A DNA stretch of 64,000 nucleotides. Source: Pseudomonadota bacterium. Its GTDB lineage: Bacteria; Pseudomonadota; Alphaproteobacteria; GCA-2731375. Position 1 is the stretch's first letter. Every line of letters begins with the position of its first letter. Shown piece after piece: positions 1 through 64,000 of the stretch. The translations under genes and the position numbers were made by a program. Location of the stretch: contig JAQBYC010000001.1 of NCBI GenBank assembly GCA_027623205.1, positions 121 through 64,120 on the forward strand, written 5' to 3'. The notes under the pieces were generated by a model. That model saw nothing but the letters and a program-made list of their open reading frames with translations. It did not search any database and had not been told where the DNA came from.

Positions 1-46
1 GACCTCTATCATAGCCCTATGCAGTGTGTAATGGGGGCGTAGGGCA

Positions 47-892
47 ATGCCGGAAATCGGGACCAGCGGCGAGCCGGGGCCGGCTGGCTTTCAGGCGCAG
101 GGCTATCTCAGCCCGATCCAGGTGCTGTCGGCGGCGGACGCGGACCAACTGGCCCGGAAGATTGCCGCGATCTATGACACGTATGGCGCCGAGGCCAAGG
201 ACTATCTGGGCGGCAATGCGCACTTTCTGTTCCCCGCGCTGTTCGATGTGGTCTGCAATCCGCTGATCCTGGATCAGGTGGAGACAATCCTGGGTCCGGA
301 TATTCTGTGCTGGTCGGCCTCGTTCTTTTCCAAGCCCGCCCATGATGCAAGCTTCGTCTCCTGGCACCAGGATCTGACCTATTGGGGCCTGGCGCCGGCG
401 GATATTGTCACTGCCTGGGTCGCCATCACTCCCAGCACCCGGGAAAGCGGCTGTATGCGGGTGGTCCCGGGCAGCCACCGCCAGGGGCAATTGGGCCACA
501 ACGATACCTTCGCGGCGCAAAATCTGCTGAGCCGCGGCCAGGTGCTGGATGTCCCGGTGGACGAGGACCAGGCGGTGGATCTGCTGCTGCAGCCTGGCGA
601 GATGTCCCTGCATGACGTCCTGATCGTGCATGGCTCACAGGCCAACCGCTCCGATCTGCCCCGACACGGCTTCGCCATCCGCTATATCCCCACCTATTGC
701 CGGCAAATCGGCGGGCGGACCACGGCCCTGCTGGTGCGTGGCGAGGACCGTTATGATCATTTTGACCCGGTGCCCCGGCCCCGGGCCGACCTGCACCCGG
801 ACGCCATGGCTTTCCGGGACAAGGCCAACGCGGCGGTCAAGGCCATCCTGATGGCCGGCGCCAACCCAACCAACCCTATTGATGGAGACTGA
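47..892 (+). CDS. Phytanoyl-CoA dioxygenase (PhyH) family Fe(II)/2-oxoglutarate dioxygenase
   Basis: 281-aa ORF with WHQD (HxD) iron-binding motif and overall PhyH-family architecture; GGGG..AGGG precedes the ATG. Confidence 0.75.
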   Translation: MPEIGTSGEPGPAGFQAQGYLSPIQVLSAADADQLARKIAAIYDTYGAEAKDYLGGNAHFLFPALFDVVCNPLILDQVETILGPDILCWSASFFSKPAHDASFVSWHQDLTYWGLAPADIVTAWVAITPSTRESGCMRVVPGSHRQGQLGHNDTFAAQNLLSRGQVLDVPVDEDQAVDLLLQPGEMSLHDVLIVHGSQANRSDLPRHGFAIRYIPTYCRQIGGRTTALLVRGEDRYDHFDPVPRPRADLHPDAMAFRDKANAAVKAILMAGANPTNPIDGD

Positions 893-894
893 AC

Positions 895-1506
895 ATGGCT
901 TTGGAAATTATCGGCTTTCCCCGCTCCAACTTCGTGCGCACGGTGCGCATGGTGGCCCAGGAAAAGGGCGTGCCCTACGAACATATCCCCGCCCTGCCCC
1001 ATTCCGACGAGGTGAAGGCGATCAATCCCCTGGGCCTGATCCCGGTGATGCGCCACGACGGTCTGGAACTGGTGGAATCCCATGCCATCGCGCAGTATAT
1101 CGATGCCGCCTTTGACGGCCCGGCCCTGGTGCCCACGGATCCCAGGGCGGCCGCGCCCATCAACCGCTGGATTGCCACGGTGAATACCTCGGTCGATCAG
1201 CTTTTGATGCGCCGCTATGTGGTGGAATATGCCTTCCACAAGGATGCCGACGGCAACGTGGTGCGGGACGAGATCGACAAGGCGGTGAAGCGCCTGCCCA
1301 AGATGTTCGCCTTGTTGGAAGCAGGCGTTGCCCAGGGCTATCTGGGGAGCGATAGCTTCTCCATGGCCGATTGCTTCCTGATGCCGATCCTGGCGGCGGT
1401 GCGGAACTTTCCCGAAGGCAAGGAAAATTTCGAGAACTGTCCCAACCTCAAGGCCTACTTCGCCAAGATGTCACAGCGGCCCAGCTTCGTGGAGACGGCC
1501 TCCTAG
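895..1506 (+). CDS. Glutathione S-transferase family protein
   Basis: 203 aa with an N-terminal thioredoxin-like GST fold signature (PxxxR, IPV motif) and an alpha-helical C-terminal domain; follows the PhyH gene after a 2-bp gap. Confidence 0.7.
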   Translation: MALEIIGFPRSNFVRTVRMVAQEKGVPYEHIPALPHSDEVKAINPLGLIPVMRHDGLELVESHAIAQYIDAAFDGPALVPTDPRAAAPINRWIATVNTSVDQLLMRRYVVEYAFHKDADGNVVRDEIDKAVKRLPKMFALLEAGVAQGYLGSDSFSMADCFLMPILAAVRNFPEGKENFENCPNLKAYFAKMSQRPSFVETAS

Positions 1507-1509
1507 ACC

Positions 1510-1995
1510 CTAGTCCCGGAAGTTCACGTATTGCAGGGGCTGCTCCAGCTTCATCTCCTTGATCAGGGCGATGGCGGCCTGCAGGTCGTCGCGTTTCTTG
1601 CCGGTGATGCGCATCTCGTCGCCCTGGATCGCCACCTGGGTTTTCATCTTGGCGCCCTTGAGGGCCTTGACCACCTTTTGCGCCAGGTCCCGCTCGATGC
1701 CCTGTTTGATGGCGACGGTCTGGCGCACGCTGTTGCCGGTGGCCTTCTCCGGCTCGGCGAATTCAAAGGCGTTGTGGTCGACCTTGCGCTTGGCCAGATA
1801 GCCGCGCAACAACTCCTGCACCTGCTTCAGCTTCAAATTGTCATCGGCCCGGATGGTCAACGCGTTCTCGACCCGCTCGATCGAACATTGGCTGCCCTTG
1901 AAATCGAACCGGGTTCCAATTTCCCGCATGGCGCCCTGAATGGCATTGTCCACTTCGGGCAATTCCGTGCGCGAGACGACATCGAAGGAAGGCAT
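1510..1995 (-). CDS. yajQ: YajQ family (UPF0234) nucleotide / cyclic-di-GMP-binding protein
   Basis: 161 aa beginning MPSFDVVS with the conserved YajQ signature throughout; convergent with the GST gene. Confidence 0.85.
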   Translation of the reverse strand: MPSFDVVSRTELPEVDNAIQGAMREIGTRFDFKGSQCSIERVENALTIRADDNLKLKQVQELLRGYLAKRKVDHNAFEFAEPEKATGNSVRQTVAIKQGIERDLAQKVVKALKGAKMKTQVAIQGDEMRITGKKRDDLQAAIALIKEMKLEQPLQYVNFRD

Positions 1996-2314
1996 GGCGG
2001 TTGCTTCTCATTATGAATGGGGCCGGCCCATTATAGCGCAAACAGCGAGCGCCAATCCAGACCTCGGGCGCCCACGCGCCCCGGGGGACCGGATCGCATG
2101 CCGCCGGCGCCGGCCTGTCGGCGGATGGCGGTGAGGGTCTGACGGCCGCATTTTTGCCATGAATGGCCACGGAATTGCCCAACGGCTCTCATGCGATGGC
2201 CATATTCAGCCGGCATTCTGGCACCCTGTCATGGCCGGTTGAGCCTTGCGCCCGATGCAAGGCGCTACGCCGCCGCCGTTGCCCGGGCCGGCAGCCCCTT
2301 ACGGAGACCACCCA

Positions 2315-3139
2315 ATGAAATATTTTCTCGCCGTGACCGCGATTGCCCTGCCTCTGGCATTTGCTTCAACCGGGGCAAATGCAGGCGAAAGGGGGGAAAC
2401 CCCGACCGCCTTCGTAGAGGCGGATTTGGCGCATTTCGCCTACGATGATGTTACGGGCTACCAGGCCGTGCGGGCGGCGCTCGATCCGTCCGCCAGGCAT
2501 TCCGGTCCGACACAGGGCGCCTACGAAGCGACCGAACGCGACAACTACGGCCACGCGTGGATCTATTTGGGCGCATTGCAGGATCACGATCCCCGCTCGC
2601 CGCACCAGCGGGCAAGCAAAAGGGCCTATGGGTGCTATCTGACCGCACGCCGCAATGCCATGGCAGCGGTTGCCTCGGAAGGCCGGGATGCGACGGGCGC
2701 CTGGCTCCAACTGGCGGACCGCTGCGCCGCCCGTCTGCGGCTTGGACTGGTGACATGGGCCCGGGCGAACGCTGTCCCGCTGGTGCCGGAGGATCTGCGG
2801 GGCGCCGCCCCCTACCGCATGTTTTTTCCCTTCGATACCGCCGCAATTACCCCGATCGGCGATCACATCCTGCGCTACATCGCCCGCTTTGAGAGGGCGG
2901 AGGGGGCGGCAAGGATCGTCGTTGCGGGCCACGCGGACCGCTCGGGCCGGGAAGACTACAATATGGCGCTGTCGAAACAGCGGGCGGACGCCGTGGACGC
3001 CAGGTTCGCGGGTTATATGGAGAACCATATCCCGCATCGCGTTTACGCGGCGGGAGAAACCACGCCGCTTGCCCTTACCCGCGACGGCGTTCGGCATCCC
3101 CGCAACCGGCGCGTGGAAATCATGCTCGGCCGGCTGTAA
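2315..3139 (+). CDS. OmpA-family (OmpA/MotB C-terminal domain) envelope protein with signal peptide
   Basis: ATG at 2315 preceded by GGAGA; signal peptide MKYFLAVTAIALPLAFA; C-terminal OmpA-like peptidoglycan-binding motif (AGHADRSG...NRRVEI). Confidence 0.7.
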   Translation: MKYFLAVTAIALPLAFASTGANAGERGETPTAFVEADLAHFAYDDVTGYQAVRAALDPSARHSGPTQGAYEATERDNYGHAWIYLGALQDHDPRSPHQRASKRAYGCYLTARRNAMAAVASEGRDATGAWLQLADRCAARLRLGLVTWARANAVPLVPEDLRGAAPYRMFFPFDTAAITPIGDHILRYIARFERAEGAARIVVAGHADRSGREDYNMALSKQRADAVDARFAGYMENHIPHRVYAAGETTPLALTRDGVRHPRNRRVEIMLGRL

Positions 3140-3236
3140 AGGTCTCTCGTTCCATATAATCTGTTTGACGGGCCAAATTGTCTGCAGTTTACGCCCTTTG
3201 CCATGGCGCGCCCTGGAACCAGCCGCCCGACCCTAT

Positions 3237-3325
3237 TTGCGGGGACACAATACTTATATCAGCGCATTCACGCCGTGAATTTAGAAATAGTAAAGCGGTA
3301 TAAGCATTGTGTCCCCGCAATTTTT
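3237..3325 (+). terminator. Long imperfect inverted repeat (about 26-bp arms) with a nested 7-bp palindrome in the loop and a T5 tract; likely Rho-independent terminator of the OmpA-like gene
   Basis: TTGCGGGGACACAATACTTATATCAGCGC ... GCGGTATAAGCATTGTGTCCCCGCAA followed by TTTTT; inner ATTCACGCCGTGAAT palindrome. Confidence 0.5.
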
Positions 3326-3388
3326 GGCGCCTTCGTGACAGGAAAGCGCCTGCGAATAGGGTCGACAGAATGCGCTGCCCCCGCGACC

Positions 3389-4033
3389 CTAAAAGCAATC
3401 TTCCGCGCTCGCAATTTTGACGGCGTTTGGGGCGCCGCCTTTGACCTCATCCCGCCAGAATCTAAATGCTACCCTTTCCGCAATGCGGGCATTGGAACTC
3501 GATTTCTCGTTGGCCACCAAATTCCTGAAACATGAATGATAGAACTCATGCACCAGCAGCGCCGCATAACAGGCGCGCCTGGTCGCGGAACTTGTGGAAA
3601 AGGTCTTATTGTTGGCCATGCGGTTCAGAAACATTGGGCATAACAATACCGACCCGCTAAGCGATAGGCCGAAACCATTATCGGCGCTATTGCAGATGAC
3701 AGTTTGTGCAGCCCAGTTTGCTTCCATCCCGGGCGCGGGCGTGGACTGGACGCAAATCGCCTCGCCATTGCCACCCTTATCGCCAACGCTGTCCCGCCCC
3801 TGAAAACGGCGGCGCATACAGCCTTTGATATTCTGGTCGAGCCGGTCCTCGAGCGCCTTTTCCAAGGTAGTCCAGCGCGCCTGAATCTGATTCGATACGG
3901 CTTCGATATCTTCGCGTTGCTGGGCATTGCAGGTTATCGCCGTAACCTGGGCGGAAGCCGCGAGCGGCAGCCCAACCAGAAACAGGAAAAAAACAACAAA
4001 TATTGAAAAGGGCCGAATGGACAATGGCTTCAT
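3389..4033 (-). CDS. Secreted cysteine-rich hypothetical protein with HExxH (zincin-like) motif
   Basis: ATG at 4033 (M6 of ORF) with GGAG upstream; signal peptide MKPLSIRPFSIFVVFFLFLVGLPLAASA; 8 Cys residues; LLVHEFYH motif; lies in a low-GC patch 3140-4176. Confidence 0.55.
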   Translation of the reverse strand: MKPLSIRPFSIFVVFFLFLVGLPLAASAQVTAITCNAQQREDIEAVSNQIQARWTTLEKALEDRLDQNIKGCMRRRFQGRDSVGDKGGNGEAICVQSTPAPGMEANWAAQTVICNSADNGFGLSLSGSVLLCPMFLNRMANNKTFSTSSATRRACYAALLVHEFYHSCFRNLVANEKSSSNARIAERVAFRFWRDEVKGGAPNAVKIASAEDCF

Positions 4034-4176
4034 CGGTTCCGACTCCAACGATGTTTATGGGGAGAATTATCATCCAAAAAAGTGCATGCTTCAAGGATTC
4101 CCAAGTATGCGCCATCGGAACCGTTTTCGCATTCCAGGGAGCGACGAGGCATCGGTGAAACGGGAGGACGGCAGTT

Positions 4177-5343
4177 ATGGCGGATATCATCATTATCGGC
4201 GGCAGCATCATGGGGTCGAGCATCGCCTACCATCTGGCGATGACCGCTCGGGCCGGCGACATTTGCGTGGTTGAGCCGGACCCGAGCTACGAGTGGGCGG
4301 CGGCGCCGCGGTCCTCGGGCGGGGTGCGGCTGATGCATGGCCTGCCCGAGAATATCGAAATGTCCCGCTACGGGCGCGAAGTCTACAAGGATTTTGCCCG
4401 TCTGATGGATGTCGACGGCCAGCCGGGCCGTTTTGATTTTCTCGAACAGGGCTATCTTTATTTGGTCGCCGGCGCCGCGGAGGTGGCGATTGCCGAGGAA
4501 AGCTGGCGCATCCAGACCGGCCTGGGCGTGCCCAATGACTTTCTGGACCGGGCCGGGCTCGGCGCGCGCTTCCCCTCGATGAACGTGGCGGATATCGATG
4601 CGGCGATCCACGCGCCCCAGGATGGCTTTATCGATCCCCACGCGGCGGTTCTGGGATTTCGGCGCAAGGCGATCAGCCTGGGGGTCGAATACATTCAGGA
4701 CAAGGTGGTCGATATCACGGTCAGCGGCGGCCTGGCCCGGCAGGTCGTGCTTGCCTCCGGCAAACGGCTGGCGGGCGACATCATCGTCAATGTCGCCGGG
4801 GCCTGGGGGCCGGAAATCTGCGCCATGGTCGGCATGACGGTGCCGGTGGAGCCATTGAGCCGCAATACCTTTTATTTCGAGATTCGCGGCGCCATCGAGA
4901 CCATGCCCCTGACCAAGGATCCCAGCGGCGTCGCTTTCCGCCAGGAAGGCGCCGGCTTCACGGTCGGGCAGACCGACACCGATGCGCCCTTCGGCTTCAA
5001 CTGGGAGGTCCGGCACGATTTGTTCGAGTCGCTGCTCTGGCCCGCCCTGGCGCACCGGGTGCCGGCGTTCGAAGCTTTGCAGGTCAAGCGGGGCTGGGCC
5101 GGGCACTACGCCTACAACCGGATGGACGGCAACACCATTATCGGCAAGTGGCTCGGCGGCCTGGACAATTTCTATGTGGCGACGGGTTTTTCCGGCGCGG
5201 GCCTGCAAAAAGGCCCGGCGATCGGCCGCGCGATGACCGAATTGCTGCTCGACGGCGGTTATCAGACCATCGATCTGTCGCGGATGTCGTATCGGCGGGT
5301 GCTCGACGACGAACCGCTGCTGGAAATCGGCTTCTCGGCCTGA
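4177..5343 (+). CDS. FAD-dependent oxidoreductase (DAO family; glycine/D-amino acid/sarcosine oxidase-like)
   Basis: N-terminal dinucleotide-binding motif IIIIGGSIMGSSIAYHL and a DAO-like fold over 388 aa. Confidence 0.75.
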   Translation: MADIIIIGGSIMGSSIAYHLAMTARAGDICVVEPDPSYEWAAAPRSSGGVRLMHGLPENIEMSRYGREVYKDFARLMDVDGQPGRFDFLEQGYLYLVAGAAEVAIAEESWRIQTGLGVPNDFLDRAGLGARFPSMNVADIDAAIHAPQDGFIDPHAAVLGFRRKAISLGVEYIQDKVVDITVSGGLARQVVLASGKRLAGDIIVNVAGAWGPEICAMVGMTVPVEPLSRNTFYFEIRGAIETMPLTKDPSGVAFRQEGAGFTVGQTDTDAPFGFNWEVRHDLFESLLWPALAHRVPAFEALQVKRGWAGHYAYNRMDGNTIIGKWLGGLDNFYVATGFSGAGLQKGPAIGRAMTELLLDGGYQTIDLSRMSYRRVLDDEPLLEIGFSA

Positions 5344-5367
5344 CCGCGACTTGGCGAAATCGCGTTG

Positions 5368-5470
5368 GAGCAATATTCAATTAACCGGCGTCGCTCTTGC
5401 GACTTAAGTAATTGGTTCAATTGCTCTATTCCTAAAGAGTCCGAGCATGCTTTAAGGCAACATGCGCTAG
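5368..5470 (+). repeat. Dispersed AT-rich MITE/REP-like element, copy A (full length, forward)
   Basis: GAGCAATATTCAATTAACC...GTCGCTCTTGCGAC hairpin...CTTAAGTAATTGGTTCAATTGCTCTATTC...GCATGCTTTAAGGCAACATGC hairpin...CTAG; the terminal CTA provides the stop codon of the minus-strand BVMO gene. Confidence 0.85.
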
Positions 5471-6954
5471 GAAACCAGGTCGTATTCTTCCAGATTTGGC
5501 GCGGCCATGTCCTCGCAGAAGCGGTCGAAGGTGAAGGGCCACATGGCCGGGTTGCCGTTCTTGTCCAGATACCAGCTTTGGCAGCCGGTCACCCAGACGG
5601 TGTCTTTCATGGCCTCTTTCAGGGCCGCGTTGAAGCGGTCCGTGGCGTCCTGCCGGGCGGAGATTTCCCTGGCCGCGCCGCTGCGCCAGCTCTCGATCAA
5701 CTGCATGATATAGCCCAACTGCCGCTCGGAAATATCGATCAGGGAAAAATTGCCGATGGGACTGTTGGGCCCCACCAGCATGAAAAAATTCGGGAAGCCG
5801 GGAATGGCGATGGAGCGATGGGCCTGGGTCGCCTCGGCCCAGACATCCTTTAAATCAACGCCGTCCTTGCCGATCAATGCCATGGGCCGCATGAAGCTGT
5901 GGCCGTCGAAGCCGGTGGCCAGGACCAGCACATCCAGTTCATGCAAACGGCCATCCCCGGTCCGCAGCCCGGCCGCCTCCACCCGTTCGATGGGCGCGGT
6001 GACCAGTTCGGCATTGGGCTGCTGGATCGCTTCGTAGAAGCCATCGGAAACGATCAGCCGTTTGCAGGCCGCCTGGTAATCCGGCGTCAACCGGGCCTTC
6101 AGCTCCGGGTCGCGCACGTTGTCTTCCAGGTTCGCCAGACAGGCGTCTTCCACCCGCTGCATCTGCGCCTTGTCGCCGATCACCGCCCGGCCGAAGGTAT
6201 CGGCGAACAGACGGGTCAGGGAGGCGTGCAGATCGTCCATGGCTTGCGGTTGGTGGCGGAAGACTTCCTTTTCCTGCTCGGAGAAGGCCGGGTTCTCCTG
6301 GGGAAAAATCCATTGTGCGGTGCGCTGGAACAACGACAGATGTTTCGCCCTGTGCACGATGTCGGCGGTAATCTGCACGGCGGTGGAGCCGGTGCCGACG
6401 ATGCCGATGCGTTTGCCGTCCAGGGGCGCCTCATGGTTCCAGCGGGCGCTGTGAAAGACCGCGCCGGCGAAATCGTCCAGGCCGGCGATGTCCGGGTAGA
6501 CCGGGTGATGCAGAACCCCGGTGGCCGAGATCACGATATCGACCACATCGATCTCCTCGCCGCCGATTTCGAGGTGCCATTTGCCGTCCCGGTAGGCCGC
6601 GCGGGTGATCTCGCTGTTGAAGCTGACGAAGCTTTCGACGTTGTATTGTTTCGCCACGCTTTCGAAATAAGCCTGAATTTCCGCGCCGGGGGAGAAACGA
6701 TGGCTCCATTCGGCGTTCGGTGCAAAGGAATAGCGGTACATGTGCGAGGGGACGTCGCAGCTCAGGCCCGGATAGGTATTCTCGCGCCAGGTGCCGCCCA
6801 GGCGGTCCGCCTTTTCATAGACGGTGAAATCCGTGATGCCGGCGGCCTGCAGCTTGATCGCCGTCAGGATGCCCGACATGCCGCCGCCGATCACCGCGAT
6901 CCTGGGCGACCGCCTGGTCGTGCGCCCGGCGTCTGAATTCAGTTGCTCGTTCAT
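5467..6954 (-). CDS. Type I Baeyer-Villiger / flavin-containing monooxygenase
   Basis: 495 aa with a GGGMSG FAD motif, the BVMO fingerprint [11 protein letters not shown] and a second Rossmann motif [11 protein letters not shown]. Confidence 0.8.
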
Positions 6955-7121
6955 CGTTCATCGTATCCCAAAATAACCCTGTCCGAACGCTGATGGTCTT
7001 CATAGCAATAATGTCGCGCCTGCGGCAAAAGCAAGGGCGCGGCAAAAAGCCACATCTGGCATCTATCAAGGGGGCCGAATGCGCTCTAAGTTTGATGCTG
7101 TTGTGGAATGAGGAGAGGACC

Positions 7122-8435
7122 ATGGCGAAATACCTGAAACAGGGTCTGGGCCAGGCCGAGGTGGACGAGGCCGACGCCAAGGTGCGGACCCAGGTGGAGA
7201 CTATTCTGGCCGATATCCAGGCGCGCGGCGACCTGGCGGTGCGGGAATTGTCGGAAAAGTTCGACGCCTGGAGCCCGGCAAGCTTCCGCCTGTCCGAAAC
7301 GGAGATCGAGGCGGCCATGTCAAAGGTCGCCAAGCGGGACCTGGACGATATCCGCTTCGCCCAGGAACAGGTGGGCAATTTCGCCCGCCATCAAAAGGCC
7401 GCCTTGCGGGACGTGGAGGTGGAAACCATGCCCGGCGTGGTGCTGGGGCACAAGAATATCCCGGTGAATTCCGTGGGCTGCTATGTGCCGGGGGGCAAAT
7501 ATCCCATGGTCGCCTCGGCCCACATGAGCGTGGTGACCGCCAAGGTGGCCGGCGTGCCCCGCATCGTCGCCTCCGCTCCGCCCCAGGGCGGCGCGCCACA
7601 CCCCGCCATTGTCGCGGCCATGCATATGGGCGGGGCCGACGAGATCCTGGTACTGGGCGGTATTCAGGCGGTCGCGGCGATGGCCCTGGGCACGGAAAGC
7701 GTCCAGGGCGTGGATATGCTGGTGGGGCCGGGCAACATGTTCGTGGCCGAGGCCAAGCGGCAGCTCTATGGCAGGGTTGGTATCGACCTGTTCGCCGGGC
7801 CAACGGAAACCCTGATCATCGCCGACGACAGCGTTGACGGCGAGCTGTGCGCCATCGATCTGCTGGGCCAGGCGGAGCATGGCCCGACCTCGCCGGCTGT
7901 GCTGTTGACCACCTCGGAAGCGCTGGCGCGGGATACCATGGCGGAAATCGAACGGCAGCTGGAGGTGCTGCCGACGGCGGAGATCGCGCGGCAATCCTGG
8001 GCCGACTACGGCGCCGTCATTCTGTGCGACAGCGAAGCGGAGATGTTGGCGGAAGCCAATCGCCTGGCCTTCGAACATGTCCAGGTAATGACCAGGGATC
8101 CGGCGTATTTTCTCGACAACATGACCAACTATGGCGCGCTGTTCCTGGGGCCGCGCACCAATGTATCCTATGGCGACAAGGTCATCGGCACCAACCACAC
8201 CCTGCCGACCAAGCGGGCCGGGCGCTATACTGGCGGCCTGTGGGTCGGCAAGTTCATCAAGACCCATACCTATCAACGGATCCTGACGGATGAGGCCTCC
8301 GCCCTGGTCGGGGAATACTGCTCCCGTCTATGCATGCTGGAGGGCTTCGCCGGCCATGCGGAACAGGCGAACGTGCGGGTGCGCCGCTATGGCGGGCGTA
8401 ACGTGCCGCCCTACACGGCGGTGGAGCCGGCCTGA
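7122..8435 (+). CDS. Histidinol dehydrogenase (HisD) family NAD-dependent dehydrogenase, probable catabolic paralog
   Basis: ATG at 7122 after AGGAGAGG; HisD signature blocks ([35 protein letters not shown]); 1-nt overlap with the next gene. Confidence 0.7.
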
Positions 8436-9364
8436 TGCCCGGGCATATCGGCATCGTCGGCGCCGGTCTGGTCGGCGCGGGCTGGACCATTGTTTTCGCC
8501 CGGGCCGGCGAACAGGTGCGGGTGTATGACGCCGCCGCCGCCATTCGCGACAACTTCATGGCGGTGGTCGGGCAACAGCTGGATGATTTGAAGCGTTACG
8601 ATCTGGTCGATGATCCGGCCGCCATTCTGGCCCGGATCCAGGTTTGCGATAACCTGGCGGCGGCGGTTCAGGGCGCGCGCTTCATCCAGGAATCCGTTCT
8701 GGAACAGGTGGCGGTCAAGCAGGAGATCTCGGCCGCCATTGGCCCGTTGCTGGGTGCGGGGGCCATCGTCGGCAGCTCAACCTCGGGCATTCCCGGTTCG
8801 GCCTTCACGGAAGGCGCGGCGAACCGGGAGCGTTTTCTGGTGACCCATCCGGTCAATCCGCCCTATCTGGTGCCGGTGGTCGAGGTGGTGCCCGCGCCCT
8901 GGACGGCGCAGGACGCGATGGACGGGGCCATGGCCCTGATGGCCGGGGTCGGCCAGTCGCCGGTGCTGGTGCGCCGGGAGATCGAGGGTTTCATCCTGAA
9001 CCGCCTGCAGGGCGTTCTGTTGCGCGAAGCCTGGGCCCTGTTCGAGGCGGGTTATGCCAGCACCGCCGATATCGACAAGACGGTGTCCGAGGGCCTGGGC
9101 CTGCGCTGGTCGTTCATGGGCCCGTTCGAAACCATCGATCTGAACGCGCCGGGCGGGGTCGCGGATTATGCCGAACGCCTGGGCCCGCTGTATCATGCGA
9201 TCCAGAAATCCCGCACCGATCCACAACCCTGGAGCGGTGACTTGATCGACCGGGTCGATGGCGAACGGCGGCGGGCCCTTGCCATGGACGATCTAGGGGC
9301 CCGGCGCAATTGGCGCGACCGCCGCCTGATGGCCCTGGCCGCCCACAAGGCCGGACAGGAATAA
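8435..9364 (+). CDS. 3-hydroxyacyl-CoA dehydrogenase family protein (L-carnitine dehydrogenase-like)
   Basis: N-terminal NAD-binding IGIVGAGLVGAGW; 3HCDH N- and C-terminal domain architecture over 309 aa. Confidence 0.7.
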   Translation: MPGHIGIVGAGLVGAGWTIVFARAGEQVRVYDAAAAIRDNFMAVVGQQLDDLKRYDLVDDPAAILARIQVCDNLAAAVQGARFIQESVLEQVAVKQEISAAIGPLLGAGAIVGSSTSGIPGSAFTEGAANRERFLVTHPVNPPYLVPVVEVVPAPWTAQDAMDGAMALMAGVGQSPVLVRREIEGFILNRLQGVLLREAWALFEAGYASTADIDKTVSEGLGLRWSFMGPFETIDLNAPGGVADYAERLGPLYHAIQKSRTDPQPWSGDLIDRVDGERRRALAMDDLGARRNWRDRRLMALAAHKAGQE

Positions 9365-9386
9365 AACGATTCACGGAGACGTCCCC

Positions 9387-10352
9387 ATGCCTGAACTCAC
9401 CACCACCGATCATCGGGTCGAAAGCAGCCAGCCGGATTTGAAACTTTTGGTCCGCAACAGGCGCCTCAAGGATCGGGATGCATTCTCGCCGGCGCAGACG
9501 GTGCTGTTCGTGCATGGCGCCACCTATCCCTCAACGGTGACCTTCGACTACGCCATGGCTGGCGGCTCCTGGATGGATATCATGGCCAGGGCCGGTTTTG
9601 ATGTCTGGTGCGTCGATCTGCCGGGCTATGGCGCCTCGGACCGGCCGCCGGAAATGTCGATGCCCGCGGACGACAATGCCCCCGTGGTCGATACCGCGCA
9701 TGCGGTGGCCGATGTCGCAAAGGCGGTCGATTTCATTCTGGGCCGAAGGAAGCTGCCGCGGCTGGCGCTGATCGGCTATTCCTGGGGCACCATGATATGC
9801 GGCGCCTACGCCGGCCGGCAGCCGGACAAGGTGGCGCGCCTGGTCCTCTATGGCGCGGCCTGGCTGGGCACTGGCCGATCGATCAGCACGGGCGCGCCGC
9901 CGGGCGCCTACCGTCTGGTCGAGGCCGAGGCGGTGGTCGCGCGCTGGTGCCTTGAACTGGATGCGGCGCAGATCGAAAGCCTCGCCGCGCCGGCGCACAT
10001 GGCCGCCTGGGCGGCTGCGGCCATTGCCTCGGACCCGGAGGCGGGCCGCCATGATCCGCCGCGGCTGCGGGCCCCCTGTGGGGTGGTCAAGGACGTGCTG
10101 GCAAACAATGCCAGCCAGACGCCGCCCTACGATCCCGCCGCCATTCGCGCCCCGACCATGATCGTGGTTGGGGAATGGGATCGCGAAACCAGGCCGAAAC
10201 AGGGCCGCGAGGTGTTCGCGCGGCTGTACAATACCGCCGAGCGGCGCTATGTCGTGATCGGGGGGGCCACCCACTCCATGCTATTGGAAAACCAACGCGG
10301 CGCGCTGCACCGTGTGGTCGATGGCTTCCTGTGGGAGGGCTGGGAACGATGA
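9387..10352 (+). CDS. Alpha/beta-fold hydrolase
   Basis: GYSWG nucleophile elbow and HG oxyanion motif (VLFVHGATY) in a 321-aa protein. Confidence 0.7.
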   Translation: MPELTTTDHRVESSQPDLKLLVRNRRLKDRDAFSPAQTVLFVHGATYPSTVTFDYAMAGGSWMDIMARAGFDVWCVDLPGYGASDRPPEMSMPADDNAPVVDTAHAVADVAKAVDFILGRRKLPRLALIGYSWGTMICGAYAGRQPDKVARLVLYGAAWLGTGRSISTGAPPGAYRLVEAEAVVARWCLELDAAQIESLAAPAHMAAWAAAAIASDPEAGRHDPPRLRAPCGVVKDVLANNASQTPPYDPAAIRAPTMIVVGEWDRETRPKQGREVFARLYNTAERRYVVIGGATHSMLLENQRGALHRVVDGFLWEGWER

Positions 10353-10990
10353 CCGGCGGCATCATTTTGTGGGGCGCCATTTCGCTGCGGGCCCTGCGGG
10401 TCCATTGGGCCCTGCAGGAGCTGGGCCTGCCCTACGCGTGCAGGCCGATCCAATCGCGTAGCGGGGAAACCCTGACGGCGGAATTTACCCGGCGGAATCC
10501 AAAGCAAAAGATTCCCTGTCTGCAGGACGGTGATTTCACCCTGACGGAAAGTCCGGCCATCGTGAATTATCTGTTCAACGCCCATGGCGCGGGGACGGAC
10601 GTGTTTTTGCCGGGAACCGCCGAAGAACAGGCCCGCTCCGATGAATGGAGCTATTTTGCCATGATGGAGCTGGATGCCCATTGTCTGTACCTGATCCGGC
10701 GCCACAAGTTTCTGTCCGAGATCTATGGGGAGGCGCCCGTGGCGGTGGCCTCGGCGGCGGAATATTGCCGGAAACAGATCGACGCCGTGGCCCCGGCCGT
10801 CGCCTTGGCCGATCCGTATCTTTTTGGCGACCGGATCGGGGCCGCCGATATCCTGTTGAGCAGCACCTTTGCGTTTGCCCAACGCTACGAGGTGGCGTTG
10901 CCGGAACCGTGCCAGGCCTATATGGAGCGTGCCTTGGCGCGGCCCGCCTACCAGGCTGCCAAGGCCAGAAACGAGGACCTGAATGCCTGA
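10349..10990 (+). CDS. Glutathione S-transferase family protein
   Basis: ATGA overlap with upstream gene; start MTGGIILWG; GST N- and C-terminal domain pattern; the annotated ORF start at 10175 was rejected in favour of the coupled internal ATG. Confidence 0.65.
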   Translation: MTGGIILWGAISLRALRVHWALQELGLPYACRPIQSRSGETLTAEFTRRNPKQKIPCLQDGDFTLTESPAIVNYLFNAHGAGTDVFLPGTAEEQARSDEWSYFAMMELDAHCLYLIRRHKFLSEIYGEAPVAVASAAEYCRKQIDAVAPAVALADPYLFGDRIGAADILLSSTFAFAQRYEVALPEPCQAYMERALARPAYQAAKARNEDLNA

Positions 10991-12323
10991 AAATGCCCGC
11001 GATAATCTGGAGGCGGCCCTGGGGGTCATCGGGCGCCATGATGCAGCCATCAAGGCCATGGTGACGGTGACCGCGGAACAGGCGCGGGACGCCGCCGATC
11101 TGGCCGACCAGGCGGCGCGGGAGGGGCGCTGGCTGGGCCTGTTGCACGGCATGACCATGGCCATCAAGGACAACATTCAGACCGCCGGGGTGCGCACCAC
11201 CTCCGGCTCGTTGCATTTCAAGGATGTGGTGCCGAACCAGGACGCTTTCGTGGTGCAGCGGTTGCGGGCGGCGGGCGCGGTGATTGTCGGCAAGGCCGCC
11301 ATGCACGAGTTGGCCTTCGGCATCAGATCCTACAATCCAGTGAGCGGACAGTGCCGCAATCCGTGGGATCAAAGCCGCATTCCCGGCGGCTCCTCGGGCG
11401 GGTCTGGCGCCGCCGTCGCCGCCGGCATGGCCCAGGCGGCGCTGGGCTCGGACACCGGCGGCTCGGTGCGTCTGCCCGCCGCCATGAACGGCATCGCCGG
11501 TCTGCGTCCCACCCATGGCCGGGTCCCCAACCACGGCTCGACCCCGGTCAGCGCCTCTTATGACACCATCGGCCCCATGGCCCGGCGGGTCGGTGATCTG
11601 GCCCGTATCCTGGCGGTCACCGCCCAGGGCGAGCCGGGCGCCGCGCCGACCGCCGCGCCGGACCTGGGCAATTTCCTGCCTACATTGAACGATGGCGTGG
11701 CCGGCCTGCGCCTTGGCCTGCCGCTGAACCACTATTTCCTGAATTGCGACGACGATATCGCCGAGGCCGTAATGACGGCGGTGCGGGCCCTGGAAGCACA
11801 GGGCGCGCGGATCGTCGAGGTTGATGTCGAAGGGGCCGAGACCACGCATCAATGGGCGACCATCCAAATCTATGCCGACGCCTGCGCCTTTCATGCCGAA
11901 CGCCTGGACCGCCATCCCGAGCTGTTCTCACCTGCCGTGCTGGAGCGCATGCTGGTCGGGCGCGGCTTTACGGCCGTGGACTACGCCAACGCCTGCCGGG
12001 CGCGCGAGACCTGGCAGCGCGGTCTTGCCCGCCTGTACCAGGATATTGATATCCTGATTTCACCGACCACGCCGGCGCCGCCGCCGCCGATCGCGGAAGA
12101 CAAAAGCCTGCTGGAGGCGACCAGGGATGCCTCGCGCAACACCTATGCGGGAGGCTTTGGCGCCAATCCCGGCCTGTCATTGCCCTGCGGCTTCGGCGGC
12201 GACGGCCTGCCCATCGGCCTGCAATTGGAAGCGGCCTGGTGGCGCGAGCCAATGTTGCTGCGGGCGGGCATGGCCTATCAGGCGGTGACCGATTGGCACC
12301 TGACCGAACCGCCGTTGCCGTAG
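10983..12323 (+). CDS. Amidase (amidase-signature family)
   Basis: AS-family signature GGSSGGSGAAVAAG...GSDTGGSVRLPA over 446 aa; 8-bp overlap with the upstream GST gene. Confidence 0.8.
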   Translation: MPENARDNLEAALGVIGRHDAAIKAMVTVTAEQARDAADLADQAAREGRWLGLLHGMTMAIKDNIQTAGVRTTSGSLHFKDVVPNQDAFVVQRLRAAGAVIVGKAAMHELAFGIRSYNPVSGQCRNPWDQSRIPGGSSGGSGAAVAAGMAQAALGSDTGGSVRLPAAMNGIAGLRPTHGRVPNHGSTPVSASYDTIGPMARRVGDLARILAVTAQGEPGAAPTAAPDLGNFLPTLNDGVAGLRLGLPLNHYFLNCDDDIAEAVMTAVRALEAQGARIVEVDVEGAETTHQWATIQIYADACAFHAERLDRHPELFSPAVLERMLVGRGFTAVDYANACRARETWQRGLARLYQDIDILISPTTPAPPPPIAEDKSLLEATRDASRNTYAGGFGANPGLSLPCGFGGDGLPIGLQLEAAWWREPMLLRAGMAYQAVTDWHLTEPPLP

Positions 12324-12408
12324 AGAAATTTTCAATTGGACTTAAGTAATTGGTTCAATTGCTCTATTCTTTAAAAGTCCGGGCATGTTTTAAGGTAACA
12401 TGCTCTAG
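12323..12408 (+). repeat. Dispersed MITE/REP-like element, copy B (short form lacking the GC hairpin module)
   Basis: GAGAAATTTTCAATTGGACTTAAGTAATTGGTTCAATTGCTCTATTC...GCATGTTTTAAGGTAACATGCTCTAG; its first bases overlap the amidase TAG stop. Confidence 0.85.
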
Positions 12409-12464
12409 ACTGATCCCGAAAATGCCCCAACGCCGATCATCAAAAGCAATAGAAAGCCATCGTC

Positions 12465-15400
12465 ATGAGTGTAAAGAAACTGCTGGTTGCCAATCGCGGC
12501 GAAATTGCCATTCGTATTCTGCGCGCCGCCGCCGATCTGGGGCTGGGCACCGTCGCGATCTATGCCCAGGACGAGGCCGCATCCCTGCATCTGAGCAAGG
12601 CGGACGAGGCGGTGGCATTATCGGGCAGGGGTGTCGCGGCCTATCTGGATGGCGCGGCCATCGTGGCCCTGGCCCAGGACAGGGGCTGTGACGCCATTCA
12701 TCCCGGCTATGGTTTTTTGAGCGAGAACGCCGAATTCGCCCAGGCCTGTGCCCAGGCCGGTATCGCCTTTGTCGGGCCGGGGCCTGAAACCCTGCACATG
12801 TTCGGCGACAAGGCGGCGGCCCGTGATCTGGCGGAGCGCAGCGGCGTACCCGTGCTGCCGGGCAGCCAGGGGGCAACGGACGTAGGGGCGGCGGAAGCTT
12901 TCTTCGCCGCCCATGGCGCCATGATGATCAAGGCCATGGCGGGCGGCGGCGGGCGCGGCCTGCGCGCCGTACATGCGGCGGACGAGATCGCCGGAACGCA
13001 CGCCCTGTGTCAGGCCGAGGCCTTGCAGGCGTTCGGCAATGGCGATGTCTTTGTCGAGCGTCTGTTGGCGCGGCCCCGCCATATTGAAGTTCAGATCATC
13101 GGCGACGGCAGCGGCGCCATCAGTCATCTGGGCGAGCGGGAATGCTCTATCCAGCGCCGCCATCAAAAGCTGGTGGAGATGGCGCCGGCGCCCGGACTGG
13201 CGCCGGCGCTGCGCGACAAGCTGACCCAGGCCGCCGTCACCCTGGCCGAGGCGGTGGATTACCGCAATGTCGGGACCTTCGAATTCCTGGTCGACGGCGA
13301 TGCGTTCTATTTCATCGAGGCGAACCCGCGCCTGCAGGTCGAACATACGGTGACCGAAGAAGTCTGGGGCATTGATCTGGTGCAGAGCCAGCTGCGGCTG
13401 GCCGGCGGCGCCAGTCTGGCCGAACTGGGTTTGCTGCAGGCAGATGTGGGGCCGCCGCGGGGCCAGGCCATGCAGGTGCGCATCAACATGGAAACCATTG
13501 CGGCCGATGGCAGCGTGCGGCCCACGGGCGGTGTGCTGCAGACGTTCGAGATGCCCTCGGGGCCGGGCATTCGTATCGACAGCTTCGGCTATGCCGGCTA
13601 TCGCACTTCGCCCAGCTATGACTCCCTGCTGGCCAAGCTGATCGCCCACTCTCCGGGGCGTGATTTCGCGGCCCTGGCCCAGAAAACCTACCGCGCTTTG
13701 TGTGAATGCCAGATAACCGGTTTTGCGAGTAATATTTCCTTCCTGCAAAATTTGCTGCGCCATCCGGAATTCCGGGCCGGGCGTCTGCATACACAGTTCA
13801 TTGCCGCCCACCTGGACGAACTGGTCAATGGCAGCGGACACCAGCGGCGGTTCTTCGAGGGGGCGGGCGATGATCTGGTGGATGCGCAACGGCTTGGCGT
13901 CAAGTTGGATGCCAACGATCCCCTGGCCGTGCTGGCCCATGGCAGGTCCCAGGCCGTTCAAGCGGCGACGACCCCCGCCAATGGCATGAGCGGACCGGAC
14001 GGCACCGTTGCCATCGCCGCCCCCATGCAGGGCACCATCGTCAGCATAGACGTGGCGGTGGGTGACGAGGTCTATCCGGGCCGGCAGGTGCTGATCATGG
14101 AAGCCATGAAGATGCAGCACGTGATCGCGGCCCAGGTCAGCGGCGTGGTGCGCCAGCTGCCCGTGGCGCCGGGCGACACGGTGTTTGAAGGCCATGCCCT
14201 GGCGTTCGTCGCCGAGCGGGAGGTGGCGGTGCCCGAAACGGGCGAGGTGGTTGCCGTCGATCTGGATGATCTGCGCCCGGATCTGGCGGAAGTGATGGCG
14301 CGCCAGGGCATGACCCTGGATGACCGGCGGCCGCATGCCGTGGCCCGCCGGCGCAAGACCAATCAGCGCACGGCGCGGGAGAATGTCTACGATTTGTGTG
14401 ATCCGGATTCCTTTACTGAATTCGGCTCGCTGGTGGTGGCGGCCCGGCGGCAGATGCACAGCATGGCTGAATTGATCGAGCGCACGCCGGCCGATGGCCT
14501 GATCGCCGGTCTGGGCCGGATCAACGGCCACCTGTTTCCGGACGAAATCGCCCGCTGTGTAGTGATGTCCTATGACTACACGGTGCTGGCCGGAACCCAG
14601 GGCAAGAACAACCACAAAAAGAAGGACCGGATGTTCGAGATGGCCGCGAAGTGGCGTCTGCCGGTGGTCTTCTTCACCGAGGGCGGCGGCGGCCGGCCCG
14701 GCGACACGGACATGATTTTCTCGGCCAATCTGCACGTTCCCGCCTTCCACCTGTTTGGCCGCCTGAGCGGTCTGGTGCCCCTGGTGGGCATTACCTCGGG
14801 CCGCTGTTTTGCCGGTAACGCTGTGCTGCTGGGCTGTTGCGATGTGGTCATCGCGACACGGAACTCCACCATCGGCATGGGCGGCCCGGCGATGATCGAA
14901 GGCGGCGGCCTGGGGGTTTTCCGGCCCGAGGAAGTGGGGCCGATGTCGGTGCAGGTGCCCAACGGCGTGGTTGATATCGCGGTCGAGGACGAGGGGGAAG
15001 CGGTTCAGGTGGCGCAGCGATATCTGGGCTACTTCCAGGGCGCGGTAGCGGCTTGGGACTGCGCCGATCAGCGGCTGTTGCGCCAGGCCATACCCGAGGA
15101 CCGCCTGCGTATCTATGATGTCCGCAAGGTGGTGGAGACCATGGCCGACACCGGCTCGGTGCTGGAGTTGCGCGCCGGTTTCGGCCTTGGCATGGTCACC
15201 GCCCTGGCGCGGATCGAAGGCCGGCCCGTGGGTATTGTCGCCAACAACCCGAAGCATCTGGCCGGCGCCATCGACAGCGATGGCGCGGACAAGGCGGCCC
15301 GCTTCATGCAGCTTTGCGACGCCTATGACATTCCCCTGGTTTTCCTGTGCGACACGCCGGGCAACATGGTCGGGCCGGTGGCGGAACAGACCGCCCTGGT

Positions 15401-15827
15401 CCGCCATTGCTGCCGTCTTTACGTGATCGGCGCCAACGTTACCGTGCCGACCTTCACCATCGTGCTGCGCAAGGGCTATGGCCTGGGCGCCCAGGGCATG
15501 GCGGGGGGCGGATTTCACGCCCCGTTCTTCACCATTTCCTGGCCCACGGGGGAATTCGGCGGCATGGGCCTCGAAGGCGCGGTCAAACTGGGCCGCCGGG
15601 ACGAACTGGCCGCGATCGAGGATCCGGTGGAACGCATGGCCCGTTACGAGGAAATGGTCGCCGCCATGTACGCCCAGGGCAAGGCGATCAACACCGCCTC
15701 GCTGTTCGAACTGGACAATGTCATCGACCCCGCCGATACCCGCGACTGGATCATGGCCGGCCTGCGCGCCACGCCGCCCGCCCCGGCGCGCGAAGGCAAG
15801 AAACGCCCGTGGATCGATGCCTGGTGA
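12465..15827 (+). CDS. Single-chain multidomain acyl-CoA carboxylase (biotin carboxylase - BCCP - carboxyltransferase; LCC-like)
   Basis: 1120 aa with an N-terminal biotin carboxylase/ATP-grasp domain (KLLVANRGEIAIRILRA), a central biotinyl domain with EAMKMQH, and a C-terminal carboxyltransferase (propionyl-CoA carboxylase beta-like) domain. Confidence 0.8.
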   Translation: MSVKKLLVANRGEIAIRILRAAADLGLGTVAIYAQDEAASLHLSKADEAVALSGRGVAAYLDGAAIVALAQDRGCDAIHPGYGFLSENAEFAQACAQAGIAFVGPGPETLHMFGDKAAARDLAERSGVPVLPGSQGATDVGAAEAFFAAHGAMMIKAMAGGGGRGLRAVHAADEIAGTHALCQAEALQAFGNGDVFVERLLARPRHIEVQIIGDGSGAISHLGERECSIQRRHQKLVEMAPAPGLAPALRDKLTQAAVTLAEAVDYRNVGTFEFLVDGDAFYFIEANPRLQVEHTVTEEVWGIDLVQSQLRLAGGASLAELGLLQADVGPPRGQAMQVRINMETIAADGSVRPTGGVLQTFEMPSGPGIRIDSFGYAGYRTSPSYDSLLAKLIAHSPGRDFAALAQKTYRALCECQITGFASNISFLQNLLRHPEFRAGRLHTQFIAAHLDELVNGSGHQRRFFEGAGDDLVDAQRLGVKLDANDPLAVLAHGRSQAVQAATTPANGMSGPDGTVAIAAPMQGTIVSIDVAVGDEVYPGRQVLIMEAMKMQHVIAAQVSGVVRQLPVAPGDTVFEGHALAFVAEREVAVPETGEVVAVDLDDLRPDLAEVMARQGMTLDDRRPHAVARRRKTNQRTARENVYDLCDPDSFTEFGSLVVAARRQMHSMAELIERTPADGLIAGLGRINGHLFPDEIARCVVMSYDYTVLAGTQGKNNHKKKDRMFEMAAKWRLPVVFFTEGGGGRPGDTDMIFSANLHVPAFHLFGRLSGLVPLVGITSGRCFAGNAVLLGCCDVVIATRNSTIGMGGPAMIEGGGLGVFRPEEVGPMSVQVPNGVVDIAVEDEGEAVQVAQRYLGYFQGAVAAWDCADQRLLRQAIPEDRLRIYDVRKVVETMADTGSVLELRAGFGLGMVTALARIEGRPVGIVANNPKHLAGAIDSDGADKAARFMQLCDAYDIPLVFLCDTPGNMVGPVAEQTALVRHCCRLYVIGANVTVPTFTIVLRKGYGLGAQGMAGGGFHAPFFTISWPTGEFGGMGLEGAVKLGRRDELAAIEDPVERMARYEEMVAAMYAQGKAINTASLFELDNVIDPADTRDWIMAGLRATPPAPAREGKKRPWIDAW

Positions 15828-15887
15828 GGGCCAGATCAGCGGCCCCGCCATCGTGAGCAAAACCCATCCAAGAATAGGTGGACGACA

Positions 15888-16289
15888 ATGCCCAAAAAAG
15901 CCCTGAGACTTGGCAAACCCTTTGAGGATACGGTCCTCTTTTCGTTTGGCGTGGTCGCATCCGGACGCTTTCTGCACACGGCCGGGATCACCGCCCGCGA
16001 CCGCGATGGCGCGGTCGTCGGCGCGGACGACATGGCCGCTCAGGTGCGGCAATGTTTCAACAACCTCGAGGATATTCTCACCGCGGCCGGCGCCGATTTC
16101 AGTCAGGTGGTGAAATACATGATCTACACCACGGACATCGAAAGATACGACCAGGACACCCGCGACGTGCGCGCGCGCTATTTCGTTGACCGCCCGGCCT
16201 GCACGTTGGTCGAAGTTTCCAGGCTGATACACCCGGACATGCTGGTCGAGATCGAGGCCATCGTGAATCTTGCGGACGAGCCGGACTAG
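15888..16289 (+). CDS. RidA/YjgF/TdcF family reactive-intermediate deaminase
   Basis: 133 aa with the typical RidA family pattern (ARYFVD...PACTLVEVSRL). Confidence 0.75.
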   Translation: MPKKALRLGKPFEDTVLFSFGVVASGRFLHTAGITARDRDGAVVGADDMAAQVRQCFNNLEDILTAAGADFSQVVKYMIYTTDIERYDQDTRDVRARYFVDRPACTLVEVSRLIHPDMLVEIEAIVNLADEPD

Positions 16290-16304
16290 CGGACGGCATT
16301 GTCA

Positions 16305-16340
16305 CGTTCGGGCAATTCTTAAGGAATTGGCTCAACGGCT
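16305..16340 (+). repeat. Degenerate relic of the dispersed element core
   Basis: TCTTAAGGAATTGGCTCAACGGCTTATACC matches the ACTTAAGTAATTGGTTCAATTGCTCTATTC core at about 22 of 30 positions, in an AT-rich gap. Confidence 0.45.
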
Positions 16341-16386
16341 TATACCAGTCCGCGTCTCTATGGGTTCCTATCAACGCGGGTTGGTA

Positions 16387-17262
16387 TTAATTAGGGCATA
16401 CGGCGCTGGTCAGGATTTTTTTGCCTTGCTTTATTTTAATCCTGATCTGTCTTTCATAGGCGGCGGCCTTGTCCATAAGTTCGCCGTCGGCGGGGCAAAA
16501 TTTGGTGGCGAACGTCGCCAGTTTCATGGGACTGAGCGAGCGAAGCAGTTTCAGATGCCGCTCACTGGTGGGCTCCAGAACAAGCTCGAACTTATCATCG
16601 TCCGTATACCGGCTTGCCTCGACGATCCAGCTTTCGTCGGGCCTGACAATTTGGCCATGGGTCAACAGCAGGGCGATCGCCGCCTTGCGCTCTTTCGCCG
16701 GCAACTCCGGACTTCGCAAATAGACTGCCAGTATGGCGATCACCACCAAAGCCAGGGCAGAGGTGATGATGATACCGATCTTATTCAATTGCGCGAATTG
16801 CAGCCCCTGCATCAATGGCGCGCGCCTCTTTTTGCCGCTGGATTTGCCGCGTGGGCGGCCGCCTGGTTTTGTCTTAGGTACCGGTTTCCCTTGTTTCGGC
16901 TCTTGCGGCGTTACATCATGCCCCGCCGCCGACCGTTTTCCATCCTCTTTCAACTGCCGCAGAAGCGAGATAATTTCAACGCGGACCTGCGCCATATCGC
17001 GGCCGGCACCGTCGGGTGCGATAATTGCCGCCAACCGCTGCTCGTAGTCCTCCAGCCGCGCGCGTTCATCCTCGTGCACCAGCAGTTTCGTTAACGCGAA
17101 ACGGGTGCTTTGTTCCAAGGCATCCAGGCTATGCGCCAGCTCGATCACCGCAATCAAGCCGTTCTTGGGATCCTCGAAAAGAAGTTCCCAATCGCCGACG
17201 CTGTGGGGCGCGTGCGCGTTGTCCGCGACGGAACCAGAAAGTTTTTCTGCGTTGTCTGCCAT
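16387..17262 (-). CDS. Hypothetical single-pass membrane protein (cytoplasmic N-domain, Lys/Pro/Arg-rich linker, one TM helix, periplasmic C-domain)
   Basis: ATG at 17262 (MADNAEKL) with AGGA upstream; TM segment IGIIITSALALVVIAILAVYL; no recognisable domain; lower GC than flanking genes. Confidence 0.5.
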   Translation of the reverse strand: MADNAEKLSGSVADNAHAPHSVGDWELLFEDPKNGLIAVIELAHSLDALEQSTRFALTKLLVHEDERARLEDYEQRLAAIIAPDGAGRDMAQVRVEIISLLRQLKEDGKRSAAGHDVTPQEPKQGKPVPKTKPGGRPRGKSSGKKRRAPLMQGLQFAQLNKIGIIITSALALVVIAILAVYLRSPELPAKERKAAIALLLTHGQIVRPDESWIVEASRYTDDDKFELVLEPTSERHLKLLRSLSPMKLATFATKFCPADGELMDKAAAYERQIRIKIKQGKKILTSAVCPN

Positions 17263-17422
17263 TGATCCTACGACTTGCCGATGATTGCTATCCGCAAGTG
17301 GATGAATTTGCCACGCATCGGAAAAATAATGGTTAACGTAATGCCGCGGCCATATTCCGGCAGGCATGCGGCCGGCGGCGACGCCATGCATAACCAGAAC
17401 GATCTAGAACATAGGAGGTTCC

Positions 17423-18397
17423 ATGAAAGCGCTTCTTTGCACGAAATTCGGCCCAATCGGCGATCTGGTCTGGACCGACGTCCAGGCCCTGCCTTGCGGG
17501 CCGATGCAGGTCCGCTACCGTACCGCTATTGGCACCCTGGGGTTTATGGACACCCTGATGGTGCGCGGCATGTATCAACTCAAGCCGCCCCTGCCCTTTG
17601 TGCCCGGCGCGGTGTCCGCCGGCGTCGTCACTGAGGTCGGATCGGGTGTCACCCGTGTCCGGGTCGGCCAGCGTATTTCCGCGCTGGACTATTTCGGCGC
17701 CTTCGTCGAGGAGCGCGTGGTTGGCGAGGAAGCGGTGGTCGCGACACCGGACAATGTGGACGATGCGCAGGCGGCGGCCTTCCGCCTTACCTTCAGCCCC
17801 TCCTACCTGGCCCTGGTCAAACGGGCCCGTCTGGAAACGGGTGAAACCCTTGTGGTTACCGGCGCCACCGGCGGGATCGGCTTTTCCGCCATGCAATTGG
17901 GGCGCTACCTGGGCGCCCGGGTGATCGGCGCCGTCGGCAGCCCGGAGAAGGCCGCCTTTCTGCACGCGAACGGATTTGAGGAGAGCATCGACTATTCGCG
18001 CGAAAGCCTTAAGGACCGGGTCAATGAGATGACCGACGGCCGGGGCGCCGACGTGATCTTCGAGGTGATCGGCGGCGATATCTTTGATCAGAGCCTGCGC
18101 TGTATCAACATGTTCGGCCGCATCCTGGTGCTGGGTTTCGCCAGCGGCCGCATAGCGGATGCGCCGACCAATCTGCCGCTGTTGAAGAACTGCGCGGTGA
18201 TCGGCTCGTTCCTTGGCGGTTGGATGAAACGGGACCCGGCGGCCTTCATCGCCATGAACGAGGCCATCGTCAAACTGCTGGGCGACAGTGGACTGCGGGT
18301 GCCGATCGCCCGCACCTTTGATATGGCCGATGGCGCCGAGGCCATGGCGACACTGCTGCGCCGCGACACCATCGGCAAGATCATGCTGACACCGTAG
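17423..18397 (+). CDS. Zinc-independent MDR-family NADPH:quinone oxidoreductase-like protein
   Basis: 324 aa with the TGATGGIG cofactor motif and the quinone oxidoreductase/MDR fold pattern. Confidence 0.75.
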   Translation: MKALLCTKFGPIGDLVWTDVQALPCGPMQVRYRTAIGTLGFMDTLMVRGMYQLKPPLPFVPGAVSAGVVTEVGSGVTRVRVGQRISALDYFGAFVEERVVGEEAVVATPDNVDDAQAAAFRLTFSPSYLALVKRARLETGETLVVTGATGGIGFSAMQLGRYLGARVIGAVGSPEKAAFLHANGFEESIDYSRESLKDRVNEMTDGRGADVIFEVIGGDIFDQSLRCINMFGRILVLGFASGRIADAPTNLPLLKNCAVIGSFLGGWMKRDPAAFIAMNEAIVKLLGDSGLRVPIARTFDMADGAEAMATLLRRDTIGKIMLTP

Positions 18398-18436
18398 GGC
18401 GGCGTTTTGAATAACTGCCGTCGCTGATGCGAACCC

Positions 18437-18562
18437 GATTAACTGAAAATTTCTCAGGAGCATGTTTCCTTGTGGCATGCCCGGACTCTTTAAGAATAGA
18501 GCAATTGAACCAATTACTTAAGTCGCGAGAGCGACTTCGATTAATTGAAAATTGCTCTAAAT
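18437..18562 (-). repeat. Dispersed MITE/REP-like element, copy C (full length, reverse orientation, with an extra terminal TIR-like module)
   Basis: Reverse complement reads GAGCAATTTTCAATTAATCGAAGTCGCTCTCGCGACTTAAGTAATTGGTTCAATTGCTCTATTC...GCATGCCACAAGGAAACATGC...GAGAAATTTTCAGTTAATCGG; overlaps the stop codon of the 18557 minus-strand gene. Confidence 0.85.
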
Positions 18563-19720
18563 GTAGAGATCCTGAAGGTTGTAATCCTTGACCAGGGATT
18601 GACGGGTTTGTTCATTCCAGCGGTTTTCCACTTCCCGTCCTGCGAGCGGCTGATAGCAATAACGCGGTTCATCGGGAAATCGCTGTTGCCGCGCGTCGGC
18701 CGCGATCGCAATCATGCGGCATCGTTCGTCTATGCGGTCAGCGTCATAGGTCTCGACCGTGCCGTCCAACTTGCTGGTGGTGACGTTCAGAACCCGCCGG
18801 CGCGGAAAAAACCCGGCATTCAGCGTGATGCGGCGGTCCGGCGAAGAATTGGCGAACGAGCCGTGTACCAGTTGCCGATTCGTGATGAACACATCGCCCG
18901 CGCCGCACAGCATGGGCACCGCGCCGTCCAAACGTTCGGAGCCGCTTTGCGCCTTCAATAGGCGAATATCCACCTTGCCCAGCTTGTGACTGCCGGGCAA
19001 TACCCAGACGCAGTTTCCAGCGGTACTGGGGTAAAGCTGCGCCATGAAATTGAAACCATGCGCGCCTTCATCCCAATCCGCCGCCTGCCAATGGGTCGTC
19101 CCGTCCTGATGCCAGGCGACCGACGGCCCGAGGCCCGGTTCCTTGACAAAGGTGACCTCGTTATAGGGCACGAAATCGGCGCCATTGACGGCCTCGGCCA
19201 CCGCCAGCAGTCCCGGGTGACCATAAAGCCGCAGACAGGACGGCATCAGTTGCAGATTGCCCAATAGCAATTCGATGGTCCAATCCGGCGACCCATCGGA
19301 TGGCGTCGGGTCGAGCATCTTGACCGGGTGCCGGCCCTTGTTTTTTGTCGTGCCGCCCACAGGGTCGCTCAAGGGTTTCGCCCAGCGAAACGATGGCCGG
19401 GCGAACCCAGGATCCTTGACCGGGTCGCCGTGCCTGTTCCGGCCGCCGTCCGGCGCCACGGGCGCGCCGGCAAGGACCCGTTCCACATCGGCGCGAAGCT
19501 CCGCCAGCTCTGCTGCCGCAATGACATTCTCGAAAACATAGAAACCGTGTTGCCAGTAAGCCTCCAGGATGCCGCGATCAAGCTTGCCGTCGTCGGCAAA
19601 CCCGATCGGTCCACGATTGCCCAGGACATGGGCCCGTTTTTCGCCTTCGCGGCTATATGTCGCCATAACCCGGGCATGTTCGGCAGCGGAAATTGTGCCG
19701 GTCGTTCGCGGATCACTCAT
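18557..19720 (-). CDS. Phytanoyl-CoA dioxygenase (PhyH) family Fe(II)/2OG dioxygenase, long form
   Basis: ATG at 19720 (MSDPRTTG) with GGAAG upstream; WHQDG HxD motif and a second His in HGF; 387 aa. Confidence 0.7.
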   Translation of the reverse strand: MSDPRTTGTISAAEHARVMATYSREGEKRAHVLGNRGPIGFADDGKLDRGILEAYWQHGFYVFENVIAAAELAELRADVERVLAGAPVAPDGGRNRHGDPVKDPGFARPSFRWAKPLSDPVGGTTKNKGRHPVKMLDPTPSDGSPDWTIELLLGNLQLMPSCLRLYGHPGLLAVAEAVNGADFVPYNEVTFVKEPGLGPSVAWHQDGTTHWQAADWDEGAHGFNFMAQLYPSTAGNCVWVLPGSHKLGKVDIRLLKAQSGSERLDGAVPMLCGAGDVFITNRQLVHGSFANSSPDRRITLNAGFFPRRRVLNVTTSKLDGTVETYDADRIDERCRMIAIAADARQQRFPDEPRYCYQPLAGREVENRWNEQTRQSLVKDYNLQDLYI

Positions 19721-19764
19721 AATGCTTCCATTGTCCTGGTTGGATAAACGGTTCATTCCGGCCG

Positions 19765-20145
19765 TCAGCGCCGCGGTGCGCCATAAAGATACCGGGTGTT
19801 CACTTCGGTTTCGTTGCCGTCGGGATCCATCATAAAGAGTGCCCGGCCCACGCCCCGCTCGCCGTAAGGCCCGCGTGTGAAATATCGGCTGCCCGCGAAT
19901 TTTGTCAGGATCTCATCGAAGCCATCTTCCGTCACGGTCATGGCGAAGTGAAGCGGCCCGCCGCCCTGGTGGCGACCGGTGTGGTTTTCCATCTGCAGAA
20001 CGATATGGCCGCGCTCGCTTTGCAGATAGGTCCGTTCCCCATCCTGCTTGTCCAGCGGGATACCGAGCATACCGTGATAGAATTCGATCGCCGTTTCCAT
20101 GTCCTTTACCTTGAGGAAGATTTCTTCGATCCCGATGATCCCCAT
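19765..20145 (-). CDS. VOC (glyoxalase/bleomycin-resistance/dioxygenase) family protein
   Basis: Start MGIIGIEEIFLKV; beta-alpha-beta-beta-beta VOC pattern over about 126 aa. Confidence 0.6.
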   Translation of the reverse strand: MGIIGIEEIFLKVKDMETAIEFYHGMLGIPLDKQDGERTYLQSERGHIVLQMENHTGRHQGGGPLHFAMTVTEDGFDEILTKFAGSRYFTRGPYGERGVGRALFMMDPDGNETEVNTRYLYGAPRR

Positions 20146-20270
20146 GCCGCACGCTCCCTCTTGTTGCCGGTGTTCGAACGAACCTGTTGGCCATGCTACA
20201 CCGCTCCAGGGCGGTCTGGCCATGGGGGCCACCTGGTTGGCGCCGGCCCTGCCTGTCGGCGGGAAAAGGC

Positions 20271-21860
20271 TCAGGGCGCCGCATCCAGGGTCGGGAACAG
20301 TTCGGCCAGGCGGTTGCGTTGCAGTTTTTCCGTTGAGGTGACAGGCAGCGCGCTGGCGGCCACGAAGACGAAGTGCTGGGGGACCTTATAGGCGGCCAGG
20401 GATTGCCGGCAATGTTGCCGCAAGGCATCTTCGGACACCGACGCGTCCGCTTGCAGTACCACCACGGCGCCGATGGCCTGGTCCAGACGGGGGTCGGGCA
20501 GACCGGTGACGAAGACGGAGGCGACGGCTTCGTGGCCGCGCAGCACCGCCTCGATCTCCGCCGGCGCCACATTGATACCGCCGCTTTTGATCAATTCCTT
20601 GCGCCGGCCCTGAAACTGCACCCAGCCTTTGGCGTCCACCAGGCCCAGATCGCCGGTCAACAGAAAGCCGTCCGCGGTCATGCTGGCGGCGGTGGTTTCC
20701 GGGTCGTTCAGATAGCCCGGCATGATATGCCCGCGCAGGGCAATCTCCCCCACCTGACCCCGGGGCAGGGGTTGCCCGGTTTCGAGATCACGCACCTGTA
20801 ACTCGACACCCCGCAAAGGTTCGCCGCTGGCCACCAGGCGCTGCGCCACGGGGGCGGCGGCATCGGTCACCGCCGAGTTGCCATAGGCCTCCGTCAGGCC
20901 ATAGACGTTGCAGATTTGCCCGACGCCCAGATCAACAATCAACTGCATCTGCTCGGGCGTGCCGATGGCCGCACCCGTGCGCAGGCTGGACAGATCACGG
21001 CGTGTCCGATCAGGATGTTCGGCCAGGGCCAGGGCGATGTTCGGGGTGCCGTAAAAGACCGTGCAGCGTTCGGCCTCGATCAGTCGCAGGGCCTCGCCGG
21101 CGTCGAAGTGGTGTTGCAGCACCATGCTGCCGCCGTGGCTCATCACCGCGAACAGGGCATTGACGCAGCCAAAGGACCAGAACAGCGAAACGGCGAACCA
21201 TAGCCGATCATCCGGGCCAAGGTGCATCCGCTCGCCAATCTCCCACATATTGTCGATCAGCCCCCAATGTTGCAGGGGCACCCCCTTGGGCCGGGCGGTG
21301 GAACCGGAGGTGTAAAGTATGCAGGCGACGTCATCGGGTCGGGCCGCGGACCAGAGATTTTCCCGTTCCGCATCTGAAACATTTGCCCCCAGGCTTGCCA
21401 AATCAGCAAATGGCGTGGCGCCCGCCGGTAGCCCTTCCCCCAATACGATCAGACGCACCAGGGTGGGCAGGCCAATCGCCCGCATCGCGTCGAGCTCCGC
21501 CAACACGTCGCGCCCGCGAAAGCGGTCGGCCAGGATCAGGGTGGTGACGTCCGCATGGTTCAGTTGATAAGCCTGTTCGGGCGGGGTCAACCAGGTGTTC
21601 AAGGCCACCGCCGTGGCGCCCAGGCCCAGGATGGCGAAATAGCTGGACAGCCACTCCGCCCGGTTGCCCATCAGGATCGCCACCCGGTCGCCGGGCCGCA
21701 CGCCCAGGGCCCATAGCCCGGCGGCCACGGTTTGCGATTCCTGGCGCAGTTGGCCGTAGCTCCAGCGGCGGGGCCCGTCAACCACCGCCTCCCAATCCGG
21801 CTGTCGCCGCGCCATTTCATCCAGCAGGGCCGGGGCCGTTCTCGCTGCGGGCTTTTGCAT
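20271..21860 (-). CDS. AMP-dependent acyl-CoA synthetase/ligase
   Basis: 529 aa with the AMP-binding signature YTSGSTARPKGV and C-terminal ligase motifs. Confidence 0.8.
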   Translation of the reverse strand: MQKPAARTAPALLDEMARRQPDWEAVVDGPRRWSYGQLRQESQTVAAGLWALGVRPGDRVAILMGNRAEWLSSYFAILGLGATAVALNTWLTPPEQAYQLNHADVTTLILADRFRGRDVLAELDAMRAIGLPTLVRLIVLGEGLPAGATPFADLASLGANVSDAERENLWSAARPDDVACILYTSGSTARPKGVPLQHWGLIDNMWEIGERMHLGPDDRLWFAVSLFWSFGCVNALFAVMSHGGSMVLQHHFDAGEALRLIEAERCTVFYGTPNIALALAEHPDRTRRDLSSLRTGAAIGTPEQMQLIVDLGVGQICNVYGLTEAYGNSAVTDAAAPVAQRLVASGEPLRGVELQVRDLETGQPLPRGQVGEIALRGHIMPGYLNDPETTAASMTADGFLLTGDLGLVDAKGWVQFQGRRKELIKSGGINVAPAEIEAVLRGHEAVASVFVTGLPDPRLDQAIGAVVVLQADASVSEDALRQHCRQSLAAYKVPQHFVFVAASALPVTSTEKLQRNRLAELFPTLDAAP

Positions 21861-21874
21861 GTCCCGACCTGATC

Positions 21875-23512
21875 CTACCGCCGCACTTTATAGCCCGCGG
21901 CTTCCCGGTCCCAGGCGTCGGCGCTGATGCCCCGGTCGCGCAGCTTGTTCTTCTGAATTTTGGCTGTTGGGGTGGTGGGAATTTCGCTGACATATTCAAT
22001 ATAGCGGGGCACGGCGAAATAGGGCATGCGCGGTGTGCAGAAATCCAGCAGGTCTTCCGGTCTGGGTTGTTCCGCCCCGTCGGCCAGGATGATGCAGACC
22101 AGCACTTCGTCCTCGCCGCCTTCCTCGGCCTTGACCGCCACGGCGGCCACCTCGGCAATGGCGGGGTGATCCAGCAGCACCGCCTCCACCTCGAACGACG
22201 AGATATTCTCGCCCCGGCGGCGGATGGTGTCCTTGATGCGGTCGATATACCAGATGTAGCCGCGCTCATCCATGCGCCCGGCATCGCCGGTGTGAAACCA
22301 GAAATTGCGCCAGGTTTCCACCGTGCGCTCGGGCATGCCGTTGTAGCCCTGCATGAAACAATAAGGTTCCTTGGGCCGCACCAGGATCTCCCCCACCTCG
22401 CCCAGGGCAACTTCCTCGTCCGTCTCGGGGTCGGCAATGATGACCTCGAAATACTCATCCCAGACCTTGCCGGAGCAGCCCGCCTCGTCTGGCGCCTCCA
22501 GGGGGCGGCAGACCGGCAGATTACATTCGGTCATGCCGAATATTTCGTTGAATTTGGGAATGGCGAAGCGGTTGCGCAGGTTTTCCAGGGTTTCGTCCGT
22601 TACCGGCACCGCGCTGACCATGCGCAGGTTGTTATCCGTATCCGTGGGTTTGGCCGGTTGGCGCAGCACGAAATCGTTCATCACGCCCAACAGATTGGCC
22701 AGGGTCGCCTTGTGCTTGCGGATATCGTCGATCCAGGTGGTGGCGCGGAATTGCCGCACCACGACGGCGCTGCCCCCGGTTATCAGGGTGGCGTAAAGCT
22801 GCATCAGAATGCCCTGGGCGTGAAACAACGGCATGGGGATGTAGTAATGATCCTCCGGCGTCATGCCCATATGCTGCTTCATGCACAGCCCGAACAGATA
22901 CAAATGGCCGTGGGGCATCAAGGCGCCCTTGGACGGCCCCGTGGTGCCCGAGGTGAACATGATCATGCCGATGTTGCGGTAGCTGATCGGGGTTTCGATC
23001 TCGTCCGCGGCACCGGCCATGATCTCGTCGAAGCAGCGTACTTTGATACGTTTGAAATTCGGCGAATTGTCGGGGTCATAGACATCGCCGGGCACATAGA
23101 CGGTCTGCATATCCGGCACGCTGTCTTCGATGTCGGCCAGCCAGGGCAGATAGTCTGGCTCGAACACGCCGATAGTGGATTTGGTATTGCTCAGGACATG
23201 GGTCAGAAAGGCGCCCTTCAGGGCGGTGTTGATGCCCACATGCACGGCGCCGATGCGGCTCAGGCCAAACCAGATCCACAGATATTCCAGGCGGTTGTTC
23301 AGCATGACCGCCACATTGTCGCCGAAGCCCAAGTCGATCCCGGCAAAGCCGTTGCCTGCCCGATTGGATAGTGCATGGGCCTGCGCATAACTGTGCATGG
23401 GGCCATCCTCGAACTGGACGAAGGGATGCTCGCCCCGGGTCCGGGCCTGTTCCGCCAAAACCTTGCCCACCACCCAGCCGGATTTATCAACCGTCACCTT
23501 GTCAGCCGACAT
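21875..23512 (-). CDS. AMP-dependent acyl-CoA synthetase/ligase (second paralog)
   Basis: 545 aa with MFTSGTTGPSKGA AMP-binding motif; adjacent to the first ligase. Confidence 0.8.
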   Translation of the reverse strand: MSADKVTVDKSGWVVGKVLAEQARTRGEHPFVQFEDGPMHSYAQAHALSNRAGNGFAGIDLGFGDNVAVMLNNRLEYLWIWFGLSRIGAVHVGINTALKGAFLTHVLSNTKSTIGVFEPDYLPWLADIEDSVPDMQTVYVPGDVYDPDNSPNFKRIKVRCFDEIMAGAADEIETPISYRNIGMIMFTSGTTGPSKGALMPHGHLYLFGLCMKQHMGMTPEDHYYIPMPLFHAQGILMQLYATLITGGSAVVVRQFRATTWIDDIRKHKATLANLLGVMNDFVLRQPAKPTDTDNNLRMVSAVPVTDETLENLRNRFAIPKFNEIFGMTECNLPVCRPLEAPDEAGCSGKVWDEYFEVIIADPETDEEVALGEVGEILVRPKEPYCFMQGYNGMPERTVETWRNFWFHTGDAGRMDERGYIWYIDRIKDTIRRRGENISSFEVEAVLLDHPAIAEVAAVAVKAEEGGEDEVLVCIILADGAEQPRPEDLLDFCTPRMPYFAVPRYIEYVSEIPTTPTAKIQKNKLRDRGISADAWDREAAGYKVRR

Positions 23513-23778
23513 TGCGCGCCACTCCCATTCGGTACCGAAGCCTGCATTTTGATAACCTTACCCACCGCCAAAGGCAAATTCGCCAACTCGCGGCCTTGAT
23601 ACCCGTGCCGATTGAGGTTCCCAAATAACCCGTATGTGGGGCTTGCGCCGGCATCGACTGCTGGCTTGTTGCACGCCCGCCAAGCAGACTGTTAAGGCGG
23701 TGCGGAACCTGCTAGGTTCCGGCCCCGTTATTGCTTTGCCTAGGCCACAAGACGCAGTCAGTACGAGGAAATACCGTC

Positions 23779-25632
23779 ATGCCCGCATATCGTTCGCACC
23801 GCACCACCCAGGGTGTTCAAGCCGCTGCCGCCCGCGCCCTTTGGCGGGCCACCGGGACCCAGGAAAAGGATATGAGCAAGCCGATCATCGCGATCGCCAA
23901 TTCCTTTACCCAGTTCGTGCCGGGGCATGTGCATTTGAAGGATCTGGGCCAGATGGTCGCCCGCGAAATCGAGCAGGCGGGCGCCAACGCCAAGGAATTC
24001 AACACCATTGCGGTGGATGACGGCATTGCCATGGGCCATGACGGCATGCTGTACAGTCTGCCCTCCCGCGAACTGATCGCCGATGCGGTGGAATATATGG
24101 TCGAGGCCCATTGTGCCGATGCTCTGGTCTGCATCTCCAATTGTGACAAGATCACGCCGGGCATGCTGATGGCCGCCATGCGCTTGAATATCCCTGCCAT
24201 TTTCGTCTCCGGCGGTCCCATGGAAGCCGGCAAGGCGGGTGCGACCCGCGGTTCGGAACTGGATCTCGTCGATGCCCTGGTGGCCAGTAGCGATCCAAAT
24301 GTCTCGGCGGAGGCATTGCTGGAGATGGAGCGCAATGCCTGCCCCACCTGCGGCTCGTGCTCCGGCATGTTCACCGCCAATTCCATGAACTGCCTGGCGG
24401 AGGCTCTGGGCCTGGCGCTGCCGGGTAACGGCTCCATGCTCGCGACCCACGCCCGGCGCAAGGAGATCTTCCTGCAGGCGGGCCGGCAGATCGTGGAAAT
24501 GACCAAGCGATATTACGAATTGGACGAAGTGGCGGTGTTGCCCCGCAGCATTGCCAGCGTGAAAGCGTTCGAGAACGCCATGGCCGTGGATATCGCCATG
24601 GGCGGTTCTACCAACACCGTGCTGCATCTTCTCGCCATCGCCTTCGAGGGCGAGGTGGATTTCGATATGTCCCATATGGATGCCTTATCCCGCAAGGTGC
24701 CCAATATCTGCAAGGTCTCGCCGTCGGTGCCCCATTATCATATGGAGGATGTGCATCGCGCGGGCGGTATTCTGGGCATCATGGGCGAGTTGGCGCGCGG
24801 CGGCCTGCTGCACACCGATGTATCCAACGTATCGGGCGACACCCTGGCCGATACCCTGGAAACCTGGGACGTGCGGCGGACCCATAGCGACGAGGTGAGG
24901 GATTTCTACCGGGCCGCGCCCGGGCGCATCCGCTCCATCGCCGCGTTCGGTCAGAATAGCTATTATCCGGATCTGGATCTGGATCGGGCCGATGGCTGTA
25001 TCCGGGATCTGGAACATGCCTATTCCAAGGACGGCGGCCTGGCCGTGCTGAAAGGCAATCTGGCCGAAGATGGCTGTATCGTGAAGACGGCCGGCGTTGA
25101 TGAATCCATCCTGAAGTTCAAAGGTCCGGCGGTGGTCTACGACAGCCAGGACGCCGCCGCCGTCGGCATCCAGGGCGGCGAGATAAAGGCCGGCGATGTG
25201 GTGGTGATCCGCTATGAAGGCCCCCGTGGCGGCCCCGGCATGCAGGAAATGCTGGTGCCGACCTCAATGATCAAGGCGGCCGGCCTGGGCAAGGTATGCG
25301 CCCTGATCACCGATGGCCGGTTCTCGGGCGCTACGTCCGGACTATCGTTGGGCCATATTTCCCCGGAAGCCGCGGCAGGCGGCCCCATCGGCCTGGTGGA
25401 AAATGGCGATGAAGTGGAAATAGATATTCCCGAGAGGCGCCTGCAACTGAATGTCGACCCGCAAGAGCTGGAGCGGCGGCATCAGGCCATGAGCGCCCGC
25501 GAGGACGGCGGTTGGAAAGCCGTTGGCCGCGACCGGCATGTCTCGCGCGCGCTGCGCTCCTATGCCGCCCTGGCGCGGAGCGCCGCTTATGGCGCGGTGC
25601 GCGATCCCGGGCTGGTGGATGGGCAGTCGTGA
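23779..25632 (+). CDS. ilvD: Dihydroxy-acid dehydratase
   Basis: Start [12 protein letters not shown]; IlvD/EDD signature including the CDKITPG Fe-S cysteine block; 617 aa. Confidence 0.9.
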
Positions 25633-25746
25633 AATGGGCCAGAGACGCAAAACCATGAAACAGCTGCTTCATTTTATCCATGGCGATGCTGTGGCGGGGG
25701 TCGATCTTTATCGTCCGGCCCCGGGTTAGACGGGATCACGACCGGA

Positions 25747-26895
25747 GTGGACGAGAATTCACCTCTAGAGCGCTACCGCGCCCTGCGCCGGCAGGGTGAG
25801 CTGGATGCGGATCCGGCCCAGGAGCTGGCGGCGGAAAAACTGCAGATGCTGCATCACCGCCTGGCGCAATACGATCCAAGCCAGGGCCAGGGCTGGCGGC
25901 AGTTCCTGTTCGGCCGCTCCCGCAGGGAGCCGGCGCCCGAGGGGTTGTACATCTACGGCGACGTGGGCCGGGGCAAATCCATGTTGATGGACCTGTTCTT
26001 TGACGGCGCGCCCATTGAACGCAAGCGGCGGGTGCATTTTCACGAGTTCATGGGCGAAGTGCATGCCCGCATCGACCGCTTTCGCAAGACACCCGCGAAA
26101 GAGCGCGCCAAAGAGGGCCGGGGCGATGATCCCATTCCGCCCATTGCCGGCGATATCGCCGAGGCCACCTGGCTGCTGTGTTTCGACGAATTTGAAGTGC
26201 GCGACATCGCCGACGCCATGATCCTGGGCCGCCTGTTCGGCCGGCTGTTCGAATTGGGCGTGGTGGTGATCGCCACGTCCAACCGGGCGCCGGACGATTT
26301 GTACAGGAACGGTTTGAACCGGCAATTGTTCCTGCCCTTCATCGAAAGCATGAAGCAACGCCTGGACGTTCTGTGTCTGGAGGGACCGCTGGACCATAGG
26401 CTGGCGCGTATGAGGGGCATGCCGGTCTATCACACGCCCCTGAACGGGACGGCCGCGGCGGAATTGGACGCGGCTTTTTTACGCCTGACCGATCAGGCGG
26501 TGGGCATTCAGGGCGAAATTCAGGTCAACGGCCGCATATTGGTGGTGCCCCAGCAGGCCAAGGGCGTGGCCCGGTTCCACTTTGCCGAATTGTGTGAAAC
26601 CGCCCTGGGCGCCCATGATTATCTGGCCCTGTCAAAACGCTTTCACACCCTCATACTGGACGGCATTCCGCAATTGGGACCGGAAAAGCGCAACGAAGCC
26701 CGCCGCTTCGTGATCCTGATTGATGTTCTTTACGACAACGGGGTGAAATTGGTGGCCAGTGCCGAGACCGCCGTGGACGGCATTTATCCCGCCGGCGACG
26801 GTGGCTTCGAATTTCAGCGCACCGTTTCAAGGTTGATCGAAATGCAATCGGCCGAATATTTCTACGCCCCCCACCGTGCCCTGGCGGAAAGCTGA
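25747..26895 (+). CDS. zapE: Cell division protein ZapE (AFG1-like ATPase)
   Basis: Walker A GDVGRGKS and the AFG1/ZapE family pattern over 382 aa. Confidence 0.8.
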   Translation: MDENSPLERYRALRRQGELDADPAQELAAEKLQMLHHRLAQYDPSQGQGWRQFLFGRSRREPAPEGLYIYGDVGRGKSMLMDLFFDGAPIERKRRVHFHEFMGEVHARIDRFRKTPAKERAKEGRGDDPIPPIAGDIAEATWLLCFDEFEVRDIADAMILGRLFGRLFELGVVVIATSNRAPDDLYRNGLNRQLFLPFIESMKQRLDVLCLEGPLDHRLARMRGMPVYHTPLNGTAAAELDAAFLRLTDQAVGIQGEIQVNGRILVVPQQAKGVARFHFAELCETALGAHDYLALSKRFHTLILDGIPQLGPEKRNEARRFVILIDVLYDNGVKLVASAETAVDGIYPAGDGGFEFQRTVSRLIEMQSAEYFYAPHRALAES

Positions 26896-26970
26896 CTCCG
26901 GGCGCGCTGGACCACCGCGCGCCACTCTCAGCTCAGGCCATCGCCCGTCTTATATCAAGGACCATTGGTA

Positions 26971-28053
26971 TTACCCGGCCGGAAAGAGACGGCGTGTTCG
27001 ATTGGCAAAAGCGACGAGCGACAGCATGACCGGCACTTCGACGAGCACCCCGACAACGGTCGTCAATGCGGCCCCTGAATTTAGGCCAAACAGGCTAATC
27101 GCAACGGCCACGGCCAATTCAAAGAAGTTTGATGTTCCAATGAGGGCACATGGCGCCGCCACGTTGAATGGCACACGCCACAAATAGGCTGCGCCATAGG
27201 CGACCGCGAAAATTCCATAAGACTGGACCAGGAGCGGTACCGCGATCAATGCGATAAGCACGGGACGATCAAGGATCACATGACCTTGAAAACCAAACAA
27301 CAGGACCACCGTGGCAAGGAGCGCAAATACGGAAAGCGGTTTAATCCTGCCCGTGAAGCGCGTTATCGCGGCGGCGCCGCTTTCCCCGCGTCGGGCGTGG
27401 CGCATTAATTGCTTCCGCGTAACGGCTCCGGCCATGAGCGGAATAACCACATAAAGGCCGACGGATAGAATGAGTGTTTGCCAAGGGATGACGATGTCCG
27501 TCACGCCGAGCAACAAGGCGACAATGGGCGCGAACGCGAAAACCATAATAATGTCATTCAGCGAGACCTGAACAAGTGTATAGGTTGGATCGCCACGCGT
27601 GAGTTGCGACCAGACAAAAACCATCGCCGTGCAGGGGGCTGCGCCCAGTAGGATCAGGCCGGCAATATATTGCTGCGCATCCGTGGGCGCGATGAAATCG
27701 GCGAAGATGATTTCGAAGAACAAGATGCCCAGAACCACCATCGTGAAGGGTTTAACCAGCCAGTTGACGACGATGGTAATGACCAATCCCTTCGGGCGGT
27801 CGCCGATGTGCCGCAGACTGGCGAAATCGACATTCACCATCATTGGATAAACCATGCCCCAAATGAGAACAGCGACAATCAGATTGACCGATGCGTACTC
27901 AAGGCCGGCAAGGAATTGGAATAGATCTGGAATTGCGCTGCCCAAAGCGATCCCCGCGGCGATACACAGCGCGACCCATAGCGACAGCCATTTCTCGAAG
28001 AAACCGATGCCGCCCGGCGTCGCAATGGTTTCTTGCGCCAATTCGTTCTTCAT
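26971..28053 (-). CDS. arsB: Arsenite efflux transporter, ACR3 family
   Basis: 360 aa polytopic membrane protein with ACR3-family conserved blocks ([16 protein letters not shown]-rich TM loops); low-GC region. Confidence 0.8.
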
Positions 28054-28163
28054 GGAGTTCCCATTCGTATTTCACCCTGTCATTGGCGGTTTCTTGTGCC
28101 CTGCTGGCCCCATCCGAACAGCGGCCAGGACCCTTCGATCAGCATTTGGATTTGGGCCGCGCC

Positions 28164-28556
28164 TCACGCTGTTTTCGTGGCGGTGGCCGCAAATGGCCCT
28201 GACATGCGGATACAAAGATCCGGGTTGCCGCCGCAGCAATCATCCACCAGATATCCCAGCAATTTGTTGAGGTTATCAAAATTCGCCGCATAGATGACCT
28301 GACGTCCGTTCTTATGGCTTTTTAAAAGCCCCACATGGCGGAGATCCTTCAGGTGAAAGGACAATGTAGAAGGACTAACCCCCAATTCAGCACCGAGTTC
28401 TCCCGCTGGCATGCCGCCGTTGGCGACCAGGGCGCGAAAAATCTTCAGGCGCATTTCGTTGGCAAGCCCGGCCAGGATTTCTGTTGCTTCCTCGATTGTC
28501 AGCGTCACTAATTTTTTTCCTGAAAGGCGAGCCTGAATTGCTGAATTGACAGCCAT
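28164..28556 (-). CDS. arsR: ArsR/SmtB family metalloregulator, atypical C-terminal Cys-Cys...Cys arsenite site
   Basis: wHTH ArsR fold (LKIFRAL...LSFHLKDLRHVGLL); lacks ELCVCDL but has C-terminal DDCCGGNPDLC. Confidence 0.75.
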   Translation of the reverse strand: MAVNSAIQARLSGKKLVTLTIEEATEILAGLANEMRLKIFRALVANGGMPAGELGAELGVSPSTLSFHLKDLRHVGLLKSHKNGRQVIYAANFDNLNKLLGYLVDDCCGGNPDLCIRMSGPFAATATKTA

Positions 28557-28639
28557 TATTATTTCTATATTTCAAGTAATGTCAAAATGTTAAATGCGCT
28601 ATCGGTAATTGGAATGGCAATGGGGTTGCTTTGCCACAA

Positions 28640-28720
28640 GAGCAATTTTCAATTAACCGGTGTCCCGGACGCGACTTAAGTAATTGGTTCAATTTCTCTA
28701 CTTCTGCATCACCATGCCCG
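28640..28720 (+). repeat. Dispersed MITE/REP-like element, copy D (left half plus core; right hairpin degenerate)
   Basis: GAGCAATTTTCAATTAACCGGTGTCCCGGACGCGACTTAAGTAATTGGTTCAATTTCTCTACTTC; in the arsR upstream region. Confidence 0.8.
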
Positions 28721-28873
28721 AAGGTCTGATCCGAGAAACTTGCCGTAAGATTAGCAGCCATGTCGGCTCATTTCCGAAATGTGTCAAAAATCGACATGCG
28801 GGCGCCTTTTCAGGTTTTGGCGGGCATTGCCGGCTGGCCGGGTAATTTCAATCAGATTAAGAATGGGCGAAGG

Positions 28874-30331
28874 CTATTCCGCCGCGCGGGTTGCCGATCC
28901 CGCCGCCGCCTCGGTGCTGGGCGAAAGATAGGCCCCTTGACGCAGCAACTCCCGCTGAATTAGCCGTGGCTCCAGATCGCGCGGACGTACGCCTGAATCC
29001 GCCGCCAGAGCCGCCGCAATGCCGGCGGCATGTCCGGTCATCCAGCATTGGGGCACTTCGCGCAGGAACGAGTGGGAATTGGTATCACAGGCAATGTGGC
29101 GGCCGGCGCCCAGAACGCCGTCGATCCCCGCCGGCACCAGCGCGCCGTAAGGCACCGAGATGTTGGGGAACTTGGGCGCCAGGGATGTGGAAACGCCGAT
29201 CTCGTCGTCCCAGACCTTGCCCGCATCCCACTGCGCCCGCGTTACCTTGTTGAGGCCGATCAGGCGGCGGCTGTGGCGCACGCCGATCTGTGGCGCGCCA
29301 AGCATCAGGAAGGCGTCCCCAAAACCCGGGGCATGCTCGCGGTAGACCGCGAGGTGGCCGACGGTAAGCTGGCGCGAACGGACTTCGATCTCGCTCAGGT
29401 CCTCCACATCGACGGCGCTGTAACCGGACAGCCGCGGTCCCATGAACAGGGCGATGTCATTGCGCCAGGAGACGAACGGTTTCTCGAAGGATTTCAGCTG
29501 TTCCCGCCCACGGTCCATGAAGGCCTTGAAGCCTTCCTTGTCATTGGCGCGAAAATCCAGCCAGCGCTCCATGTCGACGCCGCCCAGCATAAAGGCGGTG
29601 TTGATGCAGCTGTGGATGTCGGTCTCGTCGCTGTCGGTCTCGAATGAAAGACCGGCGCGGGCCAGAAGATCGGCATCGCCGGTCGTATCCACGACAGTCT
29701 TGGCGAGGATCGCGCGGCGGCCCTCCTTGCTTTCGAAGATCGCGCCGCGCATGGCGCCATCCTCGACGATCGGCTCCACCGCCCAGGCATGAAAGGTCAG
29801 CCGCACCTTCTGCTCCAGGGTCATTTGCATGGAAAGCGTCTTCAGGGCTTCGGGGTCGATGGTCGGCGACCAGGTGGTGATGCCGTGAAAGGCGGCCGTG
29901 CGCTGACCCCAATAGGCCGCGGTGGCGGCATCACTGGAGCCCCAATCGGCGCGCGGCGGACCCTGCACCGCGTCCGCGGGCAGACGATCCAGAAAATCAT
30001 GCGCGATGCCCGAAATCACCTGGCGGCCGCTCCAATCGGACATCCGGTCGATCCAGATGACCAGGCCGCCGGTCGACAGACCGCCCAGATGATTATAGCG
30101 CTCGACCAGCATGACATCGGCGCCCAGCCGCCCCGCCGCGATTGCCGCCGTGGTGCCCGACGGCCCGCCGCCGACCACCAGCACGTCGGTCTCGGCAAAA
30201 ACGGGCGTCTCGCGCGCCGCCTCCCGAATCGTCAAGGCCGGCCGCGGACGCCGCGGCGCCCGGTCCCTGCCGCCAAAAATCTCGGTGCCCCGCTCGCTAC
30301 CGACAGTATTGGTGAAGTTTTCGCCGCTCAT
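28874..30331 (-). CDS. FAD-dependent oxidoreductase (FAD_oxidored / PF12831-like)
   Basis: N-terminal VLVVGGGPSGTTAAIAAGRLGADVMLVER dinucleotide-binding motif; 485 aa. Confidence 0.65.
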   Translation of the reverse strand: MSGENFTNTVGSERGTEIFGGRDRAPRRPRPALTIREAARETPVFAETDVLVVGGGPSGTTAAIAAGRLGADVMLVERYNHLGGLSTGGLVIWIDRMSDWSGRQVISGIAHDFLDRLPADAVQGPPRADWGSSDAATAAYWGQRTAAFHGITTWSPTIDPEALKTLSMQMTLEQKVRLTFHAWAVEPIVEDGAMRGAIFESKEGRRAILAKTVVDTTGDADLLARAGLSFETDSDETDIHSCINTAFMLGGVDMERWLDFRANDKEGFKAFMDRGREQLKSFEKPFVSWRNDIALFMGPRLSGYSAVDVEDLSEIEVRSRQLTVGHLAVYREHAPGFGDAFLMLGAPQIGVRHSRRLIGLNKVTRAQWDAGKVWDDEIGVSTSLAPKFPNISVPYGALVPAGIDGVLGAGRHIACDTNSHSFLREVPQCWMTGHAAGIAAALAADSGVRPRDLEPRLIQRELLRQGAYLSPSTEAAAGSATRAAE

Positions 30332-30625
30332 GTCGTTCTCCTGCGTTTTCGCCCCGATAGCCTGTCCGTGACCAGAGGACGCTCAGGCTAGCACCGAATG
30401 CAGCGCGGCCAAACGCAAAATTGTGGCAACCGCTTTGGCTTTTTGGGGAGGGCCGCAACAGAGGATATCAGAGGCTCTGCGGTTCCCCGCGCCGCAATCT
30501 TCCGCTACCATCCGCGCCAATTCGCGGGCATCCGGGACCTTATCGGCTCAAGAGGGCATTTTGCGCGCGGGAGCCGGAAATTGCGCGCGCCGTGGGCTTT
30601 CCCGTCTGTTCGCCAAGAGGACCAT

Positions 30626-33313
30626 ATGCCGGAATTTCATCAGCTGCCTCTGGCGGATCTTTTTCAGGAGTTGGGCGGTTCCGAGCGGGGTCTGACCGAG
30701 TTGGAGGCCCGGCGCCGGCTACAGGAACACGGGCGCAACGAATTGCGCGTGCAGGAGGGCGCGACGGAATTCGTCAAATTTCTACGCCAGTTCAAGAACT
30801 TCTTCGCGCTGCTTCTGATCGTTGGCGGCCTGCTCGCGGTGCTTGCCGAACAACTCGATCCGGCGCAGGGAAATCTCTACATCGCCATCGCGCTCTTTGC
30901 CGTGGTCCTGTTGAACGCGGTTTTTACCTATTTCCAGGAACGTCAGAGCGAACGGATCATGGAAAGCTTCAAGCAGATGCTGCCAGCCATGGTCACGGTT
31001 CTGCGTGACGGCGCGGCCCGAAGACTGGAGGCGCAATACCTGGTGCCGGGGGATGTCATCATTCTGCACGAAGGGGACCGGGTGCCGGCCGACGGCCGCC
31101 TTATAGAGAGCAGCGAGTTGAAGGTTGACCAGTCCAGTCTGACGGGCGAAAGCGAGCCGCAACCGCGCGATCCCAACCTCAGCCACGAGGCCATTCTGGA
31201 AAGCGCCAATATGGTGTTCTCCGGAACCCTCGTACACAACGGCGAAGGCAAGGTTCTGGTCTGCAATACAGGCATGTCGACGCAGATCGGAAATATCGTT
31301 GCCTTGACCAAGGCCACGGCAGAGACCGAAACGCCGATCCACCGGGAGCTTGCATATTTCATCAAGGTGATCAGCGCGATCGCGATTTTCCTCGGCGTCG
31401 CGTTCTTTCTTGTCAGCGTCGGGATCGGCAAGGGCGCCATCGGCAGCCTGATCTTCGCGATCGGCATAATTGTTGCGAATGTGCCCGAAGGCCTTTTGCC
31501 GACGGTGACGCTTGCGCTCACCATGGCGAGCAAGCGGATGGCGCGCAAGAACGCCCTGATCAAGAACCTGGAGAGCGTCGAGACGCTGGGCAGCACAACG
31601 GTCATCTGTACCGACAAGACCGGCACCCTGACGCAGAACCGACTGGGCGTGAACACGCTTATACTGGGCGGACAGGAGTATGCGGTCGTCGATCACGGGG
31701 CCATCGACCACCCCGGGCTGGAGCCCGTCTTGCAGGCCATGGCGCTGTGCAACAACGCCTATCTCGCCGACGGCGGTTTTTCGGGTGACGCAACCGACGG
31801 CGCGCTGTTGTTGTGCGTCAATCAATTCGCCGATCTCGAAGCGATCCGCCGCGCCCGAAAAATTGCCGAGCAGCCATTCAATTCCACGGCGAAGCGAATG
31901 ATTACCGTCACCGAGCCACCGGGCGGTGGACCGGCGCGCGCGCATCTTAAGGGCGCCCCGGAGGTCGTGCTCGAGATGTGTGATCGGATCATGATCAATG
32001 GCGAGACGGTACCGTTGAGCAGCGCCCGCCGCGATCAGGTCATCGATGACTATGGCAAGCTGGCGGGCCGGGGCGAACGTGGCCTTGCCTTTGCATTCCG
32101 GCCGGTGCAGGGCGCCGGCATTCCCGAGGCAGGCTACATTTTCATCGGCCTCGCCGGCATGATCGATCCGCCACGGCCCGAAGTTCCCGACGCGCTGGCC
32201 AGATGCCGCGGCGCGGGCATCAAGGTGGTCATGCTAACCGGCGATTATGGCCTCACCGCGCAAACCATTGCCCGCCAGATCGGGTTGCTTTCAGGCCAGG
32301 GCACGATCGTTCACGGCAACGAGCTGGCTGTCATGGGGGACGCCGAGTTGGCGGCAATCCTCAAGGCCGGGGACGAGCTGATCTTCGCGCGCATCGCGCC
32401 GACACAAAAGCTGCGTGTGGTGCAGGCGTTTCAGGCGCTGGGCGACATCGTTACCGTCACGGGGGACGGCGTCAACGACGCGCCGGCGCTGAAGAACGCG
32501 GACATGGGCGTCGCCATGGGGCTTATGGGCACCGATGTCGCCAAGGAGGCGAGCGACATGGTGCTGATGGACGATAATTTCGCGACCATCGTCAGCGCCG
32601 TCGAGGAGGGGCGCACGATTTTCGACAATACCAAGAAGTTCATCGCGTATATTCTGACGAGCAATATTCCCCAAATCCTGCCGTTCATCGCTTATGTCCT
32701 CTTGGATATTCCATTGCCGCTTACGGTGGTCTTGATCCTTAGCATTGATCTCGGCACCGACATCGTGCCGGCGCTTGGGCTCGGCGCGGAACTGCCTGAA
32801 ACGGATGTGATGAAGAAAGCGCCGCGCCGGCGCGACGAACGTCTGCTGTCACGAAATTTGCTGCTGATGAGCTATGGCGTAATCGGTATGATTCAGGCAG
32901 CTGCCGGTTTTTTCAGCTATTTCGTCATACTCCATGGGGGCGGCTGGCAATGGGGTCAGGAGCTGTCATCCACGGATCCGCTTTACCGGGCCGCCATCAC
33001 GGGCTTCTTCGCCTCGATCATCATTTGCCAGATCGCCGATGTCATCATCTGCAGGACGCGGCGTCAGAGCCTCCTGACGGTCGGTTTTTTGACCAACCGG
33101 CTGGTTCTGCTCGGCATCGGAACCGAGCTATTGCTCCTGGCGCTTATTGCCTATGTGCCTGCGTTCAATGTCTTCTTCGGAACCGCGCCGCTTGACGCCT
33201 GGCAACTTGCCTTGAGCATTCCATTCGCGCTTCTCATTCTGCTCGGCGACGAACTGCGCCGCGCATTTGTGCGCAAAGAGAATGCCTTTGTCCTTAAATG
33301 GCTGACCTGGTGA
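30626..33313 (+). CDS. Cation-transporting P-type ATPase (P2/P3-type)
   Basis: ATG at 30626 after AAGAGGACC; motifs LTGES, PEGL, DKTGTLT and GDGVNDAPAL; about 10 TM segments. Confidence 0.85.
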   Translation: MPEFHQLPLADLFQELGGSERGLTELEARRRLQEHGRNELRVQEGATEFVKFLRQFKNFFALLLIVGGLLAVLAEQLDPAQGNLYIAIALFAVVLLNAVFTYFQERQSERIMESFKQMLPAMVTVLRDGAARRLEAQYLVPGDVIILHEGDRVPADGRLIESSELKVDQSSLTGESEPQPRDPNLSHEAILESANMVFSGTLVHNGEGKVLVCNTGMSTQIGNIVALTKATAETETPIHRELAYFIKVISAIAIFLGVAFFLVSVGIGKGAIGSLIFAIGIIVANVPEGLLPTVTLALTMASKRMARKNALIKNLESVETLGSTTVICTDKTGTLTQNRLGVNTLILGGQEYAVVDHGAIDHPGLEPVLQAMALCNNAYLADGGFSGDATDGALLLCVNQFADLEAIRRARKIAEQPFNSTAKRMITVTEPPGGGPARAHLKGAPEVVLEMCDRIMINGETVPLSSARRDQVIDDYGKLAGRGERGLAFAFRPVQGAGIPEAGYIFIGLAGMIDPPRPEVPDALARCRGAGIKVVMLTGDYGLTAQTIARQIGLLSGQGTIVHGNELAVMGDAELAAILKAGDELIFARIAPTQKLRVVQAFQALGDIVTVTGDGVNDAPALKNADMGVAMGLMGTDVAKEASDMVLMDDNFATIVSAVEEGRTIFDNTKKFIAYILTSNIPQILPFIAYVLLDIPLPLTVVLILSIDLGTDIVPALGLGAELPETDVMKKAPRRRDERLLSRNLLLMSYGVIGMIQAAAGFFSYFVILHGGGWQWGQELSSTDPLYRAAITGFFASIIICQIADVIICRTRRQSLLTVGFLTNRLVLLGIGTELLLLALIAYVPAFNVFFGTAPLDAWQLALSIPFALLILLGDELRRAFVRKENAFVLKWLTW

Positions 33314-33367
33314 GGTGCGCCAACCAGGGCATGTTCAAGGGCCCCCGAAGCCGCTGGGACATTGATC

Positions 33368-34261
33368 CTATTTGGCCAGATGCTTACGCACCAGATCCAG
33401 AAACACGTCCAGACGGTCATGATGGGACCAGTGGCCGGCGCCTTCGATACTGGCCACCGAGGCGTTTTGGAATGGCGCCAGGCGGCCGTCTTCCTCGGGG
33501 TCCGAGGCCCAGCTTTCGGTGCCCCGGATCAGCAGGGTGGGGCAGGTGATGCGTGACCACAGGTGCCGCACCTCATCCTGGCTCAGACCGTAGGGGCGGA
33601 ATATCCGCACATAATTGTCAAACTTCCAGCTATAGCTGCCGTCCTCGTTCTGGTTGGCGCCATGCACGGTCAAATGCCGGGCCTGCGCCTCCGACAAATG
33701 GGGGTTTTCCTCCTGCATGCGGCGAAAGGCGTCTTCCAGGCTGGCGTAACGGCGGGGCGCGCGCCCGGACAGCTTGCGCAATTCCTGGGCCCAATCGTCC
33801 AGACGCACATCGATGCTTTTGCCGGCATTCTTCGCCAGCATGGCGGGCGAGGCGCCCAAGCCCTCGATCGCCACCAGGCTCTTGACGCTCTCGGGATACA
33901 GGCCGGCATATTGCAGGCTGATCATGCCGCCCAGGGAATGGCTGAGGATGGTCACCGGCGCCATGTTCTTCTGGTCGACCAACTGGGCGATGTCATAGAC
34001 ATATTCGGGCATGGTATAGCTGCCGCCCATGCTCCATTGGCTGTCGCCGTGGCCGCGCAGATCAGGGGCGATGATGTGATATTCGTCGCGAAAGGCTTCC
34101 GCCACCCAGTCCCAGTTGCGGCAATGGTCCCTGCCGCCATGCACCAACAGCATGGACGGGGCGCCCTCGTTGCCCCAATCCACGTAATGCAGGCGCAGGC
34201 GCTGCGAGAAGTAAACGTGGCTGGCGGGGCCGGAAGTGATTTTTGGCACGCTCTGCTCCAT
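33368..34261 (-). CDS. Alpha/beta-fold hydrolase
   Basis: HGG oxyanion motif and SHSLGG nucleophile elbow over 297 aa. Confidence 0.7.
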   Translation of the reverse strand: MEQSVPKITSGPASHVYFSQRLRLHYVDWGNEGAPSMLLVHGGRDHCRNWDWVAEAFRDEYHIIAPDLRGHGDSQWSMGGSYTMPEYVYDIAQLVDQKNMAPVTILSHSLGGMISLQYAGLYPESVKSLVAIEGLGASPAMLAKNAGKSIDVRLDDWAQELRKLSGRAPRRYASLEDAFRRMQEENPHLSEAQARHLTVHGANQNEDGSYSWKFDNYVRIFRPYGLSQDEVRHLWSRITCPTLLIRGTESWASDPEEDGRLAPFQNASVASIEGAGHWSHHDRLDVFLDLVRKHLAK

Positions 34262-34265
34262 TCCG

Positions 34266-35288
34266 TCAGGCAGCTATTTTCATATACCGGGCAATCAGGG
34301 TTTCGGCAATCTGCACGGCGTTCAGGGCCGCGCCCTTGCGCAAATTGTCGGACACCACCCAGATGTTCAGGCCGTTCTCCACCGTCGGATCGGTCCGGAT
34401 GCGCGAAATGAAGGTGGCGTATTCACCAACACATTCCACGGGCGTGACATAGCCGCCGTCCTCGCGCTTATCCACCACCATGCAACCTGGCGCTTCGCGC
34501 AGAATGTCACGCGCTTCGTCATCACTGATAGGCCGCTCGAACTCTATATTGATGGCTTCGGCATGACCCACAAAGGTCGGCACCCGCACACAGGTCGCGG
34601 ACAGCTTGATCCTTGGATCCAGGATCTTCTTGGTTTCGGCGGTCATCTTCCATTCTTCCCTGGTCTCGCCGCTGTCCATGAAGACGTCGATATGCGGGAT
34701 CACGTTAAACGCGATTTGCTTGGAAAAATGCCGCGGACTGGGCTGATCGTTGACGTAAATGCCCTTGGTCTGAATGAATAATTCATCCATGGACTCCCGC
34801 CCCGCGCCGGAAACCGATTGATAGGTCGCGACGACCACGCGCTTGACGACGGCATGATCATGCAAAGGCTTCAATGCCACCACCAACTGGGCCGTGGAAC
34901 AGTTGGGATTGGCAACGATGTTGCGCTGGCCGAAGCCGGCCAGAGCGCCTGGGTTAACCTCCGGCACCACCAATGGGACGTCGGGATCCATGCGGAAGGC
35001 TGATGAATTGTCGATTACCACACAGCCCGCCTCGGCCGCGACCGGTGCCCATTGGCGCGAGACATCACCCCCCGCGGAGAACAAGGCAATATCGACCTGG
35101 GAGAAATCGAAAGTCTCCAGCGCCTTGACCTTAAGAAGTTTGTCGCCAAGGTATGCCTCTTTGCCTACCGATCGGGTCGAGGCCAATGCCACGACCTCGT
35201 CGGCGGGAAAGAGCCGCTCATGCAGAATATTCAACATCTCCCGGCCCACATTCCCGGTGGCGCCGACCACTGCGACCTTGACACCCAT
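34266..35288 (-). CDS. asd: Aspartate-semialdehyde dehydrogenase
   Basis: VAVVGATGNVG NAD(P) motif, active-site NPNCST block, 340 aa. Confidence 0.9.
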   Translation of the reverse strand: MGVKVAVVGATGNVGREMLNILHERLFPADEVVALASTRSVGKEAYLGDKLLKVKALETFDFSQVDIALFSAGGDVSRQWAPVAAEAGCVVIDNSSAFRMDPDVPLVVPEVNPGALAGFGQRNIVANPNCSTAQLVVALKPLHDHAVVKRVVVATYQSVSGAGRESMDELFIQTKGIYVNDQPSPRHFSKQIAFNVIPHIDVFMDSGETREEWKMTAETKKILDPRIKLSATCVRVPTFVGHAEAINIEFERPISDDEARDILREAPGCMVVDKREDGGYVTPVECVGEYATFISRIRTDPTVENGLNIWVVSDNLRKGAALNAVQIAETLIARYMKIAA

Positions 35289-35386
35289 ATCACTGGTTCC
35301 TTGTCTGATACGACCTGTTCAAAAAGACGCCCCTCAATACCGTTTAACCGTGGTCGGCTTCAAGCGCTTAATCCGGCAGCCCGACG

Positions 35387-35452
35387 GTGTTTGGGACATT
35401 GTCAGGTCAAGTGGTCCGACTTCAATTGTGTCTTCAGTGTCGCATGTCGGGA
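35387..35452 (+). repeat. Second short repeat family, copy 1 (44 nt identical plus about 22 nt similar to the copy at 43155-43215)
   Basis: AAGTGGTCCGACTTCAATTGTGTCTTCAGTGTCGCATGTCGGGA is identical at 35409-35452 and 43172-43215; upstream GGGACATT extension is similar. Confidence 0.8.
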
Positions 35453-35588
35453 GGCAAACAATCCTGCGCTGACTTCGCATAGACCGATCGGACGACGAGA
35501 GCGGAAGCAGCGGCGTTCCAAGTCGCCAGGCTCTGGGCAACGCTTCCTGAATGGGCGTCTATGCGGTCCTTTGTGGCCACTTTCCTAT

Positions 35589-35693
35589 TAGAGCAATTTT
35601 CAATTAACTGGAGTCGCTCTCGCGACCTAAGTAATTGGTTCAATTTCTCTATTCTTAACGAGTCTGAGCACGTTTTAAGGAAACATGCTCTAA
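35589..35693 (+). repeat. Dispersed MITE/REP-like element, copy E (full length, forward)
   Basis: TAGAGCAATTTTCAATTAACTGGAGTCGCTCTCGCGACCTAAGTAATTGGTTCAATTTCTCTATTC...GCACGTTTTAAGGAAACATGCTCTAA. Confidence 0.85.
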
Positions 35694-35784
35694 CGCGACA
35701 ATGCCGACGTAACGCCCAAGCGCGTGGGCTTTAGCGAACGATACGTTGCTGAAAATATGGTGGGCAATCGTGAACCCTGTATCA

Positions 35785-36477
35785 TCAACCCTCGACATCG
35801 AGGGCATAGCCGGCGCCGCGGACGGTGCGGATCGGGTCCACGCCGTCGGCCAGATAGAGAGCTTGTCGCAGGCGGCGGATATGAACGTCCACGGAGCGGT
35901 CCTCGATGTGCACATCTCTGCCCCAGGCCAAATCGAGCAGTTGGGCGCGGGAGAGGACACGGCCGGGACGTTCCATCAAGCTTTGGAGCAAGCGGTATTC
36001 CGTCGGTCCGAGGTGAATTGGCCGGCCCTTCCGCGTTACCTTGTGCTGTGCCAGATCCATAATGATACCGGCATGTTCCAGCGTCTCCCCGGCCAGCGCC
36101 GGGCGGCTGCGGCGCAAGAGAGCCCAGACCCGCGCCACCATCTCCGCCGGCGAATACGGCTTGACCACGTAGTCATCCGCGCCCGTCTCCAGCCCGCGGA
36201 CCCGGTCGCCCTCTTCCCCCCGGGCGGTTAGCATAATAATGGGCAGGCGCTTGGTCTCTGGCCTGGCCCTGAGGCGCCGGCAAACCTCAATCCCGGAGAC
36301 CTTGGGCAGCATCCAATCAAGAATGATCAGGTCGGGTTCGACCTCCGCGACCAGCAACAAGGCGCGCTCGCCATTGTCGGCCGCCACGATCCGGAAACCC
36401 GCCTTTTCCAGATTGTAGGAAAGCACCTCGACTTGCGCCGGTTCGTCCTCGACGATGTAGATCAGCGGCTGCGTCAA
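35785..36477 (-). CDS. phoB: Phosphate regulon response regulator PhoB
   Basis: REC domain with D...D...K pattern plus an OmpR/PhoB winged-helix C-terminal domain; 230 aa; sits in the pho-pst cluster. Confidence 0.9.
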   Translation of the reverse strand: MTQPLIYIVEDEPAQVEVLSYNLEKAGFRIVAADNGERALLLVAEVEPDLIILDWMLPKVSGIEVCRRLRARPETKRLPIIMLTARGEEGDRVRGLETGADDYVVKPYSPAEMVARVWALLRRSRPALAGETLEHAGIIMDLAQHKVTRKGRPIHLGPTEYRLLQSLMERPGRVLSRAQLLDLAWGRDVHIEDRSVDVHIRRLRQALYLADGVDPIRTVRGAGYALDVEG

Positions 36478-37232
36478 GTTTCCGGCCTTTCCCCATCGGC
36501 CTTGGCGCCCGCCGGCGCCCCGTCCGTATCGACGGCGGTGAAGCTGGTGTTATCGCCCTTGGGGCGCAAATCTCCCGGCAAATCGCCTAGGATCATGAAA
36601 TGCACTTGCTCGGCAATGCCGGTCACGTGATCGCCAATCCGCTCCACGTTCTTGGCCACGAACAACAGGTGTGTCGCGACCGTGATATTGCGGGGGTCTT
36701 CCATCATGTAGGTCAACAGTTCGCGAAACAGGCTTGTGTAAACCTGATCGACTTCCTGGTCGCGAATGCGAACGTCATCCGCCTTGGCAGCGTCGCGCTG
36801 GATATAGGCATCCAGCACATTTTTGATCATCGCCTGGACCAACACCGCCATGCGCGCGATCGACTGCGCCGTGCCTCCCAATGGCGGACCCTTGGCCAGG
36901 ACGAAGGTCCGCTTGGCGACGTTCTTCGCATAATCACCGATCCGTTCCAGGCTGGAAGAGATTTTTAGCGCCGCGACGATGATGCGCAGATCGTCAGCCA
37001 TCGGTTGACGCAAGGCCAGCAATCGGATCGTGAAGGTGTGCAAATCGTTCTCGATGGCATCGATACGCTGGTCCCGTTCGACGATACGTCCGGCCAGTTC
37101 CACATCGCGGCGCAGCAACGCCTCAATGGCATCGGCCAATTGTGCTTCCGCCAGGCCGCCCATTTCGGCCACCATGTTGTCCAGCGTGGCAAGTTCCTCG
37201 TCGAAGGATTTGACTATATGCTCCGTTTCCAT
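36474..37232 (-). CDS. phoU: Phosphate signalling complex protein PhoU
   Basis: Two PhoU repeats; start METEHIVKSFDEEL at 37232; ATGA overlap with phoB. Confidence 0.85.
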   Translation of the reverse strand: METEHIVKSFDEELATLDNMVAEMGGLAEAQLADAIEALLRRDVELAGRIVERDQRIDAIENDLHTFTIRLLALRQPMADDLRIIVAALKISSSLERIGDYAKNVAKRTFVLAKGPPLGGTAQSIARMAVLVQAMIKNVLDAYIQRDAAKADDVRIRDQEVDQVYTSLFRELLTYMMEDPRNITVATHLLFVAKNVERIGDHVTGIAEQVHFMILGDLPGDLRPKGDNTSFTAVDTDGAPAGAKADGERPET

Positions 37233-37248
37233 TTCATCCGCCCCGTGT

Positions 37249-38046
37249 TCAGCCGATACGACCGGTAATATAAGCCTGTGTCCGCCCATCTACCGGGTTG
37301 GTAAAAATTTGTCCTGTCTCGCCTTGTTCAAGCACCTCGCCCAGATGAAAGAACGCCGTTCTTTGCGAGACGCGTGCCGCCTGCTGCATCGAGTGGGTAA
37401 CGATCACAATGGTGTAGCGCGCGCGAAGCTCGTCGATCAATTCCTCAACCTTGGCGGTGGCGATCGGGTCGAGGGCCGAGCAGGGTTCGTCCATCAGAAT
37501 AACCTCGGGCTCAACGGCGATGGCGCGGGCGATGCAGAGGCGCTGTTGCTGACCACCGGAAAGGCCGGTGCCGGGCTCGTCAAGGCGCTCGCGCACCTCG
37601 TCGATCAGACCGGCCCGCCGCAGGCTGGCTTCGACGATGTCGTCCAGTTCGGCTCGGCTGTCGGCCAGTCCATGGATGCGTGGGCCGTAGGCCACGTTCT
37701 CGTAAATCGATTTCGGGAACGGGTTCGGTTTCTGGAAGACCATGCCGACGCGGGCGCGGAGCTCAACCACATCAATGGCCGGACTGTAGATGTCCTCGCC
37801 ATCAAGGCTGATTTGTCCCGTCACGCGGCAACCATCAATGACATCGTTCATCCGGTTGAGACAACGCAGGAAGGTGCTTTTGCCGCAACCCGACGGCCCG
37901 ATCAGGGCGGTGACTGTATTGGCCTCGATCTGGACATTGACCGAGAACAGCGCCTGCTTATTTCCGTAGCTGACATCAACCCCCGCCGCGCGCATCTTGA
38001 TGTTCGCGGCGGGGGCCTCTTGATTACTCATGGCAATGGCGTTCAT
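37249..38046 (-). CDS. pstB: Phosphate ABC transporter ATP-binding protein PstB
   Basis: Walker [18 protein letters not shown] signature, Walker B ILMDEP. Confidence 0.9.
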
Positions 38047-38062
38047 TCTCGGTCGGTCCTAT

Positions 38063-39361
38063 CTACCAGCGCTGCTCGAACCGCCGCCTTAGCAGCACGG
38101 CAGCAAGATTCATAACAATCAAAAACGCCAACAGGACCACGATCGCCGCCGCGGTGCGCTCGGCAAAGGCCCGCTCGGGCGCGTCCGCCCAAAGAAAAAT
38201 CTGTACCGGTAACACCGTCGCGGGGTCGGTCGGAGACGTGGGCACGTCGACGATAAAGGCGACCATGCCGATCATCAACAACGGCGCCGTTTCGCCAAGG
38301 GCGCGGGCCATACCGATGATGGTACCGGTCAAAATGCCTGGCATGGCCAATGGCAAAACATGGTGCGCCACCACCTGCATGGGGCTGGCGCCAATGCCAA
38401 AGGCGGCATCTCGGATTGATGGTGGCACGGCCTGCAAGGCGGCACGGCCGGCGATGATCACCGTTGGCAACGTCATCAACGCCAATACCATGCCGCCTAC
38501 CAGCGGTGCCGATCGGGGCAGTCCCAGAAAACCAAGCAGGACCGCCAAGCCAAGCAGACCAAAAACGATCGAGGGCACCGCCGCCAGATTGTTGATGTTG
38601 ACTTCGATGAGGTCGGTCCAGCGGTTCCTGGGTGCGAATTCTTCCAGATAAACGGCCGTCATGACACCCAGGGGAAAGGCGATAACGAGACAGATCGAAA
38701 GCGTCAGAAGCGATCCGACGGCGGCGCCCCGGAGACCTGCCAACTCGGGCTCGCGGCTATCTGCCGCCATGAACAGGCGCCAGTTGAACCGCTGCGCCAA
38801 CTGCTCCCGGTTTTCCAGCTTGTCCAGCCACGCGGCCTGTTGGGCGTCGATCCTGTTGCCATGCTGCAAGCCGCCAGCGACCAGTCCCTTGATGTACATG
38901 TCAGCATCATCCGAGGCCGGCAGCCAGACTGTCCGCCGCCCGCCGATCAGGCCCTGATCCGCCAACACCATTTCCCGCAGCTCGAAAGCCGCTCCGGCGC
39001 TCATGATTTTGCGCAGGGCGCGCCGGCCCCGCCGGTCTTTGATCTCGGGAAACAGTTTCCCGAGGCTGATCTTGACGAGCGCATCATAGTTGGCGCGTGC
39101 CAGCGTCGTTGGATTTCGGGTTCCCTCTGGGTCAATCAGCGCTTCGTCAAAATGAATTTCTAGCGCAATCTCCGTTTGGCCAAGCGCCGTATAGGCCTTG
39201 GAGAAAATTGTGGCGAACAGCCCCACAAGAAAGATCAGCGATACCGCCACTGCCACCATGCCGTATGAACGGAAACGCTGCTCCGCCCGCCGCCGCCGCA
39301 GCCGGTCCTTGGATTGGCGCCGTGCCGCTATTACGGCTGGATACTTGACGTTTTCAGTCAT
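38063..39361 (-). CDS. pstA: Phosphate ABC transporter permease PstA
   Basis: Long-form permease with the ABC TM EAA-like loop (ARALGETAPLL); 8-bp overlap with pstC. Confidence 0.85.
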   Translation of the reverse strand: MTENVKYPAVIAARRQSKDRLRRRRAEQRFRSYGMVAVAVSLIFLVGLFATIFSKAYTALGQTEIALEIHFDEALIDPEGTRNPTTLARANYDALVKISLGKLFPEIKDRRGRRALRKIMSAGAAFELREMVLADQGLIGGRRTVWLPASDDADMYIKGLVAGGLQHGNRIDAQQAAWLDKLENREQLAQRFNWRLFMAADSREPELAGLRGAAVGSLLTLSICLVIAFPLGVMTAVYLEEFAPRNRWTDLIEVNINNLAAVPSIVFGLLGLAVLLGFLGLPRSAPLVGGMVLALMTLPTVIIAGRAALQAVPPSIRDAAFGIGASPMQVVAHHVLPLAMPGILTGTIIGMARALGETAPLLMIGMVAFIVDVPTSPTDPATVLPVQIFLWADAPERAFAERTAAAIVVLLAFLIVMNLAAVLLRRRFEQRW

Positions 39362-40733
39362 ACTTCTCTCGATATTTGCGCACAGTCACCAGCGCCACCA
39401 GATTCAACCCCAGCGTCACCACGAATAGCACGAGGCCAAGCGCGAAGGCGGCCAGCGTCTTGGCGCTGTCAAATTCCTGATCGCCAACCAGAAGGGTAGC
39501 GATCTGCACCGTCACGGTGGTCACGGCCTCGAACGGATTGGCCGTCAGGTTCGCCGCCAGGCCCGCTGCCATGACAACGATCATGGTTTCGCCGATGGCC
39601 CGGCTCAGCGCCAGCAGGATGCTGCTGATAATACCGGGCAAGGCCGCGGGCAGCACCACCTGGCGGATCGTCTCCGATCGTGTGGCCCCAAGTCCGTAAG
39701 ACGCCTCGCGCAGGCTTTGCGGCACAGCCGTGATGACATCGTCGGAAAGCGACGAGATGAAGGGAATAATCATGATCCCCATGACGACGCCGGCGGCTAG
39801 TGCGCTTTCGCTGGAAACGTCCAGGCCAAAGAACCCGCCGGCGTCACGGATCAAAGGTGCGACCGTCAGCGCCGCGAAGAACCCGTACACAACGGTCGGA
39901 ATACCGGCCAGAATTTCCAGCACCGGTTTGATCACGTCGCGGACCGGTTTCGCCGCGTATTCCGCCAGATAAATCGCCGAAAAGAGACCGGCCGGCACCG
40001 CTACTGCCATTGCGATCACACTAATTAGCAGCGTGCCGGCAAAGATCGGAACCGCGCCAAAGCGACCGGAAGAGCCCACCTGATCGGTCCTTAGCGCGGT
40101 CTGCGGGCTCCAATCAAGGCCAAACAAAAAGTCCCAGACCGGCACTTTCTCGAAGAACCGTATTGTTTCAAACAGCAGCGAGAGCACAATGCCAATGGTG
40201 GTGAAGACCGCCAGCGTCGAACTGACGATCAGGGCAACGCGGATACTGCGCTCCACCGCGCGTCGGGCGGCGAAGGTCGGCGCCACCACACGCCAGCCGC
40301 GCCATAGCCCGGCGCCGGCAACCATGAGACTGATAACGGCAAGAGACACAACGGCGATTTGGCGCAGACCGAGATAACGTTGCGCCGCCTCACTCATGGC
40401 GGCATCACTTGTGCCGAGGTCGATGCCCCGCGCCAAATTGTGAATGTTATCATAGATCAGTGCCAGGCGTTCCGCTGGCAGCGCCTTGAGGTCTGAGGGC
40501 AAGGCGGAGAGCACTAGCCAGCGGATCGCCGGCGGTTCCAAGGCCAGCCAGATGGCAATGAGCGCCAGTGCCGGCAGGCCGCACCAGAGCAGCACATAGC
40601 CGCCGTAGTGGTTCGGCAGCGAGTGCAACGCCTTGGCGTGGCCGCCGGCGAGAGCCAGGGCCCGGCCGCGTCCCATCCGAAATCCGATCGCGGCCAGCGC
40701 CAGGATCGCGATGATGATAAGTAGATTGGACAT
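39354..40733 (-). CDS. pstC: Phosphate ABC transporter permease PstC
   Basis: Polytopic permease with SRAIGETMIVV EAA-like motif; position between pstS and pstA. Confidence 0.85.
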   Translation of the reverse strand: MSNLLIIIAILALAAIGFRMGRGRALALAGGHAKALHSLPNHYGGYVLLWCGLPALALIAIWLALEPPAIRWLVLSALPSDLKALPAERLALIYDNIHNLARGIDLGTSDAAMSEAAQRYLGLRQIAVVSLAVISLMVAGAGLWRGWRVVAPTFAARRAVERSIRVALIVSSTLAVFTTIGIVLSLLFETIRFFEKVPVWDFLFGLDWSPQTALRTDQVGSSGRFGAVPIFAGTLLISVIAMAVAVPAGLFSAIYLAEYAAKPVRDVIKPVLEILAGIPTVVYGFFAALTVAPLIRDAGGFFGLDVSSESALAAGVVMGIMIIPFISSLSDDVITAVPQSLREASYGLGATRSETIRQVVLPAALPGIISSILLALSRAIGETMIVVMAAGLAANLTANPFEAVTTVTVQIATLLVGDQEFDSAKTLAAFALGLVLFVVTLGLNLVALVTVRKYREKYD

Positions 40734-40758
40734 CGGCCGGGCCTAATCTCGGTTTGGC

Positions 40759-41787
40759 TCACATGGACAGGTTGGCAAGAGCCGCCGCCTGGGCCCGGAC
40801 CTTGGCGCGCTCCGCATCCGGCAATGGGATCAGTCCCTTATCCGCCAGGTAGCCATCGGGCCCCCAGGCCTTGTCGGCGGTGAACTCGGCCACGAAGTCG
40901 CGCAGACCAGGGACGGTCCCCACATGGGCTTTTTTGACGTAGAAGTAGAGAGAGCGGGAGACCGGATATTGGCCCGCCGCGATGGCCTCGAATTCCGGCA
41001 TGCTGCCGTTGACCCGGCTGCCTTGCAGCTTGTCGGCGTTCTGATCCAGAAAGCTAAAGCCGAAGATGCCGAAGGCGGCCGGGTTGGTCTCCAGCTTCTG
41101 CACGATCAAATTATCGTTCTCGCCCGCTTCAATGAAGGCACCGTCTTCGCGCAAGGTATGGGCAACCGCCTTGAACCGCTTTTTGTCCGCCTTGCGCATG
41201 GCAGCCAGCATTGGAAAGGTCTTGGCTCCGCCTTCCAAGGCCAGTTCGACGAAGGCATCACGCGTGCCGGAGGTTGGCGGAGGGCCCAGAACCTCGATCT
41301 TGCTCATGGGCAGCGAAACATCGATGTCGCGCCACGTCATGTATGGGTTCGCCACCAGCTTGCCGTCCACCGGCACGTCTTTGGCCAGAGCCAGGAAGAG
41401 CTGCTTGAGGCTTATTGACATCAAGCCGGACTTTCGGGAGTTGGCCAGCACGATGCCGTCAAAGCCGATCTTGACCTCGACGATATTGACGACGCCGTTT
41501 TTGGCGCAGCGCTGAACCTCGGACGTCTTGATCCTTCGGGATGCGTTGGTGATGTCGGGATAGTCAACACCAAGGCCGGCGCAGAACAGTTTCAAGCCGC
41601 CGCCCGAACCGGTGCTCTCCACCACGGGGGTTTTAAAACTGCTGGTCTTGCCGAAGTGTTCGGCGACCGCGGTGGCGAAAGGGAAGACGGTGCTGGAACC
41701 GACGACCCGGATCTGGTCCCGCGCGGCGGCGGCGTTGGTGATCATCACCGCCGCCAAGGCTGCCAGTGCCAATGATTGCTTGAGCAT
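40759..41787 (-). CDS. pstS: Phosphate ABC transporter substrate-binding protein PstS
   Basis: Signal peptide; PBP-fold phosphate-binding family (VVGSSTVFPFATAVAE...TSGTRDAF). Confidence 0.85.
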   Translation of the reverse strand: MLKQSLALAALAAVMITNAAAARDQIRVVGSSTVFPFATAVAEHFGKTSSFKTPVVESTGSGGGLKLFCAGLGVDYPDITNASRRIKTSEVQRCAKNGVVNIVEVKIGFDGIVLANSRKSGLMSISLKQLFLALAKDVPVDGKLVANPYMTWRDIDVSLPMSKIEVLGPPPTSGTRDAFVELALEGGAKTFPMLAAMRKADKKRFKAVAHTLREDGAFIEAGENDNLIVQKLETNPAAFGIFGFSFLDQNADKLQGSRVNGSMPEFEAIAAGQYPVSRSLYFYVKKAHVGTVPGLRDFVAEFTADKAWGPDGYLADKGLIPLPDAERAKVRAQAAALANLSM

Positions 41788-41891
41788 AAAAAGGTTCTCC
41801 TGTGCTCGCTATAGGTTACGGCGGTGAATTCCACCATGACCGGATAGCTAGCCCTCGAACGTTGCTCTTTTATGACAACTGTATTGCAGTT

Positions 41892-42965
41892 TTATGACAG
41901 TCGCGGAGGCGCGACGGTTCGTTCCTCGAGCGGCAAAAAGACAGTGAACCTGTTGCCGCGGCCCGCGCTGCTTTCAATGCTCAAACGGCCGCGATGGTGA
42001 TTGACGATATGCTTGACGATGGCCAGCCCCAGGCCCGTACCGCCCATGTCGCGCGAGCGCCCCTTGTCAATGCGGTAGAAACGCTCGGTCAGCCTCGGCA
42101 AGTGTTCGGGCGCGATCACCTCGCCCTGATTTGTCACCGCGATGGCCATGCCCGGGCCGCCAACATCGGGCATTCGGGATAGCGTTTTCGCCTCGAGCGC
42201 AACCGGCGCATTCCCGGATCCGTACTTAACAGCATTGGCCAGGAGATTGTGGAAGACCTCGAACAACTCGTCCCTGTCACCCGGTACGGGGGGGAGGTCC
42301 AGACCAAGATCCGTAGTGATATCCATGCCTCTCTCCGCCGCCCGCGCGGCGACGGATTTCATGACCTCGGCTAAAAGTTCTGAAATATCGACAGCGCCAG
42401 TCGGTGGAATATGTTCGCCCGCCTCTACCCGGGAGAGCGAAAGGAGATCATCCACCAATCGGGCCATGCGCTTCGCCTCGCCGTCCATGATGTCAAGGAA
42501 GCGCTCCCGTGCTTGCGTATCGTCGCGCGCGGGTCCCTTGAGCGTCTCGATGAACCCTACCAGGGACGAAAGCGGCGAGCGCAACTCGTGGCTCACGTTG
42601 GCGACAAAGTTGGCCCGCATCCGCTCCACTTCGCGCGCCGCCGTCACGTCATGCAAAAGACAGAGTGCCCGCGCGCCGTCGCTGACGCCTGAGGGCAGAG
42701 AGGCCACGTGCATCTCGAACGTCTGCTGGACCGGCACCGCCTGCTCAATGACTGCTCCCGCCACCGGCGCCCCGGCAAGGACCGCGCCTACCGCATCGAG
42801 CACCTCCGGATGGCGCAACGACATCGCCAGATCACTGCCCGTGACAAGCCCACCGAACAAGTCGCGCGCCAAGCTGTTCGCGGCCATGACCCGCCGCCTG
42901 CCATCAATCAGGACGGCGGGGTCTCTCAAGGCTTCCAGCAAGGCGCTTGTGTTCTCATCCGTCAT
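41892..42965 (-). CDS. phoR: Phosphate regulon sensor histidine kinase PhoR (PAS-HisKA-HATPase; no N-terminal TM region)
   Basis: H-box NVSHELRSPL, N/G1/G2 ATPase boxes (HNLLANAVKY, GTGLGLAIVK); begins directly with a PAS-like domain. Confidence 0.8.
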   Translation of the reverse strand: MTDENTSALLEALRDPAVLIDGRRRVMAANSLARDLFGGLVTGSDLAMSLRHPEVLDAVGAVLAGAPVAGAVIEQAVPVQQTFEMHVASLPSGVSDGARALCLLHDVTAAREVERMRANFVANVSHELRSPLSSLVGFIETLKGPARDDTQARERFLDIMDGEAKRMARLVDDLLSLSRVEAGEHIPPTGAVDISELLAEVMKSVAARAAERGMDITTDLGLDLPPVPGDRDELFEVFHNLLANAVKYGSGNAPVALEAKTLSRMPDVGGPGMAIAVTNQGEVIAPEHLPRLTERFYRIDKGRSRDMGGTGLGLAIVKHIVNHHRGRLSIESSAGRGNRFTVFLPLEERTVAPPRLS

Positions 42966-43056
42966 CGCAGGGCCTGCTCAAATTTTTTGCCGCCGTCAGG
43001 GTGCCCGGCAGGGCGGCAGCGGTCAATATTACAATAGTCGTTCGGGGCGGCCTGTT

Positions 43057-43113
43057 GCGACTTAGGTAATTGGTTCAAGTTCTCTATTCTGCAGATTCTG
43101 AGTACATTCCATG
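43057..43113 (+). repeat. Dispersed MITE/REP-like element, copy F (right-half fragment)
   Basis: GCGACTTAGGTAATTGGTTCAAGTTCTCTATTCTGCAGATTCTGAGTACATTCC, 92 bp upstream of the phoR start. Confidence 0.75.
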
Positions 43114-43154
43114 GACGCCGAAACAGGACTAATACGCCTTGAAATCACAGATGT

Positions 43155-43215
43155 CGGGACATTTTTACGTTAAGTGGTCCGACTTCAATTGTGTCTTCAG
43201 TGTCGCATGTCGGGA
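43155..43215 (+). repeat. Second short repeat family, copy 2
   Basis: Contains the identical 44-mer AAGTGGTCCGACTTCAATTGTGTCTTCAGTGTCGCATGTCGGGA; the 9-mer ATGTCGGGA also occurs immediately upstream (43151-43159). Confidence 0.8.
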
Positions 43216-43323
43216 TGTGACCGCTCTGCGAGATGGGTAACAGTTTTTGGTCTACGATAACTTTTACCTCCAGCGCCATTATCTCGGCAGAACAACGTTC
43301 AAGCGACATCTTTTGGGGGCTTC

Positions 43324-44286
43324 CTATTGACCGGGCACTGCTGAATTATAGCTGGTGTGATGGCCTGTGATTTGGGGGGCGGCAGCGGCCCTTTCGCGGT
43401 CCGCCGCGACTTCCGCCAGAACCCAGTCGCGAAAGACCCGGACTTTAGGGTGTTGCAGGGCGCGGGCTGGATGGACCAGATAGTAGGCGAATTCCGCCGG
43501 CAGCTCCAACTCGAAGGGCCGCACCAGGCGCCCCTCGGCCAGGTGATTGCCCAACAAGGCGCTGCGGGCCAGGGCAACGCCCTGGCCGTCCACGGCCGCG
43601 TTGATGACCAGGGCGGACAAATTGTAGCCCGGTCCCCGATCGGGATCGACATCTTCGACGCCGGCCGCCAGCAACCAACGCCGCCAGCTTTCCCGCATAT
43701 CGTCATGCAGCAGGGTGTGATAGCGCAGATCCTCGGGGCGCAGCAGCGGGTGGGCGCCGTGCAACAGGGCCGGGCTGCAGACCGGAAAAACTTCCTCGGT
43801 CATCAAGGGCAGCACCTCCAGGCCCGGCCAATGGCCGTTGCCGTAACGAATTGCCAGATCCACATCGTCGCGGGCAAAATCCACGACTTCGTCGCTGGCC
43901 GCCACCCGCACATCGATGTCGGAATGCAGGGCGCGAAAGCGGCCCAGGCGCGGTACCAGCCAGGCAGACGCGAACGAGGCCAGGGTTGTAACCGTCAAAA
44001 TGCCGCTATCCTGGCGTTTGGTCAGGCGGTCCGTGGCCGCCTCCATCAGATCCAGCCCCTCGCGCACCGCCGCTGAATAGTTCTGGCCATTCTCCGTCAG
44101 CACGATGGCCCGGCCCCGGCGGCGAAACAGCGCCAGGCCCAGCCATTCTTCCAGGGCCTTGACCTGGTGGCTTATGGCGGCCTGGGTGACGTGCAGTTCC
44201 TGGCCGGCGCGGGTGAAGCTCAATTGCCGGGCCGCCGCTTCGAACGCACGCAGGGCATTGAGGGGAGGAAGCTTTCGATCCGCCAT
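43324..44286 (-). CDS. LysR-family transcriptional regulator (GcvA-like)
   Basis: N-terminal HTH LNALRAFEAAARQLSFTRAGQELHVTQAAISHQVKALE; LysR substrate-binding domain; 320 aa. Confidence 0.85.
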   Translation of the reverse strand: MADRKLPPLNALRAFEAAARQLSFTRAGQELHVTQAAISHQVKALEEWLGLALFRRRGRAIVLTENGQNYSAAVREGLDLMEAATDRLTKRQDSGILTVTTLASFASAWLVPRLGRFRALHSDIDVRVAASDEVVDFARDDVDLAIRYGNGHWPGLEVLPLMTEEVFPVCSPALLHGAHPLLRPEDLRYHTLLHDDMRESWRRWLLAAGVEDVDPDRGPGYNLSALVINAAVDGQGVALARSALLGNHLAEGRLVRPFELELPAEFAYYLVHPARALQHPKVRVFRDWVLAEVAADRERAAAAPQITGHHTSYNSAVPGQ

Positions 44287-44425
44287 TCAGAATCCAGTCT
44301 TAATTTCTCATTAATTCATTATTTATTCTAATGATATATATGAGAAACGATCGTTTGTCGCAAAAATTTTTTATCCCTATATACTTGAACATAGGGCGAT
44401 CAGAAACCAGGAAAGGAGAGTTGCC

Positions 44426-44641
44426 ATGTTGCGGACTTCCACATTTGCGATTAGAGAAATTGATCTTGGCCAGGCGTTGATGCAGGCCGTGATTAAGGTT
44501 GCGGCGACGCTCTATCATTGGCAGGCTCGTGCCGAGCAACGCTATCGCCTGGCGGAATTTGATCAGCGCGCCTTGCAGGACATCGGCGTTTCGCGGAATC
44601 AGGCCCTGACAGAAGCCCGCAAGCCATTCTGGTGGAATTAA
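44426..44641 (+). CDS. DUF1127 domain small protein
   Basis: 71 aa ending in the DUF1127-like motif LAEFDQRALQDIGVSRNQALTEARKPFW; divergent from the LysR gene across an AT-rich 139-bp promoter region; GGAAAGGAG precedes the ATG. Confidence 0.65.
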   Translation: MLRTSTFAIREIDLGQALMQAVIKVAATLYHWQARAEQRYRLAEFDQRALQDIGVSRNQALTEARKPFWWN

Positions 44642-44998
44642 GCGCTTCCCCATAGCCGCCGGATCTCCCGGCCTATAACGGACTTGCATAACCAAGCTGC
44701 GTCGATCGCGGGTTCGCGTCGGCGCGGCTTGCTGTTGCCGCCGTCCACGGCCGCGCGACCGCCCGGCAGGCTTTGATCAAATGGCAAGGCCGGGCGACTG
44801 ATCAGCGGAAATCCAAAAGTCCAGTCTTCAGGTTCCACAAGCACTCCAAAATATTTTGGTGCGCTTGCCACATAAGTCCGGACCAATGGGTGGTCGGGAG
44901 CGGGTGGGTAAGTCAACCTCGAAAATGCTCTAGAATAGTGTGCGGGTTGCCTGGTCCCTGCCGGCAGGGACCGGGGCATTATGCGATTGCGACAACCC

Positions 44999-45907
44999 TC
45001 AAACGCTGTCTTTCTGGTCGAACAGTTTCAGGATCGCAATGCCGTCCAGGTCGCCGTGGCCCTTGCTGTTCAGGATACGGTACAGGCTGGCGGTTTGGCT
45101 GGACATGGGCGTGGGAACGCCCAGCGCCTTGGCCAGGTCGTGGAGCATGTCCAGATCTTTCAGAACCTGCCGGGCGAAGCCGGCGGGGGCGAAGTCGCGG
45201 GCCAGCATGCGCGGATACATGGATTGCAGCATATTGCTGCCCGCATGACCGGCGGCCAGGGCCTGGGGGATCTTGGCGGCATCGATGCCGCCCGCCTCCG
45301 CCAGGGCCAAGGCCTCGGCCAGAATAGCGTAATTGTTCAGCACCAGAATTTGATTGATCATCTTGGTGACCTGGCCGGCGCCGACCGGGCCCATGTGGGT
45401 GAACCGCGCCGCCAGATCGGCCATTACCGGTGCGGCGCGGGCGATATCAACCTCGGTGCCGCCGGCCATGATGGCCAGCCCACCGGCGCCGGCCGCCGGC
45501 GGGCCGCCCGACACCGGGGCATCGATCCAGCCCATGCCGGTCTGCCGTGATAACGCCGCCGCCATCTCCCTGGTCGCCTGGACCACGGTGGTGGAATGAT
45601 CCACCAGTATTTTGTCACCGCTGCCGGTCTCCGCCAGGCTGGCGCCTTCCACCACGCCCTTGGGGCCGAACACGGCCTGATGCACCGCGTCCGTGGAGGT
45701 TACGCACAGCAACACCATATCGGCGCGACTGGTCAGGTCGGCGGCCGAACTGGCCGGGACAACGCCATGGGCGGCGGCGGCGGTGATTTTCTCCGCCACC
45801 AGATCATGGCCGATTACCGTATAGCCAAGGCTGCAGAGGCGCCGGGTGAAGGGATGCCCCATGAGCCCGAGGCCGATGAAACCGATGACGGGTTTATTTT
45901 TGTTCAT
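44999..45907 (-). CDS. NAD(P)-dependent 3-hydroxyisobutyrate dehydrogenase family oxidoreductase
   Basis: IGFIGLGLMGHP Rossmann motif and HIBADH/6-PGDH-like fold; 302 aa. Confidence 0.8.
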   Translation of the reverse strand: MNKNKPVIGFIGLGLMGHPFTRRLCSLGYTVIGHDLVAEKITAAAAHGVVPASSAADLTSRADMVLLCVTSTDAVHQAVFGPKGVVEGASLAETGSGDKILVDHSTTVVQATREMAAALSRQTGMGWIDAPVSGGPPAAGAGGLAIMAGGTEVDIARAAPVMADLAARFTHMGPVGAGQVTKMINQILVLNNYAILAEALALAEAGGIDAAKIPQALAAGHAGSNMLQSMYPRMLARDFAPAGFARQVLKDLDMLHDLAKALGVPTPMSSQTASLYRILNSKGHGDLDGIAILKLFDQKDSV

Positions 45908-46536
45908 GGCAACAAGTCCAATGCGGTCAATTGCCGTCGCAACGCCGCGGCGTCCGTGAACTGAATACCGTGAAAGCCCAAGGCGCTGGCGCTCTCCACA
46001 TTGGCGGCAAGATCATCGACAAAGACCGCGCGTTCCGGCGCCAGCTTATAACGGTCACAGGCCACGTGAAAGATTTTCGGGTCGGGCTTCGCCACCCCTT
46101 CCAGGCCGGAGATTACCAGTCCATCGAACCAGTCCAGAAAGGCAAAGCGTTCCGTGGCGTGGTGCCAGGTTTCCGAGGACCAGTTGGAAATTACGTACAG
46201 GGACATGCCCGCGGCCTTCAGCTCCGAGACGACCGCCAGGCTATCTTCCAGACTACCGTTCAGAGTTTCATCCCAGCGATGCCAATACGCCGCGATCAAA
46301 TCGGCATGCTGGGGCAGACGGGCGGATAGTTCGGCGACGCCGCGCTGAAACGATTTGTCCGCGTCCACGCCGCGCAGCCAATTGTATAGATCGATCTCGT
46401 CCAGAAAGCGGGCAATCGCGTCGTCGCTGTCAAACAGCTTGCGGTACAGATGATAGGGGCTCCAATCGATCAACACGCCGCCCAGGTCGAAAACGACGGT
46501 GTCAATGGCCCCAACATGTGCGCGCGCCACCATCAC
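45904..46536 (-). CDS. HAD-superfamily hydrolase
   Basis: Motif I DTVVFDLGGVL and motif III/IV (K...DD) pattern; 210 aa; 4-bp overlaps on both sides. Confidence 0.7.
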   Translation of the reverse strand: MMVARAHVGAIDTVVFDLGGVLIDWSPYHLYRKLFDSDDAIARFLDEIDLYNWLRGVDADKSFQRGVAELSARLPQHADLIAAYWHRWDETLNGSLEDSLAVVSELKAAGMSLYVISNWSSETWHHATERFAFLDWFDGLVISGLEGVAKPDPKIFHVACDRYKLAPERAVFVDDLAANVESASALGFHGIQFTDAAALRRQLTALDLLP

Positions 46537-47081
46537 TTCGCGGCTTTGACCAGCCGGCCCCTGGCGCTGCGCACCTTCTCCCCATCGACGTTGCGGGTGA
46601 ACTCCAACGTCATGCCCAGGCCCGAGAGCTCCCGGCGGTAGCTTTGGGTCTCATGCCGGCCGTCGGCATAGATTTGCAGACTGACGATATGCAAGGTGCG
46701 GTCCTTGACATAGGCCCAGGCGAAGGGGGCCGTCTGCTCCAGGGGATCGCGGTTTCCGGTGGCGCGCCAGACGCCGGGGCGGACGGGTGTAAATCCCATC
46801 TTGGTGGTCTTCAGTTTTTCCTTGGGATTGTTGGGATCGCCCTTTTGCCGTTGCACCGTATTCCAGACAATCGAGAAACCGCCGCCGGCGTCGCTACGAA
46901 CGGTGACGTCGATATCCCGGCTGGTCAGTTGGAAATTGACGCTGATATCGCTTTCTGAAATGGCACTGCCCCGCCACACGCCCTCAAAGGCGGCGATCTC
47001 CAGATCCGCGGCATTGACCGCATTCCCGGGCCAGAGCAGCAATAACAAGGATAGGCGCAAAAGGGCGCGGGGCATTAGCAA
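46533..47081 (-). CDS. Secreted hypothetical protein
   Basis: Signal peptide MLMPRALLRLSLLLLLWPGNAVNA; no recognisable domain; translationally coupled within the trmL-HAD-HIBADH operon. Confidence 0.5.
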   Translation of the reverse strand: MLMPRALLRLSLLLLLWPGNAVNAADLEIAAFEGVWRGSAISESDISVNFQLTSRDIDVTVRSDAGGGFSIVWNTVQRQKGDPNNPKEKLKTTKMGFTPVRPGVWRATGNRDPLEQTAPFAWAYVKDRTLHIVSLQIYADGRHETQSYRRELSGLGMTLEFTRNVDGEKVRSARGRLVKAAK

Positions 47082-47554
47082 TTCTCCGATTTATTGACCG
47101 CGTGTGCTGTAACAAAGCCGTCTGTCTGACGCAAGGCCTCGCCCAAAATCATCGCGCCGGCGATGGCGATATTCAACGACCGCGCGCTCGCCTGCATGGG
47201 AATGCGCAGGCGCGCATCGGCCCGGTCGTGGACCGCCGCAGGTACACCCGCCTGTTCCTGCCCCAGCAGGATGACGTCATTGGACCGGAAGGCGAATGTG
47301 GCGTAGGGCGTGGCGCTTTTCGTGGTTGCCAGGATCAACCGGCCGGTCGCGGTGGGCAGGAAGTCCGCCCAGGAATGGTGCCGTTGCAGCGCCGCGGCCG
47401 CTGCATAGTCCATGGCGGCGCGGCGCAGTTGTTTATCCGTGAAGGTGAACCCGCAGGGCTCGATAATATCCAGCGGCACGCCCAGGCAGGCGCACAGGCG
47501 GATCAAGGTGCCGGTGTTTTGTGGAATATCGGGTTGGTAGAGAGCCAGGCGCAT
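47075..47554 (-). CDS. trmL: tRNA (cytidine/uridine-2'-O)-methyltransferase TrmL (SpoU family)
   Basis: Start MRLALYQPDIPQNTGTLIRLCA matches the TrmL N-terminus; SPOUT fold; the ORF's upstream extension was rejected. Confidence 0.8.
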   Translation of the reverse strand: MRLALYQPDIPQNTGTLIRLCACLGVPLDIIEPCGFTFTDKQLRRAAMDYAAAAALQRHHSWADFLPTATGRLILATTKSATPYATFAFRSNDVILLGQEQAGVPAAVHDRADARLRIPMQASARSLNIAIAGAMILGEALRQTDGFVTAHAVNKSENC

Positions 47555-47722
47555 GCGGTACCATGGCTGATTCGCCGCCATCTGGCCAGTCCCCAGAGCG
47601 GGAATGCACGTCCGGAAACCGGTGCGGCGGTGCAGGCGGTACATGGCTGGACAAATGCGCGGCGGCATGACAAATAAGAACCTGTCAATCTCCCGATGAT
47701 TTCAGAATAAGGTGATCGAGCA

Positions 47723-48250
47723 ATGACGGATAGCACGGGCGGGGACGGACACGACCCCAGCCGCCGGGACTTCCTGTATGTGGCCGCGGGCGGCCTTGGC
47801 GCCGTTGGCGCGGCCGGCTTTGTCTGGCCGCTGGTCGTTCAGATGAACCCTTCACGGGACGTTCTGGCCCTGTCTTCGATCGAGGTTGATCTATCCGGTA
47901 TAGAGCTGGGGCAGTCCATCACCGTCAGCTGGCGCGGCAAGCCGGTCTTCATCCGCCACCGTACCGAGGCCGAAATTGAGGTAGCCAGGGCCGTTCCCAT
48001 GGACGATCTGCCCGATCCCGAGAGCGACGAGGCGCGGGCGCAAAAGCCGGAATGGCTGATCATGGTCGGCGTCTGCACCCATCTGGGCTGTGTGCCCCTG
48101 GGTCAGCAGGGCGAATACAACGGCTGGTTCTGCCCCTGTCACGGTTCCCACTATGATACCTCGGGGCGTATCCGCAAGGGACCCGCGCCGCTTAATCTTG
48201 CGGTGCCGAAATATGTCTACCTGGACGACAACAACGTCAAGATCGGCTAG
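47723..48250 (+). CDS. petA: Ubiquinol-cytochrome c reductase Rieske iron-sulfur subunit
   Basis: Tat-like N-terminus RRDFL; Rieske boxes CTHLGC and CPCHGS. Confidence 0.9.
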
Positions 48251-48259
48251 GGGGCGGAT

Positions 48260-49531
48260 ATGTCGGGTCACTCAAGTTTTCAATCGAACAACGCCATCGT
48301 CAAATGGATTGAATATCGGCTGCCGATCTTCAGTTTCGTAAACGAAGCGCTGGTGGTCTATCCCACGCCAAAGAATCTGAACTACTGGTGGAACATGGGG
48401 TCCTTGGCCGGGGTGATGCTGGTGGTGCAAATTATCACGGGCGTCGTCTTGGGCATGCATTATACACCGCACGCGGATCTGGCCTTCGACAGCACCGAAC
48501 ACATCATGCGCGACGTGAACTATGGCTGGTTGCTGCGCTATATGCATGCCAATGGCGGCTCGATGTTTTTTGCCGTGGTTTATATCCATATCTTTCGCGG
48601 CATGTATTACGGCTCATACAAGGCGCCGCGGGAGCTTTTGTGGTGGTTGGGCATCATCATATTCATTTTGATGATGGCCACGGCATTCATGGGCTATGTG
48701 TTGCCCTGGGGGCAGATGAGTTTTTGGGGCGCGACGGTGATCACCAACCTGTTTTCCGCCGTGCCGATATTGGGCGAGACAATCGTCGCATGGCTATGGG
48801 GCGGGTATTCCGTTGATCAACCCACCTTGAACCGGTTTTTCAGCCTGCACTACCTGCTGCCCTTCGTGATCTTTGCCGTGGTATTTCTCCATCTCTGGGC
48901 CTTGCACGTTCACAAGTCGAACAATCCCCTGGGCATCGATATCAAGGGGCCGCAGGACACCATCCCCTTTCACCCGTACTACACGGTCAAGGATCTGTAC
49001 GGCATGGGGGTCTTTGCCATCATCTTTGCCTGGCTGCTATTCTTCGCCCCCAACCTACTGGGTGAGCCGGATAATTACATCCCGGCCGATCCCCTGGTAA
49101 CGCCAACGCACATCGTGCCGGAATGGTATTTCCTGCCGTTCTACGCCATTTTGCGGGCCATCCCGGACAAGCTGTTTGGCGTCATCGCGATGTTCGCGTC
49201 GCTGTTCATCTTGTTTGTTTTGCCCTGGCTGGATACCTCCAAGGTCCGCTCGGCGCGCTTCCGCCCGGTGTATAAAATGCTGTTCTGGGCCTTTTTTGTC
49301 GATTGCCTGGTGCTCGGTTATATCGGCGGCCAACCGGCGGAGGGGATTTTCATCGTTATCGGACGCCTGGGCACCGCGCTCTACTTTCTGTTCTTCCTGT
49401 CTCTGCCCTTTATCGGCTGGTTTGAACGGCCCAGGAAGCTGCCGGCATCCATTTCCACCGCGGTGCTGGAGAGCCACGGCGGCGGCGGCACGCCCGATGG
49501 GGCCGCGGCCAAGGCGGAGGATCGTGGCTGA
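48260..49531 (+). CDS. petB: Cytochrome b
   Basis: 423 aa with the cytochrome b haem-ligand His pattern and PEWY motif. Confidence 0.9.
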
Positions 49532-50298
49532 TGCTTAGATCTGTCCTTATCGCGGCGCTTGCCGCCCTGTTTGTTTCGTCGGTTTCGGCCGGCGCCCTGG
49601 CGTCAAGCAACGCGGAACATCCAAAGGAACTCAAGTGGAGCCACGGCGGTCCCTTCGGCACCTTTGATCGGGCCTCGGTACAGCGCGGCTTGCATGTCTA
49701 CCGCGAAACCTGCAGCGGCTGTCACGGCCTGAAGTACATCGCTTTTCGCAATCTGCTGGAAATCGGTTTGAGCGAGGATCAGGCAAAGATCATCGCGGCC
49801 GAATATACCGTGAAGGATGGCCCCAACGACGAAGGCGAAATGTTCGAGCGCCCGGGCAAGCTGTTTGACTACATGCCCGCGCCCTTTGCCAATGATAAGG
49901 CAGCCCGCGCCTCGAACAACGGCGCCTTGCCGCCCGATCTGTCGCTTATCGTCAAGGCACGGAAAGGCGGAGAGAACTATATCTATTCCATCCTGACCGG
50001 CTATATGGAGCCGCCCGCTGACGTGACATTGGCCGAGGGGATGGCCTACAACCCCTATTTTCCCAACCATCAGATCGCCATGGCCCCGCCCATTGACGAC
50101 CAAACGGTGGAATATGTGGACGGCACGGAGAATTCCAAGGAACAGATCGCGCGCGACGTGGTCAGCTTCCTGGCCTGGACGGCAGAGCCGACGCTGGAAG
50201 CACGCAAACGTCTAGGCGTCAAAGTGATGCTCTATCTATTCGTCCTGACCCTGGTGCTGTACGGTGTCAAGCGCAAGGTCTGGGCGAAAATGCACTGA
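49531..50298 (+). CDS. petC: Cytochrome c1
   Basis: Signal peptide, CSGCH haem-binding motif and a C-terminal membrane anchor. Confidence 0.9.
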   Translation: MLRSVLIAALAALFVSSVSAGALASSNAEHPKELKWSHGGPFGTFDRASVQRGLHVYRETCSGCHGLKYIAFRNLLEIGLSEDQAKIIAAEYTVKDGPNDEGEMFERPGKLFDYMPAPFANDKAARASNNGALPPDLSLIVKARKGGENYIYSILTGYMEPPADVTLAEGMAYNPYFPNHQIAMAPPIDDQTVEYVDGTENSKEQIARDVVSFLAWTAEPTLEARKRLGVKVMLYLFVLTLVLYGVKRKVWAKMH

Positions 50299-50393
50299 TC
50301 GCTCAAATTATTTGCTACGGGTTGGGTCGCCATTGGCGGCCCTTTCCTTTTGCGGCTATGTTGCGCCGTGGAATTCATAACGGAGGATGGTTG

Positions 50394-51296
50394 ATGAGCG
50401 AGACCCACCCCGCACCGGTATTGGGCGTGATTGGCGGCAGCGGGCTGTATGAAATGGATGGCTTGAGCGATACCCGCTGGCGGTCCATCGAAAGCCCCTG
50501 GGGCGAGCCATCGGACGAATTGTTGTTCGGCAGTCTGGATGGCGTGCAAATGGTCTTTCTGCCCCGCCATGGCCGGGGTCACGTGCAATCGCCGTCATCG
50601 ATCAATTACCGCGCCAATATCGACGCCATGAAGCGTGCCGGGGTGACCGACATTGTCTCGCTGTCCGCCTGTGGCTCGTTCAAGGAAGAATTGCCGCCGG
50701 GCACTTTTGTCGTCATCGATCAGTTCATCGACCGAACCTTCGCGCGGGAAAAAAGTTTTTTCGGGGCGGGCATGGCGGCCCATGTCTCCATGGCCCACCC
50801 GGTCAATGCCCGGATCGGAGACTGGTGTGAACAGGCCGCCCGCGAAATCGGCATCCCCGTGCATCGCGGCGGCACTTATCTATGCATGGAAGGGCCGCAG
50901 TTTTCCTCGCTTGCGGAAAGCAACCTGTATCGTCAATGGGGCTGCCATGTAATCGGCATGACCAATATGCCCGAGGCGAAATTGGCCCGCGAGGCTGAAA
51001 TTCCCTATGCCACGGTGGCCATGGTCACGGATTTTGATTGCTGGCATCCGGACCACGACGCGGTGCAGGTCGATGATATTATACGGGTCCTGATGGACAA
51101 CGCCGATCATGCCCGTGCCCTGGTCAAGTTGGTGGCGCCACGGATGAGGGCCCGCCCCGCGGTCTGTCCCTCCGGTGATGATCAGGCCCTGCAAATGGCA
51201 TTGATCACCAGCCCGGAGAAACGGGATCCCGCCGTGCTGGCCAAATTGGACGCGGTCGCCGGCCGCGTGCTGAACGGCGGAGGGAACCACTCATGA
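50394..51296 (+). CDS. mtnP: S-methyl-5'-thioadenosine phosphorylase
   Basis: ATG at 50394 after GGAGGATGG; PNP/MTAP family blocks ([24 protein letters not shown]). Confidence 0.85.
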
Positions 51297-51820
51297 TACT
51301 CAAGGATCTGGTGCGGACCATCCCCGATTACCCGAAAAAGGGTATCATGTTCCGCGATATCACAACGCTGCTGGAGCATCCCGCCGGCTTTCGCCGCACC
51401 GTGGATGAATTGGTTCAGCCCTTTGCCGGCAACGCCATTACACGGGTTGCCGGAATTGAGGCGCGAGGCTTTATCCTGGGCGGTGCGGTGGCGCATCAGC
51501 TTTCCGTCGGTTTCGTCGCGGTGCGCAAGAAGGGCAAACTGCCGTGGCAGACCATATCCGTCGAGTACGAACTGGAATACGGCACGGACGAAATCGAAAT
51601 TCATATCGACAGCGTGGAGCCGGGCGACAAGATCCTGATTATTGACGACTTGATCGCCACGGGCGGCACCGCCGCCGCCGCCGCGCAACTGGTGCGCGAC
51701 GCCGGCGGCGAGGTGGTCGGCGCCTCGTTCATCGTCGAACTGCCGGATCTGGGCGGCCGTGCCCGGTTGGAAGCCATTGGCGTCGAGGTCCGCAGTCTGA
51801 TGTCGTTCGAGGGTGAATGA
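51293..51820 (+). CDS. apt: Adenine phosphoribosyltransferase
   Basis: PRPP-binding motif [13 protein letters not shown]; 175 aa; ATGA overlap with mtnP. Confidence 0.9.
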
Positions 51821-51982
51821 CATGGCTGTTCGGTTTAACCCGCTGACTTCGGTATTTGGCGCCACGCCGGGCGGCTTCGACCACCGTCTGGCCCTGTTTG
51901 GCCAAGCTAATCAGGCTGGGAACGCCCCGGCCACCCTGACCGCCGCGGCTGGCGGCGTCGCGGCCCAGGAAGGCGGGAGAAT

Positions 51983-52954
51983 ATGACTTCGGATAATCCG
52001 GCGAGCGCTGGCTGGCGCGATCACCCCCGTTATCCCGATCCTTTGATCGAGACCTTGGACCCGCGGTTCGAACCCTACCGTATATTCAGCGCCGCGGTAG
52101 AAAGGCTGTACACCGGGTGCCGCTGGTCCGAGGGACCGGTTTGGTTTGGCGATGGCCGTTATCTGTTGTGGAGCGACATTCCCAACAACCGCATCCTGAA
52201 ATGGGAGGAAGAAACCGGCGCCGTCAGTGTCTTCCGTAAATCGGGTGATTTCGCCAATGGCAACACCCGCGACCGCCAGGGCCGTCTGATCACCTGCGAA
52301 CATGGCGGCCGGCGGGTCACACGCACGGAATATGACGGTACCGTTGCGGTGTTGATGGACCGTTGGCAGGGCAAGCCGCTGAATTCGCCCAACGACGTCG
52401 TGGTGAAGTCTGATGGCTCGATCTGGTTCACCGACCCGCCATTTGGAATTTTGGGCAATTACGAAGGGCACCAGGCAGAAGCGGAGGTGCCCCAGGCGGT
52501 CTATCGTATTGATGGCGAGACTGGCGAGGTCGCGGTGGTGGCGGACGATGTCCTGGGCCCGAATGGTCTGTGTTTCTCACCGGATGAAACAATTCTTTAC
52601 GTGGTTGAATCCCGTGGCGTACCGCATCGCAAGATCCTCGCCTATGAGGTAGCTGCGAATGGTCTGCAGATTAGCAATAAACGCGTGCTGATCGACGCCG
52701 GCCCCGGCGGCACCCCCGACGGCATGCGCTGTGATGTGGACGGCAATTTATGGTGTGGCTGGGGGATGGGTACGGCGGCGCTGGACGGCGTTCTGGTGTT
52801 TGCCCCCGATGGCGTCAAGATTGGCCGCATCGCCCTGCCTGAACGTTGCGCCAACGTCTGTTTTGGTGGCCCCAAACGCAACCGGCTATTCATGGCGGCC
52901 AGCCAATCGCTTTATGCCTTATACGTGAACACCCAGGGCGCCCCGGGCGGGTAA
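51983..52954 (+). CDS. SMP-30/gluconolactonase/LRE family protein
   Basis: Six-bladed beta-propeller lactonase family pattern (EGPVW, NDVVV, PNGL, PDGM); 323 aa. Confidence 0.8.
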   Translation: MTSDNPASAGWRDHPRYPDPLIETLDPRFEPYRIFSAAVERLYTGCRWSEGPVWFGDGRYLLWSDIPNNRILKWEEETGAVSVFRKSGDFANGNTRDRQGRLITCEHGGRRVTRTEYDGTVAVLMDRWQGKPLNSPNDVVVKSDGSIWFTDPPFGILGNYEGHQAEAEVPQAVYRIDGETGEVAVVADDVLGPNGLCFSPDETILYVVESRGVPHRKILAYEVAANGLQISNKRVLIDAGPGGTPDGMRCDVDGNLWCGWGMGTAALDGVLVFAPDGVKIGRIALPERCANVCFGGPKRNRLFMAASQSLYALYVNTQGAPGG

Positions 52955-52972
52955 GTCAAGCGCGAGAACGGT

Positions 52973-53266
52973 CTAGAAACCTTGCCCGCAACTGGTAATT
53001 TCGCGCAAAAAGTTCTGCACGAAGACCAACAGCAGGATCAAAACCACGGGCGAGATGTCGATGCCCCCCATCCTTGGCAAGATGCGCCGAATGGGCCCCA
53101 GGGCGGGTTCGGTGATCTTGTAAAGGAAATCGCCGACCATAAAAACAAAGCGATTTTGTGTGTTGATCACATTGAAGGCCACGAGCCAGGACATCACAAC
53201 CTGGATCAGAATCATCCAGAAGTACAACATGATCACGCTTGCAACCAATTCAACGATGGAACACAT
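52973..53266 (-). CDS. yggT: YggT family membrane protein
   Basis: Short two-TM protein with the YggT pattern; start MCSIVELV chosen over the longer ORF. Confidence 0.65.
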   Translation of the reverse strand: MCSIVELVASVIMLYFWMILIQVVMSWLVAFNVINTQNRFVFMVGDFLYKITEPALGPIRRILPRMGGIDISPVVLILLLVFVQNFLREITSCGQGF

Positions 53267-53419
53267 GCGAAGTCCAAGCCCTTTTGTGGCGCCGCAACGG
53301 CAACAGCCCCAGATGTAATGCCCAGCAGCCCCCAACGCAAGCAGACATGTTGGCGGCGATTGGGCATCCCGGCCCTTGACAGTCCTGGATGATGGTTCCT
53401 ATATGCCAGCGGAAATTTC

Positions 53420-53495
53420 GGGGCCGTAGCTCAGTTGGGAGAGCGCCACGTTCGCAACGTGGAGGTCAGCGGTTCGATCCCGCTCGGCTCCACCA
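53420..53495 (+). tRNA. tRNA-Ala (anticodon CGC), CCA encoded
   Basis: Cloverleaf GGGGCCGTAGCTCAGTTGGGAGAGCGCCACGTTCGCAACGTGG...TTCGATCC...CGGCTCCACCA; G3:U70 Ala identity pair; anticodon loop TTCGCAA. Confidence 0.9.
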
Positions 53496-53520
53496 AAATC
53501 CGTTTTGCACGGAATGACCG

Positions 53521-53622
53521 GCTAGCGCATGTTTACTTAAAACATGCTCAGACTCTTTAAAATTTGAGTAATTGAACCAATTACTTGGATCGCCAAACCG
53601 AATCCAATTAAATTGGACATGG
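53521..53622 (-). repeat. Dispersed MITE/REP-like element, copy G (reverse orientation), 25 bp downstream of tRNA-Ala
   Basis: Reverse complement reads ...CCAATTTAATTGGATTCGG...CAAGTAATTGGTTCAATTACTC...GCATGTTTTAAGTAAACATGCGCTAGC. Confidence 0.8.
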
Positions 53623-53673
53623 TTCTCGGTGAATTGGCTATATGGGCCGGCGCCAACCTGGTTTAGGCGGTGT

Positions 53674-53979
53674 CTATTCCAGCCCGACGGTGGCGCTGGT
53701 GACCTGCCGCCGGATGGGGCGGTCGGCCGGGTCGGCCCGGTCATAGCAGTCGACCCCGCCCAAGGTTCGATAACAATAGGCTGCCGGCAGAACGGCATCG
53801 GAGCCATCGCTGCGGCAAACGTCCATGCCATGGATAATGCGCACAAGCTGGCAATCCGATTGCGACAGCTTGGATACGGTGGCATCCACCTCGTCCACCA
53901 GTCTCACCGCAACCGCAGTGCAGCCGGTGCTGCTTGCCGCCACGACCGCCAGTAAAATTATCCTGAGCCAGTTCAACAT
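53674..53979 (-). CDS. Small putative lipoprotein
   Basis: 101 aa; signal peptide with lipobox LLAVVAASSTGC; four further Cys residues. Confidence 0.5.
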   Translation of the reverse strand: MLNWLRIILLAVVAASSTGCTAVAVRLVDEVDATVSKLSQSDCQLVRIIHGMDVCRSDGSDAVLPAAYCYRTLGGVDCYDRADPADRPIRRQVTSATVGLE

Positions 53980-54059
53980 CCTGGCGCGACTCCGTCGTCA
54001 GTTTGACCAATTGCAACGGCCCATAACAACAGATAGCGGTAAACGAAGGGTAAACGATT

Positions 54060-55340
54060 TCAGCCATTCATGCGGCGCCGCTGCTCCCGCCAGGCGCGGC
54101 TCAATTCATCCTGAAATTCAGGCGCGGCGATCGCGATCAGGGCCTCGGCCCGTTCGTCGATGGATTTGTCCTTGAGGCGGGCGGCGCCGTATTCGGTGAC
54201 CACATAGTCGATGTCGGCCCGGGGGCAACTGACCACCGCGTCCGCCGCCAGCGTGGGAACGATGCGCGAGATGGTGCCCCCGGCCGCCGTCGCCGAAAGC
54301 GCAATGACCGAGCGGCCATTTTTGGCCATGCGGGCGCCGCGTACGAAGTCCACCAGGCCGCCGGTGCCACTGATTTGCCGGCCGTTGACCGTTTCCGCGT
54401 TGGCCTGGCCGGTCAAATCCACTTCAAGCGACGAGTTGATGGAGACAAAGTTGTCGATCTGGGCAATGACCGGTACGTTGTGGGTGTAGTCGGCGCCGCG
54501 GAATTGCACATCATTGCGAGTTGCCGCCCAGTCGAAAACCCGTTGCGTACCCATGGCGGCGCCGCAAACCAGAAAATTGGTATCGATCGATTTTCGGCTG
54601 CTGTTCAGGGCGCCCACATCCACCAGGTCGGCGACTTCGTCCGTAACCATGCCACCATGCAGACCAAGGTCACGGCGGTCCGACAGACGGGACAGGATGG
54701 CGGCGGGCACTTTGCCGATGCCGATCTGGATGCAGTCACCATCGCGGATCAATTCCGCCACCTTTTTGCCGATGGTTTCGATCGCCACCGGCAAATTGCC
54801 CGTAGGCGACTGAGGCAACGGCCGCTCGGTGGGCACGACATAGTCCAGACCGTCATAGGGAATTTTCGGGCTGCCCGGCGGCGATGGCATGGCCGCATTG
54901 ACCTCGGCCACGACGACCTTGGCCGCAGCAAAAATCAGCGGCACAAAATCCACCGACAGGCCCAGGCTGCACATGCCTTGATCGTCGGGCGGCGCCACCT
55001 GTATCAAAGCCAGATCCATGGGCGGCAGGCTTTTCATATAACTGCACACGCCACTGTAGTGCAGGGGCAAAAAGCGTACCTTGCCGGCCGCGAACGAGTC
55101 GCGCAATTCGGCCTGGACAAAAAACGCGGTCAGACGCGCATCCGGGTGAAAGGCGGCGAAATCGGTCCGGTTGATGCCCGGCACCAGGCAGGAGATATAA
55201 TGTACGCCCCGGCTGGCCTCCCCCGCCGCCGCCAGCGCCCGGCCCAACGCGAGCGGTTCCCCGACCGCACCTTGCACGAAGACAGACTGGCCTGGCCGCA
55301 ACAGGGCGGCCAGTTCGGTGGCGGCGATGATTTTGGGCAT
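54060..55340 (-). CDS. Acetyl-CoA hydrolase/transferase family protein (4-hydroxybutyrate/succinyl-CoA:acetate CoA-transferase-like)
   Basis: 426 aa with AcetylCoA_hydro N/C-terminal domain pattern (GIGKVPAAI, TGGLVDFVRGA). Confidence 0.7.
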   Translation of the reverse strand: MPKIIAATELAALLRPGQSVFVQGAVGEPLALGRALAAAGEASRGVHYISCLVPGINRTDFAAFHPDARLTAFFVQAELRDSFAAGKVRFLPLHYSGVCSYMKSLPPMDLALIQVAPPDDQGMCSLGLSVDFVPLIFAAAKVVVAEVNAAMPSPPGSPKIPYDGLDYVVPTERPLPQSPTGNLPVAIETIGKKVAELIRDGDCIQIGIGKVPAAILSRLSDRRDLGLHGGMVTDEVADLVDVGALNSSRKSIDTNFLVCGAAMGTQRVFDWAATRNDVQFRGADYTHNVPVIAQIDNFVSINSSLEVDLTGQANAETVNGRQISGTGGLVDFVRGARMAKNGRSVIALSATAAGGTISRIVPTLAADAVVSCPRADIDYVVTEYGAARLKDKSIDERAEALIAIAAPEFQDELSRAWREQRRRMNG

Positions 55341-55478
55341 GATGATCCTATAACGCCGAAGGGTGCGGCTGTGGACGGCTAGGGTGGGCGCCTGAGCGCT
55401 CCAGTCATGCTAGAATATTGCTCCGGGTCGTGGCAATGGCAGTGGCTGCGGCGCCAGCAAAGGCAAGGGGTCTGACAA

Positions 55479-56855
55479 GTGGATGCTATTAATGACTTTG
55501 TCGCTCACGTTACGGGCACTGGTTTCGATGACGTGCCCGCGGCCGCGATGGCGGCGGCGAAGACGTTTATCCTGGATAGCCTGGGCGTTGGCCTGTCGGG
55601 CGGCGCAGGCCCCTGGGTCGATGAGATGATCCAGCTTGCCAGCCAATGGGGGCAGGCTGATGATGCCCGCGTCTGGGGTCACGGGCTGCGCCTGCCGGCG
55701 CCGGCGGCGGCCCTCTGCAATGCCTATCAGATCCACAATGCCGAGTTCGACTGCGTCCATGAAGGCGCCGTGGTGCATTCCATGACCGTGTTATTGGGCG
55801 CGGCGATGGCCGTGGCCGAACGGGATGGCGGGGTCAGCGGCCGGGATTTGATGCTGGCGGCTGTATTGGGGGTCGATGTCGCCTGCCATATTGCCGTCGC
55901 TGTGACCACGGGTCTGAAGTTTTTCCGTCCCGGTACCGCTGGCGCCCTGGCTGCCGTCACGGCCATCGGCAAGTTGCAAGGATTTGATGCCAAGACCTTG
56001 CGAAATGCCTATTCCATTGCCTATGCACAGATGTGCGGCACCATGCAGGCCCACACGGAAGGTTCCATGCTGCTGGGCATGCAGGTCGGCTTTAACGCCC
56101 GCAATGCGGTGGTGGCCTGCGACATGGCGGTGGCTGGCTTGCAAGGCCCGGAAAACATCCTCGAAGGCCCCTTTGGCTTTTTGCGCCTGTTCGAGGACGA
56201 CTATGACCGGGATGTCCTATTGGCTTCCCTGGGCCGGACATGGCGCATCACCGAATTGTCGCACAAGCCCTTCCCCTCGGGTCGGGCCACGCACGGTATT
56301 GTCGATGGTTGTCTGCGGCTGCAACGGGAACATGGCTTCGACGCCGGCGAGATCGAAAGCGTCGTGGCCGCGGTGCCACCCTTGATCCGCCATCTGGTGG
56401 GCCGGCCGATTGAAGCCACCATGACGACCAACTATGCCCGCTTGTGCGCGGTTTATGTGACGGCGCATGCCCTGCGCCACAATGGCATCGGCGCGGATGC
56501 CTATGGCGATGGCGCGCTGACGGACCCGGCCAGCCAGGAACTGGCCCGGCGCATGCAAATCGAGGTGGACGACAACCCCGACCCCAATGCCCTGGTTCCG
56601 GTGACGGTAACCGTGACCCTGAAAAGCGGTGCCGTGCACGGCGTCAGCATATTGGATGTCTATGGCAGCCCGGCCAATCCCATGACCCATGCGGCGCATC
56701 TGGAGAAATTCCGTAGCAATTGCGCCGCGGCGCCGCGGCCGATCGGCGCGGCTGCCGCGCAGACGCTCATTGCGCAAGTGGACGACCTGGAAAACCTGGA
56801 AGATATTAGCCGTCTGGTGGATCTGATGATGCCGGCGCACGAAGAGGGCGCATGA
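55479..56855 (+). CDS. MmgE/PrpD family protein (2-methylcitrate dehydratase superfamily)
   Basis: 458 aa with the PrpD/MmgE all-helical family pattern; translationally coupled to the downstream amidase. Confidence 0.75.
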   Translation: MDAINDFVAHVTGTGFDDVPAAAMAAAKTFILDSLGVGLSGGAGPWVDEMIQLASQWGQADDARVWGHGLRLPAPAAALCNAYQIHNAEFDCVHEGAVVHSMTVLLGAAMAVAERDGGVSGRDLMLAAVLGVDVACHIAVAVTTGLKFFRPGTAGALAAVTAIGKLQGFDAKTLRNAYSIAYAQMCGTMQAHTEGSMLLGMQVGFNARNAVVACDMAVAGLQGPENILEGPFGFLRLFEDDYDRDVLLASLGRTWRITELSHKPFPSGRATHGIVDGCLRLQREHGFDAGEIESVVAAVPPLIRHLVGRPIEATMTTNYARLCAVYVTAHALRHNGIGADAYGDGALTDPASQELARRMQIEVDDNPDPNALVPVTVTVTLKSGAVHGVSILDVYGSPANPMTHAAHLEKFRSNCAAAPRPIGAAAAQTLIAQVDDLENLEDISRLVDLMMPAHEEGA

Positions 56856-58219
56856 TCGATCCGACCGCGCTGGATATCACCGATGCCGCCGCCGCCCTGG
56901 CGGACGGTACTTTTGCCGCCGAGGATCTGATGCGCGCCTATCTCTCCCGGATCGAACAGTATGAACCCGCGCTGAATTGCTTCATCACCCTGTTGCCGGA
57001 TGCGGCGTTGGCGCAAGCCCGCGCCGCCGATGCGCGCCGCGCCAAGGGCGAACGGCTATCGCCCCTGGACGGCATACCTATTGCCCTGAAAGACAATATT
57101 GACTTGGTCGGCGTACCCACCACCAACGGCATGGCGAAATTTCGGACGCCGGCGCGGGACGCTGCCGCGGTGGAGCGTTTACGCCAGGCAGGCGCGGTGA
57201 TTGTCGGCAAGACCAACATGCATGAAGGCGCCCTGGGCGCGACCACCAATAACCATCATCATGGCCCCACTCATAATCCCTGGCGTCATGGTCATACTCC
57301 GGGGGGGTCCAGTGGCGGCTCGGCCGCCGCGGTCGCGGCGCGGCTCTGCGCGGGCGCCCTGGGCACCGATACCATGGGATCGGTGCGCCTGCCGGCGGCT
57401 TACTGCGGTCTGGCCGGACTGAAACCGACCTATGGCCTGATTTCCACCCGTGGCGTCGTCCCATTGAGCTACGGCCTGGATCATGTGGGTCCAATCTGCC
57501 GCTCCGCCCGCGATTTGTCGCTGCTTTTGGCGGTGCTGGCCGGTTATGACCCGGACTGCATGGAGTCCATCCATCCCCACCGTGCCCTGCGTACCGCACA
57601 GGGGGACCTGAAGGGCCTGCGTTTCGCCGTACCCCTGAGCCCCCATGCAGTGCCATGCGAGGCCGGCATATGGGAGGATTTCGAGGGCCATGTGGCCAAT
57701 CTGCGCCGACAGGGCGCGGTCCAGGTCGATCTGCGCCTGACCAACCCGGATCCGACCGGCACCCGGCTGGCCGGTTTATTGATCTCCGAGGCCGACGCCG
57801 GCCATGCCCTGGCGGCGGAATTGCTGTCCCGCCCAGGTGATTTCTCGGATGAATTCCGCATGTTTCTGGAATATGGCCGCGGCGCCGCGGCCCATCGTCT
57901 GGTGGCGGCACAGCGGCGGCTGCAAGCAACGGGGCATGCGGTGCGTAGATTGTTCGATCAGGTCGATCTACTGTTGTTGCCAACGGCGGCGCAGGCAGCT
58001 TTTCCCTTCGCCCAGCCGGCGCCGGCCAGTCAAGCTGATTTTACCCAATGGGCCAATCACGGGGGCTGTCCGGCGTTGAGCTTGCCCTGTGGCCTGTCAT
58101 CCGGGGGCATGCCCCTGGGCTTGCAATTGATCGGCCGGCCTCTGGCTGACGGCCATCTGCTGGCGCTGGCGGAAGCCATCGTACCCTTGCTGCCGCACCT
58201 GCCCGTTCCCGGATGTTAG
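56852..58219 (+). CDS. Amidase (amidase-signature family), second paralog
   Basis: AS signature GGSSGGSAAAVAARLCAGALGTDTMGSVRLPA; 455 aa. Confidence 0.8.
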   Translation: MIDPTALDITDAAAALADGTFAAEDLMRAYLSRIEQYEPALNCFITLLPDAALAQARAADARRAKGERLSPLDGIPIALKDNIDLVGVPTTNGMAKFRTPARDAAAVERLRQAGAVIVGKTNMHEGALGATTNNHHHGPTHNPWRHGHTPGGSSGGSAAAVAARLCAGALGTDTMGSVRLPAAYCGLAGLKPTYGLISTRGVVPLSYGLDHVGPICRSARDLSLLLAVLAGYDPDCMESIHPHRALRTAQGDLKGLRFAVPLSPHAVPCEAGIWEDFEGHVANLRRQGAVQVDLRLTNPDPTGTRLAGLLISEADAGHALAAELLSRPGDFSDEFRMFLEYGRGAAAHRLVAAQRRLQATGHAVRRLFDQVDLLLLPTAAQAAFPFAQPAPASQADFTQWANHGGCPALSLPCGLSSGGMPLGLQLIGRPLADGHLLALAEAIVPLLPHLPVPGC

Positions 58220-58488
58220 GCAAACCTGGCTTTCAAACGACAGGACCAGCGGGCTCACTCGAATTCGCGCATCATTTGGCCAGCCCCGTTTGAATCGACG
58301 AGCAAAACTGTTTTGCGATTTTTGCGCGAACCTGCTTAGCGGTAGACCTTGGGGCGAGATCGGTTTAATGATCCCAAATCAGCCGCTTGCCGGCTTGCCC
58401 AAAGTGGGGACGCAGGCTAGATTGGCCGACTTTTTTCAAGCGCCGCAGCAACATAAATTTGCGGCGGCAAGCTGTGGAGTGTGCCCGC

Positions 58489-59133
58489 GTGGCGGATATT
58501 TTCCAAGAAGTTGATGAAGACATCAGGCGCGACAAAGCCAAGGTGCTTTGGCGCAAGTATGGCAGCTATGCCGCTGTCGCCTGTATCGCCATCGTGGTCG
58601 GCACCGCCGGCCGGGTCGGCTGGCGGGAATATAAGACGGCGCAGCAGGCTGAGGAGTCCGGCCGATATGTGGCGGCCGCCCAGTTGCTGGAAAAGGGTGA
58701 CACCGCCGGCGCCATTACCACCTTTCAATCGTTGGCGGCCGAGGCCAGTACCGGCTATGGCGCGATTGCACGGTTTCAAAGCGCGGCGGCCCGGATCAAG
58801 GCTGGCGATAAAGACGGCGGTCTGGCGGTCTATGATCGGTTTGCGGCCGATGACAGCGTGGATCCCATTTTCCGGGGTTTGGCGCGGCTGCAGGCAGTCA
58901 TGCTACTGATCGATGACGGTGCGTTGGGTGACCTGGACCGGCGCCTGGCGCCGCTGCTTGCTGAGGGCTCCGCATGGCGCCATTCGGCTTTGGAATTGCA
59001 GGCCATTCTCAAACACCGCGAAGGTGATACAGCCGGGGCCCGCGCCGCTTTCAAGGCCTTGTCGGAAGACGCCAGCGCACCGGCTGGCCTGCGCAACCGG
59101 GCGGCACAGATGCTGGCGGCGTTGGGGTCCTGA
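58489..59133 (+). CDS. YfgM-like tetratricopeptide/membrane-anchored protein
   Basis: Probable GTG start at VADIFQEVDEDIRRDKAKVLWRKYG followed by a TM helix and TPR-like repeats; conserved position upstream of bamB. Confidence 0.6.
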   Translation: MADIFQEVDEDIRRDKAKVLWRKYGSYAAVACIAIVVGTAGRVGWREYKTAQQAEESGRYVAAAQLLEKGDTAGAITTFQSLAAEASTGYGAIARFQSAAARIKAGDKDGGLAVYDRFAADDSVDPIFRGLARLQAVMLLIDDGALGDLDRRLAPLLAEGSAWRHSALELQAILKHREGDTAGARAAFKALSEDASAPAGLRNRAAQMLAALGS

Positions 59134-59137
59134 GCGG

Positions 59138-60472
59138 GTGACACGGCACGGCCTGTTCACCGTCCTGTGTTTCGTGGCGGGTGCGATATGGCTTTCGGCC
59201 TGTGAGACGCCGGATTGGCTGGGCGGAAAGCAAAAGCCACCCTTGCCTGGTGAACGGATCTCGATCCTAAGGTTGGACAAGTCGTTGGAGCCGGATGCCT
59301 CGATCGCTGATCTTGAAGTCCGCCTGCCGCGCCCCTGGCGCAATCCAGATTGGCCGCAAGCCGCAGGCTTCGCCAATCATGCCATGCATCATCTGGAAGC
59401 CGGTGAGGTATTGCAGCAGGTATGGAAGATTAGCATCGGCGAAGGTTCGGGCAGCGAAAGAAAATTGCTAAGCCGACCCGTTGTGGCGGCGGATCGCATC
59501 GTCACCATGGATGCCGAGGCCGGTGTGTCCGCGTTCCTGGTCGCGGATGGCCGCCGTGTCTGGCGCCGGGAACTGACCCCGAAGGATGAAGATGAAGGTG
59601 TAATCGGCGGTGGCGTCAGTATTGATAACGGTGTTGTCTATGCCGCCACGGGCTATGGTTTCGTGCATGCCTTATCCCTTGATGACGGCAAGGAGATCTG
59701 GCGCCGGCGCATTGGCACTCCCATTCGCGGCGCGCCAACAGCGATCGGCGGCCGGATATTCGTCATCACCTATGACAATCAGTTGCATGCCCTTTCCAGT
59801 GCCGACGGGTCTACCTTGTGGAACCACAGTGGCATTCCCGAGGATGCCGGTCTGATCGGTGCGCCCAGCGCCGCGGTCGACGGCGGTCTGGTTGTCGTGC
59901 CCTATTCCTCTGGCGAACTATTTGCCTTGCGTTTGGAAAATGGCCGCGTGGTGTGGGGCGATCAACTCATACGGACCCGGCACCTGGCGCCTTTGTCGTC
60001 TTTGAGCGAAATTAGAGGCAGTCCTGTAATCGACCGCGGCATGGTATTTGCGATCAGTTTCTCGGGCCGCATCGCGGCCAATGATCTGCATAGCGGCCAG
60101 CGCCTGTGGGACCGGGATATCACCGGTATGGAGACCCCCTGGGTAGCCGGCGATTTTATCTTTTTGGTCACGGCGCAGGCCGAAGTGGTCTGCCTGTCGC
60201 GCAAGGGCGGCCGCATTCGTTGGGTGGCGCAATTGCACCGCTATGGGGATGAAAAGGAAAAACTGGAGCCGATTCATTGGAGCGGCCCGGTTTTAGCCTC
60301 CGACCGTCTGGTGTTGGTCTCTTCTGATGGCTATGCCGTCGCCATTTCGCCCTATTCCGGGCAAATGTTGGGCCGCATCGAATTGCCCAAGGGCGCCTTG
60401 ATTGCGCCCATCGTTGCCGATGGTTCAATCTATGTCCTGGCAGACAATGGCGATTTGATCGCCCTAAGGTAG
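59138..60472 (+). CDS. bamB: Outer membrane protein assembly factor BamB (PQQ-repeat beta-propeller lipoprotein)
   Basis: Probable GTG start; lipoprotein signal ...AIWLSAC; repeated PQQ-like beta-propeller motifs; synteny with der. Confidence 0.75.
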   Translation: MTRHGLFTVLCFVAGAIWLSACETPDWLGGKQKPPLPGERISILRLDKSLEPDASIADLEVRLPRPWRNPDWPQAAGFANHAMHHLEAGEVLQQVWKISIGEGSGSERKLLSRPVVAADRIVTMDAEAGVSAFLVADGRRVWRRELTPKDEDEGVIGGGVSIDNGVVYAATGYGFVHALSLDDGKEIWRRRIGTPIRGAPTAIGGRIFVITYDNQLHALSSADGSTLWNHSGIPEDAGLIGAPSAAVDGGLVVVPYSSGELFALRLENGRVVWGDQLIRTRHLAPLSSLSEIRGSPVIDRGMVFAISFSGRIAANDLHSGQRLWDRDITGMETPWVAGDFIFLVTAQAEVVCLSRKGGRIRWVAQLHRYGDEKEKLEPIHWSGPVLASDRLVLVSSDGYAVAISPYSGQMLGRIELPKGALIAPIVADGSIYVLADNGDLIALR

Positions 60473-60475
60473 ACC

Positions 60476-61879
60476 ATGAGATTCACGATTGCCATTGTCG
60501 GCCGGCCCAACGTGGGCAAATCGACGCTATTCAACCGTCTGGTAGGCAAGCGTCTGGCTCTGGTTGATGACCAGCCCGGCGTAACCCGCGACCGGCGCGA
60601 AGGCGACGGCCGCATCGCTGCACTGCGCTTTCGGCTGTTCGACACCGCCGGCCTGGAAGACGCCGACGCGGCTAGCATGGAAGGGCGCATGCAGCGCCAG
60701 ACCGAAACCGCCCTGGATGACGCCGATTTGGCCTTGATGTTGATCGACGGCCGGGCCGGGGTCACCCCGTTGGATCGTCATTTCGCCGGTTGGCTGCGGC
60801 GGCGCAACCTGCCCGTGCTGCTGTTAGCCAATAAGTGCGAAGGTGCGGCCGGAGATTTGGGTCTGGCCGAGTCCTGGTCTCTGGGTCTTGGCGAACCCAT
60901 CGCTGTATCCGCCGCCCACGGGGAAGGTCTGGTCCCGCTGCATGACCGAATCCTGGCTGTCATGGAAGATCACGCGGCACGGACCCATCCCGCCGCCGCG
61001 GGCGCCGGAGATGCCGGTTCGGATCTAGACGAAATCGGTGAAACCAATGATGACGACGACGATTTTGATCCCATATTGCAGCTCGCTATTTTGGGGCGGC
61101 CCAATGCCGGCAAATCTACCCTGGTCAACCGCCTGTTGGGCGAAGAGCGGCAGATCACCGGACCGGAACCGGGCCTGACCCGTGATGCCATCGGTATTGC
61201 CTGGCAGTGGCGGGACCAGCCTGTCCGCCTGATCGACACCGCCGGGTTGCGCAAACAGGCAAATGTCAGCGGCAAATTGGAAAAATTGGCGGCCGACGAC
61301 GCGATCCGGGCCATGGAATATGCGCAGGTCGTGGTTTTATTGCTGGATGCCCGCGCCCCACTGGAACGCCAGGATTTGACCATCGCCCGGCGCACCTTGG
61401 AGGAAGGCCGGGCCTTGATCGTCGCGGCCAACAAATGGGATCTGATCACCGACCGCCGTGCCGCAATGGGTCAGCTGCGCGACCGCCTGGATACTTCGTT
61501 AACCCAGGCCCGGGGCGTGCCTGTTGTGACCCTTTCGGCCTTGACCGGCCAGGGGGTGGAGAAATTGATGCCGGCGGTGACGAAAATCTATCGGCACTGG
61601 CAACACCGCATTTCCACGGCAGCCCTGAACCGCTGGCTGAAAGATATGACGGAAAGCCATCCCCCGCCATTGGGGCAACATGGCCGGCGTATTCGCCTGC
61701 GTTATATGACCCAGGCTAAAACCCGGCCACCAACCTTTGTCATTTTTTCCAACCTGCCTGACCTGCCGGATGCCTATACGCGTTACCTGCAAAACGGACT
61801 GCGGGAAAAATTTGACCTGCCGGGCGTACCCCTGCGCATCTTTCTGCGCCAATCGGACAACCCCTACGCCAAGGATTAG
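60476..61879 (+). CDS. der: Ribosome biogenesis GTPase Der (EngA)
   Basis: Two tandem GTPase domains (GRPNVGKST and GRPNAGKST) plus a KH-like C-terminus. Confidence 0.9.
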   Translation: MRFTIAIVGRPNVGKSTLFNRLVGKRLALVDDQPGVTRDRREGDGRIAALRFRLFDTAGLEDADAASMEGRMQRQTETALDDADLALMLIDGRAGVTPLDRHFAGWLRRRNLPVLLLANKCEGAAGDLGLAESWSLGLGEPIAVSAAHGEGLVPLHDRILAVMEDHAARTHPAAAGAGDAGSDLDEIGETNDDDDDFDPILQLAILGRPNAGKSTLVNRLLGEERQITGPEPGLTRDAIGIAWQWRDQPVRLIDTAGLRKQANVSGKLEKLAADDAIRAMEYAQVVVLLLDARAPLERQDLTIARRTLEEGRALIVAANKWDLITDRRAAMGQLRDRLDTSLTQARGVPVVTLSALTGQGVEKLMPAVTKIYRHWQHRISTAALNRWLKDMTESHPPPLGQHGRRIRLRYMTQAKTRPPTFVIFSNLPDLPDAYTRYLQNGLREKFDLPGVPLRIFLRQSDNPYAKD

Positions 61880-61914
61880 TCGATCGCAGGCGGCACCGAC
61901 AAATGCGTCAACGC

Positions 61915-63549
61915 CTATTTGGCCGGCCGGTTCCGCCCCGGAATGATGACCGGCCACGGATCGGGCGTTTTGGGAAAGGGCACTTCAATCACGGTAGGAA
62001 CCGTCTGTCTGAAGGCGTTGGGCAATATCCTGGCCAGCGCTTCGGGGGTTTCCGCACGGTAGGCGGCGCAGCCAAAGCTTTCGGCCATGGCGACAAAATC
62101 CGGATTGGTCAAATCGGAGGCGATGGTGCGGCCATCATAGAGGTTTTCCTGCATGCGGCGGACGTTACCGTAAGCGCCGTCGGCGAAGACGACGGCGACA
62201 ACGGCTACGTTGTATTTCACCGCCGTCGCCAACTCCTGTACATTGTACATGAAGCCCCCATCGCCGTTGATGGACAAGACCTGACGATCCGGGTTGGCGA
62301 TCTTGGCGCCGATGGCAGTGGCCAGGCCGCAGCCCAGAGTGCCCTGGTAGGCCGAGGTTAGAAAGCTACGCGGCCGATAAACAGGCATCGCGACGCGGGA
62401 AACATAGCCAACCTGGGTCAGTTCGTCGACGAAGATGCCATCGTCGTCCAGTGCGTCACGCAGCACCTTGATCCAGGCCATTTGCGGGCCCAGGCGATCC
62501 AGCAACATGGCCTGCACCTCACCCTGCAAGGCGACCAGTTCATCCTCGCGCGAGGCGCGGCTGGGGGCCTGCTTCCCCACCGCATCCACCAACGCCGGCA
62601 TAATATCCCGGGCATCGCCAACCATGGCAACGTCCGGCGTGGCGATACGCTTGATCTCTACGGGGTCAATGTCCACATGAATGATCTTCAGGTTTTCATC
62701 GGTGCCCCAGTTCATGCGTGGCGGTTGTAGCCGGGTGCCCACCGCCAGCACCACATCCGCCGAGGCCCAGAGGCGATGGCCGGCTAATTGGGTCATGGAC
62801 AGATAGTGGCGGTCGGAAAGGATACCGCGGCCGGTTCGATTGGCGATCACCGGGGCCTGCAACATTTCCGCCAAAGCCTGCACCGCCTCTCCACTCGCCA
62901 CGGCGCCGCCGCCCACGAAGATCATCGGCGCCTTCGCATCCGCCAACAAGGCGGCCGCCTTGGCCAGGGCATCTTCATCCACGGGTGGACGGGCATAATC
63001 GGTAACGGCCGGCAACAGATCGACGTTGGCGGGCTGGGCCAGTTGATCCAGAGGCATTTCGATCGCCACAGGTTGGGGCCGGCCCGTCCGCAATTGTCGA
63101 AAGGCCTCTGCGACCTTGCCCGGCGCATCGGTGGGATGATGGATCCGCGCCGCCCATTTGGTCAGGCCGCCCAGGATCGAAAGTTGGTCCGGAAGTTCGT
63201 GCAACATGCCATGACCCCGGCCAATATAGGCGGACGGGATCTGCCCCGTAACGCACAGCACCGGCACGTTGGCGGCCCATGACGTACTCAAGGCCGCCGT
63301 GGTGTTCAAAACCCCCGGCCCCGGCACCACTGCGAAAGCGCCGACTTTGCCCGTCGACTGCGCGTAGCCATGGGCCATATAGGCGACGCCCTGTTCGTGG
63401 CGGCTGTTTATCACCCTGATATTATTGCCCTCGTCGTGCAGCGCGTTGAAAAACCAGTCCAGTTGCACCCCGGGCAGGCCGAAAATGGTGTCGACGCCAT
63501 GGGCGATAATGGATTTCACCAGGGCTTGGCCGCCAGTCATACGGGTCAT
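61915..63549 (-). CDS. Thiamine-pyrophosphate-dependent enzyme (acetolactate synthase large subunit-like)
   Basis: 544 aa with N-terminal TPP-Pyr, central and C-terminal TPP-PP domains; GDGGF..N TPP-binding motif (INGDGGFMYN). Confidence 0.75.
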   Translation of the reverse strand: MTRMTGGQALVKSIIAHGVDTIFGLPGVQLDWFFNALHDEGNNIRVINSRHEQGVAYMAHGYAQSTGKVGAFAVVPGPGVLNTTAALSTSWAANVPVLCVTGQIPSAYIGRGHGMLHELPDQLSILGGLTKWAARIHHPTDAPGKVAEAFRQLRTGRPQPVAIEMPLDQLAQPANVDLLPAVTDYARPPVDEDALAKAAALLADAKAPMIFVGGGAVASGEAVQALAEMLQAPVIANRTGRGILSDRHYLSMTQLAGHRLWASADVVLAVGTRLQPPRMNWGTDENLKIIHVDIDPVEIKRIATPDVAMVGDARDIMPALVDAVGKQAPSRASREDELVALQGEVQAMLLDRLGPQMAWIKVLRDALDDDGIFVDELTQVGYVSRVAMPVYRPRSFLTSAYQGTLGCGLATAIGAKIANPDRQVLSINGDGGFMYNVQELATAVKYNVAVVAVVFADGAYGNVRRMQENLYDGRTIASDLTNPDFVAMAESFGCAAYRAETPEALARILPNAFRQTVPTVIEVPFPKTPDPWPVIIPGRNRPAK

Positions 63550-63606
63550 GGGTAACTCCAGTATTGCCTAATCTATTGGGTAAGCCTAGCACGGCTTGGG
63601 CCGGTC

Positions 63607-63876
63607 TCAATCACAGACTTCAAGCAATTCACCATGCAATAAGGTGGCCAGGGCGCCGGCTAGATCCCGTCCAATGGTATCGGCGGGGGTCTCGGGAAAA
63701 GCCTCGGCAAATAGTAGCAGCAATTCCGCTTCACTGGCCGGTTCCTCCAGGGCGCGCCAGATCGACATGGCCAGCCGGTCCAGATGAAACATGTCGCCGC
63801 TGTCGCCGGCGATCAGGAACAGTTCGTCCTCGACCGGGGTTTCGTTGATCCCGGGGCGCCGGCGGTATCGGCTCAT
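63607..63876 (-). CDS. PqqD family protein (RiPP recognition element / peptide chaperone-like)
   Basis: 89 aa; NETPVEDELFLIAGD...SIWRALEE...FAEAFPETPADTIGRDLAGALATLLHGELLEV parallels the PqqD pattern ...LNETAAAILELVDG...FPEAGGVDDDVVEFLQ; ATGA overlap with an upstream minus-strand gene. Confidence 0.7.
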   Translation of the reverse strand: MSRYRRRPGINETPVEDELFLIAGDSGDMFHLDRLAMSIWRALEEPASEAELLLLFAEAFPETPADTIGRDLAGALATLLHGELLEVCD

Positions 63877-64000
63877 GGGCTTTCCCGACCGTCGAATTGG
63901 CTAATAACCGTATCGGCGGCCTCGAACGCAGAGGCATAGCGCAGTTGCCAGATGCCGACGGCTTGGGCCAAACGAACACAGGCGGACAGTTCCCCCTGTT
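63877..64000 (-). CDS. 3'-terminal fragment of an unidentified gene translationally coupled to the PqqD-family gene (truncated by window edge)
   Basis: Open frame to the window edge encoding ...QGELSACVRLAQAVGIWQLRYASAFEAADTVISQFDGRESP-stop, with TGA overlapping the PqqD ATG. Confidence 0.4.

Follow-up and report, generated by a model that had tools for sequence, protein, structure and literature searches.

The 64-kb window (the whole stretch of DNA analysed) carries 54 called genes, identified with our own GC3-based heuristic, and a family of short AT-rich repeats between them (Table 1). The core 30-mer of the repeat, searched with up to 3 mismatches, gave 6 matches in the window and 0 in any of 100 shuffles. 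Consistently, a profile HMM trained on 53 copies and a covariance model recovered an identical set of 7 copies, supporting the sequence-only reading of a dispersed, non-coding, structured and modular family. The final tally is 7 solid copies, with a truncated copy in tandem to one of them and a decayed relic in addition; chance predicts none. A full element is ~105 nt long. The copies are indeed AT-rich (33–44% GC), but the background is 61.5% GC in the window rather than the 64% given earlier.

Table 1 Copies of the repeat in the 64-kb window.
Feature	Position	Strand	Evidence
Copy 1, full	5366-5470	+	core search, HMM, covariance model
Copy 2, without apical GC hairpin	12321-12408	+	core search, HMM, covariance model
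Decayed core relic	16305-16340	+	23/29 core positions matched by eye; HMM alone E = 1.7, not significant
Truncated second copy	18421-18455	-	HMM, E = 9e-5
Copy 3, full	18456-18559	-	core search, HMM, covariance model
Copy 4, arm 1 only	28640-28700	+	core search, HMM, covariance model
Copy 5, full	35589-35693	+	core search, HMM, covariance model
Copy 6, fragment	~43057-43113	+	core search, HMM; covariance model E = 0.02 (full-length match)
Copy 7, full, left arm diverged	53522-53629	-	HMM, covariance model

Some extents differ from those first proposed. The stretch 18437-18562 had been taken as one copy; it does contain a full copy, but the remainder belongs to a truncated one, which consists of no more than a left arm with its GC hairpin and lies head to tail with copy 3, the junction dinucleotide being common to both. 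Copy 4 had been extended to 28720, but it lacks the linker and arm 2 (the 3' hairpin) and ends with ...TTCTC-TA near 28700. The relic keeps its core match but not significance in the HMM search. In copy 6 the left arm is absent; what remains is the core with its linker, the GC hairpin's 3' half and an arm 2 that has decayed.

The element follows the plan Y-TA-[GAGCAATTTTCAATTAAT... apical GC hairpin ...TAATTGGTTCAATTGCTC]-TA-linker-[GAGC...GCTC hairpin]-TA-G, in agreement with the proposed module order of core inverted repeat, optional GC hairpin, core, conserved 3' hairpin and CTAG. Among the copies listed, the 5' boundary reads Y (C 39, T 18), T 57, A 58 and G 64, and the 3' boundary C 59, T 42, A 45 and G 55. 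Sequence outside these positions is random, so the ends are sharp. Terminal inverted repeats had been claimed; they exist as the outermost 7 nt (CTAGAGC / GCTCTAG), but the long inverted repeat lies further inside, where it makes up arm 1. The consensus folds into two arms on either strand (z about -7), with 92.8% of cells pairing among the copies listed. Double (compensatory) changes affect 6 of the 10 arm-2 pairs among the copies listed, confirming that the 3' hairpin keeps its pairing despite substitutions, and G-T and A-C mismatches are balanced, indicating that the pairing is strand-symmetric. The core is AT-rich and highly conserved, with CAATTG-type palindromes; because it served as bait in the genome scan and copy numbers were taken from the matches listed, both its conservation and the copy numbers are biased. 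No Rfam family matched the element.

Each copy was then placed among its neighbours. In copy 1, the element proper (5368-5467) is followed by TA-G, and the dinucleotide on the 5' side has mutated from TA to TG. A convergent FMO-like gene (5467-6954, -) has its TAG stop at the CTA of 5467-5469; in relative L088 the stop occupies the same codon, but as TGA. In copy 2, TAG at 12321-12323 ends an amidase gene (10983-12323); seven related metagenome loci (80–89% amino-acid identity) have no element at this junction and keep the stop position. The apical GC hairpin of copy 2 was probably lost through deletion between internal CAATT repeats. In copy 3, which has CT as its 3' dinucleotide, TAG at 18559-18557 (-) ends a PhyH-family gene (18557-19756, -), and the L024 homologue has TGA at the same codon and no element. 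Thus, in all three window cases compared with homologues, the stop lies at the same codon. Copy 4 is flanked by an ArsR-family gene (28164-28556, -) and an FAD oxidoreductase gene (28874-30331, -). Copy 5, with TA at both flanks, lies 92 nt downstream of and antisense to a phoB-like response regulator gene (35785-36477, -), copy 6 lies upstream of a phoR-like kinase gene (41892-42965, -), and copy 7 lies between tRNA-Ala(CGC) (53420-53495, +) and an ORF (53674-53979, -). The relic lies between convergent genes, 16 nt past the CTAG stop of gene 15888-16289.

The copies had been called strictly intergenic. No reading frame is interrupted, but the terminal TAG doubles as the neighbour's stop in 4 of the 7 window copies. 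Similarly, it is the stop codon of an abutting gene in 35 of the 67 copies listed, supplied by the 5' end in 27 cases and by the 3' end in 12. Among the copies listed, 60 gene contexts could be classified, as co-directional (35), convergent (23) or divergent (2). The family shows no single common orientation.

Two other readings are that a regulatory protein binds the repeats as operators of one regulon, and that they descend from a single duplicated segment; the highly conserved, AT-rich, palindromic core would suit these. We regard either as very improbable: the flanks of the window copies are unrelated to one another, which speaks against a single duplicated segment; their neighbouring genes have unrelated functions; copies occur in both orientations and downstream of genes rather than upstream, as the scarcity of divergent contexts among the copies listed indicates; and their presence varies among relatives.

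A search of relatives of this marine alphaproteobacterium showed the family to be multi-copy in at least 11 marine alphaproteobacterial metagenome-assembled genome (MAG) species. Matches in other phyla were rejected as family members: their flanking modules are missing, and such matches are compatible with chance at a pattern length of 17 nt. The HMM detected the element in 0 of 80 metagenome loci and in neither L170 nor L171, compared with 7 copies per 64 kb in the window; one decayed copy in L169 was picked up by the covariance model alone. The only clean empty site corresponds to L043:6750-6858: the equivalent sequence in L021 and L031 is CCGC-TA-GGATG, a C-TA-G site; the filled L043 counterpart has a mutated 5' TA.

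We also considered whether the repeat is an exapted cis module kept by selection. It might stabilise RNA 3' ends, terminate transcription in both directions or, as has been suggested for CIR, supply GANTC sites for methylation by CcrM; mobility would then be only its mode of origin. The preference for gene 3' ends, the many copies starting exactly on a stop codon, the excess of stops supplied by the 5' end and the compensatory changes in arm 2 are consistent with such a role. Two species with ~75% flanking nucleotide identity also each carry a copy at the same TAG stop. In addition, GANTC occurs at the arm-1 apex, within the apical stem, in 34/63 (54%) and in the linker in 43/65 (66%) of the copies listed, whereas it is ~5-fold depleted across the window as a whole. 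However, the N of GANTC varies hardly more than the four bases around it, and no copy in the 5–19 kb range bears a U-tract terminator or sigma-70 promoter consensus. The mismatches show no strand asymmetry and thus no sign of a strand-specific RNA, and 14 of the copies listed are antisense to both neighbours. Moreover, close relatives without copies show no visible replacement, and older copies decay. We therefore hold selection in cis to be an unlikely, though not negligible, explanation.

The boundaries fit TA duplication inside a YTAG target, as judged from the junctions. The sharp YTAG-flanked TA ends and the C-TA-G empty site agree with the earlier guess of a TA or CTAG target. The non-TA flanks differ between the two ends, so TA duplication is not provable from variant targets, and the CTAGAGC...GCTCTAG string is equally explained by insertion 3' of CTAG without duplication. 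The latter would suit an element that is REP/RAYT-like or derived from IS200/IS605 (PATE-like): a Y1 (HUH) transposase would recognise the hairpins, transfer the element in single-stranded form and insert it 3' of YTAG without target duplication. A hairpin at each end, arm-2 drift with pairing retained, strand symmetry at the DNA level and the very short outer inverted repeat are all in line with this mode of transfer. We nevertheless consider it improbable. The termini here are perfectly symmetric, whereas in IS200/IS605 elements (IS608, ISDra2) the two ends are not, and cleavage takes place away from the hairpins; the conserved GTAG head and a 20–40 nt REP unit are absent, the window encodes no Y1 transposase, and the copies share no common orientation. 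As for a DDE partner, none was found in the window or the MAG loci searched, which the Y1 alternative would also accommodate. Specifically, a Pfam scan of the 54 window genes revealed no transposase, in keeping with the sequence-only reading; 5 window ORFs matched no Pfam or NCBIfam family. Neither the window nor ~440 kb of MAG loci contained a transposase or an autonomous element whose ends match.

The closest counterpart is a Brucella copy downstream of bp26 (L172:10826-10931), which is reportedly a Bru-RS1 copy (Cloeckaert et al. 2000). Like our element, it is alphaproteobacterial, ~104–106 nt long, and folds into two arms, here with an 11-nt linker. Its termini are also similar: it opens with TTAGAGC, arm 1 is closed by GCTCTA, and it ends ...GCGCAT...ATGCGGTCTAG. 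GAATC, a GANTC site, lies in its arm-1 loop, and its terminal CTA (CTAG) is the stop of a convergent gene, as in copies of our element. Global alignment with the element consensus gave z = 5.1, or 2.7 with termini held fixed. In contrast, its arm 1 is shorter (43 versus 64 nt), its arm 2 is longer and its interior sequence differs; the element HMM did not detect it, and covariance-model E-values of 0.85 and 4.9 gave no significant homology. Bru-RS1 and Bru-RS2 of Brucella are palindromic repeats of 103 and 105 bp and hot spots for IS711 (Halling & Bricker 1994; PMC3163539, PMC2266754). Similarly, CIR1-4 (Chen & Shapiro 2003), intergenic repeats associated with CcrM in Caulobacter and Brucella, are summarised in PMC2229807 as ~110 bp long, with two inverted-repeat arms and a linker, TA termini and GANTC sites, intergenic only and conserved across alphaproteobacterial species. 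GANTC lies in or at the terminal loop of CIR, but in the arm-1 apical stem and linker of the copies listed here. CIR reportedly reach up to 21 copies per genome, compared with ~1 copy per 8 kb for our element.

These repeats resemble the element more closely, in size, two-armed fold, termini and GANTC, than Correia, RUP or BOX, to which its modular make-up had been likened. RUP (Streptococcus pneumoniae) and ERIC/RU-1 (enterobacteria) are ~107–127 bp non-coding repeats with stable stem-loops, terminal inverted repeats of 9 and 7 bp, TA termini and TA target duplication, RUP being thought to move in trans through IS630-Spn1 (PMC2229807, PMC2759123). However, they form a single 5'-3' stem instead of two arms, their hosts belong to different phyla, and they share no sequence similarity with our element. 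Correia/NEMIS of Neisseria has in common with it small size, TA flanks, abundance, frequent proximity to genes and modular long and short forms (PMC2229807), but has a 24-bp terminal inverted repeat, a single long stem and, in the 155-bp form, an IHF site; neither sequence similarity to Correia nor an Rfam match was found.

Collectively, our results suggest that the element is probably a ~105-bp non-autonomous, MITE-like mobile DNA, a two-armed palindromic intergenic repeat of the Bru-RS/CIR type in Alphaproteobacteria. The repeat family is real, but its kind is already known from Brucella and Caulobacter. It would be mobilised in trans by a putative partner, a DDE transposase that cuts at GAGC...GCTC and integrates the element at the TA within YTAG, duplicating that TA. 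IS711 (PMC2266754) and IS1301 (PMC2193550) duplicate the TA of a YTAR, AYTAG or CTAG target, and IS630 provides a further precedent according to a reference in PMC2170065. The autonomous, transposase-encoding IS711 (Brucella), IS1301 (Neisseria) and IS630 (Shigella), 0.8–1.2 kb in size unlike our element, resemble it in their target, the TA matching its Y-TA-G flanks; candidate enzymes would be of the IS5-family IS427 group, like IS711 or IS1301, or of IS630 type. The hairpins would probably be transposase-binding ends and may serve secondarily as 3'-end RNA structures, and modular variants would arise by deletion between internal CAATT repeats. Because the element begins with G on either strand, insertion into TAG would restore the stop codon. 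With CTAG ~8-fold depleted in the window (28 observed versus 224 expected), few sites in this compact, GC-rich genome would tolerate an insertion, stop codons among them, and copies would pile up at stop codons and in convergent or co-directional spacers.

The window holds the dispersed multi-copy AT-rich family that the sequence-only reading had described. The core 30-mer matched six window sites at no more than three mismatches and none in 100 shuffles. A profile HMM, built on 53 copies from the window and related genomes, recovered exactly seven copies with E-values from 1e-37 to 5e-16, and it also picked up a truncated copy abutting copy 3. An unfiltered covariance-model search returned the same seven copies and no others. 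Inspection of the sites added a seventh, more diverged copy (minus strand, near 53.5 kb) and, near 16.3 kb, a relic. The copies have 33–44% GC versus 61.5% for the window, and the family comprises 67 non-coding, dispersed copies of ~105 nt in the window and MAG loci together. Their flanking sequences are mutually unrelated, which rules out the reading as a single duplicated segment. The operator of a single regulon was likewise ruled out, as the neighbouring genes are functionally unrelated and the copies lie downstream of genes. The sole Rfam/ARAGORN find in the window was a tRNA gene; the whole-window Rfam scan at gathering threshold placed no family on any copy, and a permissive scan of one copy gave an irrelevant best match (E = 6.8). 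A literature search did not find the element sequence. The family is thus real; it belongs to a known class of alphaproteobacterial elements, in which it is a new member, lineage-specific and dense.

Coordinates of the repeat copies and of neighbouring or compared features (L-numbers are fetched loci or contigs of other genomes; other positions are in the window)
Feature	Position	Strand	Remarks
Copy 1	5366-5470	+	3' end coincides with FMO stop codon
Copy 2	12321-12408	+	on amidase stop
Copy 3	18456-18559	-	
Truncated tandem copy	18421-18455	-	adjoins copy 3
Copy 4	28640-28700	+	arm 1 alone
Copy 5	35589-35693	+	
Copy 6	43057-43113	+	without left arm
Copy 7	53522-53629	-	
Relic	16305-16340	+	
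3.4-kb stretch	2045-5469		absent in relative L088; OmpA-like gene, unannotated ORF, DAO-family gene, copy 1
ORF	3389-4048	-	219 aa, lower GC3 (~0.65), no Pfam/NCBIfam match; inside 3.4-kb indel
Amidase paralogues	10983-12323; 56852-58219		91-nt stretch in common, 74% identity
ORF	16387-17391	-	334 aa, lower GC3 (~0.65), no Pfam/NCBIfam match; adjoins relic
ArsR-containing stretch	28054-28873		ArsR-family gene (28164-28556) and copy 4
asd	34266-35288		
Complete phoR-pstSCAB-phoU-phoB block	35289-43323		between LysR gene and asd
60-nt direct repeat	35393-35452; 43156-43215		93% identical
LysR gene	43324-44286		
tRNA-Ala(CGC)	53420-53495		
Filled site, SI072_bin90	L043:6750-6858		5' TA mutated
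Internally deleted relic	L021:4178-4320		
Internally deleted copy	L069:4170-4242		
Decayed copy	L169:3540-3627	-	34% GC, folding lost
Brucella 104-nt element	L172:10826-10931		
Second Brucella two-arm repeat	L172:6575-6665	-	different type

Alignment of the 67 copies yielded the consensus cTAGAGCAATTTTCAATTAATCGGAGTCGC-TCTC-GCGACTTAAGTAATTGGTTCAATTGCTCTATTCTTAAGAGTCTGAGCGCATTTTCTTCGAATGCGCTCTAGg. Arm 1 forms by pairing of the left end (GAGCAATT..CAATTA) with the core (TAATTG..AATTGCTC), and a short GC hairpin lies between the two; in some copies the apical hairpin is 14 nt longer (GTCGCCACCGTAGCTTATTTGGCGCGAC). Arm 2, a hairpin of 9–10 bp, is connected to arm 1 by ~13 nt of linker. A partner IS encoding an IS5/IS427- or IS630-type transposase would be expected to be bounded by TA-GAGCAATTTTC...GCTC-TA. 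The outer terminal inverted repeat (CTAGAGC/GCTCTAG) spans 7 nt and the GCATG subtype displays an imperfect 19-nt terminal match (13/19); the best inverted repeat lies inside the element and is formed by the left end and the core. When the consensus was folded, the check proposed earlier, it adopted the two-arm fold as RNA or DNA and on either strand (z ~ -7). The RNAalifold consensus missed arm 1, and the structure was then drawn by hand and tested on 39 full copies, in which 92.8% of cells pair compared with ~35% when the partners were slid by 1–3 columns. In these copies, the arm 1 sequence is nearly invariant; arm 2 shows double changes at 6 of its 10 pairs, giving the GCGCA, GCATG, GCACA and GTATG types. 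G-T and A-C mismatches numbered 35 and 22, respectively, or 23 and 22 without one loop-closing pair, and this balance gives no sign of a strand-specific RNA. The modular presence or absence of sub-parts, also part of the initial description, is accounted for by deletions between internal CAATT repeats (copy 2 and a copy in L069), by copy 4 and by copy 6.

Conservation drops sharply at both ends of the element, with background composition farther out. The 5' flank is Y (C 39, T 18), T (57), A (58) and G (64), and the 3' flank is C (59), T (42), A (45) and G (55). The copies therefore read Y-TA-[GAGC...GCTC]-TA-G, with TA on both sides in most of them. Duplication of the TA within a YTAG target would be expected to give this product; an insertion immediately 3' of CTAG, with nothing duplicated, would leave the same string. 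Duplication of TA is described for IS711 of Brucella within YTAR (PMC2266754) and for IS1301 within AYTAG (PMC2193550), and a reference given in PMC2170065 concerns a preference of IS630 for the TA in CTAG. The non-TA flanks are mostly transitions and differ from one end to the other, which suggests decay after insertion; because of this mismatch they were dropped as proof of duplication. Empty sites in sister strains had been proposed as a means of defining the duplicated target. One such C-TA-G site was found: where SI072_bin90 is filled (L043), two relatives with 82–89% nucleotide identity read CCGC-TA-GGATG, in which C-TA-G doubles as the stop of the gene upstream. A TA duplication at this site is putative, as the filled counterpart's 5' TA is mutated and the string is also compatible with insertion after CTAG. 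A second candidate empty site, L021 compared with L043, was rejected, being actually an internally deleted relic.

Presence/absence polymorphism between related genomes was observed. Copy 2 is absent in seven metagenome relatives with 80–89% amino-acid identity, in all of which the position of the amidase stop is unchanged, the codon being TAA, TGA or TAG. The HMM detected no copy in 80 related metagenome loci or in two further fetched loci (L170 and L171), and L169 has a decayed copy only. Altogether, closer relatives presented ~105 kb without a full copy versus seven copies in the 64-kb window. The MITE-like interpretation was essentially right. The elements are small (below the ~300-bp bound for bacterial MITEs), non-coding and multi-copy, have terminal inverted repeats and vary in presence between relatives. 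The truncated copy is fused head to tail with copy 3 via a common junction dinucleotide. One copy occupies the identical TAG stop in two species with flanks only ~75% identical, so that either the copy has been retained since ancient times or a rare target has been used more than once. The decayed copy in L169, from a close relative whose asd is 94% identical, was found by the covariance model alone (E = 0.039) and lies in the spacer that separates convergent TusA and acetyltransferase genes. Downstream of the carboxylase gene, in the region of the relic and copy 3 sites, synteny is lost in all relatives compared, and exact-protein look-ups for variants of the window strain returned the same strain alone.

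Association with stop codons is unusually clear in this family. According to gene calls by our own GC3-based heuristic, 23 copies lie between convergent genes, 21 are co-directional sense, 14 co-directional antisense and 2 divergent. The element's 5' TAG serves as the stop of the upstream gene in 27/64 copies and its 3' CTA as that of the convergent gene in 12/62, with at least one end acting as a stop in 35 of the 67 copies. The excess at the 5' end arises partly because the Y of the 5' flank is asymmetric; counted only at copies with C at that position, stops number 17 at the 5' end versus 12 at the 3' end. For the amidase, FMO-like and PhyH-family genes of the window, element-free homologues stop at the same codon. 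CTAG is ~8-fold depleted in the window (28 observed versus 224 expected from composition), and TAG is unusually frequent as a stop (20/54). As the element starts with G on both strands, insertion in the TA of a TAG stop would rebuild the stop and be harmless, and stop codons may therefore be among the few tolerated targets. A consensus scan of 5–19 kb for sigma-70 promoters and intrinsic terminators placed no site on any copy.

Several copies adjoin larger differences between genomes. The pst-pho operon (phoR-pstSCAB-phoU-phoB) is bracketed by copies 5 and 6 in direct orientation and by an outer 60-nt direct repeat, which occurs nowhere else in the fetched data. The LysR gene and asd are adjacent in four relatives, and an ancestral LysR 3'-end remnant (GGATTAAGCGCTTGAAG) adjoins asd. 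The right breakpoint of the 3.4-kb indel is the 3' end of copy 1. The ArsR-containing stretch, a third indel abutting a copy, separates FAD oxidoreductase and SBF transporter genes that lie 115 nt apart on one relative's contig.

The absence of a transposase from the window, stated at the outset, was confirmed by a Pfam scan of all 54 called genes, which matched no transposase or integrase; five of the genes matched no family in either Pfam or NCBIfam. No autonomous IS with the element's ends was found in the window or the fetched MAG loci, and the latter contained neither lone element ends nor multi-copy ORFs, the signs expected of such an IS. As for a REP/RAYT origin, the family alignment contains no 20–40 nt palindromic unit with a GTAG head, and the window has no Y1 transposase gene.

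Species-representative genomes were scanned with a core pattern of 17 specified bases. Multi-copy matches occurred in at least 11 marine alphaproteobacterial MAG species, which among the matches listed are 'Rhodospirillaceae' SI072_bin90 and SI074_bin97, BS150m-G9, SRP200020_co2_21 and co5_209, OFTM58, ETNP3_MAG_51, ANT-29, CB11b_AW.37, PW10 and SRP167671_co2_53. Among the matches listed, those in other phyla had no flanking modules, and their count equals the chance expectation for such a pattern. The apparent conservation of the core across species is biased because the core served as bait. The asd (aspartate-semialdehyde dehydrogenase) of the window genome, a 'Proteobacteria bacterium' MAG, is 90% identical to that of OFTM58. 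One arm-2 type predominates in each genome, a pattern that fits lineage-specific amplification. BLAST of the consensus against PLSDB plasmids gave no match at E up to 1, and the single match in viral contigs was dismissed as chance, lying inside an AT-rich coding region. For two short-read contigs from the same organism (L001 and L167), the contig end falls within an element copy; the repeat thus breaks short-read assemblies, and in MAGs it can misdirect the annotation of 3' ends and stop codons.

Among known repeats, the CIR of Caulobacter and Brucella spans ~110 bp, with two inverted-repeat arms, a linker and TA termini; it carries GANTC (CcrM) sites at a terminal loop and is conserved among Alphaproteobacteria (PMC2229807). 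Bru-RS1 and Bru-RS2 of Brucella are palindromic repeats of 103 and 105 bp and hot spots for IS711 (PMC3163539, PMC2266754). Correia, RUP and ERIC elements are also small and TA-flanked with TA duplication, but their architecture differs from that of the window family; in published descriptions, Correia and RUP are single-stemmed, with terminal inverted repeats of 24 and 9 bp, respectively (PMC2229807). The window family shares with Bru-RS/CIR the size of ~103–110 bp, the two inverted-repeat arms and linker, the TA termini, the intergenic position and the alphaproteobacterial host. Its GANTC sites lie outside the loop and are not invariant, being present in the arm-1 apical stem of 34/63 copies (54%) and in the linker of 43/65 (66%). 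GANTC is ~5-fold depleted in the window (47 observed versus ~224 expected), and ~7 of the 47 sites fall inside element copies.

A Brucella locus (L172) was fetched using the BP26 sequence as query, and one Brucella copy was compared, a 104-nt element (TTAGAGCGCGTTTCGATCTGATTGAATCCGATCGGCGCTCTAATCCTTTGTTTTGACGCGCATCTTTTCCGAAAACCGTTTCACACTTTTCGGGATGCGGTCTAG) that we take to be the Bru-RS1 copy downstream of bp26. It folds into two arms and a linker (z = -5.6), carries GAATC in the arm-1 loop and shares YTAGAGC, GCTCTA, GCGCAT and ATGCGsTCTAG with the window family at corresponding positions. The termini are identical to those of the window family, and the CTA at the end provides the convergent gene with its stop codon. 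The corresponding Ochrobactrum site contains no more than a fragment. Global alignment with the family consensus scored z = 5.1 against shuffles, or 2.7 with the 7-nt termini fixed. The family HMM did not detect the Brucella copy; the two best locus matches of the covariance model fell exactly on it with non-significant E-values (0.85 and 4.9). The window family can be classed with Bru-RS/CIR as one kind of element, and its homology to them, judged from sequence comparison with one Brucella copy, is plausible but not proven. The same Brucella locus also contains a second two-arm repeat with a long hairpin (GCGGG..GAAATCAGTCCAGTGGACTGATTTC..CCCGC), which ends in ...GCACTTTTGGCTCGAAAATGCTCTAG, the 3' terminal motif also seen in the window family.

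We consider it unlikely that the window family, Bru-RS and CIR form one ancient alphaproteobacterial stop-codon-targeting superfamily, mobilised by IS711/IS427-type transposases and kept as a gene-end module (TAG stop, two hairpins and CcrM sites), whose copies mark or promote the gain of gene blocks. The family is not a new kind of system. Rather, it adds to the Bru-RS/CIR class, which is poorly understood and whose mobility mechanism was left unresolved in the review (PMC2229807), a well-delimited and high-density family found in uncultured marine Alphaproteobacteria, and the GAGC...GCTC ends, the Y-TA-G target and the rebuilt TAG stops provide clues to that mechanism.

Follow-up and report, generated by a model that had tools for sequence, protein, structure and literature searches.

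A conserved gene cluster of mosaic origin ending in a single-chain acyl-CoA carboxylase: a predicted catabolic operon of uncultured marine Alphaproteobacteria

Genes and features at the locus

The window is a 64,000-nt stretch of DNA in which seven ORFs, designated A through G, follow one another on the plus strand between positions 7122 and 16289, with GC3 values of 0.76 to 0.83 in the called frames. The gene calls and coordinates of an earlier sequence-only reading were confirmed, and the Pfam matches are strong. A (7122..8435; PF00815, Histidinol_dh, 3.8e-137) is a HisD/HpsN-family four-electron alcohol-to-acid dehydrogenase of a “[KR]YP[ML]” clade, and B (8435..9364; 3HCDH_N, 4.5e-42) is an accessory beta-hydroxy-acid dehydrogenase of the lambda-crystallin/L-gulonate 3-dehydrogenase type. 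C (9387..10352; Abhydrolase_1, 3e-23) is a divergent alpha/beta-fold serine hydrolase with a GYSWG nucleophile motif, D (10349..10990; GST_N, 3.7e-17, and GST_C) is a glutathione S-transferase (GST)-fold protein without a class assignment, and E (10983..12323; PF01425, 1.3e-103) is an amidase-signature (Ser-cisSer-Lys) amidase. These are followed by an LCC-type single-chain biotin-dependent acyl-CoA carboxylase, F (12465..15827), and by a Rid-family protein in which the catalytic arginine of RidA is missing, G (15888..16289; PF01042, Ribonuc_L-PSP, 6.9e-25). Known families thus account for every enzyme of the cluster.

On the minus strand upstream lies a type I Baeyer-Villiger monooxygenase (BVMO; g07, 5467..6954; Pfam FMO-like and Pyr_redox_3), separated from A by a 167-nt divergent intergenic region (6955..7121) that we presume to be the promoter region. 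A GAGGAG Shine-Dalgarno sequence precedes the ATG of A at 7122. Within 6955..7121, a consensus scan found no sigma-70-like site and there was no Rfam match.

The genes from 7122 to 12323 had been described as overlapping one another. This holds for three of the four junctions, namely, A/B (TGATG, 1 nt), C/D (ATGA, 4 nt), and D/E (8 nt); B and C are instead separated by a 22-nt spacer carrying GGAG. The E/F gap in the window is 141 nt and the F/G gap is 60 nt. The repeat element previously noticed between E and F is real: it is one of six copies in the window of a genome-specific hairpin repeat of about 100 nt, whose 22-mer core occurs six times against zero expected. The E-F copy (12322..12405) has a 17-nt internal deletion.

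F has the BC-BCCP-CT order already proposed for it as a single-chain LCC-type enzyme. Pfam places Biotin_carb_N, CPSase_L_D2, and Biotin_carb_C at residues 3 to 447 (about 12471-13805), Biotin_lipoyl at 517 to 580 (about 14013-14204), and Carboxyl_trans at 630 to 1103 (about 14352-15773), with EAMKMQH as the biotinylation site. The match to the solved Mycobacterium avium LCC (PDB 4RCN; E=0, 1090 bits) spans the entire protein; 5FIF and 5H80 match its two halves.

The remaining enzymes could be placed less precisely. C had no sequence relative in the PDB at 1e-5 and none in NCBIfam; the matches that Foldseek gave for its AlphaFold model (pLDDT 93) were all generic (esterases, thioesterases, and C-C hydrolases; TM scores of about 0.6 to 0.68), and Ser132, Asp265, and His296 were invariant in 35 homologues. 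The best NCBIfam match of D was maiA (71 bits; cut-off, 171), and its only PDB matches were uncharacterized GST structures. E carries a GGSSGGS motif but fell below the NCBIfam equivalog cut-offs (IaaH-like, 341 versus 532; AtzE, 303 versus 461). The BVMO fits the FxGxxxHxxxW fingerprint, and among solved structures it is closest to those of cyclohexanone, phenylacetone, and steroid monooxygenases (204 to 224 bits).

Gene order in related marine genomes

We compared the locus with those of eight relatives (L001 to L008); the L002 contig ends inside the cluster. In the seven marine MAG species with a complete region (L001 and L003 to L008), the order is BVMO on the minus strand facing A, [B], [SDR], C, D, E, F (SDR, short-chain dehydrogenase), with A at 91 to 97% identity and the other proteins at 71 to 91%. 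The BVMO, which the sequence-only reading had left out, keeps its divergent position in all seven (76 to 89% identity) and belongs to the conserved unit. F follows E in each of them (79 to 90% identity) after a gap of 34 to 68 bp without the repeat, and the repeat core was absent from 101 loci, these closest relatives included. The 141-bp gap in the window is therefore a product of repeat insertion, and the short gap in relatives makes F the last gene of the predicted operon. The genes 3' of F differ in every relative.

B is missing in L001 and L002 and present in L003 to L008, an SDR lies between B and C in L005 and between B and D in L008 (where no C match was found), and in L094 the SDR is fused to C. 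Relatives also have a PaiB-like gene at the cluster, and they share the upstream synteny of a GST, YajQ, and the BVMO, so that the earlier label “island” was overstated. The idea of a tightly packed, catabolic-type operon fared better, and the carboxylase accompanies the upstream genes in 7/7 species with a complete region. Thus, A-[B]-[SDR]-C-D-E-F is a predicted operon, co-oriented and tightly packed opposite a divergent BVMO, and a single uncultured lineage of marine, Rhodospirillaceae-like Alphaproteobacteria retains it in several of its species.

In other organisms, the components are not kept together. Homologues of the LCC adjoin an AMP-binding acyl-CoA ligase in 5/7 annotated contexts, E homologues (57 to 70% identity) adjoin MFS transporter, CoA-transferase, or thioesterase genes, C homologues are solitary or sit with other genes in unrelated contexts, and A is found with SDR and LacI genes. 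One may then ask whether these are mere neighbors, with LCC, and perhaps A-B, acting independently and brought together by historical accident. The variable presence of B and SDR, the lack of a CoA-activating enzyme in the operon, and the hairpin repeat that parts E from F in the window would all fit. However, that repeat is absent from the relatives, start and stop codons overlap at C/D and D/E, and seven species retain the same-strand order and short E-F gaps at 71 to 90% protein identity while their downstream flank is not kept. We consider independent neighbors unlikely. That this is a single conserved operon of mosaic origin ending in LCC is, in our view, very probable. One module, A with accessory secondary-alcohol dehydrogenases (B, SDR), is widespread in Proteobacteria; the other, C + D + E + F, is a combination found only in this lineage.

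G lies outside this unit. The sequence-only reading had taken it for a RidA deaminase quenching reactive enamine or imine intermediates of an amino-alcohol or betaine pathway, and a Rid-family ORF 60 nt after F, together with the ability of HisD-family enzymes to accept 2-amino alcohols (PMC12814064), would agree with this. In an alignment with the RidA proteins PH0854 and YabJ, however, G has PAC where these have PAR, placing a Cys at the position of the catalytic Arg105, a residue that is essential in RidA and needed for imine hydrolysis (PMC4433059). G also scored only 59 against the TIGR00004 cut-off of 106, and no homologue was detected in L001 to L008 by tblastn at E<=1e-3. It is a window-specific neighbor, not a pathway member; the FAD oxidoreductase at 4177-5343 is likewise window specific relative to these genomes. 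PLP enzymes, amine oxidases, BKACE, and carnitine-pathway CoA-transferases are all absent from the conserved unit. B, previously read as a 3-hydroxyacyl-CoA or carnitine dehydrogenase, is distantly related to carnitine dehydrogenases (166 to 175 bits, under the model cut-offs), but it exceeds the cut-off of PRK06129 (426 versus 347 bits) and matches lambda-crystallin (PDB 3ADO, 202 bits) far better than HADH (about 80 bits). The amino-alcohol or betaine version is largely refuted, and we give it very little credence.

The A clade, HpsN, and HisD

A was closer to HpsN than to HisD, scoring 371 bits against HpsN structures and 254 bits against HisD structures, with 46 to 48% identity to two characterized HpsNs (46% to CpHpsN) and about 36% to HisD. 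Database names are split accordingly: NCBI calls A histidinol dehydrogenase, JGI calls it sulfopropanediol 3-dehydrogenase, and pipelines label the clade HisD or HpsN. A also passes the TIGR00069 hisD equivalog_domain model (445 against a cut-off of 244). Nevertheless, GKYPM replaces the HisD motif GSAPL, the Tyr that follows the catalytic Asp in HisD is a Lys as in HpsN, and no his genes lie near A. Many cultured bacteria that have a hisD on the chromosome carry genes of the same clade on plasmids, next to LacI, SDR, and transporter genes. That A is simply the host HisD is hardly credible, in line with its first description as a HisD paralog.

Orthologues of A formed a tight set (71 to 97% identity in 80 loci/genomes; 72 to 97% across classes) with the specificity motif G-[KR]-Y-P-[ML], compared with G-R-Y-[AS]-H in HpsN. 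Among plasmid sequences, a gap from 62% to 49% identity separates the clade from HpsN. An SDR lies directly downstream in 44 of the 80 loci, where it is the commonest neighbor, and B-type genes occur in 13, all of which belong to other lineages. A-SDR-hydrolase-cupin modules are carried on Klebsiella and Novosphingobium plasmids, and A-clade genes are also found on plasmids of Bacillota and Bacteroidota. The usual setting is sugar type or LacI regulated, without a BVMO. The A clade is thus a tight, widespread, uncharacterized sister of HpsN.

HpsN is (R)-2,3-dihydroxypropanesulfonate 3-dehydrogenase. A could accordingly be an HpsN variant of the DHPS/cysteinolate type, with the SDR as HpsO, acting on a sulfonated alcohol abundant in seawater. 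A keeps the Arg/Lys-Tyr of the HpsN specificity loop and the sulfonate-contacting Lys353, its frequent pairing with an SDR recalls HpsO, the SDR partner of HpsN (PMC11382572), and SsuA/NMT1-type binding protein and TauD-family genes adjoin some A-clade genes. [quoted passage not shown] SuyAB, Xsc, and a CuyA-type (PALP) sulfolyase were absent from the commonest A-clade neighbor families and from the window cluster. These results, along with the separation of the two clades, weaken the earlier suggestion of an HpsN-like sulfo-alcohol pathway, and we regard organosulfonate catabolism as rather improbable.

Proposed pathway and comparison with known systems

Our preferred reading, with a probability of roughly 0.45, is a conserved mosaic catabolic operon of the BVMO type that cleaves ester and amide bonds and yields an acid for carboxylation in the form of its CoA ester. 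A possible but doubtful order of steps is BVMO, C, A, E, D, F. In this scheme, the BVMO would insert an oxygen atom beside a keto group in a polar metabolite and C would open the resulting ester or lactone. A, on its sequence a predicted Zn/NAD-dependent primary-alcohol-to-carboxylate dehydrogenase, would take the freed 2-substituted alcohol to the acid, while B or the SDR might oxidize neighboring hydroxyls. E would then cleave an amide bond, and D may isomerize an intermediate or perform thiol chemistry on it. A ligase encoded elsewhere would convert the acid to a CoA ester, which F would carboxylate for entry into central metabolism. The ligases beside LCC elsewhere support the logic of acid, acyl-CoA, and carboxylation. 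However, the conserved unit encodes no CoA ligase or transferase and no transporter, so it does not explain how F is supplied with its substrate. Since the A clade elsewhere usually occurs without a BVMO, the BVMO-C-A link is lineage specific and purely inferential. That C is without an informative relative and D without an assignable class also counts against the scheme, and gain and loss of B and SDR among close relatives would be odd if their steps were obligatory.

Several characterized systems resemble parts of the locus. Like A, CpHpsN (PDB 8V35) and RpHpsN (8WWE) are PF00815 proteins with catalytic Glu-His (QAEH) and Asp-Lys (GDK) motifs, but we saw no hpsP or sulfolyase context around A. 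B aligns over its full length with enzymes of the lambda-crystallin/L-gulonate 3-dehydrogenase and L-carnitine dehydrogenase group; lambda-crystallin/L-gulonate 3-dehydrogenase-type enzymes oxidize free acids, not CoA esters, at the 3-hydroxyl. B stays under the cut-offs of the carnitine dehydrogenase models, and its gene is dispensable in close relatives. M. avium LCC shares with F a single chain of about 1,100 residues and the AMKM biotin site, although identity is only about 50%, and F stands last in a predicted operon that also includes amidase, GST, and hydrolase genes; other LCC homologues usually adjoin an acyl-CoA ligase gene. Urea amidolyase and guanidine carboxylase systems also place a biotin-dependent carboxylase beside an amidase-signature enzyme, but theirs has a KipA/KipI-type domain acting on urea or guanidine, whereas F has a crotonase-fold Carboxyl_trans domain, and E is under the cut-off for allophanate hydrolase as it is for AtzE.

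The ChnBCDE (cyclohexanone) and MekAB (methyl-ketone) pathways follow an established logic of BVMO, alpha/beta-hydrolase, and alcohol/aldehyde oxidation. By analogy, the type I BVMO, the alpha/beta-fold hydrolase, and the alcohol-to-acid oxidation predicted here may work in the same way. C is no orthologue of ChnC or MekB, one HisD-type enzyme would cover both the alcohol and aldehyde steps, and the GST, amidase, and carboxylase are additions to the Chn and Mek arrangement.

Gene layout and conservation of the operon

Seven open reading frames were found on the plus strand where the sequence-only reading had placed them. These encode a HisD-like protein (A, 7122-8435; Pfam Histidinol_dh, 3.8e-137), a 3HCDH protein (B, 8435-9364; 3HCDH_N and 3HCDH), an alpha/beta hydrolase (C, 9387-10352), a GST (D, 10349-10990; GST_N and GST_C), an amidase (E, 10983-12323; Amidase, 1.3e-103), a carboxylase (F, 12465-15827), and a Rid-family protein (G, 15888-16289; Ribonuc_L-PSP). 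The called frames have a GC3 of 0.76 to 0.83. A Baeyer-Villiger monooxygenase (BVMO) gene lies upstream of A and is divergent from it (5467-6954, minus strand). The overlaps proposed for the first five genes held at A/B (TGATG, 1 nt), C/D (ATGA, 4 nt), and D/E (8 nt), but B and C are separated by a 22-nt spacer. Spacers read from the sequence were 141 nt for E/F and 60 nt for F/G. The promoter scan gave no promoter-like site, and terminator-like matches were near the shuffled expectation. An Rfam scan of the 64-kb window detected no riboswitch or RNA leader, with a tRNA at 53420-53492 (+) as its sole match.

Protein A was scanned against one genome per GTDB species, yielding 80 loci, and all window proteins were run against these by tblastn. 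The whole arrangement was confined to the eight closest species (L001 to L008), in which A was 91 to 97% identical to its window counterpart and the other proteins were 71 to 91% identical. Exact copies of the window proteins came from a marine MAG labeled Proteobacteria/Pseudomonadota, and near-identical ones from MAGs of Alphaproteobacteria/Rhodospirillaceae and from seawater assemblies, Tara Oceans among them. The divergent BVMO gene was a conserved part of the arrangement in this comparison. Only 34 to 68 bp separated the amidase and carboxylase genes in L001 and L003 to L008 (L002 stops short of this junction), and the genes 3' of the carboxylase were different in each relative. Because the short gap is kept and the downstream genes differ, we take the carboxylase to be the last gene of the conserved unit. 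Its co-occurrence with the upstream operon in other genomes, which had been in question, was thus established for L001 and L003 to L008. The same pattern, a conserved E-F gap beside a varying downstream flank, argues against the view that these genes are neighbors that do not form one pathway, which we consider unlikely.

Within the lineage, B and a short-chain dehydrogenase (SDR) were dispensable. B was missing in L001 and L002, where C directly follows A. An SDR gene was located between B and C in L005 (L005:12264-12998) and between B and D in L008 (L008:5114-5689), in which no match to C was found. In L094 (metagenomic contig MPLY02040341.1), a 505-aa SDR-hydrolase fusion with C (2116-3633) occupies the position between B and D. 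These three SDRs shared 51 to 54% identity with the SDR whose gene is usually found just after the HisD-like one in other bacteria.

The operon flanks have been remodelled in the window genome, with repeat copies at two junctions. In relatives, YajQ and the BVMO flank a PaiB-like gene; at this position the window has an OmpA-like gene, a hypothetical gene (3389-4048, minus strand), an FAD oxidoreductase gene (4177-5343), and a repeat copy. Neither these three genes (window 2246-5343) nor G had a homolog in L001 to L008. The G+C content was 0.64 to 0.67 over the operon (window 8000-16000) versus 0.58 to 0.62 across much of the remaining window. Despite this rise, the synteny kept upstream in relatives makes a recent island, as the region had been described, unlikely.

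The repeat described between E and F was located in that spacer. Copies of about 100 nt lie at ~5372-5470 (+), 12322-12405 (+), 18455-18555 (-), 28650-28740 (+), 35600-35700 (+), and 43035-43130 (+). The core 22-mer, AATTGGTTCAATTGCTCTATTC, occurred six times in the window versus none in shuffles. The repeat is intergenic and forms nested hairpins (RNA MFE of -31.5 kcal/mol, z of -2.6), and the family had no Rfam match. Since its core was absent from 101 of 101 loci compared, closest relatives included, the repeat looks like a genome-specific MITE/REP-like element. An inserted copy accounts for the 141-bp E-F gap of the window. Regulation of the operon by the repeat was rejected, as no relative carries it.

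The carboxylase and its partners elsewhere

[quoted passage not shown] The expected EAMKMQH was present within the Biotin_lipoyl domain and fits the (A/V)MKM biotin motif. Against the Mycobacterium avium LCC structure 4RCN, F aligned in two stretches spanning both halves (E=0, 1090 bits). Architecture, biotin motif, and full-length homology together assign F, at the level of sequence, to the LCC family. Other hallmarks of the LCC type are a preference for long-chain acyl-CoA and a homohexameric holoenzyme. Structures of LCC-type carboxylases have been solved, and to our knowledge there is no agreed physiological role. A search of F against 1.84 billion representatives of 50%-identity clusters returned 9424 matches at E<=1e-30. 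At least about 50 full-length representatives (>=1000 aa, 40 to 61% identity) were among the best 150 of these 9424. The architecture, earlier called rare, is uncommon but not unique.

LCC homologs with 48 to 57% identity have other partners. An AMP-binding acyl-CoA ligase gene lies beside five of them (Tistrella, Deinococcus radiodurans, Pseudosulfitobacter, Acuticoccus, and Paracoccus), as the immediate neighbor in four cases and within the same upstream gene run in the fifth. The Haematobacter homolog has a CoA-transferase nearby, and the one in Pseudomonas aeruginosa stands alone with a LysR regulator. No amidase, GST, or hydrolase partner was found beside LCC homologs in the contexts outside the lineage. 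In the plasmid collection, homologs of C, E, and F (<=43%, <=43%, and <=57% identical, respectively) never occurred together. The carboxylase-ligase pair recurs at plasmid loci (L081, L084, L095, L096, and L097), often with TetR and a carboxylate-type transporter (TRAP or Liv-type ABC). This recurring pair could guide a search for substrates of the family.

In the window itself, 2 to 7 kb 3' of F, a minus-strand run (18557-23512) encodes a PhyH-family dioxygenase, a VOC/glyoxalase protein, and two AMP-binding ligases. The ligase at 21875-23512 is 35% identical to that adjoining the Tistrella LCC homolog. This run was not syntenic in relatives.

C homologs at 55 to 66% identity were alone or in unrelated clusters, and one C homolog was paired with a GST unrelated to D after a Dpp transporter (L093). 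E homologs at 57 to 70% identity had MFS transporter, CoA-transferase, or thioesterase genes as neighbors. Because the homologs of C, E, and F have different partners elsewhere and C-D-E-F were not found together outside the lineage, the operon is a lineage-specific mosaic in which a widespread module of A, with or without B and the SDR, was joined to a C-D-E-F module. We are highly confident that this is one conserved operon, terminated by an LCC and mosaic by origin. Its proteins are ordinary members of known families, and their combination was found nowhere else. The operon provides a concrete, testable context for an LCC, with the carboxylase gene placed after those for an amidase, a GST, and a hydrolase.

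The HisD-like protein and its clade

Among solved structures, A matched HpsN, the DHPS 3-dehydrogenase, at 371 bits versus 254 bits for HisD, and it is 46% identical to CpHpsN (PDB 8V35). The two enzymes are told apart by a loop: HisD reads G-S-A-P-L, and HpsN reads G-R-Y-A/S-H, of which the last residue, His126, holds the sulfonate (PMC11382572). In A this loop is G-K-Y-P-M, which lacks the HpsN specificity motif. The tight group of sequences around A (A-clade) has K/R-Y/F-P-M/L/I; among those examined, two had A-Y-P-M and three were not matched by the search pattern. The catalytic Glu318/His319 and Asp352 of HpsN, and its sulfonate-contacting Lys353, are kept in the clade as QAEH and GDK. 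A has GKYPM and GDK in place of the HisD loop and the substrate-loop Asp-Tyr. The 64-kb window contained no his genes and no second PF00815 gene. A scores 445 on TIGR00069 (cutoff, 244) despite its HpsN-like features, implying that this model fails to separate HisD/HpsN-family paralogs. Histidine biosynthesis with A as the HisD is essentially excluded, and we give it next to no weight.

A-clade members from Alpha-, Beta-, and Gammaproteobacteria were 71 to 97% identical to the window protein. Identity drops to about 48% with two characterized HpsNs (55% between these two) and to about 36% with HisD. The plasmid collection contained 128 A-clade records at 60 to 80% identity, with the next at <=49% among the matches listed. 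Hosts include Mesorhizobium, Sinorhizobium, Klebsiella, Delftia, Novosphingobium, Hymenobacter, Geobacillus, and Priestia; where annotated, the genes are called hisD or putative histidinol dehydrogenase. Plasmid-borne A-clade genes thus occur in cultured bacteria of three phyla. Typical plasmid modules have a LacI regulator gene beside a run of hisD-like, SDR, (MFS), alpha/beta-hydrolase, aldolase, and cupin genes.

The commonest neighbor was an SDR gene, directly 3' of the A-clade gene in 44 of 80 loci, and B-type genes were present in 13. Other neighbors encoded LacI, sugar-type or NMT1/SsuA-type binding proteins, cyclase-family, SnoaL, cupin, and MBL proteins, and alpha/beta-hydrolases. An HpsP-type MDR or a sulfolyase (SuyAB, Xsc, or CuyA) was absent from the top neighbor families of about 40 A-clade loci, and neither type was seen in the annotated neighbor clusters of the 80 loci or in the window. 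Although SDR genes are common there, the association of hpsN with hpsO/hpsP and a sulfolyase gene was not observed. One Hyphomicrobiales MAG has, about 8 kb from its A-clade gene, another PF00815 paralog (L027:804-1994, minus strand) with 46% identity to A.

Based on the loop, the scores, the separation of the clade, and the neighbors, A is neither HisD nor a demonstrable HpsN. The proposal of a HisD paralog therefore stands insofar as A is not plain HisD and is nearest to HpsN; the suggested HpsN-like role is weakened by the replaced His126 and the lack of a frequent sulfolyase neighbor. Judged by sequence, A belongs to an uncharacterized sister clade of HpsN and is presumably a Zn/NAD-dependent four-electron oxidizer of a 2-substituted primary alcohol. 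Organosulfonate catabolism by the operon could draw on the similarity of A to HpsN, the retained sulfonate-contacting Lys, and the SDR partner of A-clade genes. However, His126 is missing and no sulfolyase is among the frequent A-clade neighbors, which leaves it quite improbable. Vitamin B6 (pyridoxine) degradation was considered because of SDR, MBL, and 3HCDH neighbors of A-clade genes in Rhizobiales, and was rejected. The MBL neighbor scored 29 bits to 4-pyridoxolactonase versus 134 to the glyoxalase-II-like structure 8X78, and B scored 151 against a cutoff of 500 for FHMPC dehydrogenase. Literature searches for the A-clade and for 8X78 found nothing in the collection searched.

The operon flags a widely misannotated sister clade in the HisD/HpsN family; NCBI names its members histidinol dehydrogenase, and KEGG-based pipelines call them sulfopropanediol dehydrogenase. 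Tara Oceans surveys used a bit-score threshold of 167 for hpsN (PMC11131964). Since A-clade proteins score about 350 to 370 bits against CpHpsN, the clade would probably pass as hpsN, and the potential for DHPS degradation could be overestimated as a result. The clade is large, highly conserved, and present in cultured, genetically tractable bacteria. Plasmid-carrying strains of Klebsiella michiganensis (L103), Novosphingobium aromaticivorans (pNL2, L104), Geobacillus subterraneus (11-kb plasmid, L102), and Priestia megaterium (L105) are tractable hosts for finding its substrate. Orthologs from cultured Mesorhizobium, K. michiganensis, and N. aromaticivorans share 72 to 79% identity with A.

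The remaining enzymes and a candidate pathway

B exceeded the NCBIfam PRK06129 subfamily cutoff (426 versus 347) and aligned over its full length with the lambda-crystallin/L-gulonate 3-dehydrogenase 3ADO at 202 bits, versus about 80 bits for HADH. It is thus nearer to that enzyme than to a 3-hydroxyacyl-CoA dehydrogenase, as first described, and by similarity most likely oxidizes the 3-hydroxyl of a free acid. The Ser-Asp-His triad of C is intact and does not vary across 35 homologs. No solved relative was found by sequence, and Foldseek matched its confident predicted model (pLDDT, 93) only to alpha/beta-hydrolases of a generic kind (esterases, thioesterases, and C-C hydrolases), so the model offers no clue to the substrate. 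D has a GST fold, with a class not assignable from NCBIfam or PDB matches. E covers PF01425 over its full length with the Gly/Ser-rich stretch GGSSGGSGAAVAAG...GSDTGGSVR, in keeping with the Ser-cisSer-Lys triad; it is an intact amidase-signature enzyme that scores under every NCBIfam equivalog cutoff. A reading of C-D-E as deformylase, isomerase, and amidase of the nicotinate type was not supported, with no NicD- or NicF-type match and a maiA score of 71 versus 171. The BVMO is of type I, with two Rossmann GxGxxG motifs (GGGMSG and GTGSTA), the FxGxxxHxxxW fingerprint followed by N instead of the usual P or D, and matches to CHMO, PAMO, STMO, and OTEMO structures at 203 to 224 bits.

G belongs to the Rid superfamily and scored 59.1 bits against a TIGR00004 cutoff of 106.25. 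Its Cys (PAC) aligns to the PAR of PH0854 and YabJ. RidA cannot hydrolyze imines without Arg105, and the nondeaminase Rid4-7 groups are defined by lacking this residue (PMC4433059). Lacking this Arg, scoring below the RidA cutoff, and not conserved beside the operon, G is not the RidA deaminase it was taken for, and the basis for enamine/imine intermediates is lost. A scheme centered on RidA is therefore very improbable and essentially excluded.

For the operon as a whole, we propose that Baeyer-Villiger oxidation of a beta-substituted ketone and hydrolysis would yield a 2-substituted primary alcohol, the kind of substrate used by HisD-type enzymes. The amidase would cleave an amide bond and release a carboxylic acid or amine, and F would carboxylate the CoA ester of such an acid, as suggested by the acyl-CoA ligase partners of LCC homologs elsewhere. 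The conserved unit encodes no ligase, transferase, or transporter. We put this scheme of Baeyer-Villiger oxidation, hydrolysis, oxidation, amide cleavage, and CoA-ester carboxylation at roughly one chance in four. We hold with the same reserve that the operon may be the first defined physiological setting for an LCC, which would carboxylate the acyl-CoA that remains once an abundant marine metabolite has undergone Baeyer-Villiger oxidation and cleavage of ester and amide bonds, and that its first gene may represent a new HisD/HpsN substrate class. If true, that class would be widespread, extending to plasmids in Klebsiella, Sinorhizobium, Novosphingobium, and Bacillota, and genome annotation and ocean surveys would now be miscounting it as hisD or hpsN. 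All of the proteins are ordinary members of known fold families, and for now the operon has value as a lead, not as a discovery. Known Baeyer-Villiger routes convert a ketone to an ester or lactone, which is hydrolyzed, and the hydroxy product is oxidized to an acid. The operon resembles these routes in its conserved BVMO, its serine hydrolase, and its putative alcohol-to-acid dehydrogenase.

Follow-up and report, generated by a model that had tools for sequence, protein, structure and literature searches.

The 64-kb stretch of DNA analysed here (the window) belongs to an uncultured marine alphaproteobacterium, and in it a pho operon lies between two copies of a short repeat, R1 and R2. The question raised by this locus is what the repeat pair represents. 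Genes were identified with NCBIfam, including the pho genes, asd and the LysR-family regulator beside them, and the two copies bracket the whole phoR-pstSCAB-phoU-phoB block (Table 1). A small RNA, a second MITE family and recombination scars framing the pho locus had been proposed in the first-pass annotation.

The core of the repeat is a 44-mer, AAGTGGTCCGACTTCAATTGTGTCTTCAGTGTCGCATGTCGGGA, which occurred twice in the window, exact and on the same (forward) strand, as first described. No third match with up to three mismatches was found in the window, and none was expected from 100 shuffles. The similar upstream extension that had been noticed was also real, and it carried the repeat leftward to 60 nt, of which 56 (93%) were identical. 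From left to right, the extended repeat comprises GGGACATT, an 8-nt patch with four mismatches and the 44-mer, and its right edge is sharp. The flanks past these 60 nt displayed no significant similarity when U1 and U2, as well as the left flanks, were compared as diverged homologues. No terminal inverted repeat longer than 5 nt (GACAT/ATGTC) was found in the repeat's own ends. R1 is 136 nt from copy E of the main MITE, the same distance as reported earlier; R2 is likewise beside a MITE copy (F), but its distance to the edge of the recognisable F core is 66 nt instead of the 58 bp given before. The motif TTCAATTG is indeed common to the repeat and the main element, and its enrichment in the window was due solely to the MITE copies and both repeat copies.

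Table 1. Positions of the repeat copies, the pho operon, the insertion and its flanking genes in the window.
Feature	Position	Strand	Remarks
asd (aspartate-semialdehyde dehydrogenase)	34266-35288	-	directly after LysR in all six relatives
LysR relic	35360-35396 (about)	-	end of the gcvA-like LysR gene: final ~12 codons and stop codon
R1 (repeat copy 1)	35393-35452	+	60 nt; exact 44-nt core at 35409-35452
Whole insertion	35397-43345		7,949 nt (7.95 kb), relative to related genomes
U2 spacer	35453-35587		135 nt, unique, between R1 and MITE E
Main MITE copy E	35588-35692	+	TIRs TAGAGCA...TGCTCTA; downstream of phoB
phoB	35785-36477	-	NCBIfam
phoU	36474-37232	-	NCBIfam
pstB	37249-38046	-	NCBIfam
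pstA	38063-39361	-	NCBIfam
pstC	39354-40733	-	NCBIfam
pstS	40759-41787	-	NCBIfam
Pho-box-like tandem half-sites CTGTCATAAAACTGCAATACAGTTGTCAT	41872-41900	-	upstream of pstS, outside the repeat
phoR	41892-42965	-	NCBIfam
phoR upstream segment	42996-43029		82% over 34 nt with relative L002
Degenerate main-MITE copy F, core	43052-43089	+	upstream of phoR
R2 (repeat copy 2)	43156-43215	+	60 nt; exact 44-nt core at 43172-43215
U1	43216-43345		130 nt, between R2 and junction J1
gcvA-like LysR-family regulator	43324-44286	-	homology with relatives ends at 43346; tail is inserted DNA

The boundaries of the pho locus were compared across related genomes. In six of them (L012, L092/L093, a JGI contig, L094/L095, L096 and L098-L101), the gcvA-like LysR gene was immediately upstream of asd with a gap of 59-172 nt, and the pho block together with both repeats represented an insertion in the window. 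The window was compared with L098, whose Asd was 94% identical, and was collinear with it over 20292-35378 and 43417-51874, three differences aside. The pho block and a P-type ATPase were specific to the window, whereas a methyltransferase and Sel1 genes were specific to L098. A complete pho operon has been inserted into the gcvA-like LysR gene within its 3' tail, which is dispensable, just upstream of asd. The earlier suggestion of recombination scars framing the pho locus holds in substance, with an empty site in six relatives and R1 exactly at a junction.

Both junctions could be read in detail. J1, on the LysR side, and J2, on the asd side, mapped to adjacent positions of L098, which indicated that the insertion was clean, and no target-site duplication was found at them. 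The inserted DNA is arranged in the order R1, U2, MITE E, phoB to phoR, MITE F, R2 and U1, and its GC content matches that of the flanks. The LysR gene now ends in six new codons and a stop (SAVPGQ*) that are encoded by the far end of U1. The original end was left stranded beside asd as a relic, GGATTAAGCGCTTGA, which in the relatives is the LysR end and encodes G-L-S-A-stop; after it comes the conserved block upstream of asd, which is intact. The outer end of R1 coincides with J2 (about 35396|35397), and the first four nucleotides of R1 (GGGA) may have come from the target via microhomology. R2, in contrast, is located inside the insertion, 130 nt from J1. No source could be detected for U1 or U2, and no remnants of old neighbours (Sel1-like and YjiS regions) were found in U1, U2 or the inner flanks. 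The insertion carries phoR, pstSCAB, phoU and phoB as its only genes, and no recombinase or transposase was found in or beside the block.

The pho operons of the relatives have other neighbours than the one in the window. In L002, the operon occurs in the same neighbourhood at another position and in another orientation. A plain inversion as the source of the difference from L002 was rejected, since the repeats and both MITE copies are in direct orientation and the left flanks are wholly different. The short segment upstream of phoR that matches L002 is native DNA that moved along with the operon. Neither the repeat nor the main MITE was present in the pho loci of the relatives, and repeats flanking the pho operon in three relatives were limited to chance-level matches. 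Nor did the LysR tails and LysR-asd spacers of L012, L092, L094, L096 and L098 contain a sequence significantly similar to the repeat.

One explanation for the pair is a small dispersed family, a second MITE- or REP-like element whose two copies landed independently, so that the bracketing of pho would be coincidental or would reflect a preference for spacers. Small mobile repeats are abundant, each repeat copy is less than 140 nt from one of the seven main MITE copies in the 64 kb, and the repeat's own copy number rests on this 64-kb window. Copy 2 is moreover preceded by ATGTCGGGA, a 9-mer at 43151-43159 that equals its own last 9 nt. This direct repeat is real, but its interpretation as a target-site duplication was not supported, because it was seen at copy 2 alone; at copy 1, the LysR-tail relic is found instead. 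The family would consist of only two copies in 64 kb with no inverted repeat beyond GACAT/ATGTC, and these two features, with the one-sided 9-nt duplication, speak against the second MITE family as originally stated. Searches beyond the window yielded no further members. An exact 20-21-mer from the first half of the repeat had no match in 596 Gb of species-representative genomes or in the JGI metagenomes, and one from the second half had none in viral contigs. BLAST of the region around R2 against plasmids and phages gave no match, and 187 kb of contigs with main-MITE copies contained no similar sequence. The location of R1 exactly at an insertion junction would also have to be a coincidence. 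A dispersed family is therefore considered unlikely.

Another possibility is that the repeat is a functional cis element or a small RNA gene, duplicated because phoR and asd would each require a copy upstream. The copies do lie 100-250 nt upstream of the starts of these minus-strand genes (35288 for asd and 42965 for phoR). However, Rfam detected only a tRNA in the whole window at the gathering score and nothing in the repeat, and a search of both spacers at E up to 10 gave no match of note. The folding energies of both copies on both strands (z-scores from +0.5 to -1.65) were no better than those of shuffles, and no promoter- or terminator-like sites were called in either spacer. A scan for tandem CTGTCAT-like half-sites 11 nt apart found no Pho box in the repeat; good matches were confined to the CTGTCATAAAACTGCAATACAGTTGTCAT site upstream of pstS, which is the expected PhoB site. 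In addition, the relatives had no such sequence upstream of asd or phoR, and the conserved upstream block of asd is intact beyond the repeat. The small RNA that had been suggested thus left no Rfam match, fold signal, promoter or terminator call, or trace in relatives, and a functional element of either kind is very unlikely.

The explanation that we favour, with a probability of roughly 0.55, is that R1 and R2 are direct repeats that the recombination event behind the pho relocation either left behind or made use of. R1 is at J2, the two copies have the same orientation with the operon between them, and the arrangement is absent from the same site in the relatives. The operon itself is native: its GC content is equal to that of the flanks and the segment upstream of phoR is common with L002. 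We infer that a Campbell- or translocatable-unit-like crossover within the 44-nt block was the most likely route. A 185-nt sequence, composed of U1 and one repeat copy, would already have been in the LysR tail. A circular or tandem pho segment carrying a second copy, for which the donor is hypothetical, would then have recombined with it inside the 44-nt block of perfect identity, and this single crossover would necessarily have left the incoming segment with a repeat copy at either end. A single crossover would account for the sharp end of the repeat on one side and for copies that differ solely in the 8-nt patch on the other. No RNA or regulatory role needs to be assigned to the repeat itself.

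R1, unlike R2, pairs weakly with the far end of U1 (11/14, in register; p about 0.04), and this fits the idea that R1 and U1 were once the two ends of one earlier 185-nt insertion. The pairing is not significant against the genomic background, as 5% of genomic windows equal it, and the reconstructed 185-nt element gave a fold z of -1.3. Several observations weigh against relocation by this route. Since R2 lies 130 nt from J1, the repeat pair cannot be equated simply with the termini of the insertion. The empty sites of the relatives do not have the repeat, so the first step, involving U1 and the repeat, is unobserved there. The collections searched contained no third repeat copy, and thus the donor copy is hypothetical. 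To these are added the failure to trace U1 and U2 to a source, the weakness of the R1-U1 pairing, the want of a recombinase or transposase in or beside the block, and the source itself, which is a metagenome-assembled contig.

Alternatively, the repeat-pho-repeat arrangement may already have existed at a donor locus, and U1-R2-pho-R1 was inserted whole in one step, either by illegitimate, microhomology-mediated joining or through a transposase supplied in trans that used the weakly inverted ends of R1 and U1. The junctions are both clean, falling on adjacent target positions, a 4-nt overlap (GGGA) exists at J2, the insertion ends pair at 11 of 14 positions in register, and there are precedents for composite non-autonomous transposons assembled from miniature elements. 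However, the junctions bear no target-site duplication, the end pairing does not stand out from other genomic windows, no transposase is known, and the origin of the repeat pair is merely shifted to an unseen donor locus. A one-step move is accordingly considered unlikely, and relocation through the repeats is preferred.

Since the window derives from a metagenome-assembled genome and a k=31 graph branches at the 44-mer, the contig might have been mis-threaded through the repeat, in which case the pho segment would lie elsewhere or form a separate circle. The repeat (44-60 nt) is nevertheless shorter than ordinary reads and can be spanned. Both ends of the pho segment connect to the repeat alone, so the alternative threading would be a 7.76-kb circle bearing the only known pho operon of the genome. 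Composition is uniform across the region, and the LysR-U1-repeat junction was reproduced independently: a k=31 assembly of the same sample, SRR2027830, contained LysR-U1 and ended exactly 30 nt into the 44-mer, as is expected of a true repeat. Junction J2 found no such confirmation in the independent Logan assembly, where the asd protein was absent from the record and the hydrolase contig ended inside asd. An assembly artefact is regarded as highly improbable.

Three further candidates were rejected. An origin of the repeat from the LysR tail, as a true target duplication, was not significant (p = 0.07-0.19). A composite transposon bounded by the main MITE did not agree with the junctions, which at about 35396 and 43346 are some 190-220 nt further out than MITE E (35588) and MITE F (about 43127). 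An integrase-type island was discarded on the position of R2, 130 nt inside J1, the lack of an integrase gene, and empty sites without the repeat (attB). Among integron attC sites, dif/Xer sites, Tn3-type ends and DGR template/variable repeats, none fits, as judged by eye.

The relocation of the pho operon resembles several known processes in part. In Campbell-type integration, one crossover in a shared identical stretch leaves direct repeats flanking the inserted DNA, and the ends of homology are sharp and the flanking differences partition exactly as at the pho repeats; the circular donor, in contrast, is hypothetical at this locus. At 44-60 nt, the shared stretch approaches the shortest length at which RecA-dependent recombination is efficient. 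Genomic islands and cis-mobilisable elements are flanked by attL/attR direct repeats and insert into the 3' ends of genes. Like them, the pho insertion lies in the 3' end of a gene, is accompanied by direct repeats some tens of nucleotides long, and provides the gene with a new 3' end from its own DNA. It differs in that there is no integrase, the empty site has no repeat, R2 is 130 nt from its junction, and the cargo is a native core operon and not foreign DNA. TIMEs are composite non-autonomous transposons formed from miniature inverted-repeat elements, and they resemble the pho case in that small non-coding repeats bracket and move chromosomal genes. However, TIMEs have clear terminal inverted repeats and target-site duplications, whereas the ends of the pho insertion match neither the main MITE copies nor a convincing inverted repeat.

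A segment enclosed by two direct repeat copies is likewise present in the IS26 translocatable unit and the IS2-like 'megacircle' (Ocasio and Cotter, 2019; PMC6350997). In those systems, a complete insertion sequence with a circle-making transposase forms the repeat, whereas the pho repeat has only 60 nt, does not code for protein and lacks inverted ends, and the circle is hypothetical. Host homologous recombination or an unknown enzyme would therefore be required here. The pho segment works like a translocatable unit, but it is not a strict IS26-type unit. In a more far-reaching reading, which we regard as quite unlikely, an enzyme-less pho 'operon cassette' is still active and recombines at the 60-nt repeat, with host recombination or a recombinase from elsewhere in the genome as the driving force. 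If this were true, the pho operon, a core housekeeping unit for control and transport, would excise as a 7.76-kb circle and re-insert at any other repeat copy, and its different position and orientation in L002 would reflect repeated moves.

The relocation of the pho operon is an ordinary kind of event in a well-documented instance, and it does not reveal a new molecular system. It offers a clean natural case of a complete core operon moving within a genome, and its value lies in junctions mapped to the nucleotide, an empty site in six relatives and an interrupted gene whose stranded end can still be read. For annotation, it warns that such repeats are not to be named small RNAs or regulatory motifs, and in metagenome-assembled genomes they flag a branch point of the assembly graph. 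It also shows that, in a genome crowded with MITEs, rearrangements of essential operons can be marked or mediated by short non-coding repeats of 44-60 nt.

The two repeat copies (R1 and R2, both on the plus strand) were as the first-pass annotation had described them: the exact 44-nt identity, the similar upstream extension, the 9-nt direct repeat before the second copy, and the position of R1 and R2 beside copies E and F of the main MITE were all borne out. A repeat finder extended the match to 60 nt at 93% identity, comprising GGGACATT, an 8-nt patch and then the 44 identical bases. All four mismatches were clustered in this single patch. Homology stopped sharply at the right end, and local alignments of the flanks on both sides were no better than shuffles. 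The 9-mer beside R2, ATGTCGGGA, was identical to the final 9 nt of the repeat. With up to 3 mismatches allowed, no third match to the 44-mer was found in the window or in 100 shuffles. The repeat pair is real and far beyond chance.

Coordinates of the repeats, main MITE copies and genes (gene names from NCBIfam)
Feature	Position	Strand	Remark
Main MITE copy	5365-5469
Main MITE copy	12303-12407
Main MITE copy	18460-18560	-
Main MITE copy	28637-28741
Alpha/beta hydrolase	33368-34261	-
asd	34266-35288	-
R1	35393-35452		60-nt extent
R1, exact 44-mer	35409-35452	+
Main MITE copy E	35588-35692		adjoins R1
phoB	35785-36477	-
phoU	36474-37232	-
pstB	37249-38046	-
pstA	38063-39361	-
pstC	39354-40733	-
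pstS	40759-41787	-
phoR	41892-42965	-
Main MITE copy F	43052-43089		degenerate (core); adjoins R2
9-mer	43151-43159		beside R2
R2	43156-43215		60-nt extent
R2, exact 44-mer	43172-43215	+
GcvA-family LysR regulator	43324-44286	-
Main MITE copy	53527-53611	-

In six related genomes of uncultured marine alphaproteobacteria (L012; L092/L093; a JGI contig without DNA; L094/L095; L096; L098-L101), a GcvA-like gene, asd and the hydrolase gene were directly adjacent in this order, with spacers of 59-172 nt. The closest relative was L098 (Asd 94% and LysR 91% identical), which was collinear with the window over 20292-35378 and 43417-51874. The LysR gene of the relatives ended in ...GGATTAAGCGCTTGA, encoding G-L-S-A/S-stop, and this sequence was found in the window beside asd, at about 35360-35374. 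Alignment of both sides to L098 gave two junctions: J1, on the LysR side, at 43346|43345, and J2, on the asd side, at about 35396|35397; J2 is the outer end of R1. The two junctions mapped to adjacent positions in the L098 tail (CACCGGCCAGAA^CGCCTCTCAAAACACC), so a 7,949-nt piece (35397-43345) interrupts the regulator gene within its final ~12 codons. The outermost GGGA of R1 may be target sequence, that is, a 4-nt microhomology.

Beyond the pho block, the window and L098 differed in two respects only: L098 lacked a P-type ATPase gene that the window carried, and the window lacked the methyltransferase and Sel1 genes of L098. The P-type cation ATPase gene (30398-33313) lay between the hydrolase and FAD oxidoreductase genes; it was also present in L094 and absent there in L098. 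A variable slot between the 302-aa dehydrogenase-like and YjiS-like genes (44287-44998; 7750-9660 in L098) was nearly empty in the window, whereas it held the methyltransferase and Sel1 genes in L098. L094 carried genes for methyltransferase, B12-binding and pterin-binding proteins in the slot, and the JGI contig had MTHFR in addition to these. The slot was occupied by a P450/DyP/phosphoesterase cluster in L092 and by a transposase in L096.

From the LysR gene to asd, the insertion consisted of U1, R2, a spacer of ~28 nt, MITE F, a phoR upstream piece common to relative L002, the operon, a 92-nt spacer, MITE E, U2 and R1. The LysR gene now takes its final six codons and stop from the unique spacer U1 (130 nt); the other unique spacer, U2, was 135 nt. 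The C-terminal ~20 residues of the regulator (window 43324-43380; P0121-P0128 and P0241-P0252) were hypervariable among close relatives, with Q/N/S-rich repeats of different lengths, and in one clade the tail came from this DNA read in a different frame (...TPLEATY). Such variation suggests that the tail is probably dispensable and tolerant of insertions. A minus-strand block at ~35320-35381 (GGATTAAGCGCTTGAAG...CCACNGTTAAACGGTATTGA), conserved in all relatives and overlapping the ancestral LysR stop codon, looks like an asd promoter (TTGAAG, about 18 nt, TATTGA); it was not among the calls of a consensus promoter scan. The block was intact below the insertion junction.

The GC content was equal inside and outside the insertion, and the operon proteins diverged from those of relatives about as much as the flanking genes did. 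The operon was therefore native and relocated, not foreign. A comparison of pho boundaries across relatives, proposed in the first-pass annotation, found the operon among different genes in each of them, with no repeats at its flanks. In L002 (4263-12212 against window 35768-46536; PhoU 88% identical), the operon adjoined the 302-aa/HAD/cytochrome bc1 neighbourhood and abutted a Sel1-like gene, but it lay in the opposite orientation and LysR-asd was missing; L002 shows a second and distinct rearrangement of the pho operon at nearly the same place. L006 carried a perfect 22-nt tandem duplication (4257-4300; GATGGCGAATCAGAACAGAACG x2) across the phoR start, with an IS66-family element lying directly upstream of this gene.

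The small RNA and second MITE family readings of the repeat were not supported. At the gathering score, Rfam gave only a tRNA; at E up to 10, the asd-phoB spacer had no match, and the phoR spacer had a single meaningless one, of 14 bits, overlapping MITE F. Both strands of both copies folded no better than shuffles, and no promoter-like or terminator-like site was called in either spacer. The classical Pho box (CTGTCATAAAACTGCAATACAGTTGTCAT) was located upstream of pstS, at 41872-41900, and none was found within the repeat. These results argue against an RNA gene, a promoter or a PhoB site.

The main MITE (~107 nt; terminal inverted repeats TAGAGCA...TGCTCTA; palindromic core AATTGGTTCAATT) occurred in seven copies in the window, ~1 per 9 kb, one of them within about 30 nt after tRNA-Ala (CGC; 53420-53495). 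Its 22-nt core was found in 27 marine metagenome stretches (L102-L128) at 82-94% identity, on contigs that shared no other DNA similarity, which indicated a marine MITE family of wide distribution. One rival explanation for R1 and R2 would be a small mobile repeat that inserted in two unrelated events. Neither the repeat nor its adjoining unique sequences had any further copy in the window, and 187 kb of MITE-bearing marine metagenome stretches held nothing like the repeat. Exact matches were absent for a 20-mer from one repeat half (one genome for each of 185,579 species, or JGI metagenomes) and for a 21-mer from the other half (viral contigs), and BLAST of the R2 region found nothing in plasmids or phages.

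PhoU of the window was 100% identical to a protein of an NCBI MAG from sample SRR2027830. In an independent k=31 assembly of that run, LysR and U1 were present on a contig that ended exactly 30 nt into the 44-mer, a break that a real repeat produces; another contig ended in MITE E. The pho segment was joined to the repeat alone at both ends, and thus the sole alternative threading is the empty site plus a 7.76-kb circle.

The empty site in six relatives and the mapped insertion support a recombination scar framing the pho locus, as had been proposed. We infer a single crossover. U1 and one repeat copy (185 nt) would already have been in the LysR tail, and a second repeat copy would have come in with the pho segment, itself present as a circular or a tandem copy. 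Crossover between them would leave two direct copies, with the perfectly identical block at its location, a sharp end of homology on one side and the prior differences of the parental copies on the other. Between R1 and the far end of U1, 11/14 positions paired in register, and R2 showed no such pairing; the pairing of R1 (p about 0.04, with 5% of genomic windows scoring as well) weakly supports the earlier presence of U1 and the repeat in the LysR tail, and the reconstructed 185-nt element had a fold z of -1.3. Another rival to the single crossover is that a donor piece already bearing both copies moved in one step.

Circles of one repeat and intervening genes are known to insert beside an existing repeat copy in IS26 units and the IS2-like megacircle (PMC6350997). 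By contrast, the repeat here has no coding content, so such an insertion would depend on homologous recombination by the host or on an unknown enzyme. The repeat-framed pho insertion is a known kind of event in a new instance, resolved at single-nucleotide level within a metagenome-assembled genome.

Follow-up and report, generated by a model that had tools for sequence, protein, structure and literature searches.

Near one edge of a 64,000-nucleotide stretch of alphaproteobacterial DNA (hereafter the window), a small gene of the PqqD family lies between a gene for an acetolactate synthase (ALS)-like TPP enzyme and a gene that runs off the end of the sequence. The locus raises the question of which neighbour is the partner of the PqqD protein, and on what substrate the partners act. 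A preliminary description had proposed a PQQ-like or lasso-type RiPP cluster cut by the window edge, with an undescribed pairing of PqqD and a TPP enzyme. Here, we describe a computational analysis of the window, of the sequence beyond its edge and of related loci. We propose, with a probability of roughly 0.55, that the PqqD protein would form a two-protein peptide kinase with an HPr-kinase-like Ser/Thr kinase, serving as its peptide-binding (RRE) component, and that a small ORF upstream of the kinase gene would encode their substrate.

A PqqD-type protein coupled to a P-loop kinase

All genes at the locus lie on the minus strand (Table 1). The minus-strand junction between the truncated gene, whose product ends in ...VISQFDGRESP, and the PqqD gene reads ...CAA TTC GAC GGT CGG GAA AGC CC[ATGA]GC, and the ATG of PqqD therefore overlaps the TGA of its upstream neighbour, in agreement with the ATGA coupling reported in the preliminary description. 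The same-strand TPP enzyme gene 3' of PqqD was likewise described correctly, as judged by its coordinates and domain matches.

Table 1. Features at the window edge
Feature	Position	Strand	Remark
Kinase, C-terminal part (last 41 codons and stop)	63873..64000	-	gene (304 aa, HPr-kinase/PEPCK-fold P-loop kinase) runs off the window at 64000
Full kinase gene, L002 9090-10004	64787-63873 if the window is extended	-	extension contig L002
PqqD-family RRE protein, 89 aa	63607..63876	-	PF05402 match; ATG overlaps kinase TGA
Spacer between PqqD stop and TPP start, 57 bp	63550..63606	-	
ALS-like TPP enzyme, 544 aa, NCBIfam PRK08266 subfamily	61915..63549	-	profile matches

The PqqD/RRE pattern noticed in the small ORF was borne out by a profile search, which placed the ORF in Pfam family PF05402 at 35.1 bits (gathering cutoff 23.4, E 1.7e-8) over profile positions 1-64 of 67. 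When a profile of its homologs was compared with PDB sequences, the sole meaningful solved relatives were the lasso RREs TbiB1 (5v1u, E 4e-5), 9x90_B and TfuB1, and no PQQ-pathway PqqD structure was among the matches. An AF2 model, based on a shallow alignment confined to close homologs, has an overall pLDDT of 75.6. Its helical half superimposes on TbiB1 (5v1v/5v1u) with an rmsd of 1.1-1.9 A over 48-56 columns, a weak Foldseek match (probability 0.75-0.90, E 0.65-1.5). In the PqqD/RRE fold a three-stranded sheet precedes three helices; the N-terminal third of the model is of low confidence (pLDDT 52-60), was modelled without a sheet and is too weak to establish this fold. Judged by its profile matches, the ORF is a genuine PqqD-type RRE.

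The sequence beyond the edge was obtained from two contigs, L001 and L002, which were found by their identical PqqD protein and match the window at 100% identity in overlaps of 2.0 kb and 5.5 kb. On L002 the genes beyond the edge encode an HprK-like kinase, a small precursor-like ORF, a CMP-sugar-synthetase-like protein and an amidase. The kinase matches its nearest family models below threshold (TIGR04352 HprK_rel_A, E 4e-9, 35.8 bits against a cutoff of 200; Pfam Hpr_kinase_C, 23.9 bits), and a profile comparison with PDB sequences found HprK/P (1jb1, E 1e-5). Its AF2 model (pLDDT 88.5) matched ATP-PEPCK in Foldseek with probability 1.00, E 8e-8 and TMq 0.57-0.60, and the HprK/P structures 1kkl, 2qmh and 3tqf with probability 1.00 and E 4e-6 to 1e-5. 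In alignment A1, residues H112, G132-K133-S134 and D150-D151 are invariant or nearly so, and 145-149 of 149 family representatives keep them; the family numbers no fewer than 501 clusters (50% identity level, E <= 1e-30). The spacing of these motifs (H to K, 21; K to D, 17) is the same as that of H148, K169 and D186-D187 in BsfK, a mutagenesis-verified lasso-precursor kinase (PMC10368454). The upstream partner of PqqD is thus an HPr-kinase/PEPCK-fold P-loop kinase bearing the catalytic motif of lasso-precursor kinases.

In every lineage sampled the kinase and PqqD genes adjoin or overlap, the kinase first and PqqD second (L003, L005, L007, L009-L020, L026, L028-L030 and L086). The two also occur naturally as one protein, as in P0033; a C-terminal PqqD domain is present in 46 of the 47 long representatives, and fusions make up about a third of the family representatives drawn from the top matches (46/149). 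The conserved and often fused pairing is therefore that of PqqD with the kinase, not that of PqqD with the TPP enzyme.

Gene content around the kinase-PqqD pair

The prediction that the rest of the cluster would lie beyond position 64000 was right as to the kinase partner and a candidate precursor; it failed as to PQQ and lasso genes. Among the Pfam-labelled genes, neither the 10 kb on the upstream side (L002) nor the 5 kb on the downstream side (L001) contained pqqA, pqqB, pqqC or pqqE. PqqA/B/C/E, a radical-SAM enzyme, the lasso B2 peptidase and the lasso C cyclase were absent from the extension and from about 20 related contexts, and neither a B2 transglutaminase-like leader peptidase nor a C asparagine-synthetase-like cyclase appeared in the gene tables of L001-L030. 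A non-canonical PQQ-like or lasso-type cluster with its radical-SAM, PqqB/C or lasso B2/C genes beyond the edge would agree with the PF05402 membership of the ORF and with lasso B1 proteins as its closest solved relatives. Against such a cluster stand the missing genes and the scores against curated models, since the protein reached none of the NCBIfam lasso and PQQ PqqD models, the best being TIGR04353 (16.1 bits, cutoff 35) and the lasso PqqD models giving 13.5 bits (cutoff 70). We therefore regard this reading as highly improbable, and a split or non-canonical pqq operon and a lasso cluster were both rejected for the 10 kb beyond the edge and for the related loci. A role in anti-phage defence was also considered and set aside, a PADLOC check having given only P-loop noise.

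The TPP enzyme matched all three of its expected domains (PF02776, PF00205 and PF02775) and scored 764.9 bits against NCBIfam PRK08266 (cutoff 571). It did not reach the NCBIfam equivalog models of biosynthetic ALS, and among solved structures its best matches are ALS and glyoxylate carboligase. In 13/13 loci of the marine Rhodospirillaceae clade of the window, a same-strand TPP gene comes after PqqD, despite differing genes beyond it (Der/BamB versus abhydrolase/GCS2), and promoter and terminator scans found no such site in the 57-bp spacer of the window, although the counts for the spacer and for the peptide-kinase region were at the level of shuffled sequence and are uninformative. These observations would fit a TPP enzyme that is co-transcribed with the module in the clade and perhaps makes or alters a keto-acid or sugar-derived group on the peptide. 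We consider such a role improbable. The gene is absent after PqqD from all nine other kinase-PqqD lineages (L005, L007, L008, L026, L028, L029, L030, L086 and L089), including L026, which retains the entire neuB-neuC-DH-neuA-peptide-kinase-PqqD row. Furthermore, the spacer ranges among clade relatives from about 57 to about 990 bp, the latter in L019; within the clade the TPP enzyme is 82-94% identical, far above the kinase (54-81%) or PqqD (59-86%); and PRK08266 is an NCBIfam subfamily modelled apart from the kinase and PqqD families. Since the TPP gene follows PqqD in the clade only, the adjacency is probably mere synteny. The TPP enzyme is thus probably a bystander outside the conserved module, and the proposed PqqD-TPP pairing does not survive the comparison with more distant lineages and is probably not the interesting part of the locus.

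A small ORF upstream of the kinase

A leader-family ORF lies directly 5' of the kinase, on the same strand and in one to three tandem copies, in 12/12 clade genomes. The same is true of L026 (kinase 41% identical), L086 (36%), L008 (32%, fused), L029 (32%) and L089 (28%), L086 and L089 being high-GC loci with many spurious ORFs in their flanks; six divergent lineages carry a small ORF directly upstream of the kinase. These ORFs of 65-110 residues share a leader that resembles a twin-arginine signal and contains an invariant YxxPx(I/V/L); they also have an AxA site, and their Ser/Thr and Lys/Arg/Gly tail is hypervariable. Among 120 family members listed, YxxPx[LIVM] is present in 119; by inspection, all 120 have RR, and 118 have an AxA that ends 13-15 residues past the conserved Tyr. 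YxxPx[LIVM] is the lasso-leader motif that is recognised by B1 RREs. The leader-coding region has a pN/pS of 0.15 at a pS of 0.64. The tails are polybasic repeats of SK, SR or GK, or of TK and TR in L029, and those of L003, L026 and L089 are poor in Ser/Thr. The TIGR01409 Tat-signal model gave 14.5 bits (cutoff 16.7) for the copy in the window genome and no match for two other copies. In the window genome the precursor ORF is frameshifted by a 1-nt deletion (CC to C, within L002 8920-8940) beside an A8 run, and therefore it is either inactivated or would need a -1 slip for its synthesis. No neuB, neuC or additional leader-family ORF was found elsewhere in the window, and an Rfam scan of L002 7400-10400 for regulatory RNA upstream of the module returned zero matches.

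The family as a whole is alphaproteobacterial and unannotated, and numbers no fewer than 572 clusters (90% identity level). Most of its ORFs have no adjoining kinase-PqqD pair, a TPR-methyltransferase being the partner instead in about 40 of 64 sampled loci, and an S8 peptidase in L008 is headed by the family's N-terminal sequence. Therefore the leader may be only an export signal.

These same observations bear on a reading in which the kinase-PqqD pair is a real unit with some other peptide or protein as its target, for example in the control of the envelope or of exopolysaccharide, or in signalling linked to RegB/RegA or the PTS. The small ORF would then be an unrelated exported cationic peptide that is merely syntenic. 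In L005, L007, L028 and L030, genes for a RegB/RegA-like sensor kinase and response regulator lie directly before the pair and those for EPS or type I secretion after it, and leader-family ORFs are absent within 6-8 kb; the clade loci carry the same type of two-component system, as well as hprK-rapZ-EIIA-HPr genes, within about 5 kb. We nevertheless consider this reading rather unlikely. Six lineages, with differing flanks and with kinases of just 28-41% identity, have the small ORF immediately 5' of the kinase gene in the same orientation; PqqD domains are known solely as peptide binders, and the leader has a motif of the YxxPxL type, as do the leaders used by the RREs that are the closest solved relatives. 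The small ORF is, on the strength of these adjacencies and motifs, the likely substrate of the kinase-RRE pair.

A putative RRE-plus-kinase module and its relation to known systems

We propose that the RRE would bind the conserved twin-arginine-like N-terminal leader of the small precursor through its Y-x-x-P-x-(I/V/L) motif and present the Ser/Thr-rich, strongly basic C-terminal part to the kinase, which would phosphorylate the precursor in the cytoplasm, presumably on Ser/Thr residues; the candidate sites are an invariant 'PS' serine, a CPGxSC loop and the SK/SR tail. The modified peptide would then be exported and its leader cut off at the conserved AxA site. A precedent is found in BsfK, whose phosphorylation of its precursor is greatly sped by the RRE BsfB1 and which leaves the isolated core peptide unphosphorylated (PMC10368454). 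As counter-evidence, replacement of YxxPxL in BsfA by alanine does not abolish phosphorylation.

Several points tell against the module, namely the occurrence of the leader family mostly away from the pair, the S8 peptidase with the family's N-terminus, the four pairs with no leader ORF, the Ser/Thr-poor tails, the poorly modelled N-terminal sheet and weak Foldseek match of the RRE, the frameshifted ORF and the absence of a terminator before the TPP gene.

The putative module resembles the lasso-precursor kinase systems (BsfK/BsfB1, PadeK, ThcoK and PsmK) in having an HPr-kinase-like enzyme with H...GxGKS...DD at the same spacing, a discrete PqqD-type RRE encoded beside the kinase with lasso B1 proteins as its closest solved homologs, and a candidate precursor with YxxPx(L/I/V) about 15 residues before the end of the leader. 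A nucleotidyltransferase-type gene beside the module in two lineages loosely recalls PsmN/BsfN, but it is of the CMP-nonulosonate-synthetase type (PF02348), unlike the PsmN family. In contrast to lasso systems, the cyclase (C), leader peptidase (B2) and ABC exporter are absent from all loci here, the kinase and RRE are often fused, and the precursor is not a lasso precursor with a core of 15-25 residues but a longer protein with a signal-like N-terminus and a repeat tail. With PqqD of pqqABCDE the protein shares the PF05402 domain and an expected peptide-chaperone role; however, its partner is a kinase, and PqqA, PqqB, PqqC and the radical-SAM PqqE are not nearby. The locus is thus probably a lasso-independent RRE-plus-kinase peptide-modification module, neither a PQQ nor a lasso cluster.

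The best-scoring models, in the same kinase-then-PqqD order, are those of the NCBIfam HPr-rel-A system (TIGR04352 kinase A and TIGR04353 PqqD family peptide chaperone). Neither protein can be counted as a member of TIGR04352/TIGR04353, however, as the scores given above fall far below the curated cutoffs. Relatives from L005, L007, L008 and L026 fall below the cutoffs too, and the alphaproteobacterial proteins tested therefore form a separate, distant branch. The NCBIfam descriptions returned name no substrate for HPr-rel-A, and the literature searched contained nothing relevant on HPr-rel-A, HprK-related kinase, TIGR04352/3 or Tat-type RiPP leaders.

Two further analogies bear on the leader. 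REMPs of the TorD/DmsD type are cytoplasmic chaperones that bind an RR-type signal before export, as the RRE of the proposed module would; their folds are unrelated to PqqD, and the likeness of signal-peptide binding is one of analogy only. NHLP and Nif11 are shared-leader precursor families served by different modifying enzymes, much as leader-family ORFs here adjoin either a kinase-RRE pair or a TPR-methyltransferase. A broader and distinctly tentative idea is that one alphaproteobacterial leader family, in which a Tat-type signal doubles as a RiPP-style leader, might be read before export by either the RRE-kinase, as in the window, or a TPR-SAM-methyltransferase, as in most other genomes. 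The polybasic products, (poly)phosphorylated or methylated, might then make up a new class of modified ribosomal peptides, with a possible link to pathways of cell-surface sugars (neighbouring neuA/neuB/neuC or hldE).

To our knowledge, the HprK-like kinases that depend on an RRE are so far characterised solely as tailoring enzymes of lasso-peptide clusters. The kinase-RRE pair described here stands alone, outside such clusters, and in six lineages it is accompanied by a plausible, previously undescribed substrate family. If the proposed module is real, it would assign both function and substrate to genes annotated as 'hypothetical' or 'PqqD family' that are related to the uncharacterised HPr-rel-A system, and would mean that RREs are able to recruit enzymes to signal-peptide-like leaders. 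It would also show that marine Alphaproteobacteria export a class of small polybasic peptides in phosphorylated form.

The PqqD-type ORF and the genes around it

A profile search placed the 89-aa ORF in Pfam PF05402, in agreement with the preliminary description, which had read it as a PqqD/RRE-type protein. Two further claims also held: read on the minus strand, its start codon shares bases with the stop codon of a gene ending ...VISQFDGRESP (CC-ATGA-GC), and, as coordinates and domain matches confirm, a TPP enzyme is encoded 57 bp downstream on the same strand. The only meaningful solved relatives of the PqqD protein are lasso B1 RREs, namely TbiB1 (E 4e-5), 9x90_B and TfuB1; its AF2 model is mediocre (pLDDT 75.6), and superposition on TbiB1 is limited to the helical half. 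Downstream of the TPP gene is an ordinary housekeeping context (window 56852-61879), in which the 'PQQ' repeat name of a BamB-like protein is unrelated to PQQ synthesis.

Sequence beyond the window edge came from two contigs that an exact-protein look-up of the PqqD ORF retrieved, L001 (Logan, 13.8 kb) and L002 (ENA scaffold, 73 kb); the window is 100% identical to L001 over 5.5 kb and to L002 over 2.0 kb, and position 64000 corresponds to L002 9877. The remainder of a PQQ- or lasso-type cluster had been predicted to lie past this point. This was not borne out, since the genes found in the L001/L002 extension include no PqqA/B/C/E, radical-SAM enzyme, lasso B2 or lasso C, and a PQQ gene set was rejected.

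Features of the window and its extension; genes beyond the edge are listed backwards against transcription
Feature	Position	Strand	Remarks
Amidase	window 56852-58219		downstream of TPP gene
YfgM-like TPR protein	within window 56852-61879		downstream of TPP gene
BamB-like PQQ_2 beta-propeller	window 59285-60472		downstream of TPP gene
GTPase Der	window 60476-61879		downstream of TPP gene
TPP gene	window 61915-63549	-	three-domain TPP enzyme
PqqD ORF	window 63607-63876	-	PF05402, 35.1 bits (gathering cutoff 23.4), E 1.7e-8
Kinase gene	L002 9090-10004	-	304 aa; runs off window; TGA overlapped by PqqD ATG
Small ORF (candidate precursor)	L002 8787-9062 (window 65090-64815 if extended)	-	in 560-bp gap past kinase gene; A8 run at L002 8929-8936
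Cytidylyltransferase, PF02348	beyond small-ORF gap		PseF/NeuA-like, match below cutoff
Divergent amidase	beyond cytidylyltransferase
RegB/RegA-like two-component system	beyond divergent amidase
Alphaproteobacterial hprK-rapZ-EIIA(Man)-HPr genes	beyond RegB/RegA-like system

The HprK-like kinase and its RRE

The protein encoded upstream of PqqD has only sub-threshold family matches in NCBIfam and Pfam, reaching 35.8 of the 200 bits needed for TIGR04352, 'HprK-related kinase A' (E 4e-9), and 23.9 of the 33.3 bits needed for Hpr_kinase_C. The top PDB sequences for a profile of 18 homologs are HPr kinase/phosphorylase (1jb1, 2qmh, 3tqf, 1ko7; E 1e-5 to 1e-4), and Foldseek pairs the AF2 model (pLDDT 88.5, pTM 0.87) with ATP-dependent PEPCK and with HprK/P at probability 1.00. 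Residues H112, G132-K133-S134 and D150-D151 are invariant in the homolog alignment and kept in 145-149 of the 149 best family representatives. Their spacing (H to K, 21; K to D, 17) is that of BsfK, a lasso-precursor kinase in which mutagenesis showed the importance of H148, K169 and D186-D187 (PMC10368454). By profile and model, the upstream partner of PqqD is an HprK-like kinase. Precomputed annotations assign Pfam PF27840 to some of its relatives (P0009, P0036-P0046).

In all lineages sampled, the kinase and PqqD genes either overlap or adjoin each other; these are the clade of marine Rhodospirillaceae/Alphaproteobacteria MAGs (L003, L009-L020) and, at greater distance, L005, L007, L026, L028, L029, L030 and L086. 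In locus L008 kinase and PqqD occur naturally as a single fused protein, P0033. When 1.84 billion representatives were searched exhaustively by profile, 501 kinase relatives were found at E <= 1e-30; among the best 149 of these, 47 are at least 370 aa long, and all but one of them (46/47) have a C-terminal PqqD domain. Kinase and PqqD are thus one unit. In the lasso system, the RRE BsfB1 strongly speeds phosphorylation of the leader-bearing precursor by BsfK, and the isolated core peptide is no substrate (PMC10368454).

In one clade MAG (L011 7923-8858) the kinase lies in two ORFs and the peptide C-terminus is aberrant, which points either to assembly errors or, since the kinase is split, to some decay of the module within the clade. 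In a subgroup of loci (L005, L007, L028, L030) genes for a sensor kinase and a response regulator, RegB/RegA-like, immediately precede the kinase-PqqD pair, and no ORF of the leader family treated below occurs within 6-8 kb of the pair; on the 3' side are BBP2_2/Wza/Wzz EPS genes in L005, a type I secretion ABC/HlyD pair in L007, L028 and L030, and a conserved protein of ~180 aa in L007 and L028.

A candidate precursor family

All clade genomes that include the region (12/12) have, immediately 5' of the kinase gene and on its strand, an ORF of 65-105 aa in one to three tandem copies, typically M..(4-20 aa)..LSRRKALARLGLAAAVVYAAPTITHIDGEALA-KKKARPSVICPGGSC-(SK/SR/GK repeats). An ORF of this leader family occupies the same position in five more lineages, whose kinases are 28-41% identical to ours (L026, 41%; L086, 36%; L008, the fusion, 32%; L029, 32%; L089, 28%). 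Across 15 copies the leader-coding part has a mean pN of 0.095 and pS of 0.64 (ratio 0.15), values indicating purifying selection.

Tandem duplicates of two to three copies occur at L003 6577-7984, L015 7040-7927 and L024 5544-6213, and the basic tails, with coding sequences made of short DNA repeats, vary in length and composition (GK, SK, SR) even between adjoining copies. In the most divergent peptide-kinase-PqqD locus (L029 5632-9323) the tail consists of TK/TR repeats, Thr replacing Ser; methylamine dehydrogenase genes lie upstream, and a BBP2_2 porin and two TatA/B/E-family genes follow the module.

In the copy of this genome (L001/L002) the zero frame leaves the family after ...ALAKK and continues into a hexanucleotide repeat, where it encodes NPNPDPNP. 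In the -1 frame the sequence is KKKARPSRVCPGGSCDDNSKSKSKSRSKSKSRSKSKEKSK up to a stop, matching the orthologs, with the conserved KKKARPS..CPGGSC..SKSKSR tail. Alignment of CTGGC-AAAAAAAAGG in this genome with CTGGCCAAAAAAAAGG in L010 and L011 reveals a one-base deletion (CC to C) at the edge of the A8 run, and the conserved peptide would be recovered exactly if a -1 slip took place on A_AAA_AAA. The ORF may be a pseudogene, it may depend on slippage for its expression, or the deletion may be an assembly error.

A profile search found at least 572 clusters of the family among 8000 scored candidates, each of 55-116 aa and none with a Pfam domain. In the 120 members listed, an RR pair is universal, Y-x-x-P-x-[LIVM] occurs in 119, and 118 carry an AxA whose last residue lies 13-15 positions beyond the motif Tyr; G, R, S, K and P abound in the rest of the sequence. 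Lasso precursors served by discrete B1 RREs share a conserved YxxPxL in the leader, at -17 to -12 (PMC10368454, PMC6784204). The N-terminus is also Tat-signal-like, the match to TIGR01409 not being significant (14.5 vs 16.7 bits). Directly upstream of the L008 fusion lie genes for an S8 subtilisin-like peptidase (3206-4495) and an adjoining 110-aa peptide (4581-4913), both with the N-terminal RR...LGL...AYVAP(A/T)L...ARA; because the peptidase shares it, the N-terminus of the peptide family may be primarily an export signal.

Most members are not beside a kinase-PqqD pair. Among 64 metagenomic loci retrieved by the leader profile, the kinase is directly downstream in 9, about 40 have the row hldE, mmcB-like (minus strand), peptide (sometimes two copies), TPR plus SAM-methyltransferase, one has p450/M48 peptidase neighbours, and about 14 are too short or without a recognised neighbour. 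The adjacency of small ORF and kinase may be coincidental, a reading that we favour less, its recurrence in the clade and five further lineages standing against it. The hldE row (L021, L024, L025 and about 40 of L037-L092; HldE identities 53-93%) suggests that a second, methyltransferase-based system acts on the same leader family. We favour, with a probability of roughly 0.55, the view that these peptides are one substrate family shared by different modifying systems, which bind the peptide through modules of their own, RRE or TPR. A longer subtype of 100-112 aa (L022, L023, L094; P0107, P0117, P0123, P0134, P0136) has SRPS(Y/F) repeats and, at the C-terminus, a conserved LTREERAxxYLLxTLTxR; it is flanked by a VWA/DUF2927/AAA set on one side and by p450 and M48 peptidase genes on the other.

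Neighbouring enzymes and the nature of the module

In L026 and in all clade loci, the gene immediately upstream of the peptide gene is that of the cytidylyltransferase; L026 and roughly half of the clade loci have neuB, neuC and a 2-hydroxyacid dehydrogenase gene before it. The NeuA-like gene is missing from four other peptide-kinase lineages. In lasso clusters with a kinase, the nucleotidyltransferase PsmN adds a hexose to the phosphate (PMC6993621, PMC8498205). The NeuA-like enzyme is of a different family, and a PsmN-analogous role for it would be speculation.

The TPP enzyme passed NCBIfam PRK08266 (765 vs 571 bits) and reached none of the NCBIfam acetolactate-synthase equivalogs. Its gene is 3' of PqqD in 13/13 clade loci that reach that far, across spacers of 57 to about 990 bp, and within the clade the identity of the enzyme (82-94%) exceeds that of the kinase (54-81%) and of PqqD (59-86%). 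Since the 57-bp spacer of this genome has no terminator-like site, co-transcription with PqqD is possible. The gene is absent from nine loci outside the clade (L005, L007, L008, L026, L028, L029, L030, L086, L089), one of which, L026, keeps the whole neuB-neuC-dehydrogenase-neuA-peptide-kinase-PqqD row. The PqqD-TPP pairing, which had headed the preliminary description, is therefore probably irrelevant; we conclude that the TPP enzyme is a lineage-specific neighbour, and a real functional link with the module in this clade is improbable.

In its working the module is likened to the kinase/B1 pair of phosphorylated lasso peptides, although the locus is no lasso cluster. A relative of the module is the NCBIfam 'HPr-rel-A system' (TIGR04352 and TIGR04353), but the module's proteins fail both of that system's cutoffs; no mention of HprK-related kinase A or HPr-rel-A was found in the literature searched. 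We classify the module as a stand-alone RRE-kinase, frequently fused, whose candidate precursor family had not been described before; this kinase-RRE-peptide module is uncharacterised and directly testable.
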